Positions 1-64,000 of a stretch of 64,000 bases of DNA are shown in pieces. Within the stretch, counting starts at the first letter, position 1, and every line of letters begins with the position of its first letter. The notes beneath the pieces were generated by a model. That model did no database searches and had not been told where the DNA came from. It worked only from the letters and a program-made list of their open reading frames with translations. Source of the stretch: Raillietiella orientalis (taxonomy: Eukaryota). The stretch covers positions 2,976,001-3,040,000 of the forward strand of contig JAYWIR010000006.1 in NCBI GenBank assembly GCA_036172245.1. Direction: 5' to 3'. The position numbers were made by a program, and so were the translations under genes.

Positions 1-399
1 GCGGCTGGCTCTCTTGTATGCAAAGGGACGAGAAGATGGACAGGCCCCAAATAACCCCCTAAACAAAGAGGAGGTGGGAGGGACGGGCCCCACAGATGGG
101 GGCATCCCCCTCCAGAAGGAAACGAAGAGAGCGGCGAAGAGCTCGTAGCAAACGGTGTACGCGCGGGGCGAACTGTTTCGGAAAGCGATCCCGTGATCTT
201 GCACGCAAGGGACAAGAAATGGACAGGCCACGAAGATAGCGACGATGGGAAAGAGTCCCTTTGCCATCGTCGCTCCTTGAAGCCACTCCGTCCGCCGAGT
301 CAACAGGGAGGCTGGCGCTCCTTGATGGGATTACTGACATCCGCAGGACGTCGCGATGTGGGGACGCGGGGACAGAAGATACCCGACGGTGTTCGTGCG

Positions 400-1020
400 A
401 CCTGACTCTTGGGTTCCTCCTGGCCCTCTCTTGATCCCCTCTTTCCCCGGTAAGGTCTCCTTCGTTTTGTGTCTGGTCTGACCAGGTGCCTGATCCTCCT
501 CATTGTGAGGTCACATTTGACCGCACAAAATGACCCTGTGTGCCGGTGCAAGGAGGCAACGCCGGGGGCGAGCACGACCTTGATCGTCTCCGTGCCCCCA
601 GAGCTGGTCTCGCAGAGAGCGGGAGCGGGATGGTATTCCCCCCGTGCGGGAACGAATCCCGAAAGGCACTTCCTGCCTCTTCCTGCCACGAAACGGCCGG
701 CATGTCGTCCAGGGACAGGGCCCGCGGCCCCGGGAAGACGTGGGATCGACATCGCGCGGCTTCTCTCCCTTACTCTTTCCTTCCCTCGCTGAGTGAGGGC
801 GAGGTGTGCTCCCAGTCGCACAGGCTGGGGGCGCCGCCCATCCACAGGATTAGCAGGTCCTACTCCTCCGGATGATGGCGTCGTGGGCGAGTGATGATGC
901 CCTCTAGGACGGCACTCCCGTGCGTCCATAGCGTGGCGATCGAAAGGAGAAACTCCCCTTTCTGGCATGGCTGGCTCTGGAAGGAGGGCCGGCCCCTCTG
1001 GGAGAGGGGCGAAATCCAAT
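400..1020 (-). mobile_element. Highly decayed non-LTR reverse transcriptase remnant
   Basis: Minus-strand frames give, in RT order, GPANPVDGRRPQPVRL (DP..WRPI.L-like), SAFRDSFPH (KAFDSVPH-like) and LTMRRIRH (RGIRQG-like), all frameshifted. Confidence 0.35.
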
Positions 1021-1699
1021 TGCTATCTGCCCATGTGATGCTGACCCTCCCACGCGCCTCTTCCTGTTTTCCCATCGCCTCTTCCCTTCGTTGTCTCTAT
1101 CGTGTGCAGCCGGTCTACGAATCAGCTACCGCTCGACCTTAGGCGCTATGCTGGAAGTCGCTTGCAGCGCATGCCAGCACATGCCGACATGAAACGGATT
1201 GATGCAACCTCCCTGGAAACCGCTACTAAGGAGAGGATGCAGGATGGAAACGAGCAGCCAATGGAAAGATAAGCAAATGGAGGATGAGACGTCCATGCTC
1301 CTTGGTGGTGGATGAGATCGCGAAGGGCCAGGGGATGAAATTGGGTACTCCAGTCGGTCAGGAGCTCCGTCTGCCCGCGATTGCCGCGAGGTTCTCTCTT
1401 TTTCATCCCAGCTTCCAGCTCAGTCCTATTTTCCAGGGAAGGAGACGGCAGCTGTTAGACGGGGGTGTCCACACTCCTCTTTCACGCCGGAGGTCGCCGT
1501 TGCTTGATTTGACAGGAGATGGCAATCGGGGAGCAAAGTGATGGGCCCGAAGAGGCAGAAGTCCGTTCGAGAAGGTCATCGTCGGGGAGTTGGAAGTTCC
1601 CCTTGTATGACCACTCACCCCTACGGCGTTCCAGAGGCACGTGCGGAAAGAAATGACTCTGGAACGCGAGCCTTTCGTCAAGGCGTGGTCCAGTGAAGA

Positions 1700-3580
1700 T
1701 CTGGTTGCGCCACCGGCATTACGGAAGTACTCTGGTGTCCATCAGGAAGTGTGGTATTTCGAATGTTCTCCGGAAAACTTCGAGGGAGATCCGCCCACCT
1801 CCGCTGCGCTCCAAAGCTAGGTCTCTTTGGAGGGAACTCTCTAAATGCTAAAGAAACATTCGCCTTGGGGATCACGAAGCTCTTTGACGCTGTCCACGTC
1901 ACCAGAGGGTGCAAGTTACTCATCAAGTTAGGGGACACCCCGAGATGGGATCATCCTATGAATCCAGGAAGGCTCTGGAGGTAGGAGTCCGTTCCTTTCA
2001 CGCTTGGCAGGAGAGCCCCGGAAGGAACTCTCGTCCAGGTTGATCTCCTAAGGAAACCCCGAAGGGAACCTCTTCCTCATTCTCCTCAGAGGGACTCCCA
2101 GTTTGTAGGGAGAGCTCCTCGTCCCTTTTGCGGGGGGAGCCCGAAAGGGAACTACCCCTTTCTACGTCCTCTGAAGAGAACTCGGAAAGGACACTCCCAA
2201 TTTTCTCTGAGGGGTCACTCCTGAAGGGAGCAGCGCATTTCTTCACGTTCTGAAGAGGCAAGCCCCTGAGGGGGGCATTAGACAGCTCCATGGTGCTAGA
2301 TGAAGGGTCTCCCCAGAGACGGAAAGGAAGCATATCCGGAGGGGAACCCCGAAGGACTCATTGTTTCCTGGAAGGACCCGAAGAGGGGTCCACAACTTCC
2401 AATCCCAGAAGTCACTCAACGGTGGCATTCGGGGGTTTCTGGCTTCTACCAGCGCCGCACCAACTGCATGCTTCGGGAGATCCTGGAAGATTGCGTGGGC
2501 AGCCAGAACCTCTCACGCTGCCGTGCTGCCCTCCCTTGAGGAACACATGGGTAGCAGCTTACGGCTAGATGAGAGGTTACTGTGAAATCTTTAGAAGGAG
2601 AAGAGGACTGGGCAAGTGAACGACGGGCCGCCCGCTGATGCTGCGGTCCCGAGTGCGCGACCACATGGACTTTTTCTCTGGCGCGTGCTACTGGGTATTC
2701 CGGAGGAAGACCTGCAGTGATCCCGGTGCTCATGAACACCCGCACCCTCCTCTTGAAGTGGCAGTCGGCGTTCACACTGCTGCACTGGAGCCTCCCGTGC
2801 AATGCCCGCCGCCATCATTGGACACGGGTGTGTGGACTCAAACTGTGCAAGGTGCGGGGAGAGGGAATCCCTCCCACACCTCCTAGTAGACTGTGTTGCT
2901 CTCCGGCTCCTTTGCGGATGCTTTGCTGCGACCCTTGGAACCCCCGGTGGCAACGCCAGAGATGTTTCAAAGCGCCTCTTCCTGAGAGACGCCCTCACGC
3001 CGGCCGCATCCCTAGCAGCAGTATTCTGTTGCCTACGCGGCGGGACCGTGGCTGCATGGAGCAGCAACGCCAGAGGGCAAAACGACAGAAACGCCATTTA
3101 TTGTGCTCTCCTTTTCATGAGGACAGCGTCAAGATGTCTCATCTGGGAGTCTTGAAACAGGAACTTGCCGGCATCCTTACAAGGATGCAGAGGAAAGCAC
3201 CCGGTGATCCCTTCCCGAAAACCTCCATTTTTTGACTGCTTGTTTTATTTTTCTTTTTGCTTGTTTCCCCTTCCCCTGTGCTGCCGAGGTTTTCCCGCTT
3301 ACCTGAGTGCCAGTTCCCGGCAGGTTCCTTCTTGTATTCATAAATAACATGGCAGGATCAAACGTCCTGCCACAGATATGTATGTTTATTTTATAAATTA
3401 ACGCCCCGGCGTCATCGAGTGTCAACCAGTGCTGCACCCGAAGTCCGTAGGCCAACCAGAGTTGTCCTGCGGAGGGAACTCGTCACCCGTGACGCACCTT
3501 TAAATGGGTGCGTCGTGGATTCAAACGTATTCGGGTATTCGAACCTGCAACGCTTGATGCCACGCACGACCTCCAGCGAG
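1700..3580 (-). mobile_element. tRNA-headed SINE-like element, copy 1 (long-tail form), interrupted by a LINE at 2462-3424
   Basis: Head near 3525-3580 (ggtattcgaacc = reverse B box). Body 1850-2461 is homologous to the other copies (gaagctctttgacgctgtccacgtcacc, gaatccaggaaggctc). The extension below 1850 matches 29560-29690. Confidence 0.75.
2462..3424 (+). mobile_element. 5'-truncated L1/Tx1-type LINE (ORF2 C-terminus and 3' UTR) inserted into a SINE
   Basis: Zinc finger CARCGERESLPHLLVDC (ORF 2802-3155). 3' UTR shared with 25811-26170 and 30188-30678. Flanked by a 14-bp direct repeat: accagcgccgcacc (2448-2461) and accagtgctgcacc (3425-3438). Confidence 0.85.
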
Positions 3581-3649
3581 GGCGAGGTCTCCGGGCTTTG
3601 CATCGCGCACCAGCCGACGCGTCCTCGATAGCTCAAGGGATGTGGCGAT

Positions 3650-4850
3650 GCTCGTCATTCTGTTGGTGGCACCTCCCGCGCGGCAGAAGTCGTCCACCTC
3701 TTCCTCGTCCCTCCGATGAGTGGCAGGCTGTTTGTCTGTGTCTGAACGGCCTCGTTATGCTTCTTAAGAAGCAGGTGGCCGTGTCGTTGAGGATCTTGCC
3801 GAGGCAGATTTTTCCCAAGCGAGCATGATAGTAGCTCTTGGATGAAAGGTCCCCCCCCCCCCATACACACACAGACACACCACGCCACTTCCTGGTGCCA
3901 AGAAGCGTTCTTGTTGAAGGAGAGGCGAGGAATCTCAAAAGTCAGAGGCCCTTCAGCAGCAGCACGGAGAAGAAATTCGTCCACACCCGCATCCGCATGG
4001 AAGGGTCGAGGCATGACAGCCGCAATCGCGTCGCCTTCTTCGGCGGAATGAGCTCGGAAAAGGGGACAAGGGCGAGAGCTCCCCGCAACCTCGCCACGAT
4101 GGCCATGATCGCGTCGTGGGCGGACGGGCACGCGCGTCTTCTGCTGCCAAGTGAGGTGCCCAAAGGGAGGTGTGGAAGTGGTAGATGACTAGGGAAGCTC
4201 CCAAACTTCGAGCGTGGAGTCGAGGAAGCGTTGAGAAAGCGAAGAGCGTGAAAAAAGGAAGGCATCTGATGGAGAACGAGCTTTCTCAAGAACCGGAAGA
4301 ACGGTCGAGGGACCCCAGGTGGAAGCCCTGATTTTCTGCTGTCGAATCTGCAGCTCCCGTTCCTGCCAGTCTCTGCAGCTGCCTCCCAGTCCTACCTGCG
4401 ACTCCGAAACTCTCGGAACGATCAATCGAATTTCGTGCCAGCGATTCCTCGCGTCATCACCGTTAATGCAGGTACGTCAGAAAAAGTAGGAAGAGAGGGG
4501 GCGAGAGTCAGGGAAGAACATGGCGAGCATGGCGTTGGAGCCGTGATGAAGAGCACCACCATCTCAGGAGCTGCTTCCAGGATTCAGGGACATCAACAGC
4601 TCGAAAGGAAAGCAGATCAAGACGGCTGCTGCGAAGTTTGCAAGATGGAAAAGAACAAGTTGTTTCCTCGTTACGATGACAACCAGACCATCCATTTCGA
4701 TCCCGCGTAGCTGCCGTTCCCGTGCCGAAAGCCAACTGGGGCTGCTGGCTCCGCAGCCGCGAGCCAACCGGAGCGAGCGAATCCGAGTGCGACTTCTCTA
4801 CCCGACCGTGAAAATGGAACATGCTACATAGTCGTCGCAGAGACACTTCT
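3650..4850 (-). mobile_element. Decayed LINE AP-endonuclease region
   Basis: Minus-strand ARSPSDAFLFS (SRLDRFL-like) followed by FPSHLPL (SDH.PL-like); many frameshifts. Confidence 0.4.
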
Positions 4851-4859
4851 TCCTGTGGC

Positions 4860-5170
4860 GCTCTCCTCCTGCCGCATCCCTGTGGATGATGGAAAAATCC
4901 TTTTGGTTTCCGTTCTCACTTCCTTCCTTCCCGCTTCTTTTTTTTGTTGTTTCGGGTTTTCATTTTTTTTGGTTCTTTCCAGGAGTGCTGAAGAACCGCT
5001 CGCCTCCTCAGAAGGGGGGCTCTTAAACACCGCCCACACCGCATGAAGGTGAATGTGACTCTTCAAGTTATAGGAGGGACAACCCTATGAATCAAGGCAT
5101 CGATCCTTCCCCGGGAGGAATCCGAACCCGCGACACTCGGTGTTGCCCTTGGAAAGGCCGCCGCCACGAG
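4860..5170 (-). mobile_element. Internally deleted copy of the tRNA-headed SINE
   Basis: Head (gatccttccccgggaggaatccgaacccgcgac, ~5100-5135) is joined almost directly to the tail (ggagtgctgaagaaccgctcgc plus a T-rich run). The tail matches 11670-11800. Confidence 0.7.
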
Positions 5171-7169
5171 GCCGTCGACGCGGGCAGAAGAGCAAAAGCG
5201 CGAGGCGGAAGAGGAACCTGAGCCAGATCCGGGATGGAGGGAGGATTCCCGGCGACTCGGGGAGAATGCAGCACGAAGAAACCAAGGTTCTGGAAGACGC
5301 GGACCCCATCGAGGTCGCAAAGGCGATGCTGGCGAAGACCGGACGCTAGACGCGAGGAAGGGCGGACTCCCGGACAGAGAACAGGAAGGCCAACAGCCCA
5401 TGAGGAACCCCCCCGCGGAGCGGCACGACCCAGAGGCAGCGGCAGGATCCCAGTTGCAGCCGGCGGAATGCCCGAAAGCGGGAGCACAGGCAGGCGGGGC
5501 AGGACCGCCGCGAAGCGAAAGTCTTCGAGCAGGAAGCGGGACGAAAGGTGCCGGTCGGAGGACGGAATTGCTACCGCAACACGCCGGCTGCCTGCGTCCC
5601 GCTATCGGTTCCCTTGATCGTTTCGCTCTCGGGTCGTGCGTTCCACACTGACACGGAAACCCGGGCGAGCCATTAATTCCGGTTAAAGGATTTTCCATGG
5701 CCTTCTCTCCCAACCGGCTGCGAACCCGTAAAAGAACGGCGTCTTGCGTGCTCTGCTTGCCACGAGAAAGTCACGTGAGGAGCGCATTTCCCGGTCGAGT
5801 CCCCATTGGCCTCATTCAGCCCTAATAACAATCGTCTGCTTGCGATTGATCTTTCCTTGATGCCCGCTTTTCCACGCTTTTCGCAACGCATGATCGGAAT
5901 GCGGGGCCTTGCTGCAGCTCTTCCATCTTCCCATCAATTCTTCCGGACGTCAAGACCGAAAGCAGCGCTCTGTAATGCACACCTTCCTCACTGATGCTCT
6001 TCCCAGAGGAATACTGTGCTTCTCATAAATTTCCTTACGCCTATCATATTTGCTTACTGCTCTTCGCATCTTGTCGCTGAGGCGGTTACATTCTTATTTA
6101 AGGGTTTGTCACTGTCCTTCCTTCCTTCCCCCTTTCTTTATTTTCTTCTTTCCTGTCCCTCCTGTTTCTCTCTCTCTCTCGCGCTTCGTCTCGCTCGCTC
6201 CTCGGCCTCTCTGCTGCATCATCCATAATTCAGGCCTTCCTGGCAATTCACTCAGGAGCGCCGCAGTAGCCTTGCGCTGCGAACGCACAGGATGGCTTCC
6301 CTGGTCTCTTAAAGTGGGGACGCAGCCACGGTTCAGGGTACCATCTTGTATCCGTCAGGACATCCGTGATCTCTCGAGATAAGCACAGCTTCAGCCTCGG
6401 GGGAGGGGGGGAGGTGCACAGGAGGAGTGTGGAAGCATCAAGGAAGTGAACGCGGCGGTGACTTGTGAGCGTTTCCCTGCTCCAGCCTCTGGTCCTGGTT
6501 CCCAGGGAAACCCGAGCATGCTCTTTGGAGCTACGAGTTTTCCCCGAGCGCGCTCTCTCCGAGAGGGATGCGGAAGGGAGCGCGGGGCGAACGGATCGGG
6601 CAAGGTGCCCCGCACCACCTCTGCCACATCCGGGCATGCTCTGAAGTCTTCCAGCCGTTCATGCTGGGGTCAGAATTAGGTTGCCTCTGGCTTCGCCGTG
6701 GGAACTGGATCCTGCAGCGAATCGTGGGCAGCAGCCCTATTTCCAAACTCTGGGCTTTCCCTGGAAGCCTACCGCGCCCCGTCCCGACGCAGTCTCTTCT
6801 GACCTCTTCCGTAGTCGCCCTTGTCTCGCCTGGGAGGGTCTCCCGCCACGCCTTTGGAGCATTGCGGCCGGCTCTTCGCCATCACCACCTTCCGATCACG
6901 GAGGTGCGTGGGAGGCACGTGCGACATCCGCGACCGGGAACCCCCGCTGGCACCCTCTCTGCCAGTTCCCGACCTCTTCGAAATTTGGGAAGATTCGCTT
7001 CGAGGGAACCATGCGTCCCTGTTTGAACGACTCGTGGAGCGCGGAAGGGTTAGGCATCCTCCGTGCGAGGAACACGCTCCGGGCCTCGTCTTCCGCCACA
7101 GCACTGGCTCTGGAACCACGACCGCGCCGTAGACGCCCGCTCGATCCTTCCGACTGGGGAAAAAACTTT

Positions 7170-10100
7170 ATCCCGACATCCACCGTCCCGTGGATCTGAC
7201 GGCTCGCGGAACGAAAGAGCGGACCATCAACTCGTTAAGCCGACTGCAGCAGCGATGGGCCGATGATGACTGCGCTTTGATGTTCGCCCGAAAGTGGATC
7301 ATTCCGAGCACGAGCGCTCGAGGCTCCGAAGGAGGCATCGCGTTTCTGACGCCGCCAGCGTCAAGTCGGCGGGTTCTCGGAATGAGCTGCGTCCGAAAGA
7401 GGGGGACGCGTAATCAAAGGCGTATCCGGAGGGATCAGAGATACTGCGGCACGATGATCCCCGTCCGAACTTGGGAAGAGAGGAACCTGCACTCGGACGC
7501 TTCGCCGATCTTCGCGGCCGCTCTAGAAGAGCGGAGACCGCCAGGATGAACTCTCGGTCATCCCCGACGCATCTTGATGAATGGCACGCCCGTCTGAATC
7601 CGTTTATTAACGAGGGGGGATTTTCGTGGTCCACTCTCCTCCTCCCCCCCCACCTCGATCGGACTGAGTTCTCCCAAGGAGCATATGGGGAGGAGAACCA
7701 CATCCGATGTGCACCCACGGTTTCCTCTCAGTAGTGGCAGACTGCAGCTTCCAGATCGACGTTTCCCCTCGATTCGACGCTCGTTTCAACACGCCGGCGC
7801 CTCAGGTGGCAGTGACTCCGGAAAAATTCATTGCGCCCACACTCTTCTCATCCTTACGGGAGCAGGGAGTTCCTTTCGTCTGGACTTCCTTCCTTTAATT
7901 TGGGACCAGTCTCCTGGAGCGAATTCCCGAATCTCTCTCCCTCAAAAAAAACAAACAAACAAAAAAGAAAGATCGATTCGGTGCAAAACTACCTTCCTGG
8001 CTGCGAGGATTGCTCTTGTGAAGGGAACCCTGAAGAGGCCCAATTTCCCTGAAGGGAGCTCGCAGAAGGGAGCAGCGCGCTTCCTACACTCTGGAAAGGG
8101 AACCCGCGAGGGGGTTATCAACCATCTCCATGGTACGCGATAGAGGGGGTCTAGTTTCTTCTTGGGAAGGGAGACGGCTTCATTTTCTCAACCAGATGGA
8201 AATCCTGAAGGACCCCGGAGGGTCGCCTTCCAGTTCCGTCCACGCAACAAGGACATCCGCCTTCCACCAGTGTCGTACCCGAAAGGGATTAGAAAACGTC
8301 ATCTTGCTGGGGGCCTCGAAACCCGCGAGGCCCCCCCTTCATTTCTGAGTCCATCTTTCCCTGGGCGGGATTCGAACGCGCGACGTCCAATGTCCCGAGC
8401 GCGGAGAGACCGCAGCCACCACAGCCTCTAGCGTGGGTCCATCAGTGTCCTTCTCATCGCCTTCTATGATTTTCGCTGCACCCGGATCCCGTGAACCCCG
8501 GCGCGAGGCCAAGATTGAGGACCGTCACTCGTGCGACGATCGAACTCACCCTTCCTGCCGGCGCCCGTGGCGCTGCCGAGATCGCGCGATGCTTCGCAGC
8601 GCGCTTCCTCATCGCACCGGCAAAACACAGCCTGCGTCCGGGCCACACCGGCGGTTGCGAGCTGCTGCGGACGCTCTCCCGTCCCCTTGAAAGAGCCTCT
8701 CCAAAGATTATCTTCCCGGGAGATATTGCAGCTGATTAGGCCGGCGGCGAAGCGAGTCTGCGATGGCACCCAAGGGTGCCAAGTTTTCTTACTCCACGGA
8801 GCCGTTGCTCATCGATCAACGAGGAGAGGTAATGGAAATGAGTATCGGGAAGACAGTGGGCAGGAGCTGGTTGAACCATCTGGAGGAGAGATACTTTCGC
8901 CTCTAAAATTCTCTCTCTGCTGTTTGCCCTCCTTCCACGGGTTCATTCGTGGTCCTTGGCAACCCGCCGTGGTCAACGCTTTTCTTTTTCCTCTTTGTGT
9001 TACTCTTCATTTTCGTCCAAGGGAGAGCTCAAACCGCATCATCATATGGCTAGGAACCGCACTTCCTTCAGCATGGGAAAGCCGTCCACGTGGTCATATT
9101 CCGTACTCCTTTGCAAGGGATTAATCGAAACGCAGGATCACGATCTCTCTCGTCTCAATCTTCCGTCCTCCTCCTCTTTTCAAGGAAGGACACCACACCT
9201 CCAGGCGCGAAAACTCTTGCTCTCCTTCCGAGATGAACCTCTGGACCCCCAAGCAGAGTGGATCGACCGAAACGGAGACTGACTGCTCCAAGCAGACATA
9301 GTCTGCGACGCATCCTTTGCTGACACTAAGCGTTCCCCGAGCAAGAAAGGGTGGCTCCGCAGGCTTCTCGTCTTGCGTCGTCGAGTTGTCGGCCCTGTGC
9401 AAGAAACAATCGGCCTCCTCGAAAGGCGTCTGGATGGCCGAATTCTTTCTCCAAAGGGTCTGATCCTCAGTGCAGGTCGCTTCCTCGTGCAGACATCCAC
9501 GGGGGAGGTGGAGCGGGAGTTCGAGCGAGGGGGAGACGGAACGAACGAACGGAGCGGAGTCCTCACACCCCCTATGAAAGTGGACTGCAGCTCCGGTGGG
9601 TGACTACGCTGACCCGGACGAACGGCACTACACTGTCTACCCGCGAACAGTAATGTCTGACTCCAGGAAACCGCTCTCATGAGGGCGAGGAACCAAGAGA
9701 GATACAGGAATAGGTCCAGAGATTCCTGCACGGGCCTTACAGGAGCTGCTCGCTCCGGGAGATCCTCGAACATCTCGGAAAGAGTGAGTGGGCAGGAACA
9801 ACCTCCCTTACCGCAGCGCTGCCCTCCCTGAGGAAACACACGGGAAGCAGCATTCCGACAAGATGGGAGTCATCCACGGATATCTCCGTCAGGACAAAAG
9901 AACTGCGTTGAATGGATGACGGGCCAGCTTACTAATCCTGCGACCCCTGATCCTCCGATTCTGCTGTCCTCTGATTCCTCTGGGAACTCTTCGCCGCGAC
10001 CCTAGGAACCCCCCAGCGGCAACTCCAGGGACGCTCTGAAACCCCTTGTCGTTCGCGACGCCCCTCGACCCGCAGTCTCTCCAGCAGCTCTCTGCTGCCT

Positions 10101-10515
10101 AGGTGGGATGATAGCTATCTGGAACGATGCAAGAGGAGGGCACAGCGACAGTGCGTCATATCCACTTCGCCGTCCGCTTGATGAGGATGGTAACAAGATG
10201 GCCCCATCTGAAGGACTGTATACAGCAAGAGCTTGTCAGTATCCCCAAAAGGATGCAGAGAGCCATCCCCAGCAGGGCGCGACCCCTTCCCGCACCCCTC
10301 CTTCCCAAAGTTCATTTATTTATTATTATTTTTGTTTCGTTTTCTTTTTGTTTTCCCCTCCCCTCTGATGCCGTGGCTGACCTCACCGTCCTGCAAACAG
10401 GTAAGCTGGCAGGCTCCCATTGAAATTCACGTGGTTGGACCAGTGGTCTAACCACAATCTTTGTAGAATTTTTATTTTTACGTTAAACAAACGCCACGGC
10501 CCGCCCGGGTGACAA
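7170..10515 (+). mobile_element. Decayed L1/Tx1-type LINE ORF2 to 3' end, interrupted by a SINE at ~8020-8430
   Basis: Endonuclease motifs SARGSEGGIAFL (~7310) and an SRID-like segment (~7750). LQRLSSREILQLI..KRVCDG (~8700) resembles the pre-RT region. 9750-10350 is homologous to 2470-3290. Terminal hairpin acgccacggcccgcccgggtgacaac at ~10491-10516. Confidence 0.7.
8020..8430 (-). mobile_element. tRNA-headed SINE copy lacking its 3' part, empty LINE target site
   Basis: gggcgggattcgaacgcgcgac near 8365-8385; body homology; unoccupied site accagtgtcgtacc at 8266-8279. Confidence 0.7.
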
Positions 10516-10979
10516 CTGTGAAGGTGGAGTTGCCGGCAGCCAGTTTGTGGCCGGAACTCAAATAACCAACTCCAGCAGTGGCGCCTGTTGTCGACTTCCG
10601 TCTGATGGTTCCGGAGGCCTCGAGTCTTGGCTTTCCTGACCGTTCAGCAGGAAGACGGAGGTGGCTGCAGAGGTTAGAAAAGCTACGACTGCGTCGGAGC
10701 AAGTGAGAAGCTTTAGTGTTCGGCTGATCGGACGGGAGAACGTGAAAGCTCTCAAGAACGCATAGGAGGGAATTCCTTCCCAGTCCCAGGAGGGATCCTC
10801 CGATTCCGGCAGACCCCATATGCCGGGTGCGGTTCTTCCGATGGCCATAATTTAACTGCCTTGGAGTGGAAACACCGAGAAGATCCGACGAGCGGTCACG
10901 TTGGAGGCCGAATGCGTCTGGACACCGGGAGGCAGACACCCCTTTCTTGGGTAGCAGCCCGCAGTGCTTTAAGCGGGCG

Positions 10980-11800
10980 CCTTGGCGGCCGTGTGGCTGC
11001 GGCGGTATGCGCGCCACACGCGGAGTTGTCGATAGTTGCAGGTTCGGAAGAGTCGGCGCCGAGAACTGGAGTGCGTCATGGGTTTTGCGTTCTCCCCTCA
11101 GGAGACTCAAAACCCAAGACGCTGTTTGACTTGCAGACATCGAGTGCAGCACCATCGGAAGCAGCTGGAAACCCCAGGATGCCTCCGTTGAGTGACCAGC
11201 ATTGGAAGTTAACCCTTTGGGATCCTTTCAGGGCTGCTGAAGGAGCACCGATCCCCTTCGAGGTTCTCCTCTGGTTGTGCAAACTGAGTCTTTCCCTCCC
11301 CCTTTTGGTGGGACCCCTCTATCTCGTACCGTGGGACTGGTGGATTATGGATACCTCTCCAGAGTGTCCAAGAGGCACACTCTGCTCTCTTCCGGGTTCT
11401 CTTCAGAGAAGGAGCGGTCCCTTCTTGGGTTCCCCTAGGAGAAGAAACGAGGAGCGACGCTCAGCAACCAGGAGTTCCTCCAGAGACAACAAAAGGTTCC
11501 CTTCGGCTCCCTAACAAGCGTAAGAGGAACGGACTCCTTCCTCTAGAGCCTTCCTGGCTTCATAGGGGGTTACTCCTCTGGGGCTGCGCTGTATAAATTG
11601 AAGTCACACGCACCCTCGAGTGATGTAGGCAGTGTTAAAGAGCTTCGTGAGGCCTCCCATCCCGAGGAAGCGAACGGCTCTTCAGCACTCCTTGAGAAAC
11701 CCAAAAGGAAAAGAAAAAAAAAACTCGAAACAAAAAAAAAGCTGGATGGGAAGCAGAGAAACCAAAGGCTTCCCTTCTTCCTTCGTCAATAGGGACGCTG
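10980..11800 (+). mobile_element. tRNA-headed SINE copy, near full length
   Basis: Starts ttggcggccgtgtggctgcgg; degenerate B box ggttcgga at 11041; body gggttctcttcagagaagg...gaggaacggactccttc; A-rich run at 11695-11740. Confidence 0.75.
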
Positions 11801-11971
11801 TCTCCGTGAGATCGCTACTAACCTCTTCCTTTTTAAAAAAAAAAAAAAAAAAAAGTGGCAGACGTTTCTCGAAATTTCTATCTAAAACAACACGATCTCT
11901 CCATAGCGGAAGGCTGAGATGGGTTCCCGGGGCGACCGTGCACAAATCAGTGGAAGGGAGCCACAGGAAGT

Positions 11972-12830
11972 TTTCCACCCGGTTTTGCCCGGGGCATTCA
12001 TTATTAAACAAAATGATAGTGTTTAACAGTGGTGAAACACTTGGTGCCCGGAACTTTCATGACCGGTACGTAGACCGGCGAGGTCCGTTTCCACAGGAAG
12101 GGAAAACCGGGAAAAAAAAGAAACAGACAAAAAGGAAAAACGGGCGGAAAAGTTTCATTGGGGAGTTGGTGGGGACAGGGGATGGGATTACACTTCTCTG
12201 GGAGGCGTTCTCAACATCCTGTCCAGGATACTGAGAAGTTCCACCCATATCTTGCCCAGGTGGGGCCATCTCGAGGCGGTCTTGAATTGAATGCCGTACC
12301 TTCCATCCAGTTCTCTTCCGGTCTTCTACGCCGCCAGAGTTCCGCAAAGACTGCAGAGCATTGTGAGAGATGAGGCTGACGGCACAGGGACACTCGCAAA
12401 GAGGCGCCTGCAAATGTCCCTAAGGCCGTCAACCAGGATTCTCGTGTCCAGTGATGAGGGCGCGCTTTGCATGGGATTCCCCAGTGCACCACGAGCAACG
12501 CCAACACCTGCCACTCTAGGAGGAGGATGCCGCTGCTCCAGCACGCCGGAAGCCACTCCACCTCCTCTGGAGGTATTGCAAGCAGCTCGCCCTAGCGTAC
12601 AAGTCCTTTTCAGCTGGACACTCGAGCCACTGAAAGTCGGTCCAAGAAGAACGGCCACCAGGTGAGGAGGGTGGCGTGGGTGGACCTCCACGCCTTAGCA
12701 AACTTTGAGACCGGAGGCGGAAGGTCGCCTTGGTTCACCGGTTCTGACAAGACAGCATCCTTCCGGGCACGCAGTAGGGTCAGCACTGGTCGGCAATTTG
12801 ATCCAGGCCTCCTCTTCGCTACGATGGCCA
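11972..12830 (-). mobile_element. L1/Tx1-type LINE 3' fragment with its 3' terminus
   Basis: Reverse terminal hairpin cacccggttttgcccggggcatt (~11976-11998). Minus frame LLEWQVLALLVVHWGIPCKARPHHWTR is homologous to LLKWQSAFTLLHWSLPCNARRHHWTR at ~2750-2830. Confidence 0.75.
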
Positions 12831-13739
12831 GCAGGCACGTCGGAGGCTGCGAAGAAAAGAAAAAAAGGAAAGAGCCGCTAGAAATGAGATACAATCAATT
12901 CGTTCCAGTCCCGGCAATCACCAGACTTCTTACACTCTAACCATTTATAACCACCGCTTCAATCCCCCCCCCCCCCCTGCTCGCATTTTCATGCTTCGTG
13001 AATAATCGTGCAGCCGTTGCCTAGCAAATTAACAAACAAAAGTTTACCGTGTGCATTGCATTTCGATGCCTGGGCTCTAAAACGCTTAATGTTCTTCTCA
13101 AGTGCCTACTTAACGAGGTGCTCCTCTTCTTTATATGGGGAATGTGAAAAGAGGAAAGAGAGACGGGGGGGGAGAAAGGAGAGAAAACGTGGCCTTCCCT
13201 CTTGCATCCCGTCCAATCTACAGAGCGAAAGGCTGCAAAGGTACGAGGATCATTGAACGATTTCAGCGGCATGATCGATGGAAAGTTTATGAGCGGACTG
13301 ATGATCGGCAAGCTCCAGAAGCGCACGAGCCATCCCTTGCACGATGAGGCTGAGCTCCCTCCGCTACTACGCGACCTGGATGGGGATCGTCTCGATCGTG
13401 GGAGCTCTCGGAGATCAGAAGGGCTCCCTCCTCGCACTTACCTTCCTGCCCGCCCTTGATTGGACACGGATTCTCAGCAGAGCAAGCATCAGGGAAAAAC
13501 CGTTGCATAGGAAGAGCAGCAGCAGAGTCTGAGTGTCTGCCATTTTCCCCGCGAGAATCCCCCCCCTCCTCGATCGAAGCGGATGGAGCCCTAATAAGAA
13601 AACAAAAAGCTTACGCTTACTCAGCTCCGAATGAGCACTCTATTTTTTTTTTTCTTTTCTTTTTTATTGAGGACCTCCACACCTCCCTTGAGATGCCAGA
13701 TCGTTCCCAGTCTGGAAGGAACTGATTCGTGCTCTCGAG

Positions 13740-14010
13740 TGCATCTTTGGTTTGGGGCCCTGCCCGTGCCGGGGGCACCCGGTAGGGGAGAACGCTCAAG
13801 CGCGGCTCGTCTGCGCGCGCTCGATTTGCGGCACGCGCTTCGCAGAGGCCGATGGAGACCCCCAGAGCGGCGTGGACGGTGCCATCTTCCTCGAAAGGGT
13901 CACTTTCCCGAGTCTGCGCACCTTTCTCGCGCTCAGCGGGCGACCCGCGGTGTCGGACAACTCTCCGACGCCTCTGAGGTGCGAAGTCGCTTCAAAGATC
14001 GCAGTGTGAA
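13740..14010 (+). mobile_element. LINE AP-endonuclease fragment
   Basis: GAIFLERVTF (SRLDR.F-like) then PAVSDNSPTPL (SDH.P-like) in ORF 13752-14009. Confidence 0.35.
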
Positions 14011-14019
14011 GGGAAGCGG

Positions 14020-14800
14020 TCTCCGCAAGCAATGAGTTTCTTCTTGAGGAGGGAAGCGAGGTGTCCTCCTCGGCTGGCCTCTTCTTCTGGCCTTCCACGC
14101 CGTCATGGTACTGCGAGGGAGCTGCTGGCAGCAGAGAGGCACTCACGAAGAGGCTCTTTCAAATGTCCCTGGGGCTGCCAACCAGGATTCCTAGGGTCAT
14201 CGAGAAGCGATCTGAAAGGGGACAGCAGCAAAGGGAACGGAGGGCAGCACAGTCCAGCAGAAGGGGATGCGGAAGGTCTTTTTCTCGCCACACCTTTCGC
14301 ATTTGGTATCCACGCTCCTCGTGTCCAGTGATGAGGATGCGCTTTGCATGGGATTCCCCAGTGCACCACGAGCAACGCCAACACCTGCCACTCTAGGAGG
14401 AGGATGCCACTGTTCCAGCACGCTGGAGTCCGTCCCAGGCGGATCCTTAGGGTGGAACCTTCCAGCATTCAACACAACATGCAGGAAGATCCCCAGGGGA
14501 ATACCGGTCACCCTACCTCCTTACGCCAACGTGTTTTGTTTTCTTTAAATGGAATTCCACCCTCTCCTCACTCGCTAACTCAGCCGGTCTTTTCGTTAGC
14601 GCGTGCAGGGCTTTCCTAGAGGATGCAGTCCACATCTGCATTCTTCCGTTTGCTTTTTTTGTATGCTGGTTGTCGCAAGTCACACTGAAAGTGACCTGCA
14701 TGACTAGGTGTCGGAGCAGTTGGCCTCGTGTTGGGAGCAACGTCTCGTGACGGGGCCGCACCAGCGAAGGTGGAAGGCCATCTGCTTCTGCTTCCTTTGT
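14020..14800 (-). mobile_element. L1/Tx1-type LINE 3' fragment
   Basis: Zinc-finger start KCERCGEKKTF. About 105 bp at 14318-14422 is nearly identical to 12441-12545. Confidence 0.75.
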
Positions 14801-15199
14801 TGATGAGGTCGGTGGATCAGAACGGCGAGATGCGCAGCGAGGGGTGGAGGAGGACTGCGCAGGCTGTCGAACACAGCTGTGCTCTCGTTCCCTCTCTCAC
14901 TGTGCTCTTCCCCTTCTTCTCCATCCCTCTGGACTGATTGCCTGCGGATTGACCGCCTAACTCCTCTTCTGAAAGTCCCAGGGTCCCGTGGGCAAGGTTT
15001 CCTGTTTCGTTTCTTCCTTTGGATCAAAACTCCCGGAGGAACCAGATGAGAATGACACCAGAGTTAGCTGCAGGGTGAACCTCCGTGTAGGAGGAGAGCA
15101 GCTGCAAGTGCATCTTTGGAGAAAAACATTTACATTCTTCTATTTATTTATTTTTTGGACGTCATACCGGTTCTAGAATTCCTTTTTCATTGCCTTTTT

Positions 15200-15450
15200 C
15201 TAGAAGACCTCATGGACCTCCGCTGGGACCATTCCATGTGAGCATCAGATATATTAGTCTGCGCACAGACATCTTGCAAAAGATGGTTCTGTAGAGGAAT
15301 AAGAATTTAAGTCTTATGAAAGAGTGGACAGTGCATCTGTTATGAAATTACTTGCAAACTTCATCTGAAAGTCCATCATCCATGTGTTGTCCCTGAAGGT
15401 CTTTATGAGACCAACCACCATCCAACACGACTGTCACATCTTCCTACACG
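15200..15450 (-). pseudogene. Unidentified gene remnant with a short intron
   Basis: 63-bp minus-strand GT-AG segment 15289-15351 (gtaatttc...ttcttattcctctacag) between two short open frames; no recognisable product. Confidence 0.3.
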
Positions 15451-16009
15451 AACCAATCATCCCGAGTCATCTTCGTCTGCCCGTGGGACCAATACCAGAT
15501 GCGCGCGACCCACCTTCCCTTTGCTCTCACTTCGTTTAATTGCACGGCCACGCAGACACATCGGGCTGTGAACACGGCTACCATGAAACACGGTTTCGTG
15601 CTCGAACGCCTATGGAGTCACAAGTTCAAGCTTTTCCGGTTGACGGTAGCACCCGGAGGGCATTCTGCGGAATGTCTGGCGAGTACCCAGCGCTGGGACT
15701 CATTCGATGCCGCCTTTCTGCTGCGGTTTGTGGCCAAAGCTGCGCACTCGGTTGACACGCGGCCCTTCTGCTTGTGCAACGCTTCGTCCCTGGAACGAAC
15801 GCCAATCGTCCCTGATCAGCCCCTGGTATTGTGTCCGCAAGGGTGCTGAGAGAGACTCCAGAAAGGAAGAGGGGATAGCAAGAGACGATTCAATGCTCAC
15901 GAGGGCGTGTTCTGTCCTGCCCACCTCATCCCCGAAAGCGAAGCAGAAAGGCAATAGCGGCTTTCCCCTCTTACTGAAGGGACTCCTTCTGTGAAGTGAG
16001 CTGCTTGGT

Positions 16010-17296
16010 TTCTCACCCGGTAAAGCCGGGGCATTTATTATAAAAAATAATGGACTTACATGTGTAGCGCCGATGACCCTACATTGTCCGAAAATGCTCT
16101 GAACCTGCCGAGTAACTGGCACGCAGGCCGGCGAGGTTCCTCTCGGCAGCGGAGGGGGAGGGGCAAGCAAAAAATTAAAAATGAAAATAAAAAGTATATA
16201 CAGAAATTGAGAGGGTTAGGGAAAGGATCACCGGGTGCTGGAGGACGTCCTCTACATCCTTTCCAGGATGCTGGCAAGTTCCATCCGAGTATGCCCAGGT
16301 GGAGCCATCTTGCTGTCGTCCGCAGATAGCGTCCCTATCGCGCCACCCTCCTCTCGCCTCGCTCCAGACCGCCACAATCCCACGTAGGCAGCAGAGAACT
16401 GCTAGGGATGCGGCAGGCGAAAGGGCATCGCGCACGAAGAGGCGTTTCAACACGTCCCTGGGATTGCCCGTCGGTGCACCAAAGGCCGTTGCGCAACGCA
16501 ACCACAAGGGCCGGAGGGCAACACAGTCTACAAGCAAATGCGGGAAAGATTCCCGTTCCCCGCACCTGCAACAGTTGGGGTACACAGACTCCGAGTCCAG
16601 TGCGATCGGCGGGCGTTGCACGGGATACCCCAGTGCAACAGCACACCCTCCCCCTGCCACTTCAGATGGAGAACCCGGTTGTCCTTCAATGCCACTTCAG
16701 ATGGAGAACCCGGTTGTCCTTCAATGCCACTTCAGATGGAGAACCCGGTTGTCCTTCAACGCCGAGAGCCACCTGAGTTCTTCCTGTGGGATTCACGGCA
16801 GCTTACTCCAGCGCAGCAGTCCCTTTTGCGAGACACTTTGGGTCGCAGCGTCCGTGAGCTGGCATGTGGTCCAACCAACTAGTTCCCTCGTCTTCTGACT
16901 GGTTTCGCAAGTGACATCCCATTTGGCCGACTAGTTACTGCCCAGGTGCTTCCTGAGGGAGGACAGTGCCGCGGCTAGGGTGGTTCTTTGCGCCCGCGCC
17001 CACGTGGTGTGCTGCACGATGACGTCCTGCAGCGAGCGGCTGCTGCAGATGGGGTGCAGCAGTCGCTGCCGCATCTCCGGGCTCGCTTCGTTGTTCTTGG
17101 CCCACGTGCAGACGTTCAGGCTTCCTGCAGCCAGGCACTATCGTTCGCGGGCCGGCAGAAGATCCAGTTGTTGGTCCTGGTCAGCTTGGCCACCCATCGG
17201 AGCTCCAGCTCTCAGCTGGATACGTTGCGTGTGCGCCACCATTCCAGGAACGAAGACGGTCTCGCGTAGCTGGTGGCTCACTTGACCAGGTGTCGT
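16010..17296 (-). mobile_element. L1/Tx1-type LINE 3' half (left arm of the large inverted repeat)
   Basis: Zinc finger CCRCGERESFPHLLVDC (ORF 16175-16660); terminal hairpin cacccggtaaagccggggcatt at ~16014-16035. Confidence 0.85.
16656..16760. repeat. Tandem repeat, 3 x 35 bp (gccacttcagatggagaacccggttgtccttcaat)
   Basis: Units start at 16656, 16691 and 16726; mirrored at 21860-21964. Confidence 0.95.
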
Positions 17297-18220
17297 GCAA
17301 GAAGTCCCTTTTCTTTGGAGTACCTCCAGGGAGAGACTAGCTGGTCCAACATGCAGTGATCGACATTTCCACCGGCGAACACGGGTGGTCATCGAGGAAC
17401 ATGTGGCGTGGGAGGTCCTCGGTTCTTCTGCCATGAGATGCGTCATGCGCACGCGGCCAGCTGACCTCCGGGCACAATGTGCAGCGCGTCGTCGGGCAGC
17501 GGGCGAACGTCGAGATCCCCTGTTGCGAGGCGAGCGGTCCCCGGGTGCGCCGAGTTCTCCCATAAACCCCCCACTCTCTCTCGCTAGGGTTCCAACCCTA
17601 GCGAGAGGTTGGCTGCGGGCCGTGCGAACGAGCGTCCGTCGCGAGGAGGTCGAACGAGCATTGGACCACTCCGTCGCGAGCCGACCCACCCGGCGGCTCT
17701 CGTCAGAACGAGCACGCTTCGCCTGCGTCACGCGCGGCTTCGGGAGGAATGCAAGCCTGCAGGTATGTCATCCTTGGTGAGAAGGGGGCCGACCTCGCCG
17801 ATCTCCTGCTCGAGGACTCTGCGGATCCCCTGTCTGGACCACGCGGTCGAAACTCTTCAGGGAGTCCTCGATCACGCTCCACTTCGTGCCTTTCCACGGG
17901 TCGCTGGCGTTCCACGCGAGCGGAGCGGCTGGCTTTTCCTCTGATTCCTGGTAATCGGCGCAGATTTTTCGCCCGTCCTTCCCTTCACGCCGGAGGGCAC
18001 CGTGCAGCTGCACTGCTGGATTGGCTTCATGCTCCGAAGAGCCCGGCAGTTGATCCGTGTAGTCTTCCTCCAGCGATATGTCGACAGGACTTAGCCTCCT
18101 TCCGACGTTGCCATGCCACCCTTCGCTTCCTGCTTTCGCGTTTCGGAACGGAGTTCTCTGGCACATGGCTGTGGCGCGTTGGCTGCGCTGTCGCATTCCG
18201 TCTAGAGTTCAGACTTCGCT
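17297..18220 (+). mobile_element. LINE ORF2 fragment, linker to RT domain 3
   Basis: VRREEVERAL (IT.EEV..AL-like), LIPGNR (GF.PGR-like), and QDLASFRRCHATLRFLLSRFG (D..KAFD.V.H..L...L.RFG-like). Confidence 0.6.
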
Positions 18221-19436
18221 GAAGACGCTGTCCGGGACAGCGATGATCTCTTCTGAAGATGTCATCCCTTAGAGAATCACATGCAGGAAAGGCGACTCAG
18301 ACTGCTACGTCCGCGGTCGTCGCAACCTTCCGTGCCTCCGTAGGTTAATTTTCCTTTATGGAGGTTATCTCTATCCTCGACACCGTGCTGTTGGTCAAAG
18401 AACTTCGTGTCCTCCGCGACAGCTTCATTCCCAGATTTCTGCCCCTTGCCCTCAATTTCTTTTTTCCATGTCCGAAGGGAGCCTTTCTTAGAAGCGATAT
18501 TTGAAAGAGAACCCAGCGTTTTGGGTGTGCTGAAGATGGCCATTTCCCGTCCGTCTCAGGAACCTCAAATAGAGAGCTGCCTCCTTCTCGGCTTTCGCGT
18601 GCTTTTTGCTCTTGGATCAGCCCTGTGTGTGGCGCGCACCTGAACCAGCTGATCTCAGCAGGTGCACTGGATGTTCGGGCAAAGCTTTGGATGTCTCCAA
18701 GACCTGCAAAGGTTACACAATTTGGGCTTGCCTGCGTGGCCACAAATCAATGATTTCCTTTCGTCTCTGTCATTTCTCCGGGATGGCTGATCTTTCAGAT
18801 ACTAGATTCTGCTCTGTGGCCAACCCACTGGACACCATGAAGGGGCTCTTTTTCAATAGGTCGCGCTGACAGTGACAGTTCGGCCACCCTCTCGTTCTTC
18901 GGCATGCCTGTGGTGGTTTCCCCTACAAGGGTCATCTTCGAACGGTCCTCTAGGTGGAAAAAACACTATTCGAACCAATACTCACTGAGAATTCTAGAAG
19001 AAGATGGACCAGGGTCGCGTTTTCTCAGTGCAACTCCAGTCCTTTCCCGAGATTTTCAGCTAGTAGATGTCCTCAGAGAACGGTGCGAGTCTTTAGAGCT
19101 CCTCAACCGACGCCACAGCCTTAGGACCTTTCCGACCTTGTGCTCCAGGTGGAGATTGTGTCTATGGTTCGGGCAGGAATGTTTAATTGCCCGCTGGAGA
19201 TCCATGTTGCTGGAGCCACTGAGACAGCCACTACCGTTCGATAGTTCTTCTCTCCTGCTTTCGCGTCGCTACAAGCATTGCGGCAGCGGCCCTCGGGGAA
19301 ACCTCTACTGTTCAGGGGCATCCATGGTCCACGCAATAATGAGTCAGAGGGACAGCACTCATTCCTCAGTATGCAGGATGTGGAGCTACAATTGGCTGTG
19401 AGATCAACTCTTCGACAGACTTCTCTTCGACTCGGA

Positions 19437-19711
19437 ACCCAACGGAGGCACATCTGTACAGATTCGGGACGTGACTTGGTCACCAGTGAAACACGTCTCT
19501 TAATAACTCTTAATAACGAGAGGGATGCATCCGATTCAAGTTCTTTCCACAAATGTCATCGAGTGGCGTCTTAAAACCGAAATCTGCTAACGCAGATGCT
19601 GCAAGAAGTGATTCAGCACAAGATAAATCCGTGACTGGAATAATAAACACGGGAAGATGAAAAACGAAGGGCGACCGAATTTACTCTAAAGTGTTCCAAC
19701 TTCAGAGGGTG
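19437..19711 (-). pseudogene. Possible decayed Ser/Thr protein kinase fragment
   Basis: In order on the minus strand: HPLKLEHF, 86-bp GT-AG segment 19599-19684, LADFG (DFG at 19576-19584), ICGKNLNRMHP, DVPPLG. Needs frameshifts to join. Confidence 0.25.
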
Positions 19712-20719
19712 TTCCTGAGTGGAGACTCGTTCTTTCTCACCAGCATTGCTGGCCGTTCCGTTATCTGCTTGCAGTGTAATTCATCCGAACGCGTGTCTTT
19801 CGTCCGGTTCTCATAGGATTTCTTTGATGGAAGCTAGATCTCAGGATGGAGGACCAGGGAGCACGGACGAGCCGCTTTGCTCTGCTTGGCAGAGCCATCA
19901 ACTTCCAATGGGAAAATACGCATGGATTTCAAAAGAAGCACTACTTTTGTCCGTAAATAAATGGTCCAGTGTTTGCCGTATCAGCATCAACCCCGAGAAT
20001 GGTCCACCCTTCCTTCGTGTTAGACTTTGTAATCTGGGGTCAGGTCAGTCCAAGTCCATGACACGACAGGAAATTAACGTTTCTAAGCTTGAAAACCGAT
20101 GTTCGCAGCAGAATAAGAAGGTATGAACCCGGTAAATGAATAAAAAAGGAAGGGAGGATAGGCACAGGGGTCTTTGGTTGAGGACGTCCTCTCTCTAGAA
20201 GTGGCTGTCAATGGTGGCGCTTCCTGGTGACTTCCGACAGATGAGACCACCTTGCTGCTGTCTCATGAGGGCTGTGGCCATGCTGGTGGCCTCTCTTCGC
20301 CGTGAACTTGATACTAACACATGGCAGACTGTCATTATGTCGCAAATGCAACCGATTGCTGCGATCACGGAGCCCTTCTTCAGTCCGCTTTCTGTGAAGA
20401 ATCGCCGCAGCAAGTCCGTTGCTGTGTCCTGCAGTAGACGGAGCGCCTGAGAGAATCTTCGCTACAACTTCTCGAGGGCACTGCAGTCCAACAAAAGTGT
20501 GGAAGCGATTCCATCGCCCTGCACCTTGAACAGCTCAAGGAAGGACAACTTTCCCGGAAACCAGGTGCCTACGCTGGTTGCACTGGAATCCCCAGTGCAG
20601 AAACAGCAGGAAGTCCCGTTTCCACCGCAGCAGGAACACGGAGGTATGAACTCACAAGGAAGGGACCACGAGTTCTTCAGGGCGCACACCAAGCAACCAG
20701 CGCCAACACCAGAGAGACT

Positions 20720-22610
20720 CTAGCTCGCTTGCCGCGCACCTGCCCAGGCACAGCTACTGTGTCGGCGTATGCGGACGATCTTCTGTTGCTGCTCCTCATG
20801 TCCAGCCCGGCGTTGGCGCTCGAAGATTTCTTCGATCTGTTAAGCCGCAGGACAGGGCTTGAGGTGAACTGGACGAAATCGTCCGGGGTAGCAGCCGGTT
20901 GGGCGCGGGCGAGGCAGCTGGACCGGATCAACTTGGAGATCCATGCGGTTCGGTACTTTAAGTACCTCGGTGTATTCTCCGGCGTTGGCGTGTCCAGCTG
21001 CCTCCAGAAGGCAGAGTCGCCAATTGACTTGTTTGGGGATGGCAAGTTTCTCTTGCCGGAACGAGCTGCGGTGTCGAACGCGTCTGTGACTCCCCTCTTC
21101 GCCCCCTGCTTTTTGTTTGCCCCCACCGAGTAGCGGACAAAGGACCTCCTGAGAATCGTCCAATGGGCATACAGAGGCTCTGAGTCCGTCGAAAGGATTT
21201 GTGCGCTCCTCGTCGCGACGAAGGCCTCGACCTCCTGACTCTGGAGCGCCTGGAGCGGCATTTCCAGTGTAGGACTCTCGCCCTAGTAGCGAAGCTTTGG
21301 AGCGAGAACTGGTGCGAGACCATACGACACTTGGTCAAGTGAGCCACCAGCTACGCGAGACCGTCTTCGTTCCTGGAATGGCGGCGCACACGCAACGTAT
21401 CCAGCTGAGAGCTGGAGCTCCGATGGGTGGCCAAGCTGACCAGGACCAACAACTGGATCTTCTGCCGGCCCGCGAACGATAGTGCCTGGCTGCAGGAAGC
21501 CTGAACGTCTGCACGTGGGCCAAGAACAACGAAGCGAGCCCGGAGATGCGGCAGCGACTGCTGCACCCCATCTGCAGCAGCCGCTCGCTGCAGGACGTCA
21601 TCGTGCAGCACACCACGTGGGCGCGGGCGCAAAGAACCACCCTAGCCGCGGCACTGCCCTCCCTCAGGAAGCACCTGGGCAGTAAGTAGTCGGCCAAATG
21701 GAATGTCACTTGCGAAACCAGTCAGAAGACGAGGGAACTAGTTGGTTGGACCACATGCCAGCTCACGGACGCTGCGACCCAAAGTGTCTCGCAAAAGGGA
21801 CTGCTGCGCTGGAGTAAGCTGCCGTGAATCCCACAGGAAGAACTCAGGTGGCTCTCGGCGTTGAAGGACAACCGGGTTCTCCATCTGAAGTGGCATTGAA
21901 GGACAACCGGGTTCTCCATCTGAAGTGGCATTGAAGGACAACCGGGTTCTCCATCCGAAGTGGCAGGGGGAGGGTGTGCTGTTGCACTGGGGTATCCCGT
22001 GCAACGCCCGCCGATCGCACTGGACTCGGAGTCTGTGTACCCCAACTGTTGCAGGTGCGGGGAACGGGAATCTTTCCCGCATTTGCTTGTAGACTGTGTT
22101 GCCCTCCGGCCCTTGTGGTTGCGTTGCGCAACGGCCTTTGGTGCACCGACGGGCAATCCCAGGGACGTGTTGAAACGCCTCTTCGTGCGCGATGCCCTTT
22201 CGCCTGCCGCATCCCTAGCAGTTCTCTGCTGCCTACGTGGGATTGTGGCGGTCTGGAGCGAGGCGAGAGGAGGGTGGCGCGATAGGGACGCTATCTGCGG
22301 ACGACAGCAAGATGGCTCCACCTGGGCATACTCGGATGGAACTTGCCAGCATCCTGGAAAGGATGTAGAGGACGTCCTCCAGCACCCGGTGATCCTTTCC
22401 CTAACCCTCTCAATTTCTGTATATACTTTTTATTTTCATTTTTAATTTTTTGCTTGCCCCTCCCCCTCCGCTGCCGAGAGGAACCTCGCCGGCCTGCGTG
22501 CCAGTTACTCGGCAGGTTCAGAGCATTTTCGGACAATGTAGGGTCATCGGCCCTACACATGTCAGTTCATTATTTTCATAAGAAACGTTACGGCGTTTCC
22601 ATGCGTAGAC
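20720..22610 (+). mobile_element. L1/Tx1-type LINE: RT catalytic region to 3' end (includes the right arm of the inverted repeat)
   Basis: VSAYADDLLLL...GLEVNWTKS...FKYLGV in ORF 20729-21133; zinc finger in ORF 21960-22445; diverged terminus aaacgttacggcgtttccatgcgtagac at ~22583-22610. Confidence 0.9.
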
Positions 22611-24869
22611 AATTTCTCTCCGGGATCCCCTTTCGTTCCTGGAGGAAGCATCCCGATTTTTTCTCCTTGTTTCTTTTTGTTGCTATTGTTGCGTTTGTCT
22701 GCTTGTTTTCGGAGACCTCCGGCCGAACGCTCGGCAACGGAAAGCCCAACGCTACCGCCTCCGAACTCTGAGGTCCGGGGACGCACTTCGCCGAAGCACT
22801 TGCGCCGTCTGGTACGTAAACGTTGCTCCCAGCTGCACTGCATCACATCTTCTGATGGGGACCCGTGCCACTAAGTTCCTTAAGGCTATCGCGCGGGGAC
22901 TGCTGCTACTTGCCGTCAGCGGTACCTTCTCTGCTACTGGAGGGCCCACAAGCGGGGCTGCACCGGGTGAGACTTGCATCGACTCTTTGCTCCAGAACTG
23001 GCGCCCTTAGTGCATAAACCGCAACTGCTCATCCAGGATGATGACTAAGTGCCCACCTCCTTCAGATGAAGCAGGGTCCGACTTCTTACGCGGTTTGGAT
23101 GTGATTCCCGGTCCTTCATGATAAAAAGCTACGCAGCCTCCCATCATCACCTTTGTAAACTCAGACTTCAAGCTGCTTCCCAGGGAATGAAGGGAGCGAG
23201 TGGGGAGGCGAAGCAGTCCGTATTCAGCCGGAATAGACTTGCGCGGTCCCGGGGCTGGAGGCAGCAACAGACAGTTTCCCCCCCGGCGCTCGCATCACAC
23301 TCTCGAAGCGTGAAGTGCTCGTTCTCCTCGCGCAAACCGTCGGTCCAAATCCGTTTCCTTGGATCCTCTTTGTGTGTGTGAGGGGGGTAAGGGGGGCGGA
23401 AAAGTCTTCTTCTTGAGGCAATCCGTTGTTACAATTTGTTGTCGGTACAGGGACATCCGGGTGCCATTTCGGTACTCCTGAATAGACTGAAAGGAGAACT
23501 TTTCGTCCTGGAAGAAAGGAACAGTAGCAGGCGTATGATCCGGGGGAATGCGTGGGTTTTCTTGAAGTCCAACTGGGACCTACCAGTGGGATTTTTTTTT
23601 TTAATCCACACCAAAGGCTGGTTGATGACGGAAGTCGAAGGCAGGGGCGCCACCCCGCCCGCTGCTGCTCGAATCCGGGAATTCTAAGCTGAATTCTTCC
23701 CGGTGACTGACCAGTGTGAATTTTCGAGTGCAGGAGGATGCAAGGGGCATCGAATTTCTTCCTAAAGATTCGTGTGCGTCCCCTAGTCCCCAAGACGAAC
23801 TCTCGCATCGGGATCTACTTCACCGACGGTGCCAAGTTTCCTTTGGTCTTCCGGTAATGATGACGGTTACCATAACGACAGTCGGGAATGACGCGGCGCT
23901 CCGTCAATCTCTGCATACTTCTGGGAGTAGATATTGGCCCCTCAAATCTGTTTCTGCCCACGTGTCCGAAACTCCTTGGTCGTCTTTCTTGATTCCTCAT
24001 TTGAAAGACTTCGGCTTGCAGGCTTTCCGGCTCCGGTCCTCAATGATTTCAACAGTACCGGTTGGTTCGAGAAGAGAAGAAACAGAGGAACATCTCTCGC
24101 GGATAGAGAACATGGATGAGACGGATGAGGTTATTTGACCAGTGGTCGTGAATATATTGGAAGTGCGTTACATGGGATGTGTCGATTTCTCAATGGTAGA
24201 CCTCTTGCAAGGCGGATCGCTCCCAACTGACTGATGAAAAGTCACTGTTACGGGAATCCCGCTCTTCACGGGAGGAACGGAGGAATCAGGCATCCGGTGC
24301 CGAGGAGCAAAGCTGCAATTCACCGGACCGCTCAATGAAAAATCCCAAGTGAGAACCCGTTCCGGTCGACGCTACGTTTCCTTCCATCCTCCAGGGAGCG
24401 GTCACGCCGCCGCCTTCAAGTTCGGGCCGAAGGAAACCTCGTATCTTCAAAGAGGGATCGAAGTCCCTATCTTGGAACGTCACTTCTGAAGAACCGAGCA
24501 ACCGTAAGCCATGAAATGAGGTCTTTCTGAGCATGCGGAGGGAGCTTGCAAATTCCAACAGCAAAGAAAGGTTACGGCAGCTTCAGGATGAACGGGAGTC
24601 TGGCTAGCGTAATGAGATGCAGGATGATACCTTGAAAAGCATTTGTCCTTCTTAGACGAAGTCCGAGTCGTGGCCTCTTTCCAAAGTTCTGGATCCCCTA
24701 TCCTCCTGCGTAAATTTTCAGGAGTAAGTGAGGCACCTGTGAATGTAGGACGCCGTGGCAGCACTTCGCCCAGCTCTCCATGCCAACGCACCCTCCCATT
24801 TCTCGCAGCAGATGCAAGTCCATTCAAATGGATTTCGAGGGTGGGACTCCGTCATGGCAAAGATGCGTC

Positions 24870-25460
24870 CGAACGGATCTGCTGCTCGAAATAGGAGGGT
24901 GAGTTGGCATGGCGAGCTGGGAGAAGTGCTCCGCCCGGCTCAAACTGCTTGCACGTTCGTCCATGTCACGGAGTCCTTCCCACCCTCGAAATCCGGAAAG
25001 AGATCGCTTCCTCGCTAGGCTTGCTTGCGTTCCGGAAAGGATGCTTTCGGCTCGGTGGTGCAATCGCCCTTCCAGGGGCGCTTATATCCTCGGCATTCCC
25101 TCCCCGCTGTCCGCTGATGCAGCAAACCCCGACGCCTCCAGATTCTACCCTCCCCGGGAAGGCCCAAGTCGATGGAATCCAGGGACGACGATGCGGAGCT
25201 CTCCGCGTCTTGCCGCTGCTCCTTCCGGAACGCCAAAGAGACACGCCCTCCTTCCATATTGCGTTGCAATGGGGCGACTGCTGGTTCGATCGCGACGAGG
25301 TTCCTGTTCGACCCGGGCAGAGCCGTTGAAAGATCCGTAGAAGCGTTCCAGTCTCCCGGATGGTGCCAGGTTGCTGCATGGGAGGTGATGCGACTGGTCG
25401 CAGAGAGCACTCTGCTCACGCGCGGTTGGCGCTCACGTGCGGCCAGTGCTTGCAGTAGCA
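24870..25460 (-). mobile_element. LINE AP-endonuclease fragment
   Basis: HHPGDWNAS (..GDFN-like) in ORF 25015-25461; otherwise degraded. Confidence 0.4.
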
Positions 25461-25639
25461 ATTAACAGCATAATTAACTCTAGAGAAAAATTCTTTTCGG
25501 ACTTCGTCAGCGAGCGCATCACATAATTCCCTTCGTTCCATTATTATTTATGATTGGAACCACCCATTCGCGAATGATAAGAAAACGTCAGGCACGAGTC
25601 TCGCGAAAGGCGGATTGCATGACGGCAGTCGACAGCGGC

Positions 25640-26690
25640 TGCCGCTTTGGCGGCCGCGTGGCTGCGGTCTCCGTGCGTGGCACCGAGAGTCGCGGGTTCG
25701 AATCCTGCATGGGGGAAGGATCGACTCCGAAAAGTCGCGCGAGTCGTGGCTTCCGAGTTTTCCCACAAGATAACGCTGGTTGGCCTACGGGCTTTGGGTG
25801 CAGCACTGATTGATACCCGGTCACGCCGGGGCGTTTATTTATCAAAAAAAAACGTCTGTGGCAGGACGTTTGATCCTTCCACGTTGCTTATAACTACGAA
25901 AAGAAACCTGTGGAAGCGGGGGGCGGCACGCAGGCCTGCAGGGTTCGTCTCGGCAACATGAGGGGAGGGGAGACAAACAAAAAGAGAAAAACAAGCCAAA
26001 AAAACTGCAGTCAAAAAAGATGAAACGAGGGGGGGTCTTGGGGAAGGGATCACTTTGTATTGGAGATCGCCCGCTGCATCCTTGTAAGGATACCGGCAAG
26101 TTTCTGTTTTATGGTTCCCAGATGGGGCCATCTTGACACTGTCCTCATGTAGAGGACAGCAAAATGGAAATGTATGGCACTGGTGGAAGCCGGATGTCAC
26201 CGTTGACAGGCTGGGATTCGAAGCTGACCCTCCGGAATCCTTCCAGGAATCAAGGATCCTTCGGGGTTCCCCTCCGGTCGTTGACATGGAGAAGGTTGAT
26301 TGATACCTCTCCAGAGTGTCAAGAAGCTCTCTGCTCCCTTCCGGGTTCTCTTCAGAGGAGTAAACAAGGAGCAGTTTCTTTCCGGGTTCCCTTAGAGAAG
26401 CTACCCCCACAAGTCGAGGGGTTCCTCTGGGGAGAACAAGGGAGAGGTTCCCTTTGGGATTCCTTCTCGAAGAGTAGGAGGAATGGACTCCTTCCTACGG
26501 AGCCTTCCTGGATTCATAGCGTGATGTCTTCCCGGAATACCCCTCATAACTTGGAGAGTAACGCGCACCCTCAGGTGGCGTGGGCGTCGTCAAAGAGCTT
26601 CGCGAGTCTCCCGTGAGGAGGCGAACGGTTCTTTAGCACTTTGCAAACCAAAAATAAAAAAAGAAAAAGGAAGGGGTTATGAAAACTTCC
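25640..26690 (+). mobile_element. tRNA-headed SINE copy interrupted by a LINE at 25811-26170
   Basis: Best-preserved head: tggcggccgcgtgg (A-box-like), ctccgtgcGTGgcaccgag stem-loop, B box GGTTCGAATCC at 25695-25705. Body resumes at 26171; A-rich run at 26645-26670. Confidence 0.8.
25811..26170 (-). mobile_element. Short 5'-truncated LINE (3' UTR and ORF2 end) inserted into a SINE
   Basis: Reverse complement of ~3090-3424. Flanked by ggtgcagcactgat (25797-25810) and tgtatggcactggt (26171-26184), degenerate copies of the target site. Confidence 0.8.
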
Positions 26691-28279
26691 AGGATCCGAG
26701 ACCCGCTGCTGGAATCCAGGAATAACAAAGCTTTGAGTTTTGCGACGCCAGACTTCCGAAACGACGAGCGGTGAGTCGCACAAGAACCTCAGCAGGGGAA
26801 TGCATCGGGTTCTCGAAGAAGATGGAACAGAATAGCAGCGAAAAATTCCAGAACTGAGGGGAGACTTTGAGGACCAGGCACTTCTTCTAGCATGGGACCG
26901 GATTCCAGCAAGCTTTGGGGGATAGGCAGAAAGAGGGCTTTAGAGAAAGACAGACCCTCAGAGGCGGAGGTAAGTTCTTAACCTGAATCTGGAAGCTAGA
27001 AAAGCGTGAGGATTCCGGGGAGGCAGCGACGGAGGACTCGCACAAGACAGCCGAAATGAGGTCGAGATGTCACTTCACCTTGGCTTCCTGAATCTTAGTC
27101 CCATCGTCCCATCAGTATAACAGAGGTGACCATTGAGTTGTTCAAGAAGTGAGCGATTAGCGAAGACAAAAGCCATGAAGACGCAGCACGGAGCAGAAAG
27201 TGTGCCTCCGGCGCTCGCACCTTCCGGGGAAGCTGTGCATGGCGATTCCTGATCGAGAAACATCATCTCGTTGAACAGCCCTGGGACTCCAGTCGGTTCC
27301 TCACCCACACTTTGCGGAATAGCACTCGACGCAGTTTATAATTTGGGGCTTCGGGAAGAGGAAGCGCCCGGCAAGGCTTCTCTACTTGACAAGAGTCATG
27401 GAGACATGGAGTCACACGGAGCTGGGAAACCGGATGAGCGGATGCTTCTCTTTTCCTCTTGCTTATCGTCTCCCTCTTTGCTGTAGTGTTTCCACAGCTT
27501 CTTGAAACTCAACCTGCCACGGTCTCTCGTCGAGGGCGTTCCGGTGCTTCGGGATTAACATGATCTGGTAATGACCATACGCTCGAGGGTTGCGAAACCC
27601 TCTAATTCTCAGAGACCCTGCCACTTCCGGTTCATGCCTTCCTTCCCCTCGTAGGTTCGAAATAGCTTCCGACTCGAATCCTAAACTCCAAGCTTGCTTA
27701 CTGTGCACTCTATGATTCCTTTTCAGTAGGCCGGAGGCCACTCTGATTGGAATCTTTGTGTAGGGTGCTGGACCATCACAGAGTGTCTCACTGCTGATCT
27801 AGCTCCGGACAGGGGGAAACAAAAGAACGCAGAGGGGAAAAAAAATGATTTGGGAAGGAAGACAAAGAAAGAATGTAATTCCGTGCAGCGAGCTCCTGCC
27901 AAGAAAGAGGTGAAGTTCTGGAGCAGTCAACGAAACAGAAGGTTCATCAGCACAGCTTGAGGTATTCACTCGAGGAGAGGTAGGTAGATGGATGACCGGT
28001 CTTTTCTGCTATTCTACCACGAGAAGAAGCCTAGATCCAGGAAGAGTGATTCCGTCTGTTCTGCTGACCACTGTCACCGGTTCGGTAATGAGAAAATCTT
28101 TTGGAGATCCTTCACCTCCCGTAGGGGAAACCTGGAATCCTTCCGGAAATGTAAATCGTAATCCTTGGGTCTTTTTCATGCTCTCAGTGCATGGAAACAG
28201 CTCTGGGATTCCAAACAGCACGTGCCCGGTGTAACAAACTCTCTTCTCCAAGGAAGCATTGGGGAAGATGTATTCTGAA

Positions 28280-28900
28280 TCAAGGGGGGATTGAAACTTC
28301 TAATAAAGAAAAAGGTCCCCCAGATACCAGGGACAAATGTCTCTTGGAGTCATCATCCGTCTTCTCAGGGGAAGTCGGCTGATATTTTGGTTGCAGAATT
28401 CCACAAGAAAAATTCGAGCTGTCAGCTTCACAGAACGCGCAGATATGTAAAGGGAGAGAGGATGGAGGAGAAGTTGACTCTGGGTGAATCCAAACCGAAT
28501 TTAAAATGCTGCAGCGAAAGAAACAAATCAAAGATGGGGAAAATCACCATGAGTTATCTTACGCGTGATGCGAGGAGACCTACGGCGCGCACTGTACAAC
28601 GGAGCAGCAGCAGGAAACCCTCAGGGTGCAGAAGCCACCTGACCGATCGGCAATCAAAGTGAGTCCGCCAGTTTACGTGAATTCCTTTGCTACTTCACCA
28701 CCTTCTAATCATCAGCTGACGCTGGATGTTAGAGGATCTGTGAATGAATTTTGATTTTGAAACCCAGTGGCATCGTTCGAAGGGGTTTCCAGCATCTTCA
28801 GAAGACACAGCTACCTGACAGGGATCCACCCATTCGTAAGGAAAATCTTCCTTTTCATTTTCTACTAGATGTCCGTAGAATGTTCTCTGAGGCGAGCGTA
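28280..28900 (-). pseudogene. Unidentified spliced gene remnant
   Basis: Minus-strand GT-AG segments with pyrimidine tracts at 28509-28562 (54 bp, gtaaga...ttctttcgctgcag) and 28738-28814 (77 bp); no coherent recognisable protein. Confidence 0.3.
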
Positions 28901-29289
28901 GCGTTCTGCTTGCACAACAGCATTACCAAGCCCTCTGAGTTTTCCGTCTTGCATCGTCCACAGCTCAAACCACCCGTCAGCGATCGTAGCTGTCCACTCA
29001 GAGGCTCCGGGCGCGAGCACGGAGCCCACTATGGCCAGGAAACTTGCGTTTGGGCGAACCGGACGTGTCGTCCCTCAAGGAGGAAGAACACCATCCAGAA
29101 CCGGCTGCCGGTTCCCGACTCGCGTTCTTGTGCGATACGTGTGGTAAATGCATGGAACCAAATTCTTCTCCCTCGTTCCCGGATGCCAAAGAGACCTGCT
29201 CTCTTAGTTTTTCTGGTTTTGGAATGTGAACTCCACACGCATTTCGCCACAGGGTGCTTCTCCAGTGTTGATTTTCACCTCGTTTCTGC

Positions 29290-30820
29290 TTCCATTTTTC
29301 TCAAACATTTTCTTTTCTTCTTTTTTAGAGATAGTCGGTGGCCACCGTCTGGGCAAGGTGCGGGTGCGCTCACTCGGAGGCCGTGCACCTGACGGTTGCC
29401 TTTGAGGTTCCCGAGGCGGCGCGCTTGGGAGGATCCCTTAGCAGACGAGGCAGGTGCACCGCCGTCTCTGCAACTCTCGGCTGATGGTGGGAGGGCGAGC
29501 TTGCTGAGACGAGACAGAGGGATGCGGCTTCGGCAGCGATGCGCCCGACGATGTCGTTCTCCAGGCTGCTCGTGGACCCCGCCCGAGGTACCAGTGAACC
29601 AATGCGCCTGCGCTGCACTCCGAAGGTGTAGGTCGCGCGACTCTCCGTCTTCCGGTTCGCTAAGTGCGGAAGAACCATTCGCCTGGGGTTCACGAAGCTC
29701 TTTGGCGCTGTCCATGCCGCCCGAGGGAGTGTGTCAACTCTTCAAGTTAGGGGACACCTCACGAATCCAGAAACCGGTTCAGGAGAAAGGAGTCTGTTCC
29801 TCTCTCACGCTCGGGAGGGGACCTTCCACTTTCTTGTATCCGAAGGGAACCCCGAAGACAATCTCTCCCTTGTTCTCTCTGGAGAGACCACCCGGTCTGT
29901 GGGAGCGCTCCTCATTTCTGCTCTGAAGGGAACCCGAAAAAGAGTCGTTCCTTGTTTCCTCATCTAAAGAGAAACCGAAAGGAATGCTTCCCAATTTTCT
30001 CCGAGGAGTCACTCCTGAAGGGAGCAGTGAGCTTCTTCACGCTCTGGAGGAACAACCCCCCGAGGAGGGAATCAAAAAGCTCCATGGTACGCGATGAGAA
30101 AGATGGGAGGGCAACTCCGTTTTCACAACCGGAAAGGATTCAGAAGGAAACCGACCATTTCGTTCCTGGAAGGATCCCAGAGGGGACGCTTTGCTGCGAC
30201 CCTTGGAACCCCCGGCGGCAACGCCAGAGACGTTTCAAAGCGTCTCCCTGCGCGACGCTTTACGCAGCCGCATCTCCAACAGCACTTTGCTGCCCACGAG
30301 CAACGATCCTGTGGATGCATGGAGCAACGCCAGAGGAGGTCAGATCGACAGGGACCCACTTGTTCTTCTGTCCTCTTCATGAGGATAGCGTCAAGATAGC
30401 CCCATCTGGGATTCTTGAAACAGGAACTCGCCGGCATCCTTACAAAGATGCAGAGGACGCCTTACAGCACCCGGTGATCGCTTCCCGAGTTTTGACCGTT
30501 TGTTTTATTTTTTCTTTTTGTTTGTCTCCCCTTCCTCTGTGCTGTCGAGGTTTTCCCGCTGGCCTGCGTGCCAGTGGGTCCCTTTTCGTATTCATAAGTA
30601 ACGTGGCAGGATCAAACCTCCTGCCACAGACATGTATGTTTATTTTATAAATAAATGTCCTGGCGCGACCGGGTGTCAACCAGTGCCGCACCCGAAGCTC
30701 GTAGGCCAGCCAGCGTTATCTTGAGGGGGAACTCGAAACCCACGACTCACCCACTTCTCGGAGTGGATCCTTCCCCGGCGGGATTCGAACCCGCGACGCA
30801 CGGTGCCACCCTCCGAGACC
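29290..30820 (-). mobile_element. tRNA-headed SINE (long-tail form) interrupted by a LINE at 30188-30678
   Basis: Head ggattcgaacccgcgacgcacggtgccac at 30781-30809; body 29690-30187; extension 29560-29690 homologous to 1760-1860; T-rich end at ~29300-29325. Confidence 0.75.
30188..30678 (+). mobile_element. 5'-truncated LINE inserted into a SINE
   Basis: Homologous to 2920-3424 (ctttgctgcgacccttggaacccccgg...). Ends gaccgggtgtca immediately before accagtgccgcacc (30679-30692). Confidence 0.85.
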
Positions 30821-31399
30821 AGTATTTTCTAGGGGTGCGCTGAGGTCTTCCAGGCACTCTTCTACCAAACCAAAGATCCCAATTGGGATCATCTATTTCT
30901 TGCTTTTTAGCTATCGGCTCAGCAAGGGAGAGCCGCTGCACAGTTTGCAGCTTTCCTGATGAACCCGACCTCAACCAGCTACGCATTTTCAGTGCAGTCT
31001 GTTTCAGCAGCCGTCATCTGTCCACCCCGCTAGAATCTTCGGGGCGAACACTCCTATTTGCTCTCTGTCGAAAGCCGAGTATGTCACCAGGCCGAAATTC
31101 ATTCTTAAAGACTCGCTGCTATTTTCTCACTGGACCGGGCACCGAGAATGAGGCGTGCTCTTTCGCAGGAGCGAAAATTTTGTTCTCCCTGACTTTTTTT
31201 TCAAGGGCTCTCCTCTTCCATTTCCACACTCTACTCCCACGCAAAATCCATCTTACTGACTTCATTTTTTTCATTTTTGGGAAAAGCAAAACAGCAACAG
31301 AGCATTTCTGAGTTCAAATGCTTCCAAATGCTAATGTTCTTTGGAGCGAAGTGTGATGATTTATTGAGTTTCGATCATTAATCATTGGAAACCACTACC

Positions 31400-31650
31400 G
31401 CCCTTTCCTCTTCATCAACCAATTGCCTGTGTCTTCCTTGATGCTTTCACCTGTGTACGAGGATGAACGTATTGGATCCTTTTTTCTACATGAACTTTAC
31501 TTACAGACCCAATTTTCTCGACTCTTCGGAAGACCTCGTTTCTCTGAAGTAAATTACCATGCAGCTCGCGCCTCAGGAAGCATTTGTTCGGACTCATGCG
31601 TCATGTCTTGTTGCGCATCTTCATTGGCAATCTCACGAAGGCTCAGCAGA
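31400..31650 (-). pseudogene. Unidentified gene remnant with a canonical short intron
   Basis: 54-bp minus-strand segment 31451-31504 (gtaagt...tcctcgtacacag); flanking frames contain stops. Confidence 0.25.
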
Positions 31651-32276
31651 GATGCTGCTGTCGTTTCGACACCGCTGCCGACCTCCATACCACGGCACGA
31701 AGCTTGTAACTGCCATCATCCTAGCGGAAAAAGAAACTTGCCACCATCCCGGTACTTGACTACCCTCAAACTGACTGTGAGATGCCAAAAGAACACTTGA
31801 GCGCCTTCTGCCCGCTCCAGTGGAGGAGGAGGTGGGGCTCTGACGTCTTCTTTGGCATCTGATTCGAAGTCATGAAGTGTATTCGATGCCTTTAGGACTG
31901 ACTAGTACGCCTAGTCAGTACGCCCGACTAGTACTGACTAGTCATCAGGGGACACTTGGATACAGATACACAGAAGGAACACAAAGAGATACGACCCCAC
32001 CCATCCTGTCACAACTTCACTTTGATGCGAAAAACCAGTCAGCTGCGAAAGCAGTGGTTTCCTAGAGAAACAGCAAGTCATGCCTGGCAAGCCTGTCTCT
32101 GCCCGGAAACAAGGGATGCGAAAAAGGGATGGGATAGGAAATTCAGTTTTGGGATTTGCTCCGCACCACAGTCTGTTCTTCTCCCCATGGAACTTGGAAA
32201 CGTCCTACGGTAGAAGAGGTCCTCAGACTACGATGAGAGCAGATTGTTTATCGATATGTATATCGACAGCTGAATG

Positions 32277-32562
32277 CAGGGCCGACGCGAGGGTGTCTGG
32301 AGCCCCCAGGCAAACCAAAATTTGGCGCCCCATTTGTAAAAAAAAAAAAACGAAAAACACTCCCACAATTTTGAATTGTTTTAATTGTTCTGTGTAAGTT
32401 GTTAGCCAATTTTCTGCAATTTTTTTTATTGTTTCACATTTTTAATTTATTGTACGTTTATCATCATGAATTACGACAATTAATTATTATCAATTTTTCA
32501 TCTTGTAATTCGGCGCCCCTAGGCCTTGCCTATGTTCACCTAATGGTAAAAACCGGCCCCTG
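32277..32562. mobile_element. Non-autonomous hAT-type DNA transposon (MITE), ~286 bp
   Basis: Termini CAGGGCCG...CGGCCCCTG; AT-rich core; subterminal ggcgcccc motifs; flanks gctgaatg and g-tgaatg resemble an 8-bp TSD with one base lost. Confidence 0.7.
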
Positions 32563-35009
32563 GTGAATGCCACTATCTAAAAGGTGCTAAATAACGTAGC
32601 CGAGGACACTTTTTGTGTCAACCTGACGTTTTTCTTGAATTTTTTTTGCATGCTTTCCGTTATCATTTTTTCATCGTTCTTTCTTTGTGTTGTCAATGAC
32701 ATTTTATTTTTATCCAGGTAGAATGTGGGAGGTGAGATATGTGGATGGAGTCTGCTGAACCCCGGGAACAAGATACCGAGCGCAACGTTCACTGGCGCTC
32801 CAGAAGTGGGAAGCATTCGGGACGATATCCGGGAAGCAGCGCTCTCCCACGGAAACATCAGCACAAAAAAGTCCACCCCAGAGAGTGGAATCATCGTCAG
32901 GAAGTTATCTGGAATGGGGACTTTCGAAGCTCCTGTGCGAACCTTACAAATGCCCTGTTTTGACCGTCAGGATCGCTTTTTTTTCCTGCTTCTTTAACGG
33001 GCACAATCGGAAAGTTAGACATCGGAAAGAACACTCCAAGGACTCATGGGAACACGTAAAGGACTGCTACTCCTCTTAATCTGGAAAAAAAAAAAAAAGC
33101 AGAGTTTAATAGGAAATGGGCAATTTAAAGAACAAAAAAAAAAAAAGAAAATAGGCAAGGAAAGTCCTTTGCAGCTGAAAGACAGCACATGAGCGAGGAG
33201 CCAAATGAGCTGGGAAAATAAACGAAAGTCGAAATTCGAGATTTCCGAAATCCGACATTTGATCTCGGAACTTGCAGATGTTTTCCTTTCCACAAGGATT
33301 CGGCCGAATTCTTCCGTAAGCTTGCGAAATGAATTCTGTCAAGGGCGAGCTCTTCATTGACCCCCAATCTTGGGAAGGAAACAGAATTCCTCGGTTCTTC
33401 CTCGGGCGAGGAAATTTCAGTGGTGCTCAGATTCTCCTCTTCAATCAGCAGCGCGAGCAGCGTCACAGCTCTGTGAAATCAGCATCTCGGGGTGAGCAGC
33501 TTTCACAGCACCAGAGTCAGCACTCCACGGAATGAAAATTCTCGGTCGTCTCTTACCCGTGTACCAAAAGCAAGAGATGGCTTTACGGATGTTGGGGCGA
33601 CCGGCAGCAACTCTGGTCCCCGTTAACAAAGAGAGTCCGTGGGACTGCCCCAAGTCTTTCCGGAGTGCTCTCGCGTTTTATGATCAAGACAAGCGCAGTT
33701 CTTGAACTGTCGACTATTCTGGGTCACACGTAGGCGCAGGGCACTGCCTGATGAGACCGGAACCATTTTAAGTCTATAAAGTCGTCTTCCTGGGCGGATT
33801 TTCTTTCCTCGGGGTTTCTTCACCCTGCTTGTTCAGCATGACTTCAATTCGTGCATTCATTTGCTTTGTTCTGCTGTTCGGAAGTGCAGAAGAGCTGCTG
33901 AGAAACCCTCTCTTCACTGTTCGCTTTCTAATTATTCCTTCCATCCTTTGCTGGCAACGTGCGTGCAGTCAGTAACCTCTGTCTTTTGGCTTCGACGCGA
34001 GCCACTCCGAACAGGAAGAACTTTCAAAATTACTGCGGTGCCACGTCGAGTAACGGCACCCAGCAGACTCACTCTTGTTTATGTGTGCGACCTTTCAGAT
34101 GCGACGAAACAAGCAAATGACTCTGCCTCGAGAGACGCTGCGAGTGAAAGCATGGAGATTACCGGCTCTCGAGAAGAGGAATTCCTTGGCGAACGCACAA
34201 GTTCCGAAAGCTGCTTCCCATGTATCTCTTCCAGAAGTGGTATCGTATCTAGGAAGCTCTCGCCAAAATGGTGGATTCCTCCTTGTCTTGGAGTTTAATC
34301 GAAGCTCCGCAGAGTGACGGCGAAACATGCAGGGAGGGAAGGGCAGGAGGGGAATCTTCCAAAGAATCACAAAGTTCCCAGAGTTGACTGTGCTCCCAAT
34401 TATCCCCGCAAGCAACCCCGACAACCTCGCAGAATAAATACCATGAGACCAATGCAAACAAATCCTTCGAAATTAGGAACCAAATCTATGGATTCAACGG
34501 GTGAAGAAGATTCATCCTTCGGAACCAAACCAAACGCAAAGAAAGAATGCAGCAGCGGCGAGTGAGTCAGCATTGCTTAGTATTTCAATAGAATAGTGGT
34601 CAGCATCGCTTGACGTTTCAACAGAATGGTGGTGAACTTCCTACAGAGCAGCTTGCCGAACGACGAAGGGCACTCTTGGAAATTGGAGATTGCGTATTTT
34701 TTTTTCCTTCGCTTTTTCGAAGACGAGGAACCCTCAACAGCAGATTTTTTTTGCATGCTTGCGCAGATCAGGAGCGAGCGAGCCGACCTCAGTTTAAACT
34801 GCGTCAAAGGGCTGTTGGTGAGAAACCGGAACATGCTCGAAAGACTGCCGAAGTTGCAGAAGCTGGAGCTGCACCACAGGGCTGCACGCCTCAAAGGAAA
34901 ACTTTCGGATTGTTTGGCAACTCGGAAGGCAGGCAGGCAGCCACCGGAGCGTTTCCTCGAAGTTTGCCGTCCTGTTCGGAAGGATAGACAGCGCAAAGAC
35001 CGACCGACC

Positions 35010-35820
35010 GGGCACTGCGGTCTCCGCGTGCGGTACCGAGCGTTGTGGGTTCGAATCCCACCCGGGAAGATTTAGAGCCGAGAAATAGATGCATCGTGGG
35101 TTTCGAGGTTCCCTCCCCCCTCTTCTCCGCACGATGATGTGGGTTCTTAGGAAACAGGCCCACGGATTTCACGTGCGGCACTGGCGGAAGCAGTCAGAAA
35201 CCGAATGCCCCGGTTAACTAACCGGGATTGGAAGTTGACCCTCCAGATTCCTTCCAGGAATAGAGGATCTGGTTTCAGAAATGGAGCAGTCCCCCTCTGT
35301 ATCCAAGGAGGACCCTCATCGCGTTCCATGGAGCTGGTTGATACCCCCTCCGGGGGTGGCTCCTCCAGAGTGTAAGAAGAACGTTCTTCAGGGAACGACC
35401 CTTCCGAGGAATTGGGAAACGCTGGCTTCGGGAATCTCTTCAGAGGAGCATCAACAAGGAGCAGTTCTCTTGCGAGTGCACTCCGGAGAAGAAAATCAAA
35501 AGCAGATCCTTTCTGGGTTCCCTTTGGAGAAGAAACGAGGAGAGATCCCCACCAATAGGGGGATCCCTCCGGAGAGAATAAGGAAGAGGTTCCCTTCAGG
35601 GTTCCCTCCTGAGCATAAGAGGAACGGATTCCTTCCTTGGAGCCCTTCCTGGATCCATAGGGTGATCACTCGTGGGTTGCCCCCTAATTTAAACAGTAAC
35701 ACGCGCCTTCGGGTGATGTCGGCAGCATCAAAGAGCTCTGCGGGCTGCCATAAGGATGCGAGCGGTTTTCCAGCACTCCTGGGGAGAACCAAAAAACCAA
35801 AAAAACTACTAGGGGATTAT
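35010..35820 (+). mobile_element. tRNA-headed SINE copy, near full length, empty LINE target site
   Basis: B box GGTTCGAATCC at 35048-35058; empty site gtgcggcactggcg near 35173; A-rich run at 35785-35806. Confidence 0.8.
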
Positions 35821-35829
35821 AACTGACTT

Positions 35830-37030
35830 CTGGGAACCACTGAACACCATAAGTATCTAAGGCCACCCTGGGCTCGCTAACCCACGATCCTTCGAGTTCC
35901 GGAAGGCAGGATCGAAACGTGCTGCGCTCTTGGAAAAGTCGGATCCTGGTGGCCTTAGCAAATACTCCCACCGATATCCTGGAGAGAAGTCCCTCCGGCC
36001 TCATGCACGTTTCTGCCATCCCAGTTTCCTGAATTTCCTCCTGAGCTTGCCAGAAGGCGCAGCTCTTTTGCTGATTTTTCTTCTTTTTTTTCCCTCCCGC
36101 CAGCTGTCGTTATTTAGGAAGCGCGGACCTATTCAAAGAGAGTGAGCGATTCGCACCATGGGGATTCCCAAAGAAGCCCAGGAAATTCCCTGTGTTTTAT
36201 GTCTCCCTTAAACGACGCAGCATACAAAAGACAAAGAAGTTTATGTATGTTCCTTGCTCCATCACCATCATGACTTTAGAAGTCATTGGATCCTACGTCG
36301 AGGAAGTTCTGGGCAAGCACAAATGGAGACACGGATCCGTTTTCTATTGCAAGCGCAAGTCGGCTCCTGGTCCAGAGGAAAGGATGCTCGTCTCTGGAGC
36401 AACAAGGATGAGATCATAGCGGACCTTTGTCAGGAGGAAACCAAAGCCTCGAAGCGATCAGACATCCTTCCAGAATCGAAACTGCCCGAGTCGAAAGTTC
36501 TGGGATCCGACCCACGGATACCCGCCGCCTGGAATCTCGACACGCCTACTTTCCAGTTTCAGCTGGAGCATCACCTAGCCAAGACAGATCAAACGGGAGA
36601 AGAGAAAGGGAAGCAACATTCGAGAGAGGAATTTATCAAAAATAGTGGTCATCTACTCGACCCCTCGAGGTTAGTAAAGGGGCATCCCTCCTTGTACAGT
36701 GCCAGACACAACGCAGTTGCTGAGAGATCAAAACAGGCTGTGGCCTCGTCTGCCGGATGAAGGGCAGTTTCTGCAAATCATCGTGTCCCAGAAGTGGATT
36801 CCACATTGCGGCCTGACTTGATGCTGCAAAAGAATGATAGCATGGTGGAGCTGGACGTCGCTCGCCCTTTTGAGAGCTGCTCAGAAGAAGTCAGAATGAG
36901 CCACTGGAAATTCAGCAGCAGCAGCAGCAAGCATCGATCGATCTCCACAAATGCAAATAACGAAGTTTCCACTTTTCTCCGAGAGGAACAGATGAAAAAT
37001 CATTACACGGATGCTTCCTCCATCTCGTGA
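35830..37030 (+). mobile_element. Decayed non-LTR retrotransposon with restriction-like endonuclease (R2/NeSL/R4 group), 3' part
   Basis: One frame 36254-37030 with a single stop at 36758: GHLL...YSARHNAVAER...VDSTLRPDLML...VELDVARPFE, matching the RHN and PD-(D/E) motifs of RLE elements. Upstream EHHKYLR (YKYLG-like, ~35845) and PGEKS...F.HP.FLNFLL (PWQK...F..P-like, ~35980). Confidence 0.75.
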
Positions 37031-37899
37031 TTCTTGATATTTCCGAGAGAAGTCAAGTCTCGCGGCTTTATATATATCTTCTTAACACGTCAGCTGAGAT
37101 GTATTCTAGTACTCCTTAAGTAGGGGGATGTTTGCAGCAATAGGAGCTCACACAACGAGCAAGCATCGATTGATTCTGTCAAAGGGAAAGAGAGACAAGC
37201 CATCCAATTAAGAAAAGATAAGTTATCGGATCCTTAAAGAAGTCCTGTTTCCGCAAACTGAACATGGCGTCCTGTGAACCTGAATCAATCAAGAAATGGA
37301 AGCAGGAAAATAAGCCAAGAAATGCCGCGTTCGTTTTAGAGAGCCGTGGAAGAGCAACGAATGGATTCGGAATTTCACTGAGGATCAGGAAACGGAAACC
37401 CTCTGAGAACCGTTCCGAAAACGCTGCGCAGAAGGGGAGGCGGAAAGAAGAAGAAGAAAAAAAGCAGCTCCGATGCCATGGGAACGCGTTGGAGATCTTC
37501 GTTCGCACCGTTTCCGAGTAGACAAAAACTTCGCCTGTCAGGTGCATCCCTGTTTGGCACGCTGCTGCAGAAATTTTCCGCACCTTTCGTTTTTCCAGAG
37601 GATGCTTCCCTACGAGCCTCCAGACGAAAGACGTGGACGTGGTGGATCGCAGGAGCACCGCGCTCAGCGCACGCGCCTGAGCCTTCCGAGCTGTAAATCG
37701 AGTTCCCCCTGTTTTAGATGCTTCCAAACTGTTAGATGGAGCAACTATTTCTGTTCCCATACCACTTATTGGAATTCTCTTCAAATGCCTCCACGGTACT
37801 TAGATGCTTCGGTTGGACTGCCTCTGAATGGACCGAAGGAAGTTCAAGTACTTGATTTGTACCGTGGTGTTTGCAGTTCAGTTTGTAAACCTTCGTAAT

Positions 37900-40800
37900 T
37901 ATGATGATTTACGAGTTCTCTTGAACAAAGCAAAGCAATAAGCGGCTATCGCTAATCATTTGTTTCCAAAGACACCCACCCCTATTTCTTCAAGAAATTT
38001 CGAAACAAATTCTAGAATTGTTTCTTTTTTTGTGTGTGTGTGTTCTCTTGTCACGCCTTTGCCTTCAGCCTGTGTACGTTTTCTTGTGATTTCTCAAGGT
38101 ATGTGACATTTTGGTTTTGCAATTATGAATGCCATTCTGTTTATCCCCTGTAAACACAGAATTATAAGACAACTGATAGGAATGCAATGACTGGGAAACT
38201 GAAACCGTGGAAATGCTCGCATTTTGAGTAAATTTAGGTTCCACAGTGGTGACTACAAGCAGAGTGAGTAGGGTTATCGGGATAGCATTAATTAGGGTCG
38301 AAACCTTGAAAAGTCCTCATCCGTGCACCTAATTAGCTGAGCTCAGGTAATTATGAATATGTCTACAAACCTTAAGTTTCATTGCACCGTGCTCCAATTT
38401 CTCTGTGTATTGCGTGGTGATTGATATCGACGAGCTGCTGTGTGTGGACTTGCAGGATCACCTGATCCATCTCTGCTTCCTCAATTACTTCTCTTCCCTC
38501 CAAACATTTTCATAATAAATTAGATTTCCGAAGAAACAATTTGCAAAAAGCTTCAATGTAATTCTAATTTTTTAAGGTGCTCGTTTGACTGGTTTTCCTT
38601 TCGTGCGTCTCCATAAATGAGGTGATTTCCCTGTCATCAAAATTGCATCATTCAATAGTGATCATTAATTATTCGATAATTGCAACAGATGGACGCTGAA
38701 TTTTCGAAATGTCCAAAAGTTTTCTAAAACTGTGTCCGCGTCTTATTGATGACTTACAAATTCGAAGTCATACGGGAATCAGTTTGCCTGAAGCCATTTT
38801 TGTCGAGAAATTTTTGAACTTGTTTTTAGAACCCCATTCGGCATGTTGCGTCCTCCTTGGAAGGCCTGTGGTGGAATGTACTTTCAGAATGTGCCTGCAA
38901 GGGTTGCCAAGGATATCTACTAGTCCTTGAGATAAGATGAGTTGGGTGGAACGGGAAAAAAAAAGTCCATCTTTTCTTCTTCATGGCAATTTTGAAGATT
39001 TCGAACATTAGCGAAAAGTGTTGAGAAATGGACATCTTGCTCTTCTTCTTGCTTCTTTGCAACCTATAAAACTCATTACAAATAGATTCGTGTCTTTTCA
39101 AACTGAATGCACACCATCCAAATTCATTTTACCCCTAATGCTCTATTAGTCTGGAAAATGAGCACTGTACATCAGCTTATAAGAAACCTATTCTTAAGTT
39201 CACTCCAAGATGTAAGAGTCTAATGCTGCGATGCAGAAAGTACATTTATCAATGAAGCAATCAGAAAATGATCCATTTGAATTGTGTAAGCGTCTCTGAA
39301 CAAACACCTGGTTCATTTAAATATCTAAATGCTCTTCCTCAAATAGATGATGAGGTCCACGTTTCGAAAGGAGATTTCTATTCTGAAAAAGCGCCAAGGG
39401 TGTTTCTGTGTTTCCTCTATACTGAAAGAGTATAAAAGAATCGGTATTTGCGGAAGATTCAGCGAACAGCTAAACCAAATACATATGTATATACATACAC
39501 TACATATATCTATACACATTTATTTATGTACATGTACATCTATCTATCTAGATCTGTAGGTATAGATGTAGATATATGTAGGATATAACAGGCTCCGTTC
39601 CATGTAATTTTATAAAGTAATAAAGGAGGATTGAGAGAATTGGACCCCGATTGTATCTTTCCATCTTTTATGAGACTGTTATCAGTAAACGAAATACGTG
39701 TCGTGTCTCCATCGTAGTGTACGACTATTAATGTGTGAACACGGTTTGTTGCTTGCGTTTATGCCGGAGCTGGGAATGCACAGTTGAGTTTCTCAGGGGA
39801 GCCATCTTAGAGCACTCTAATCACTGTTTTGATAAAAAAAAAAAACAAAAACAAAAACGAGCACAGCAGATGCACACTGGCTGCCTCCTCCGACGCAAAT
39901 CAATGCACCACTGCCAAGAAGATTGCAAACACTTGAGCTTTCCACTTATGGGATCTGGCTGTGCACTAAAAATTAACGGTGTATGCTGCAAACCATTTTG
40001 CCTTCAACGTGAAATTAAATTCGGTTATTCGCAAACACGTGGCAATGGACACAGATCTGTTTTACGAGCATTCGCATTTTCTTCCATGCATCACGAAATT
40101 CTCGTTTAAAACTGACTTCAGTAATAGTACATTGCCGGTTTTAAATGGGTTTATTGCATGCATGCAAATTGATTTTCTTTTTTTTTTTTTTTTTTCTCCA
40201 TGTTTTTGGAGTTATCGAATCGCTCAAATTTTCACATCCTTACAGGCTTTTCAAATCGTAAATGGATATTCTTTTGATGGATGGCACAAGGAAATTCAAA
40301 AGATGGCATTTAAAAGAGTTCGTGGATTATTTGGCAATTCTTCTTTCAGGGGAGCTTCCTCTGTTTTCTCGGGGCAGTGGGATGCCCATATGAAGTCACT
40401 TTATAGGAGGTGTTCAGAGTTCAGGTGTTCAGAGCGTGCAGAATTATGTAATTAATCATGTCTAGCGCTGTAATCTTTTAGACCATTATGAGGTTGCCAA
40501 AGCCTTCCGCTTATTTCATACATCAAGTGCACTGTTTTCTTAGTTGGATTTCTGCTGGATTTGCATAACACAAAAAGAAGTTGTTCTTATGATGCTGTTT
40601 CCAGTGCAGTTGGAGGGATGCAGATTTCCACTATGGGATTGTTAATCAGAGCCTTTCATAATTCACAAAGAAGTCATGGTAAATGAAATCCAAAGGTAGA
40701 AAGCCAATGGTTGGAGTCTTTTGCATTTCTTTGCCAGGAAATGGGATTCCCTCCAGAATTCTTACTCGATTCTCTTTCAGTTAATTATTTTTCCGGGTGC

Positions 40801-41500
40801 ATTCTTTTTAAGAAGAGTCATGAGGGTACAGATCAGTTCTTTCTAGCTGTAAAAGTAACCTGGCAAGCATTTTCTGTTGTTACATGCTTGCACATTATAA
40901 GAAAGATCAGGAGAAACCCCCCCAAACCTACATTAGAAAAAAAAGATTGTACATTCAATAAATGCCTCGAATCAATACAGCAACTGAGGTATCCATGTTG
41001 GAACATAAGTTGAAAGTTGATTATGTTAATGAGCTTTCATTTCACAATTATTTTCATGGATTTGCAACGGAAGCCATGCATCAAGTTTCAATGTTAACTT
41101 TGCATCCATTTTTATTACCTTATTAATATGCAGTACATGCGTTGGCGCTTATTTATTGAATTGGATGCCTTTCATGCTCTTTGTGGCAAATGTCACAAAG
41201 TCACTTCTCTAATTTCACTTTGTATTGCTCAGGATTGTGCTTCTGAGGAGACATGGGCAAGGATGAGGCCTTGCTGTGCGAATTTGCCAAAGTTAAGCAG
41301 CAGCAGTTTGTGTTCAGTGTTTGAAATAAAGAAAAATTTCAACACACTGAGCTTTTGTTTATTTGCCTTGTGGTTGTGACTTGCACGACCCGGAGGCATT
41401 TTTGTTATGTAAGATTGCTACTTAGAAGTGAGAGAGAAAGCACTTCTACAAATACGTTGCTTTTATGCAAAGATTCCAAATTAGAATGTAATTGCTATTA
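37900..41500. other. AT-rich region largely free of the LINE/SINE families; possibly introns and small exons of a host gene
   Basis: Clear drop in GC; several donor-like (aag|gtatgt at ~38099, cag|gtaatt at ~38347) and acceptor-like motifs; no exon chain could be assembled. Confidence 0.3.
39478..39590. repeat. Degenerate (TA)/(TAC)-rich microsatellite
   Basis: atacatatgtatatacatacactacatatatctatacac...tagatatatgta. Confidence 0.7.
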
Positions 41501-42940
41501 CGGAAAATGCTATTGAAGACGTTTTCAATGCGGCAATGTTGAAAATGCTCCCGAATTAAGATCGTCCCCAGGGTAACGGGTAGCACAAAGTTCGAAGCTC
41601 GTGCGTGTACACAAGGCTGTAAAAGTTCAGCAGATGAATTGGAGTATCTGCAAAGGTTTCCAAAATTCATGAACTCGGGATGATGGTTTTCAACCAGGCC
41701 TCAATGAGTAGCATGAAGCACCGGAATATCATCCAATTCTTTTTGGGAACTCTCTGGGCAGTTCGGTCGGCATTTGGCACGCACAGTGGCCTTCCCACTT
41801 GATGCGAAAATTTCACTCTGCATTTTCAGGGCGTGGACAGAGAGGGGAAGAACAAGGTGACCACACCGTGTCCAGAGTGTATCCAGTTCTATGTCCCCCC
41901 GGAGCGAGGGGAACACGGATTCTGACAAGTTGTGTGAGGTTTCCCCGACGGCTAATCCGGTCATCAAAATGGAGACACTTCTAAGTACACGGAAGTACAG
42001 TTGCTGCAACGGACATTGGTTGCATTACGTTACCGGAAACAACTTCCAGGAGTGCTTTTTTTCTTCTTCTTTCTTTTGCCGTAGCCAGTCAGGTGGTCAG
42101 CAAGGGTGTCACGCTGAAGCGCGCTCGCGGTCACCGGGGAGTGGTAAATAAGGCAAACCAAGAGTAAGCAGACTGTTCGTGTTTGGAAATTGGAAAAAAA
42201 GCTCTCCGAGTTACTGACATTGAAATCGCTCTTTTACACAAAGAAGTGGTATGGATTTTCGTATCTTAAGTGCCACCGGGTGAACTGGCGTAGGTAAGCT
42301 CTGGTCCTTTCGACCTCGCATCCTTTAAGGACGCATGCAGGACAACCGAATTTTTCCCGTCGTCTTCCGTCAGAAGATTTGAAGAACTTGGAGCAGGAAG
42401 TCATCTTCGTGTGGCCTTGCAAAGCTTTCGGTGCGGTCTTTCCCTTTGATCACTTCGAGATTCCTTTTTTGTTCGTCATTTTTGATGAATGGTCTCACTG
42501 CGTGCTTCCTGCGCACTGCGCTCTCGCCTGCCGCTGGGTTTCATGATCTTCAAAAGCTCACGGCGTGTGTATCCTGAAAGGTGAGTCACTTGCCGATGCA
42601 TCACTTCGTGCTGCTCTCGTTCAACAGCATCAGCCACAACTGAAGCATCCACCTTTTTGTTGCCTCTTCGATCCCGGAACAAGAAGCCACAAGTGTTACT
42701 CTTTTTTTTGGGGGGGGAGGAGGATGTTTCGATCGTTTTCAATCGTCCATCCATAATCATGAAAAGAAAAGAAAAAAAAAAAAAAACAGAATAAGCCGGA
42801 GGTGTACATCGTTCTCGACACTACTTCCTTGATTTTTCTTGATATTGTAAGTATCTCTCGACAAGATCAGTTTCGCATAAGAACTTTTACCGCCGTGCCC
42901 AAATGGAGCATTCGCCACCCGGCCATCCGTTTCTCTCTCT

Positions 42941-42942
<2 letters not shown>

Positions 42943-42972
<30 letters not shown>
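42943..42972 (+). repeat. (GT)n microsatellite, ~15 units
   Basis: Direct reading of the sequence. Confidence 0.95.
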
Positions 42973-42973
<1 letters not shown>

Positions 42974-44999
42974 TGTTTAAAGAGATTTATGCCACAGGCG
43001 GAATGATTACGTGATCCTATCGATGCAGTGTAATGTTACATTTCTTAATGTTAGCAGGGTTGATCTACCGTCGGGTACTCATCCCCATCTGCTGATAAAG
43101 GTTACCTACGAACTCTGGTTCGTAGGTTATCTTTAGAGAAGAAGCAGTGGGACTTTCGAGGCTCTTGTGAGGAAACCAAACGAACTTGCCAGCCAGGACT
43201 GCCACCTCGCATACTTAATGGCCATGAACACCGAACTCGAATTTTAGACTTTACCTGCTGGAACACTTTTCATGGGACAGAAGCGTGCAGAAGCATAGGG
43301 CCTCGTGTTCGCAACACCTAAAAATGTTGCAATTCACGGTGGGCGATAATTTCAAAGCTCAGCCGGAATGAAAAATGATTGGCAAATCCAAAGAGTTCGA
43401 TTTTCTGGGATAATCTTTGCATTCACGATGAGACTTCAACGTATGGGGAAAATTCATGATGAAGGACTGTAGCAAAGAAAATGGAAAATTACCTTGAAAA
43501 AGGGACCGAAAGAAATTATTGGCAACACCTCTGAACATTGAATCACAATTATATATACACATGTCGCCCTATTCGTGCACTTCAGCGTTTTCTTAGCATG
43601 TTTTCTTAGCAATGCTTCAGCGATGGAAATTTCTCAAGGCGGACTTCCCTCTTTGCGAAATGAGAGAAAAGGTACGGACAGTTTCCTTCAGAGTGAGCGA
43701 GCGTGTTGAGCAACCAAGGCATCTATGACACAAGGCTATGTATAAGGTCAACTTTGATCGCCGATGTTCCTCTTATTAACCTCTTTCCAATGTGTCTCAG
43801 CAATGAGGAGCTAATTTGCTAATTAGGGAAAGAGGCATTAGCCTGCTGGGAGGTTTGAACCAGACTGCATACCACTTCGCCATTCGCAGCTAAAAAAGCA
43901 ACCGTACGCCTTCTTCCTGTTCGTCTGGAAGATGGATTGCGCAGAAGAGAAAAAGTGAGAAAGGACGTTTCCAAGGTTCAGCTCGAAAGAAAGCAAAGTG
44001 AAGAGGGATGCCGAACCGATTGGTGCGTAAGCAGCTCATAAGCAGCTCAGTCCGATTTCCACAGGTGCGCACGTTTTCGCTGCCACCTTTGAAGGACGAC
44101 AGCATTGCAAAGTGTGAAGTGGCAAACTACGGGAAGCCAGGTGTCGTGGCTCAGTCCAGCAGCATACAGCAGTGGCGCTACTCCTGCGGGAGGGGGGAGG
44201 GAGAGCCACGCAAGGCGTGAACACCAGAGGAAAAAAAGGCATGGGGGGGAGGGGCTCAGTCAGAAGTCTCGGAGTGCAAGCACCGGGCGACATCGAGCGC
44301 TGGCAGGAAACGAAGCTTCCTCTGTAGAGGAACGCATGCCTTATTGATCTCGAAAAACCAATACTGGTGCTCAGGGTTTCCGAACGCCAGCGTTTCACGA
44401 AATCGGGTCATGCAGAGCTACACCTAGACATGCAACAAAATGTCATAGATGAAACGCAAAAAAAAAAAAAAAAAAAAAAAAAGAGCAGATCCCAGCCCAG
44501 TTAATTACGGGGAACGAGGGATTTCTGTCAAAATTGGAAAGAGATGCGAAAAAACTATGGGATAGAATGACCACAACCTAAGCAGACTCGGTTATAATTT
44601 TATCAAGCAAGGAAAACAATCACCCAGGGGTCTTTGGTTTCTTGGTCCAAACACGGTGCTGCGGTTTTTGATTTTCTTGATCAGCTCCAGATGCTATAGC
44701 GCGACGTACGTGGTTTAGAATTCCTCCAGGGGATATGTCGCCGAGCTAAATATGCAGACTCATGTGGGGAAAATAGTAAAACAGGAGAACACCAACAGAA
44801 TACCTGGTGGCAAAATATAAGGAATGAAAGCTGACGATAGCAACGAAAGGGGGAGAACTGACCTACGCGGAGTACGAAAACTTCGGAAAACCAACGTTCG
44901 ATGGGGAGTAAGGAAACGCATTAATGGATAACTGTCTGCCGTCCGTGCTAAAGGTCAGCGAAATGTCCGCGTACTAAGAAAAATACAGACAGCATCCAA

Positions 45000-47850
45000 A
45001 ACACAGCATTCGATACGAAACAGTCAGGCTGCAAGAAACCCATGAGCTACATGCACTCTTGTGGAAGAGTTGTGGCAAGAAAGGACCAACTTTCCACCAC
45101 CATCATCCAAGCAGCGCCTCAGGGAAGCTGCAACCTCTCCATTCAAAAGGAGCTTCACTTTGCAGGCGTCCAGGTCGTGCGTTTCCGAGCTTAGAAATGT
45201 TCCACTTTTCGTGGATGGTTGTAGTCCAACGAAGCCACGTGTGTGGACCCCCTCATACAACCATTCAGGTGGGACACCGCGATCGGTCCTCACTGCCTCG
45301 AAAGGTCTGAATATGAACATCAACCATGGAATGCATTTGGAGGCACCAGTATACGGCTCATCATGCGCGTTGAATTGCCAGAGTACCGGCCAGCTTAACC
45401 TCGAGTTGACCGTGGTGACTAGACTCCCACATCTTTAACCTAACTGCATAGGTATCAAGAGAGACAAATTAGCCTCTCCTGCAACCCTCGTGAGGGCCGA
45501 AGTAAAATTCGATCACCAGAAAAGCGAGATCCTCGTGCCCTACTAGATGGGTGTGAAAGTTATCTTATACGTCAGGAGGTTCTAGAAGCAGCCCTCCAGA
45601 AAATCTCTTTGTGGAGGGTCTGCGATTAAGGGAGCATTATGTTCACTTCTCTGCATGAGTGCAACATGAAAGCAAGGGATGGCAACAGCAGGCACAACCC
45701 GAGACCCTTTCCAGAGTGCTGGAAAGGGTCTCGGGTTGCTCTTCGTCGACAACGGTAGTGAACATATGCCAGCGTGTGCGCAGAGGAAGAAACCGGAATT
45801 CTCGCAAAGATGGTCGTGGACATTTAATAACAGCACAGGAACACCGAACGTGTTGTTGACACCAAATGTGGACTCAAAAGCCTTCGAACGGCGTACCGAA
45901 AGTCCGTTTCGGGCTACAGAGCGGGAACACATCCAGTAGGAGAGCAGCCTGCTATTCGTTCGCAACAGAGTGAGACGAAAAAGCAGTGAATGGGCTTCGA
46001 CTTCCAGTGTACAAGAGATGGGATAAAGAGGGCCGACATATAGCCGTGGAAGCACATAGCTAACGGACGCAATCATTTATCTACAATGCGCTACCAGTGA
46101 CACCTAGGAGCATGCACACGACTTTTTGTACAACTAACACAAAAGATACGAGAGGAAGCAAACTATCCAGTCTCCTTCCATCAAAGAAGAATGCGACTAA
46201 TCCAGAAGGGTGGAATGCCGATTCGGGTCATCCAGTGAAGATGAATAAGGAGGCACCGATGGGGAGACGGATGCTGGAGTTGCGAGCGGATCATTTGAAC
46301 CGCGCATGCATAACTCCCATGAAAGCATGTGAACATGTTCCTCCTGACCGGTGCATGTAGGAGACTGCAGTGGTACTCCAGCCTTGCAAATCGACAGTAC
46401 AAAAACAGGGATGGAGTTTATAGGTTGGCAAAAGCCTTTCACAGAAAAGATGAATGGGTTCTCGCCTGAATCTTGGGAAAAGCTGGATCTTTGTCTCATC
46501 TCTATGTTACCGAGTGATGGAAAACGTTCCTCTTCGGCATCAATCATACAAAGCGTGAAAATACGAAGAGGCAGCAGTCAGGGAGAGATGAGAGGAGACC
46601 AGTGTTCTTCGCAGGGTACACGAAAGCAATATCGTCTCTTACTGGGAATTGCGGAAAGTTCGTGGAGATGAAACTGGGCCAGAAATGTCTCCAGAAGTGG
46701 TCCATTCAGAAGACCTCGTTTTCATTAAACGGCGTTCATCATTCAGTTCGCCATAATCATGAACCAGTTGCAGCTGGTTCTCAGCTTGATGACCAATGAA
46801 AAGAAGTGAGAATTGCAGAGCGCAGAAGACCAGAGACCCCGAACTGTTCCAAAAAGAGAGAAGTCCAGAGCTCACGTTTGAACCAAGCTCAGATGCACCG
46901 CAACAGGGGAAAGAAATCTGCTTTGCGATGAAGGAAGAAAGCTCCGACTTTCTACGGAAAACAAACTGAAACTTTGAATCGTGTCCCCCTCCTACAGACA
47001 TTTTTAGTGCACCTCCTTTAAGATCACTCTGAAGTTTCATGAGCTCTCACAAGCACTGGTGGAGATCGAAAACCAGAATGCTGTTCAGCAGGAAGACGAA
47101 GGCGGCACACAAGTGGAAACTCCTGAATAAGCGAGAGTGAACAAGACATCAAGCGGCCGTGGTAATCAATCGAAACCAGAGTCAGCGGATCCGGAAGAAC
47201 ATCGAAGACAAGCGAAGAAATCCTAAGAACTGAAGAAAATTCTGACAGGAAAAACAGTGTAGATGCAAGGGCACAGATGCTGGAGGACCAACGGATTGTC
47301 AGCAGATGTAAAAGCACAATCATCCCAAGAAGCAAGGAAGTGCCAAAAATTGAGCCAGCAAGAATCTTGCTTGGCTGAACTCAGCAAGAATTCATGGCTG
47401 GCGTCCCAATAGCATGGGAGATGGAGGAGTGGTCACAACCAAGACCAAACATGGAGTTCCAAGGCCGCGAGAAGTTGACACTAGGAGATCGATGTTCTCG
47501 TGGAAAGAATCGCCTACGAAGACTACAGCTCGAAATCAAGGGAAAGATGGGTAAATCGAGAGAGTTAGCAGTCCAGACCATCATATGGAAGGCTTCAAGA
47601 GCTGGTCGGAGGCACCGTTTTTAGCAAACCAGCGCAAAAGATGACGTATATAATCGAGGTCCAGTGCGTTGCAGTATGTCTCTAGGCGCTGTTCTGTAGC
47701 AGCCAAGCTTATCGTTGCCGATCCAAGATGACTTGCTTGTATTTTACGATGATGACCTCTGGTGTAGCCCAAGGTTGTGAACTCCAATGTAGCCCATCCG
47801 CAGTTGGGAAACCTGCAGATGGCTGCTGCTCTGCAGCATTCCAAGAAACT
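45000..47850 (+). mobile_element. Decayed Ty1/copia LTR-retrotransposon internal region
   Basis: Motifs in copia order: CALNCQSTGQL (gag knuckle-like, ~45365), FVDNGSEHM and NVLLTPNV (protease-like, 45740-45870), WNA.SGHP (WH.RLGH-like, ~46210), KPFTEKMNGFSPE...ISML (PYTPQQNG.AER...SML-like, ~46430-46510), QDQTW (N.TW, RT start, ~47440). No LTRs identified. Confidence 0.55.
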
Positions 47851-48599
47851 GGAACCAAATCACGTTTTTTTTTTTTTTTTTTTTTACGCCAAGTACTGTG
47901 CGAAGAGAAGGCTTCATAAGGGAGAGCACGAAAACGGCTCAGAAAGCATTCGTGAAAATTCTTTTCTTCTTTTTTTTTTTTCCAACTCTTGCTAAGCATC
48001 TTCTTGCCACTGCAACCGTGATGAGAAAGGAAAGAAAGGCCAAAGGGGAAAGGAAGCAGTGCAACGAAGATCGTCGAATCTAGGGCTAGGAAAGACACCT
48101 CCGTCAGTCGCGAGAAGATTCCATCAGGAGCACACTGCCGCCTGGCATTCAAATCGAGCATCTCCAAACCAGAGCAGAAAGACGACTCGGGCCGGCAACC
48201 ACAGCCCGCTCGGCACCGACTGTGTCCAACTCGAAGGAGCCCGTGTCCAGTTGACCCCCGGTAAATTCAACACCTCACTTGCTTCCAGTGCTTTCGGTTT
48301 TGTTGCAGAAATGAAGTTCCTCCGATTAGGAGACTATCGGGGAAAGAAGTGGTCCGAGCACCCGGTCTTTCCCGTTCTGAATGCTCCTGGAGTTTTGCTT
48401 TCCTTTCTTCCTTATCTGCAACCGCACGGAAGTCTTTGAGGCATAGCATCAGTGAGGGTGACTGCCCCTCCATACGACTTTTATAATTAGTCGTGACACC
48501 CAGAGCCCCCAGCCTGTGCTCTGGTACAACCGGGTTTCCCATGGTTTCCATGGGAACCCGGTTGCGTCAGGATTTCAGAACGTGGAAAAGGAAAGTGTT

Positions 48600-51500
48600 G
48601 AAAAGAGTGAATTTCATTGATTTATGTGTCCGGCGCTGCTCACAGAACTTTTCCGAATGCAATTCTTCACAGAGCAGTTGGTGTGTCTGTGAAGCACTCT
48701 GTCGCGAGACTTTGATCGATTAAAATACTTTCGCAGAATAATTCTCCCAATAATTTCCGGCTGGCACTTTGCCTGGCAATGCCTACGTTCCTTATACTGC
48801 TCCCTCATTCCTGTCATCCTTCATCAGCGAACTGGAGCTCTTTCCGACTCATCTTAAGCATTCATCTGTTGCAAGTTCGTTGCAAGTCCGCTCGTTGTGA
48901 ATTCTTCCTTTGCACCGACAGTCGGATCGCACTTCTGGACCGGTTCTTCTGTGCCGGTTCCGCCGAAGAACCCACCACGGCAGACCACAGAACGCAATTT
49001 GAATTGCGAGCCGCTCTTTCAAACGGATTCCTTACAACTGGAACCGAATCCATCATTCGACATCATTAAAAATCGAGCACGTGCGTGTGTGTTTTTTTCG
49101 TTCGTGTCTTCGAGGAAGCATTGAATTCCCGGTGCGCAGGCGTCATTCCTAGCCACCCCGAGGCGACAAACGTGAACAGCCATGGATCGGAATTGTGGAG
49201 AATGGAGGGTTCTGTGCCGGTGACAGCGTGTAGGTGTATCACGCGTAATTTGCTTTTGTTCCAGTCGGCTGGGATGCAGATCGGGAATTCCCTCCCGACT
49301 GCTTTTTTGCACTCGTCTCCGCCTTTCGAGTGTTGCCATCCGAATCTGCTTGACTTAATCAGCCACACGCTTTCGCTCCACACTTCGTGAGCGCCCCAAA
49401 ACACCTGAAGGAGCTCTTTTTGTCTGTCCGTTCGTTCACGCGGCGGCTCGGAAAGCCTCCTGCCATGGTGATCTGGAAACTTGCGAAGACTGGATATCGG
49501 GAAGGCGGCAGGGATGACGCTGTTCCCTTCCCGTGCTGCTGACTTGAGAGAGCATCCTGCTCCTGCCTTCAGCCGCTGCAACTCAATGCAAATTCGCGAC
49601 AGTCCCATGTGGTGCCCATCCCCGTTGCAGCTTATTTTCCGAGCTCCATTGATCTGCCTCTTCTTTCAGAGGCTCCCTTTCGCTAATAGGGCGCACCGCA
49701 CTTCCCTTGGCGCTCTCCGTCGTGTTGGCTGCTGCTTGGAATGGCAAGCGAATCCACGCTTGTTTTTATGCTTGCTGCAGCAGCGGAGAGTTCTTCGGAG
49801 AGAAATCCACGTCCATTCTTAGAATTCCCGAGTCTTTTTTTTTTTTTTTTTTTGGCGAGCCGAAAATACTTTTCCGCGCCAGTTTCGTGGTCCCGCGTTT
49901 GAAACGTCTCGGGAAGGCAATTCCTCTAAAACGCACTCGTGGGTTACCTCGCTGGCAAGAATTTATGGAGGGAAATGGGCGCCCCTGAAGAGGACGCACG
50001 GCGAAATCAAGGGAAGGTCAGGAAAGTGTTCCCTGAAGCCTGGCTGAAGAAACCCAAGTTTGCCGCCATCTCGCATGGAAACCACGGACAGCCTGCCAGC
50101 TTCCTCGTGAATTATGGCAAAAGATTTCTCGAATGTTCTTCGCGATGCACTACACGTTCTAACGCGAGCACACCGAAGTTTGCATCGTGCTCTCTTGAAC
50201 GCCCGTGCGACGAGAGAGCTTCGCCTCCTTCTTCGTGTTGGCGGAAACACGAAGACGCCCTCTTTGGCACTCGGTTAGGCGCGCAGCTTGATGAACCGGT
50301 TGACTCCCTAGCTGTCGGCTTTGTCCTCCGGCTTGGGTCCAGCGGTCAGGAAGATCCACTTTCGAGTTTCGAACGCGTGCGCTGCCGAGCACTCTGGAGA
50401 TGCTACAGACGCACGTTAAGAGCTGGTCCTGTGCGGGCACCATCGAGGCTTAACACAGTTCCAGATTTTTTGCATCCTTCATCCGAGATATGACAGTGCA
50501 CGTTTACCCCTATACAGCTACCGTCGATGCTTTTTTTCTTCTTCTTCTTCTATTGTCCCGAGCATTATACCTCATATCTTGGATGGAGCATCTCACCAAG
50601 GTTTTCTTGTTCCGGCCATCTGAATTCATTCCTCTTAAGAGAGAGCAACAGAGAGCACGGTGGTGCTCGATTAAGTATGCCGGGAAGCGAGACGTAGTAA
50701 TAAGGGACCAATTGACTGCAAGAGACATGGGAGACCACTTCTCAGGCACGAAAGGGGAGAGAGAGGCTCTCGTCGGGAGCTCTTCCGCCGTTCGCCCCAG
50801 CGTTTACTTACCAGCTCCGGAGAGACTCCCATAATGAGCCACTTTTGAAGGACGGCAGGTGGAAATCGCGTACGCTTGCTGATGACCGGCCTCACGGAAA
50901 GTACGAAAGCCGAGTGTGGGCCGTCTTGGTTTCCCTCTGGCAGAGCTTTTCGCAGTCCTATGCTTCACAGATTCTCTTATAAGATGCACACAGACGGCTT
51001 TCTGGCGATTGCGAACGTCGCGGATGCAGTTGGTTTTTTTTTTTTTTTTTTTCTTTTTTCCACTACGCTTCGCGATTTCTCAACCACGAGGACCGCGTCT
51101 GCTCTCGCCTGAGAATGCCTGAATGCCTTCTCGCACCCTTAAAGATCCTTGAAGATGCACTCGTTCGATCGAATCTGAGGACCGGAGAAGGGTAAAGGTC
51201 TTCCGTTCGGTCCCTTCCACTCGAGCTGGCGCCGGGTCCGAGCCGCTTTGCGCGAAATCGAGTGGAAAAACCCAAAGCGTGGTCGTGGTGGAACGGGAAA
51301 AACGCGAACCGTCGATCGCATTCAGAGTCGGAAAATGGAAAGAAAGGGAAAAGGAATTTGGGAATTTGCGAGTGTCCAGGTGCGCCGAAATGCAATTCCG
51401 CCGACGGCTTCTTCCCTGCGCGGCTTCTGTGTCGTAAAATCTCTGTGAAAATAGGAGAGAGCTCGCCTTTAAGCATTGGGCTCCCCGGAAAAGAAAAAAA

Positions 51501-51600
51501 AAAAAACCTCCGTGTTATTCTATTGCCTTCCAGCCGTATTCTCACTTCTTGCACTGAAGCTCGTAAACAGAGAAGCAATTCACAATCCAGTTATCCTTAT
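48600..51600 (-). mobile_element. Decayed LINE ORF2 (endonuclease, RT and post-RT)
   Basis: Minus strand in order: VQEVR (~51550), RTFEKSFAIIH (DFEKAFD-like, ~50120), RFKRG (~49900), VFWG..VW...W...KGG (FLW..W..K..GG-like, ~49320-49400). Confidence 0.5.
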
Positions 51601-52444
51601 TTCGCGTGGTTTACAACCAGCGCGCTCGCGCAGGCGTCTTTCGAAGTCGTCGACAGGTACGCGGGAAAAGGTTCGTCTTGCGCACTACTTTCGAGGAAGA
51701 AAGGCGCGAAGACACCTTCCTTCGTCATAGTCGTATTGTCCCCAGCACCTGACGCGATAGTTGGTTCCGCAGAAACCACTCCAGATTGTGTAAAGGCTGC
51801 ATTCCATCGCGCCTCCACCATCACAAGAAAGCCTTTCCCTATTCAGGCAATAAACCCTTAGCTTCTTTGTTCTCCGCAAATCGGTGTGAAGAGACGTCTC
51901 GGAGACTTTGCTGGAACCGGCGATATGTTCGGCGGAAGAAGAAATAGGAAGCACAGGAAAGAACGCCTCTGAGAACAAGTGCGCGCGAGGAAGACGCTTA
52001 TGGATGAGTCATGGTGCCGACAGCCTTCCTTTGAGGTGCAGATAAGAGCGCGGCAGAATAACCCGCACGCATTTCCGACTCTACGATTTTGCTTTCAGCA
52101 GCAAGCAAACTGATAAATTAATGACGGCAGACGTCGCAGAAAGGCCTAATAGCACCACTCGTAATTTACTGCGCATGGATACCACTGCGTAGCCTTTCAA
52201 AAGACTGGACTCGGCTCTGCCGCTGCGAAAGCATGCAACTCGGAATTCTTAAATTGGATCCAAGCTCCTGGCCCAGTAGAATTTCACTCGTGAAACGCAT
52301 TGGCAATCTTGGGATCAATTTTAGAGATGCTAGGTATTCGTCAGAGAGCGGTTTTTTCTTTCAGTGGCACTACTGGAAGAAAGAACACTTAAGACATGCA
52401 AATGCACCAAATTTTCCAAAAATACGTACGAAATGGTGCAACAG

Positions 52445-52550
52445 GATGCTGGGAAGCACGTGTGAAGGGGTATCGGGAAGCACGTACGAAGGGGTATTGG
52501 GAAGCACGTACGAAGGGGTATTGAGAAGCACGTACAACAGGGTATTGGGA
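52445..52550. repeat. Tandem repeat, ~4.5 x 24 bp (ggggtattgggaagcacgtacgaa), with ~1.5 more units at 52848-52888
   Basis: Visible directly; translates as GSTYEGVL repeats in ORF 52233-52832. Confidence 0.9.
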
Positions 52551-52768
52551 AAGAGAATGGGGTCTCCACCTCCTACTGGGTCGAAGAAGGATGAGTTCAA
52601 GTTTCGATCGAATAGGAGTATAGTAATGCCTCCTGCTAGAACGGGTAGCGCTAGGATTAATAAAACTGCGGTAATGAGGATTGATCACCGGAGGAGAGGG
52701 GTATTTGGGAGAGATATGTTTGAGGGGCGTATGTTGATGATGGTGGTGATAAAGTTAATTGCCCAGAG
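52549..52768 (-). pseudogene. COX1: Nuclear mitochondrial insertion (NUMT): cytochrome c oxidase subunit I fragment
   Basis: Minus strand reads [71 protein letters not shown] when ATA=Met and TGA=Trp (TGA at 52685-52687). This is the 3' end of the COI barcode region, without indels. Confidence 0.97.
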
Positions 52769-55532
52769 GGCCACGGAGGCCCCCGAAGAAGGCGAGAGAA
52801 TGACGCGGGGATGCCTTCCGCGGCCAGCCTGATCGACTGTCCATCGCCGAAGGGGTATTGGGAAGCACGCACGAAAAGGTGTTGGGAAATGCCTTGGTTT
52901 CCCTGAGAAAGAGATGGATTTCCTCGGTTCTACAGCAGCAGAAAGACACTTTTTGCAGCGTGCAGCAAAAGAACAAGGGTGCGAAAGAGGAAATGCAGTT
53001 CCAATGCAGGAAGCTGAACTCCTTGACGAAGTGGCAACCGTTCGAGAAATGAGCTGAGCTTTGCCATGCGGACGTGGTAATACACGGCGGAGAAAAACCG
53101 AGGTGAAAAGTGAAACCGAAAGATCCCGGAAACGACTCGTTTCCGGAACGGGGCAAGGGCTTTGCTGGCCCCCTGACGACGGGCTCGGAATGCCGGTTTG
53201 GGATGCGTGCGCAGTTCCCGTCGGAGGCGTACGGGTGTTTCCAAGGACGCACCTCCGTCAGAGGAAGGCTCGGTGCCCCGCGCTGCGTTTCACATGCTGG
53301 GAGCCCACCTACTCGGCAAACAGGAGGGATGCTGGAAGACTTTCGGGTGAGAAGAGATTTGCCACGCGAGCTCCACCGGCGTCGGCTCGAATCCTGACGA
53401 CGCACCCCTAGCCGGGAACTCTGCTCATTTTCCGAGATCGAGGGGACAAGAAAGGGCAGAGGGGTTCTAAAACTAACCGGGAGCAGCTACGAACAAGCCC
53501 GAGTTTACGGAGGACATGGGAATGCGCGGCGAGGAAGGACAGAAGAGGCGCATCCTGCCCCGTGCCGTGCCATGCAGACAAACGCCAATTGGTCCGGGAT
53601 GCGCGCAGCAGTGAAATGAAACGCGGTTCCCTGTGCACTCCAAGGACGGGTTCATGGAGGGTATTCCGGAGAGAGGAGAGGATCCGCTGAAGGAGGAGCG
53701 ATCTTGGAGCAACCTGTTCCCAGTGCCGTGGGGGCTTGGAGGGTCTTCCGAACCCGAAGTCCGTTCGAACGCGCCCGCCTCGTCCAGTGAACGGGAGGTT
53801 CTAATGAAGGGTGGGAGATGTTTCTGTGGAGATGACGCTGGAACCTGAAAACGGGGTGCCGTCAATCATCCGAGGTCGATTAGCCTGTTGCAGCATTCTT
53901 TCGTTCCAAATGAAAGGCGGGGAGGTGTTCAGCGGAGGCTGCGATCCTCGTCGTGGATGCTGCGTGGACGGCACTTTTAAGGAGGAAGAAAAATGTCGAC
54001 CGGTGAAGCTGCGCGGAGATGAATCTACTGCTCGGAAAATGATCCTGTGGAGGCAGGAGGAAGGAAGTGGGGAAAAGGGAGAACCATCGTCCGCATTAGC
54101 AGTTACCTCGCACTTTTGCACCATCCGCGTTCCGCCACCTGCCAGCAAACGTGGGGAGGGGGGGCTTTCCCGAGCAGCCGGGGCCCGCGAGCGGAATGCA
54201 CGCCTTGAAGGAAGGCACACAGGGGGTTCACTCCCCTCCCCCCATGTAATGCCGAGAGCGCTCCTCTTCTTCCCGCGGTGTCTCTCCTCCTTCCGGGGGA
54301 ATCCCCCGAAGAAGGCGAGAGAATGACGCGACGAGGATGCCTTCCGTGGCCAGCGTGGTCGACTGCGCCGGCTGTCCACCGCCGAAAGGGTGTGCTCAGG
54401 AAGGTGACGTTCCGCTTGGTGTCCCCTCCTCCTTCTCCCCGCAGATGAGTGCGAAAATTCGTGCGGAGGTGGGCAGCAGCTTCGAAGGGTGCGGTGAAAT
54501 CGTTTTCGTTTTCCTCTTTTTCTCCCGGGTGCAGTTGACGTGCAGAGCGATCGCGCCGCCGCAGAGAGATCAGACGACGTTGCCCTTCCGTTTTCGCGAA
54601 GCACGGATGGAAAACCGCCCGAAGCTTCCTCGCGGCTCGAGGAGGGGGATGGATGAAGACGAAAAGGCCACTCCCGCACGCGAGAAAAAAAAAACAAAAG
54701 TCCCCCCCCCCCCCGCCCCGTCCCCCCATCCTCCCGCCCGCGTGCATTCCGGAAAGCAACCGGGAGGAAGTTCATCGGGAGAGACGGCTCCGCGAAATTG
54801 AGCAAGCAGCAGGCCGCGTGTCTCGGGAGCAAAGTGGCCTCTGAGCACCCGCAAGAACGCTGCCATCGCGGAAAGAGCCCTGCGTCCCGGAAAGAACGGG
54901 AAGTTCGAGGACGAGGGAGAACTGGGCTTGGAATTCCAGGAAAGCGTGCTCTCGCAGGGTTTTCTTTTGTTGTTGTTGTTTCTTCCCCTCTTCCCCCCCC
55001 CCCCCCCCCCCCTTTGTGCGTTGCGAGTTCGCCGCAATCTGACATCAGCTCTGAAGAGCTGCCTGCCTCCGTGGAAACCCATCGGCGGGGGCGACTCGAA
55101 GGGCACATCTGTTGGTGCCGGAAAAGTTACCTCCCCCTCCCCCTTCCCTCTTGCAGCCGAGCGTCAGGGACGCTCCACGTATGCTGCTGCCGCCGCTCTT
55201 GCAGCAGGGAGACGGCCCCGAGCTGCGCGCAGACGACGAGTCGCGGAGTGCTCCAGGTGGCGCGCCCGTCGCCACATGGAATGCTTCGCCGCCTTCGCCG
55301 TCGCGCCTCCTGGGAGCTGCTAGGAACGGTTCCCGGTCCCCACGAGCCGCCGTCCGGCTTGCATCCGACGGCGGCTGCGCTCCCGCGAGCGCCTCACTTT
55401 CGAGTCCTCCCGTAGCCCGGAAGGGAGCGATCACCCCCGGAGAGAACTGCTCCGGCTGCTGGCAGCAACACTAAAGGAAAGGGGGAGGGGAGTTACCCTC
55501 CCCACTCTTGGAAAGTTCCAGAGAGTGCCCAT

Positions 55533-56215
55533 GTTGGCGGCCGTGCGGGCTCCGTGCGTGGTGCCGTGCGTTTCGGATTCGAATCCCGCCCGGGAAAGGA
55601 TCGACGCCGAGAACGCGGGGTGCGTCGCGGGTTTCGATTCCTCCCCGCGAGATGACGCTGGTTGGCCTGTGAGCTTCGAGTGCAGCACTGGCGAAAGCAG
55701 CCGGAAACCCCCGGATGCCCTGTTGACTGGTAGGGATTGCAAGTTGACCCTCCAAGGTCCTTCCAGGAGTGCTCAAGGAGCCCTTCTGGGTTCCCCTCCG
55801 GTTGTGAAAAGATAGCCTTCCTTCCCATCGTGGGGACCCCCCCATCGCACACCATGGACCTCGGTGACATCGCTCTCGGGGGGCGTTGCCTCTCCAGAGT
55901 GTCAGAAGCTCGCTGCTCCCTTCTGGGTTCTCTTCAGAGGAGCAGCAACAAGAAACAGTTCCCTTGAGGGTCCCCCGAAGAAGAAATTCCAGGAGCGCAT
56001 CCTTTCTAGGTTCCCTTCGGAGAAGAGACGAGTGGGACGACCTTTCTGAGGAGAACAGGAAAGAAGTGGTTCCCTCTGGGGTCTCCTCCCAAGCGTAAGG
56101 GGAACGGACTCCTTCCTCCGGAGAGCTTCCTGGATTCACAGATCACCCCTCCGGGCTTACCCCCCTAATTGAAGAGTGACGCGCATCCTCTGCTGGAGTG
56201 GACAGCGTTAAAGTT
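55533..56215 (+). mobile_element. tRNA-headed SINE copy, empty LINE target site, tail missing
   Basis: ttggcggccgtg head; ggattcgaatccc at ~55575; empty site gtgcagcactggcg at ~55680; body homology to gacagcgttaaag. Confidence 0.8.
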
Positions 56216-56229
56216 TCAGAGAATGCCGT

Positions 56230-56950
56230 TGGGTGCGCTCGCTGCCCATCACAGAGGCGCGAGCGCGCAATGAAAGCTCATGAAGGCGGGCCATGGCGGT
56301 CAGGGGCTGCATGAGACCAGGCCCCATGAGAAATCGGCTTGGCGGAGGAACAGGAGTCCTTTCTATCTCCTCCCTATCTTTCGCGCTCCGGTCTGCCTCC
56401 CTTTGCCGCCGGGGGATTTCGAAAGCGGCGTTCGGGAAGGTTCACTGGAAAGGCCACCCGTTCACATCCCGGAGAATCCTCGTCCCTCGAGTCGGAAGCA
56501 TCCTTGTCGCGCGACGGGTCTCCGCCGGCATCCGCGTACTCGCGTGGGGGCTCCCGAGGCGTTTTGGCCCGCTACCCGAGTCTCGACCTCGCTGCGTGCG
56601 TGCACCGCGGACGAACGGACGACATTTCCGTGCTCCCGATGCCTCCAAGGGAGCGTTCCCCTGAAGCGCGTCCGCGGGGATCGTCGATTTCCCCCCACAC
56701 GCTGTCCCTGGACTCGTTTCCCGCTTCCGGAGCGCTCAGGTTTTTCCCCGACCCCCATGTGCGCGGGGAAGCCCGCGGCCGCCACCCCGATCCTCTGGAG
56801 GAACCTGCGCGCTCCAGAGTCGCTCCCTATCGTCCGCTCGAGACGCGACCCATCGACCATCACGTGCTGGTAATGTGGCTGCACGCGGGGCACGCGGAGG
56901 TGGAGACCAGGAAATGCCGCCTTGGATGCCGCCCGCGGACAAGGCCCTCT
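56230..56950 (+). mobile_element. LINE AP-endonuclease fragment
   Basis: PPGDFE (GDFN-like), LSLDSF (SRLD.F-like) and PIDHHVL (SDH..L-like) in order across frames. Confidence 0.4.
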
Positions 56951-57049
56951 ACTGATGCTCTTGTTGGGCGTGGCTATGTCGCTATTTTTTTCTCTCTCTC
57001 TCTTTCCCTTCTTTCCTACCCTTCCCGGCGCTCCAGTCTCCGGGTTGCT

Positions 57050-59350
57050 GCGCTGCGGACTGTTCCAGACAACAACCCTTTGCCGCCGGGGATGTTTCTC
57101 TATTTCCCTTGGCCAGTAGCATTTCTGATGCGGGGGCTCGATTTTCCGCCGTTATTGTTCTTCTCAGCGTGAGGTTGTCTTCTACTTCTTGCGACTCCAC
57201 CTCCGGAAATTTTCGGTCCAAGATTCCGCTTCCAAGTGTGGGTCGCCTCCTACTCATCTGGAAGACGGAAGGATTCTCGAATGATGTCCTTTAGTACCTC
57301 TAGGATTTCCGCCCCGCTGCCCTGCTTCCGGGATCATATCCAGAATGTCCTTTTTTGCCAAGCAGGGAATTCGATCAGCGTATGCGTCGAGCAGGGAAAT
57401 CAGGTTGTCGCGGTTACTTCCCCTCGTTAGTAATCTTGTCGAAAGTTCCTCCCTCTCTCCGATGATTTCCTGAGACCTGCCCTCGCGTCTCTAGGATACC
57501 CATGTCCATGTGAACGAAAGCAGCATCTGCTCGCTCGTGGCCTGTATTTCCACGCCGCCTCCTCTCTTTGCAAGATGTTGCAGGAGATAATCCTGTATCT
57601 TTTGCTTGTCCTCAAGTCTCTCAGTCTTATACCCGGCGCTTTGCATTGCTCTTACAGGAGCTTCCCAATTACGTTGCTCGGTTTCCTTCTTGCTCAGCTA
57701 GACGGGCACCGACAGATTCGTCGGCGACGGCCATCTCGATTTCTTGTCTGGCAGACACGTGAGTCCCATACTACTGCTCCTTCCTTCAGACGTCCCCGGG
57801 ATTCTAAACGATGTCGTTTCGTTCTTTAATTCCTGTAAGAAAAGCAAAAAAAGAAAAAAGCTCTTCAGCATTCTTGTTGATCGATTCGCCTGCAGGTGGA
57901 GTCGCGGGACATTCGAAAGATCCAATCCCGAACCGCTCCCGGATTTTCGTTAGGCTCAGACTTGGAGGGAAGAACTTCCAAGTCCACCCTGCTCACCCTG
58001 AAAATCAGCGCTTGGTCGTGGCACGCATGAGAGAGGGGAAGGCGCCACAGTATCATTCCTCGTCAGCGCATCCCCGACCTCGCCGCCTTCTGCTTAGGAA
58101 AGCTGCGACCGTGCCTCATAGCGATCCTGATTTGTGCAGCAGGTGAGGTCCAGGTTGACCTGCCCCCCTTGCTGCTTGGTGCCTTCTTCTGATTCCACTT
58201 CGAATTTTCATGCTGGCCATGCGTGCCGCCGATGCTGGAGGACCGTCCTAACATGGGGGGTGTCCCGAATCCGCACGCACGAAGGTGCATCATCTTCGAA
58301 GCACCCACACGCTTCGGACAGACGCGGCTTCTGCGCGACTTCCGTCGGAGCTGGAACTCACCTGGAGATCCCCGGGTCCGAGGATCTCTCCGATCGCCCG
58401 GACTTTGGGCGCTCGCGAAATTCCTGCGGAAGCTTCTTCGGAAGTCTGACGGGCGCTGCTGTCGATCCTGTTGCCAGCCAAGCCCATTCCTTGAGCGCCG
58501 AACGTCGAAATAGACGTCCCTTTCCTGTGCTCACGGTACGTCTTCTCCGACGTTCCTCGCTTGAGCACATCAGGCCGCCGCGGGCTTGCCACCTCTCACT
58601 TCCCGCCCGAGATCAAGACACTCGATGGTGTTCGTCTCACTCAACAGGCACTTCCGGTTCAGATGCGAGGAAACACGCAACGATTGTTTTCTCTCACTCT
58701 TCCTCCAGCCCTGCAAAAGTGATGGATTTTCTCCTCTTACGTGATTCTGCTCCATTTTCCGTGTTCCCCTGATCCGAAGACTTGATCCCATTCCGGGAAA
58801 GCGCTCGTTCTGTTGCTGGGCATCAAACGACCTGCTCCAGATCAGGTTTCTTCCGTCACCTCTGGCTGAGATACAATAGCGAATGGACTGCAGGAGCTCC
58901 AAGCTCGGTCCTCGGTTCAATTGACTCATGGGGCGCTAACAAGACGAGGTGTAAAATGATGCACCTCATTCCGTGCGACAGTTTCCATACGTAGTCGTGG
59001 CAACTGGTTCTCTTTATTTGCTGTTTGTTCTCCTGGCTCGTTTTCTTTTTCGTCGAGCTCGCTCACGAGTGGGCGAGCTGAAGGAAAGTCCAAATGAGCC
59101 CTCACGCTCTCAAATGAGCTGTGAAAAGCAGCTGCGCCGAAATTTGCGCTTATCGGAAAAGGCAGTACGCGCACCTTGAAGGATTCTCCCTTCAAAGTGG
59201 TCGGTCATGAGGAGATGAAGCAAGCAGTGACATACATCTGCATTCCGATGCTCCTTTTTCGTCGAAAGGACTGCTTCCACATCTATCCTATTGTCCACAC
59301 TATTGGCGAATTCAGGCCCTTCGACACGGCTGACCTATTACCAGTGACCC
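57050..59350 (-). mobile_element. Second decayed Ty1/copia remnant (integrase to RT start)
   Basis: Minus strand in order: KVRVLPFP...ESVRAHLD (K..R.PF...LE.VH.D-like), HDYVW / RNEVHHF, AQQQNER (PQQNG.AER-like), STFGA (VFG-like), LLAKGNRE (RLVAKG..Q-like, ~57100). Confidence 0.45.
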
Positions 59351-61899
59351 CTAATTAAAATTCAGCTTTACTGTAACTTTTCGAAGTGACGGAAAGCATA
59401 AAAAAAAAAAAAATGGTTTTTCTAAACAGAAGTACATTCGAGAGTTTTTTTTTTCTCTCCCTCTCTCTCTGTAAGATTTGATGCTAGCTCCAGGATGAGA
59501 ATGCTGGTCAAAGAAGACTGTCATTACTCTCCGGAAGATGTTACACTTTCCCGCTTGCACGTGCATAAAGATCTCAGCTGGGGTTCCGTTTGCCTTTTCC
59601 TTTTTCCTTTTTTTGAAAAATCATAGAGCAATGAGTTTGTTTGTTTTTCATATATTTGGGATGATGAGAGATCCACCAGGGAATTTTTTTCTCAAAACCC
59701 AGTTCGACTGTTTGCCTGGAGTGCGCGTGCTTCGGAGATCGCAGTCGAGATGACGGTTTGAGAATTGGGGTCAAAGAAGTCGTTTTAACCTTCCTGAACG
59801 ATGAGTTTCTGCTCCGCGGCTGTTTCAGATTTCTCTGTCAAAGCCACGTTGGCATCGCGAGGGCCTTTCTGCCTGAGAAGATCTCGAAATTCTGGACACC
59901 AGGACCTTTTTTTGTAAGCACGTCTTTTAGGAAAGTCAAAGTTTGGTTTGCGAGCGAACGTGCAAATCGAAAAAGAAAAAAGTCTCCTTCGAGCAGGAAA
60001 ACAAAACTGGTGCCTAAAGGGATGCGGAGAAGAGTGGACCGAAGGAAGAACGAACCATCCGTGGTTTGCCCGGATGAGGCAAGCTCATCGCTGCGAGGAG
60101 CATCCCGAGACTTTCCAGACGCTCCGAAAAGTGAAACCAGAGATAAGAGAGAGGTCGAAACACTCCTTCACATGACATCCGGGGGGGGCAGCTTGACCGC
60201 CTGCTCCCCTGGATCAATCCCGAATGATTTCGGTCACCTCCGGGCAGAACTCTCTCACTGGACGAGTTCAACTCGGACTGAATTCGAAGCACCGCGGATC
60301 GCGACGAAGGAAAAGACTCGCACCACTCCAGCTGCCCATCCAGAGGGCGACGAGGATGCCTGAAGATGGGGGAAAAGCGACCCTGAGGTACGCCAGCGCC
60401 TGGAACAGCTTCCGAGACCTGCAGAGGGAACCTCGGATATTTGCGGAGATGGATGCGAGAGAGATCTTCCAGCGGTCATGAAACCTAATAAAGCGCTCCG
60501 TCTCTTGGAACAGATTGCAGCAATTAAGTGCTTTGATTTGTCGTAGGGTTGTGCCACGGGTGACACTGGTGGAACCTTAGGTCAAGAAGCCGCGGAGGAA
60601 AAAATAAAGAGGATGGTTGTCTGCAGAAGACGGCAAATTTTCGGAGGTCCACACATTCTGGAAGCCGAAAATTTTTCCGTTTCGCTGTCTCACACTCTAG
60701 AAAAGTCAAGAAAAGATCGGAGCTCTTGCTTCCTTGATTCCCTCAGGCTGTCCTTTTCTGAGAATACTCAAAGCGCGGCGAAGGAAATCAAGCTTCAGGA
60801 TTCACGAAATGTGCTAAGAGCATCTTAAGAAGGATTCCTCGGAAGAGAGAGAGGGAGAGGGAAAAAAAAAAAGCAACAAGCCGAAGACAACCTGTCGCCA
60901 CCATCGGTCCATACTTGCTCCATTTATTTTCATTTATTTTAATTTTCTCAATTCCTGGCATAGCTCGGCATCCGGTAAGAAGGATGATTAAAGAACTTGT
61001 GCTCCACGCCCCTCCTCAGAAATTTCATTTATGCAAGTGGCTGCTGCTGATTCATACCTTCCTGTGCGGAGCAAGTCGAATTTCGCTCCGAGGTCCTGCG
61101 ACCGATTCATCAGCTCGTCCGTGAGGATAAAGAAACTGCGCCTCGAGTGAAGTGGGGAATTGGTTCGATTTATCTCAAATGAGTGATCATTTTGAAATTG
61201 GAAAAGCGCTCAAAAGTGCCACGAGGATCGATTCCGATAGGATGCTCTTTCGCTGAGCTACGGATGGCATGGAATAGCCGGTCGAGGCATTTCCGTATCA
61301 ACACATGCGTGTACGTACACACACACTGCCTAATGAAAATGGACCGTTCGGATGTGCGGAGCGCACTGCAGAGAGAGAGCTGGTCCATGAATTTTCATCG
61401 GACATCTGCAAAGGCGTTTGAGAGCACTCGGGTTGCCAACGAATGGGAAGCTTACCATGTAAACTGAAGAAGCATCGGTTGCATTTTTCCAGGGACTCTG
61501 ACCGATTCCATCTTCATTTTATTTTATTTTATTTTTCCGATGCGCAGGAACGATGGCGTCCCGAATTATTCGCAGCTTGAAAGTATCACACTGCCGCAGC
61601 ATTCCTGTAGCAAGAGGAGCAAATTTTTGTAACGGCCTCGTTCTCCAGATTCTAGATGTTTCGCTTGCCAAGCTGTAAAGTGCTTTCCGTTTGTCTGTGG
61701 TACCGATCGTGTAAAACACACACTCACAGAAGAAAAGAAAAGCCATGGATCAAATCGATCAGAACGTTCGAGGCACTGGGGACCCCTATTTTTTCTATCT
61801 GCATCCGCAGTCACTCGATGATTTGATTTGAGAATCCTTTGGCTTCCAAGTTACCAATTGCCATCGAACGCAATCGTTTTTGGGCAATCATGGAATGAA

Positions 61900-62500
61900 T
61901 TAATTATTGGCAACCGTCCGTGGCGGATGTTGGCAATCGTGGAAATACAGTTACGAGCTCTTTCTTAGTTTGGAGCTCCTCCTCCGAACAGGGCGAAGTT
62001 CCTCTGCCAAGTGGAACGGTGGGATTCTTTCAGTGGCCAGAAGTGCCGTTGGTGGTTTCAGCGTGCGGACCGCTTCGGTGGTGAGAGATGGCGGGGAAGC
62101 AAAAGAAATGGAGAACGCGGTCTTCGAGAACGGGTTCAAAGCTCGAATCGGGAAACCGAGCCTCTAAAGAGGAGGAAGAAGGATTTTTTTGCCAAGTGAA
62201 CCTGAATCCCGAGCGCGGAAGAATATGAGGACCAACACCGGAACGTTTCCGGAGCAGCGAGGGGACAGCATAGGGAAGCCGGGAAACACGGGCATGGTCA
62301 AATTTCGGGAAAGCCGCGGATGCTTCGAGAACACCTTAACACTAAGGAGGATGGGTGGAACTCGCGTCTGGAAGTGGGCGAAGGCTAAAAGCCTTGGACT
62401 TTCCGCGGAGAGGGTCCTCCAGGTCTGCCCGCAGCCGGACGGGAAGCTGTCCGGTAGCAAGCAGGTCCGATGCATTCAGAGGAACGTGAAACAAAACAAA
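61900..62500 (+). mobile_element. Possible LINE ORF1 remnant
   Basis: AERVLQVCPQPDGKLSGSKQVRC loosely resembles the ORF1 YER...C..CG..GH...C knuckle. Confidence 0.25.
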
Positions 62501-63329
62501 GCAAAGCAGAAAAAAACAGAGAGATGATCGGTTAATTCTCGGGAGGATCAAAAAGTAGGAGAGGGAGGAGGTCAGAGGCTGCAGAATTAATCGGGAGGTC
62601 TGGAAGTGCAACGAAAACCTCGGAAAGAGCACTCGACTTCCCTCCGAGCTTTTTTCCCTCTTTTTCTCCCTCCCTTTCTTTCTGCATTGATCCGTGAAAG
62701 AGAGTTTCCACTCCTCTTCCGAGAAGCTGATGGCCTGCAACCACGAGAAGAAACACTTCTTCGTCCGGAAGAATTCGAGGATTCTCCGTGACACCTAGGA
62801 GAAAGGCAGAAGGGCCCTTGGACGCGCGCGATGCAGCCTGGACCGGCAATTTCGTGCTCGGAAAAGCGTGGCGGTCCTGCCCGCCCCGGGGACGCTTTCG
62901 TTCGAGCCTCAGCCCGGAGGAAGCGGGGCGACTGCGATCGGCGTGAAACGGGACGCCTGGCAGAGCCCGCACGTCAGCGCTCACGAAGCTGGGATCGTGC
63001 ACCGGGAGCGGCCGCTCGTGACAACAGGAAAACAGTTATCCTAAAGAGAAAGGAGACGGCCAACTAGAAGTCGAAAGCAGGAGCTGCCTCTGGAAGCGTG
63101 GATTCCAGAGATTTGGGGCGAACAGGAACGGGCGATTTGCGCGCGACAGATCCTCCCGTGGCCTGCGGGAGGAGCGAGTGCCCGAAGAGAACCCGCGTCC
63201 TAGGAAGAGTTTCCCAGGGCTTTTCCCGAAACGAGTTTCCTGAGAAGCGCAGTCAATGGATGAGCGCGAGATTACGTCACACTGACAGGCAGGGCGGAGG
63301 CGCGAGCACGCGGAATTCTAAAACGTCGG

Positions 63330-64000
63330 AGGGTTTGTGGTTAAGGCTTCCGCGCGTGGCACCGTGCGTCGCGGGTTCGAATACTGTGGCAGAAACTGAC
63401 GCCACTGCGTCGTTGGGTTCCGAGTTTCTCCTGCAATGGCGCTGGTTGGCCGAGACATTCGGGTGTGGCCCCGGCGGTAGATAAAGCCGGAGGCCCCCGA
63501 TGAAGACCGGAACAATGGGAAATTGACCTTCGGGTCTTCCCAGGAATAAAGGAGTGGGGAGTTCCCCCTCCAGTCGTACAACGGAAAGCGGACCCCCCCA
63601 CACCGGGGAGACCCCTCCGGTTTCAAGATGGAGCAGGAGCCCTCACGGGCACCTCTCCAGTTCAAAGGAGCGGACCCTCCCCGTTGCGGGGGGTCCCTCC
63701 GAGTCGTCACCTCTCCACAGAGTGCAAGGAAGCAAGCGAGAGCGATTCCGAGGGAAGCTGCAGAGCCCCTTCTGAGTTTCGGAAGCGTCCCTTCGGGGTT
63801 CTCTTCAGAGGAGTGAACAGGAGCGGTTCCCTTGAGGGTTCCCTCCAGAGAAGAAATTCCTACTAGCGGATCCTTTCCAGGTTGCTTTCGGAGAAGATGA
63901 AATGGAGAGGACAGTCCATCCCCATTGGGGGGTGTCCTTCCGGAGAGAATGAGGAAGGAGATTCTTTTCGGGGTTCCCCTTCGGAGACAACCAGGGTGGG
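63330..64000 (+). mobile_element. tRNA-headed SINE copy running off the window end
   Basis: gtggttaagg (D-loop/A-box-like), gcgtggcaccg, ggttcgaata at 63374; body ggggttctcttcagaggag...gttcccttgagggttcc. Confidence 0.8.

Follow-up and report, generated by a model that had tools for sequence, protein, structure and literature searches.

The window analysed here, a 64-kb stretch of the Raillietiella orientalis genome, contains a family of dispersed SINEs and several LINE 3' fragments (Table 1). A search with a SINE profile (nhmmer) identified nine SINE copies in both orientations, eight of which are informative; the ninth (positions 4955-5179) is internally deleted, lacks the region of the site described below, and is uninformative. 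The element measures ~780 bp, which is long for a SINE, and starts with a tRNA-like head; its A-rich tail is visible in copies c3, c4, and c6. A T-arm or B-box-like sequence, GGTTCGAATCC, is present in five of the eight heads and is degraded in c2, c3, and c7. ARAGORN predicted no tRNAs in the 64-kb window, and Rfam gave no matches at its gathering threshold. When three SINE copies were scanned at a permissive threshold, one of them (c4 head, 25641-25716) matched the Rfam tRNA model over its full length but below the gathering score (13.1 bits versus 29; E 5). No TSDs were found around the SINE copies themselves.

Table 1. SINE copies and LINE 3' fragments in the 64-kb window
Feature	Positions	Strand	Remarks
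c1, part 3' of the site, with left TSD copy (2448-2461)	1797..2461	-	SINE profile 154-778; nhmmer E 1.9e-158
LINE-A fragment 1, in c1 (963 bp)	2462..3424	+	hairpin 3350-3372(+)
c1, tRNA-like head to site, right TSD copy (3425-3438)	3425..3603	-	SINE profile 4-170
c2, site empty (8266-8279)	7777..8432	-	SINE profile
La, non-A LINE 3' fragment of the same family	9760..10515	+	flank not SINE
c3, site empty, A-rich tail	10981..11757	+	SINE profile
Ld, non-A LINE 3' fragment	11973..12578	-	flank not SINE site
Lb, non-A LINE 3' fragment	16010..17296	-	flank not SINE
Lc, non-A LINE copy with CCHC and a decayed C-terminal part of the RT (YADD motif)	20438..22600	+	
c4, head to site, TSD copy (25797-25810)	25646..25810	+	SINE profile 4-170
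LINE-A fragment 2, in c4 (360 bp)	25811..26170	-	hairpin 25859-25881(-)
c4, part 3' of the site, begins with second TSD copy (26171-26184)	26171..26702	+	SINE profile 155-774
c5, part 3' of the site, without TSD	29606..30183	-	SINE profile 216-778
LINE-A fragment 3, in c5 (495 bp)	30184..30678	+	hairpin 30604-30626(+)
c5, head to site; exact site match (30679-30692)	30679..30837	-	SINE profile 7-170
c6, site empty (35172-35185)	34999..35846	+	SINE profile
c7, site empty	55532..56250	+	SINE profile
c8, site empty, truncated where the window ends	63324..63986	+	SINE profile

Three of the SINE copies (c1, c4, and c5) carry 3' fragments of one LINE subfamily, here designated LINE-A, and the other five (c2, c3, c6, c7, and c8) are continuous across the same site. 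Both the filled and the empty copies had been recognized in a first-pass annotation of this DNA, and its insert lengths of ~960, ~360, and ~490 bp agree with those measured (Table 1). The 14-bp target site, ACCAGTGCCGCACC, has seven matches at ≤2 mismatches in the window, compared with 0.23 expected, and 0 of 100 shuffles reached seven. The matches start at 2448, 3425, 8266, 25797(-), 30679, 35172(-), and 3485; the seventh (3485) is situated inside the head of c1 and falls outside the insertion pattern. A hairpin sequence shared by the inserts, TGGCAGGATCAAACGTCCTGCCA, has three matches in the window at ≤3 mismatches, one per LINE-A fragment, where shuffles expect none.

In all three inserts, LINE-A is antisense to the host SINE and its 3' end meets the same base of the site, with the general form ...GTGTCA/ACCAGTGC (the slash marks the junction). 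Read directly from the sequence, the junctions are ...cgagtgtca/ACCAGTGCTGCACC in c1 (3424/3425), ...cgggtatca/ATCAGTGCTGCACC on the reverse strand in c4 (25811/25810), and ...cgggtgtca/ACCAGTGCCGCACC in c5 (30678/30679), as the first-pass annotation had proposed. The 3' junction contains a 1-base microhomology (A) that is assignable to either the LINE or the target. If one insertion into the SINE is taken as given, the p for another at the same base and strand is ~6e-4, and that for two more is ~4e-7.

The 5' ends of the inserts differ from each other. Fragment 1 comprises a decayed ORF2 C terminus with a CCHC motif (ORF frame 2757-3152) and a 3' UTR of ~270 nt, and the 5' junction of fragment 3 is ambiguous within 30174-30185. 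It had been claimed that the site is duplicated right at the truncation point in two copies. This is clear for c1, in which the left copy ACCAGCGCCGCACC and its partner agree at 12 of 14 bases, both differences being transitions, but the duplication in c4 is weaker than stated: its left copy (26171-26184, reverse; ACCAGTGCCATACA) is degraded and agrees with the site consensus at 11/14 and with its partner at 9/14 bases. The SINE profile crosses both duplications, such that the head and tail segments of c1 and c4 overlap by 17 and 16 profile positions, respectively, directly at two different 5' truncation points. In c5, where the tail starts at profile position 216, there is a target deletion of 45 positions and no TSD. 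The intact 3' ends, the variable 5' truncations, and the ~14-bp TSDs of c1 and c4 support the conclusion that the LINE-A inserts are TPRT-type insertions. The copies are old (pairwise mismatch of 15 to 21% among three events in one 64-kb window) and form their own clade in the LINE tree (support, 96/96).

Instead of a poly(A) tail, the 3' end of the LINE carries a conserved terminal stem-loop (CCCGG-N5-CCGGG) followed by TGTCA, and a second stem-loop upstream of the terminal one is subfamily specific. The terminal hairpin was predicted in the consensus of six copies, with three of its five pairs kept in all six; it was also found in five of six single folds (4 to 6 pairs), being decayed in c1. 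La possesses its own upstream hairpin together with the same terminal hairpin as the rest of the family. Short A runs form the ends of the non-A subfamilies. Four LINE ends with other 3' UTRs had been reported to lie elsewhere, and none of them is indeed in a SINE; however, the ends at 16010 (Lb) and ~22600 (Lc) are the two arms of one inverted duplication with 99% identity, so that there are three independent non-A ends rather than four, and the minus strand carries the end at 11973. Within the 64-kb window, 3/3 A-type 3' ends are thus located in the SINE site, compared with 0/3 independent non-A ends.

Protein queries for typing the LINE were taken from Lc. The RT fragment (P0001) showed a weak match to RVT_1 (E 0.0019) and 56% identity to its nearest relative, the metagenomic protein P0007, which itself matches RVT_1 (E 4.7e-24) and human L1 ORF2p (E 7e-40, versus 7e-17 for R2). 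Most of the full-length relatives at 28 to 30% identity contain Exo_endo_phos (PF03372), RVT_1, and zf-RVT domains. The CCHC motif of the window copies (C-x2-C...H-x4-C) can be aligned with the zf-RVT region of P0022 (E 3e-4); at E ≤0.01, the Pfam zf-RVT model had no match in the window ORFs, which are decayed. An endonuclease domain was seen neither in the window copies, which are 3' parts only, nor in P0007, which begins after the APE region. On the basis of its RT and CCHC motif, the LINE is placed in the L1/Tx1 group, and we do not claim the Tx1 clade itself. Target-specific integration, a Tx1 trait, is represented by the three A-type ends at one SINE base, for this 64-kb window only. An R2-type LINE was also considered and was rejected, as the R2 match is far weaker than that to L1 and the ORF ends ~85 residues past the CCHC motif with no further domain. 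The "TX1" in the name of P0131, a plant protein, is a label assigned automatically, and a "TX1" cluster name scored 0.88, which is below the level for more than a lead.

We consider it probable that a decayed APE-type LINE subfamily of the L1/Tx1 group, LINE-A, integrated by TPRT at one site of the SINE in antisense orientation. As read from the sequence, the first nick falls at 5'-GGTGCGGCACTGGT^GGAAGC-3' on the sense strand of the SINE, and the second cut lies 14 bp away from it, which produces the 14-bp TSD. The SINE site would be recognized by the endonuclease of LINE-A itself, and its RT may recognize the structured 3' UTR in the manner of stringent-type LINEs. Landing in a dispersed multicopy SINE would spare host genes, the SINE serving as a "safe haven."

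There is good support for at least two independent insertions at one base, specific in orientation. An alternative to such repeated insertion is that LINE-A was inserted once in an ancestral SINE, that the composite was multiplied by SINE retroposition or duplication, and that later deletions gave rise to the three lengths; we regard this as unlikely. Amplification of one filled composite predicts that the LINE and SINE trees agree in shape, ((c1,c5),c4), and that c1 groups with c5, as is the case in both (84/96 in the SINE tree and 98/96 in the LINE tree). The tree of host SINEs had been suggested as a test for a single clade of filled copies, and the ML tree does join the three, at a low support of 18/0, although just 19 of 500 label shuffles clustered as well as the filled copies do. 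In the pairs with c4 (c1-c4 and c4-c5), LINE and SINE divergence is no different (p 0.37 to 0.66), in agreement with a common ancestor. However, the LINE parts of c1 and c5 are 85.1% identical (411/483), whereas their SINE parts are 75.5% identical (428/567; p 1e-4), and parts copied together should not differ; terminal branches measure 0.08 to 0.14 for LINE-A versus 0.19 to 0.26 for the host SINEs. The missing TSD of c5 and the degraded left TSD copy of c4 also count against repeated insertion, and under a single ancestor one deletion of ~520 bp across the 5' junction of a c1-like copy could have given rise to c5. Yet c4 has a TSD copy of its own directly at its own truncation point, and a deletion would have to end no more than a few bases from the edge of the old TSD; we estimate (not compute) the chance of this at ~1% for a random breakpoint.

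The hosts themselves also argue against a single ancestor. An indel of ~12 nt beside the site is in the long form in host c1 and in the short form in host c4, and c4 lacks a block of ~50 nt that c1 and c5 have; each state of both indels is common to different empty SINE copies. By these two indels, host c4 is set apart from c1 as well as from c5. Short direct repeats border the indels, which could recur. No homology was found between the filled loci beyond the SINE borders. Furthermore, T runs are present in the antisense LINE insert on the SINE sense strand and would be expected to stop pol III. The earlier claim of independent insertions is retained for c1 and c4, supported by their own TSDs and 5' ends as separate events that share base and orientation, but not for c5 relative to c1, with which it is grouped in both trees.

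It is also improbable, in our judgment, that the site is a target hot spot at which any LINE of the family could land, either because it is nick prone or accessible or because transduced SINE sequence carried by A-type transcripts guided priming by homology. The small sample (three A and three non-A ends) and the uncertain origin of the 3'-junction base A leave room for this, and read-through-assisted precise priming has been described for site-specific LINEs, with co-transcription with the target mentioned in the available text of PMC4494074. On the other hand, none of the independent non-A ends is at the site, the orientation is strict, and the regular 14-bp stagger indicates an enzyme-defined pair of nicks. 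In addition, Rfam found no known small-RNA-derived segment at the SINE target site. Chance coincidence or an alignment artefact, for which the small sample alone could speak, is ruled out by the directly read junction sequences and is at odds with the shuffling results for both site and hairpin and with the coincidence probability given above.

LINE-A as a subfamily homing to one SINE site could be extended to a closed loop, a highly speculative scenario in which the SINE was mobilized by poly(A)-tolerant members of the LINE family and one subfamily retuned its endonuclease to that SINE as its only landing pad. The short A runs of the non-A ends and the A-rich tail of the SINE are the reason for proposing that the same LINE family moved the SINE. 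If so, the parasite's parasite would be the parasite's safe harbor.

The closest known system, in the available text of Kojima 2015 (PMC4494074), is that of the crocodilian Tx1-Mar LINEs and SINEU-3, which insert into the DNA transposon Mariner-N4_AMi. As in Tx1-Mar, an APE-type LINE would home not to a gene array but to a single position in a mobile element that is dispersed and multicopy, the TSD has a fixed sequence and is long (16 bp in Tx1-Mar and 14 bp here), and insertions opposite to the target orientation are also reported there. In contrast to Tx1-Mar, the target here is a SINE retroposon and not a DNA transposon, LINE-A ends in stem-loops and not in poly(A), a dependent SINE with the same target preference was not seen in the 64-kb window, and the evidence consists of three copies in 64 kb instead of a genome census. 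According to the same text, another transposable element is also the landing pad of Tx1L (Tx1D, in Xenopus), Tx1-9_AMi (Harbinger), and Tx1-8_Crp and Tx1-4_AMi (LTR retrotransposons), although none of the transposable-element targets named there, compared by description only, is a SINE. Sequence-specific integration into multicopy sequences is likewise shared with Keno (U2 snRNA), Mutsu (5S rRNA), Dewa (tRNA-Leu spacer), and Kibi and Koshi (microsatellites), as covered in the available part of PMC4494074, and with R1 and R2 (rDNA; PMC3706591); the targets of these are host RNA genes or microsatellites, unlike the present site, in which Rfam finds no such small-RNA segment. R2 furthermore has a restriction-like endonuclease, whereas L1 ORF2p is by far the better match to the RT found here. 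An L1-group LINE that apparently uses a conserved 3' RNA structure and not poly(A) resembles, solely as an analogy, the stringent-type L1 lineage of monocots with its structured 3' end, for which the accessible portion of PMC3472496 reports no target specificity.

The homing of Tx1 elements to DNA transposons and LTR elements has already been published, and the strategy as such is known from the available text of PMC4494074. No description of a LINE homing to a SINE was found in the literature searched, the scope of which excluded Repbase Reports and most subscription journals. Target-specific LINEs illustrate how high-copy persistence is possible without hitting genes, and their endonucleases are studied as tools for targeted DNA insertion. 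The LINE landing pads described in the available parts of PMC4494074 and PMC3706591 are rDNA, snRNA, tRNA-spacer, and 5S genes, microsatellites, DNA transposons, and LTR elements. If our interpretation is true, a SINE-dedicated LINE would add retroposons to these and would offer biochemistry a defined 14-bp site and a structured 3' UTR that lacks poly(A).

A search of the window with a SINE profile of 781 positions, made from the window copies, recovered eight informative copies of the family (c1 to c8) and one internally deleted copy. Copies c1, c4, and c5 are filled with a fragment of LINE subfamily A, and the other five informative copies are empty. The first-pass annotation had described one insertion base and an antisense orientation shared by three SINEs, and reading the junctions directly bore this out for all three A 3' ends. 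It had also described the 14-bp target site as duplicated in two copies. In c1, the 14-mer flanks the insert on both sides with 12 of 14 positions identical; in c4, it also flanks both sides but is degraded, the left copy matching the consensus at 11 of 14 positions. SINE-profile overlaps of 17 (c1) and 16 (c4) positions confirm that both are true duplications; the description holds with a reservation for c4. In c5, 45 SINE positions adjoining the site are absent. The inserts of c1, c4, and c5 start at LINE profile positions 2, 401, and 219 and measure 963, 360, and 495 bp, respectively. The A inserts are complete at the 3' end, truncated to different extents at the 5' end, and accompanied by a target-site duplication or a target deletion, which is the signature of target-primed reverse transcription. 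Judging from the junction, the first nick would fall on the SINE sense strand at GGTGCGGCACTGGT^GGAAGC, and the second cut would lie 14 bp from it.

Copies of the SINE in the window, as located with the SINE profile
Copy	Position	Strand	Remarks
c1	1797-3603	-	
c2	7777-8432	-	
c3	10981-11757	+	
c4	25646-26702	+	
c5	29606-30837	-	
c6	34999-35846	+	
c7	55532-56250	+	
c8	63324-63986	+	
Ninth copy (fragment)	4955-5179	-	Profile 4-85 joined to 609-754; site removed by internal deletion

The SINE head resembles a tRNA over its 5' ~85 positions, and a T-arm or B-box-like motif (GGTTCGAATCC) is found in five of the eight aligned heads; A-rich runs terminate c3, c4, and c6. In three copies scanned permissively, the Rfam tRNA model gave one sub-threshold match (13.1 bits; E value, 5). 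An origin of the target in a small-RNA gene was dropped, as only the weak tRNA head was matched in Rfam, and so was a dinoflagellate spliced-leader relic, with no matches. Pairwise identities of 51 to 71% among the copies point to an old family. Over its 3' two-thirds, the SINE consists of degenerate units of ~25 to 50 nt with GGTTCCCTTCGGG-like motifs (e.g., 26300 to 26700 and 35400 to 35800), and the copies are distinguished by whole units, which makes both their alignment and their tree unreliable.

With the LINE 3'-region profile, 13 pieces (E value of ≤1) were detected in the window, 7 of which are at or near the 3' end: 3426, 30680, 25810 (minus strand), 10515, 16010 (minus strand), ~22600, and 11973 (minus strand). 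Since 16010 and ~22600 belong to the two arms of one 99% inverted duplication, there are six independent ends. This duplication (16044 to 17296 and 21324 to 22576; 1,253 nt, 99% identical, spacer of 4,027 nt) includes the 3' portion of a non-A LINE copy and is much younger than the neighboring repeats; its arms diverge ~25 nt short of the LINE 3' end, so the authentic terminal hairpin is present only in the 16010 arm. An A/T run of ~30 bases (11830 to 11862) lies between SINE c3 and the 3' end of the LINE fragment at 11973. All LINE ends share the terminal motif ...AA(C/T)GCCCCGG-N5-CCGGGTG, followed by 3 to 5 bases. The upstream hairpin TGGCAGGA-TCAAACG-TCCTGCCA is common to the ends in c1, c4, and c5, and these three fragments form one clade (support, 96/96), here named subfamily A. 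In folding, the non-A copies form a hairpin with another sequence at the equivalent place, which is clear at 10515, present at 16010, and weak at 11973. Target-site duplications of the non-A copies were sought in the window but not found.

The site is occupied by three of the three A ends and by none of the three independent non-A ends in the window. All of the other LINE 3' ends thus lie outside the SINE site, as had been claimed, but they amount to three independent ends, not four, because of the duplication. In the SINE sense orientation, the sequence at the nick is ...CTGGT^GG in the filled copies and c2, ...GGC^G(G/A) in empty copies c6, c7, and c8, with the form ...CTGGC^GG in c6 and c7, and ...CATC^GG in empty c3. 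These variants fit recognition of the exact site, but they are equally consistent with an effect of SINE subfamily or with subsequent CpG decay.

The filled copies could in principle reflect duplication or descent of one composite. Segmental duplication of the filled loci was ruled out, as no homology between their flanks was found beyond the SINE. A template-switch chimera or a 3' transduction was also ruled out, because the LINE is antisense and the SINE is colinear on both sides with a target-site duplication. Common descent of the filled copies is an unlikely alternative overall, but for c1 and c5 it may apply. The SINE tree is star-like; its maximum likelihood topology unites the three filled copies (support, 18/0), and equal clustering was obtained in 19 of 500 label shuffles. 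The c1-c5 pair is recovered in the SINE tree at 84/96 and again in the LINE tree. However, LINE parts of c1 and c5 are 85.1% identical (411/483), versus 75.5% (428/567) for the SINE parts (P = 1e-4), and in the trees the terminal branches of LINE-A are shorter than those of the host SINEs. In the pairs with c4, LINE and SINE divergence showed no difference, which counts against independence. As for c4, its host differs from those of c1 and c5 by an indel of ~12 nt beside the site and by a block of ~50 nt, and in the alignment the states of both indels are each common to different empty copies, but the indels sit between short direct repeats, making recurrence possible. In addition, the target-site duplications abut two different 5' truncation points immediately. 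We therefore conclude with high confidence that the c1 and c4 insertions were independent, and the c5 insertion was probably independent of that in c1; the earlier claim of independent insertions is thus firm for c1 and c4 and probable for c5, which pairs with c1 in both trees. For a 781-bp element, two independent insertions at the same base on the same strand have a probability of ~6e-4, a value that leaves aside that both targets are a SINE filling ~1/10 of the window.

The best-kept reverse transcriptase (RT) piece (20438 to 21130) has the motif YADD, and its closest relative, P0007 (56% identical), was the sole close one among 1.84 billion representatives. P0007 is an unnamed 619-aa metagenomic fragment from a 2,870-bp contig and the only member of its cluster; further stretches of the same LINE copy are 65 to 67% identical to it. 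P0007 matched human L1 ORF2p with an E value of 7e-40, versus 7e-17 or weaker for R2 proteins. Its full-length relatives, from ticks, lizards, frogs, plants, and fungi, are just 23 to 31% identical, and most have Exo_endo_phos, RVT_1, and zf-RVT domains. A C-x2-C...H-x4-C motif is kept in the window LINE copies ~85 residues upstream of the stop and aligns with a tick protein over its zf-RVT region. The L1 ORF2p-like RT relative, the domains of its relatives, and the zf-RVT-like motif place the LINE in the L1/Tx1 group. A word-indexed protein search with P0004, a C-terminal LINE protein fragment, gave no match; a near-length protein search with P0007 gave nothing above 32% identity besides P0007 itself, and the ESM Atlas gave generic RT clusters only.

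Neither the LINE nor the SINE was found in the metagenome, viral, and prokaryote contig collections searched. The LINE-A hairpin motif had no matches in metagenome contigs; P0007 detected seven loci there, all distant RTs (22 to 35% identity) except for one 28-residue stretch (61%), and its source contig was not recovered from those scanned. In viral contigs, P0007 had no loci. The 18-nt junction pattern had 28 matches in prokaryote genome contigs, about the number estimated by chance, and none of the 35 prokaryote loci retrieved matched the LINE or SINE profile.

The eukaryotic DNA of the window has a G+C content of 52.5%; its observed/expected ratios are 0.89 for CpG, showing no depletion, and 0.46 for TpA, showing strong depletion. 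ARAGORN predicted no tRNA genes and Rfam gave no matches at the gathering threshold in the window. Among 247 stop-to-stop ORFs of ≥100 aa, Pfam gave matches for two only, one weakly to RVT_1 and the other to a fragment of COX1. The latter (52547 to 52801, minus strand; E value, 8.7e-06) is a nuclear cox1 copy of mitochondrial origin, whose best matches among solved structures are COX1 chains (E value, 2.8e-28). It is open only with TGA read as Trp, and ATA at a COX1 Met position indicates a donor mitochondrial code of animal or yeast type. A 24-bp tandem repeat (4.2 copies; 52450 to 52551) directly adjoins it.

Target specificity is described as common among Tx1 elements in passages of Kojima 2015 (PMC4494074). 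The targets named there include the piggyBac-type Tx1D (for Tx1), Mariner-N4_AMi (for Tx1-Mar, and also for SINEU-3, which co-targets it with an expected target-site duplication of 16 bp), LTR retrotransposons and Harbinger transposons (for further Tx1 families), and U2 genes and microsatellites (for Keno, Kibi, and Koshi). A passage of PMC3706591 adds 5S genes for Mutsu and the tRNA-Leu spacer for Dewa. The Tx1 cases, as presented in those passages of Kojima 2015, establish that an APE-type LINE can home to a mobile element; no LINE with a SINE as its homing target was found in the literature searched. The LINE described here differs from those Tx1 families in that its probable target is a SINE, whereas the mobile-element targets named in the same passages of PMC4494074 are Tx1D, Mariner-N4_AMi, Harbinger, and LTR retrotransposons. 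In this window, subfamily A is probably a site-specific LINE subfamily, represented by at least two independent insertion events.
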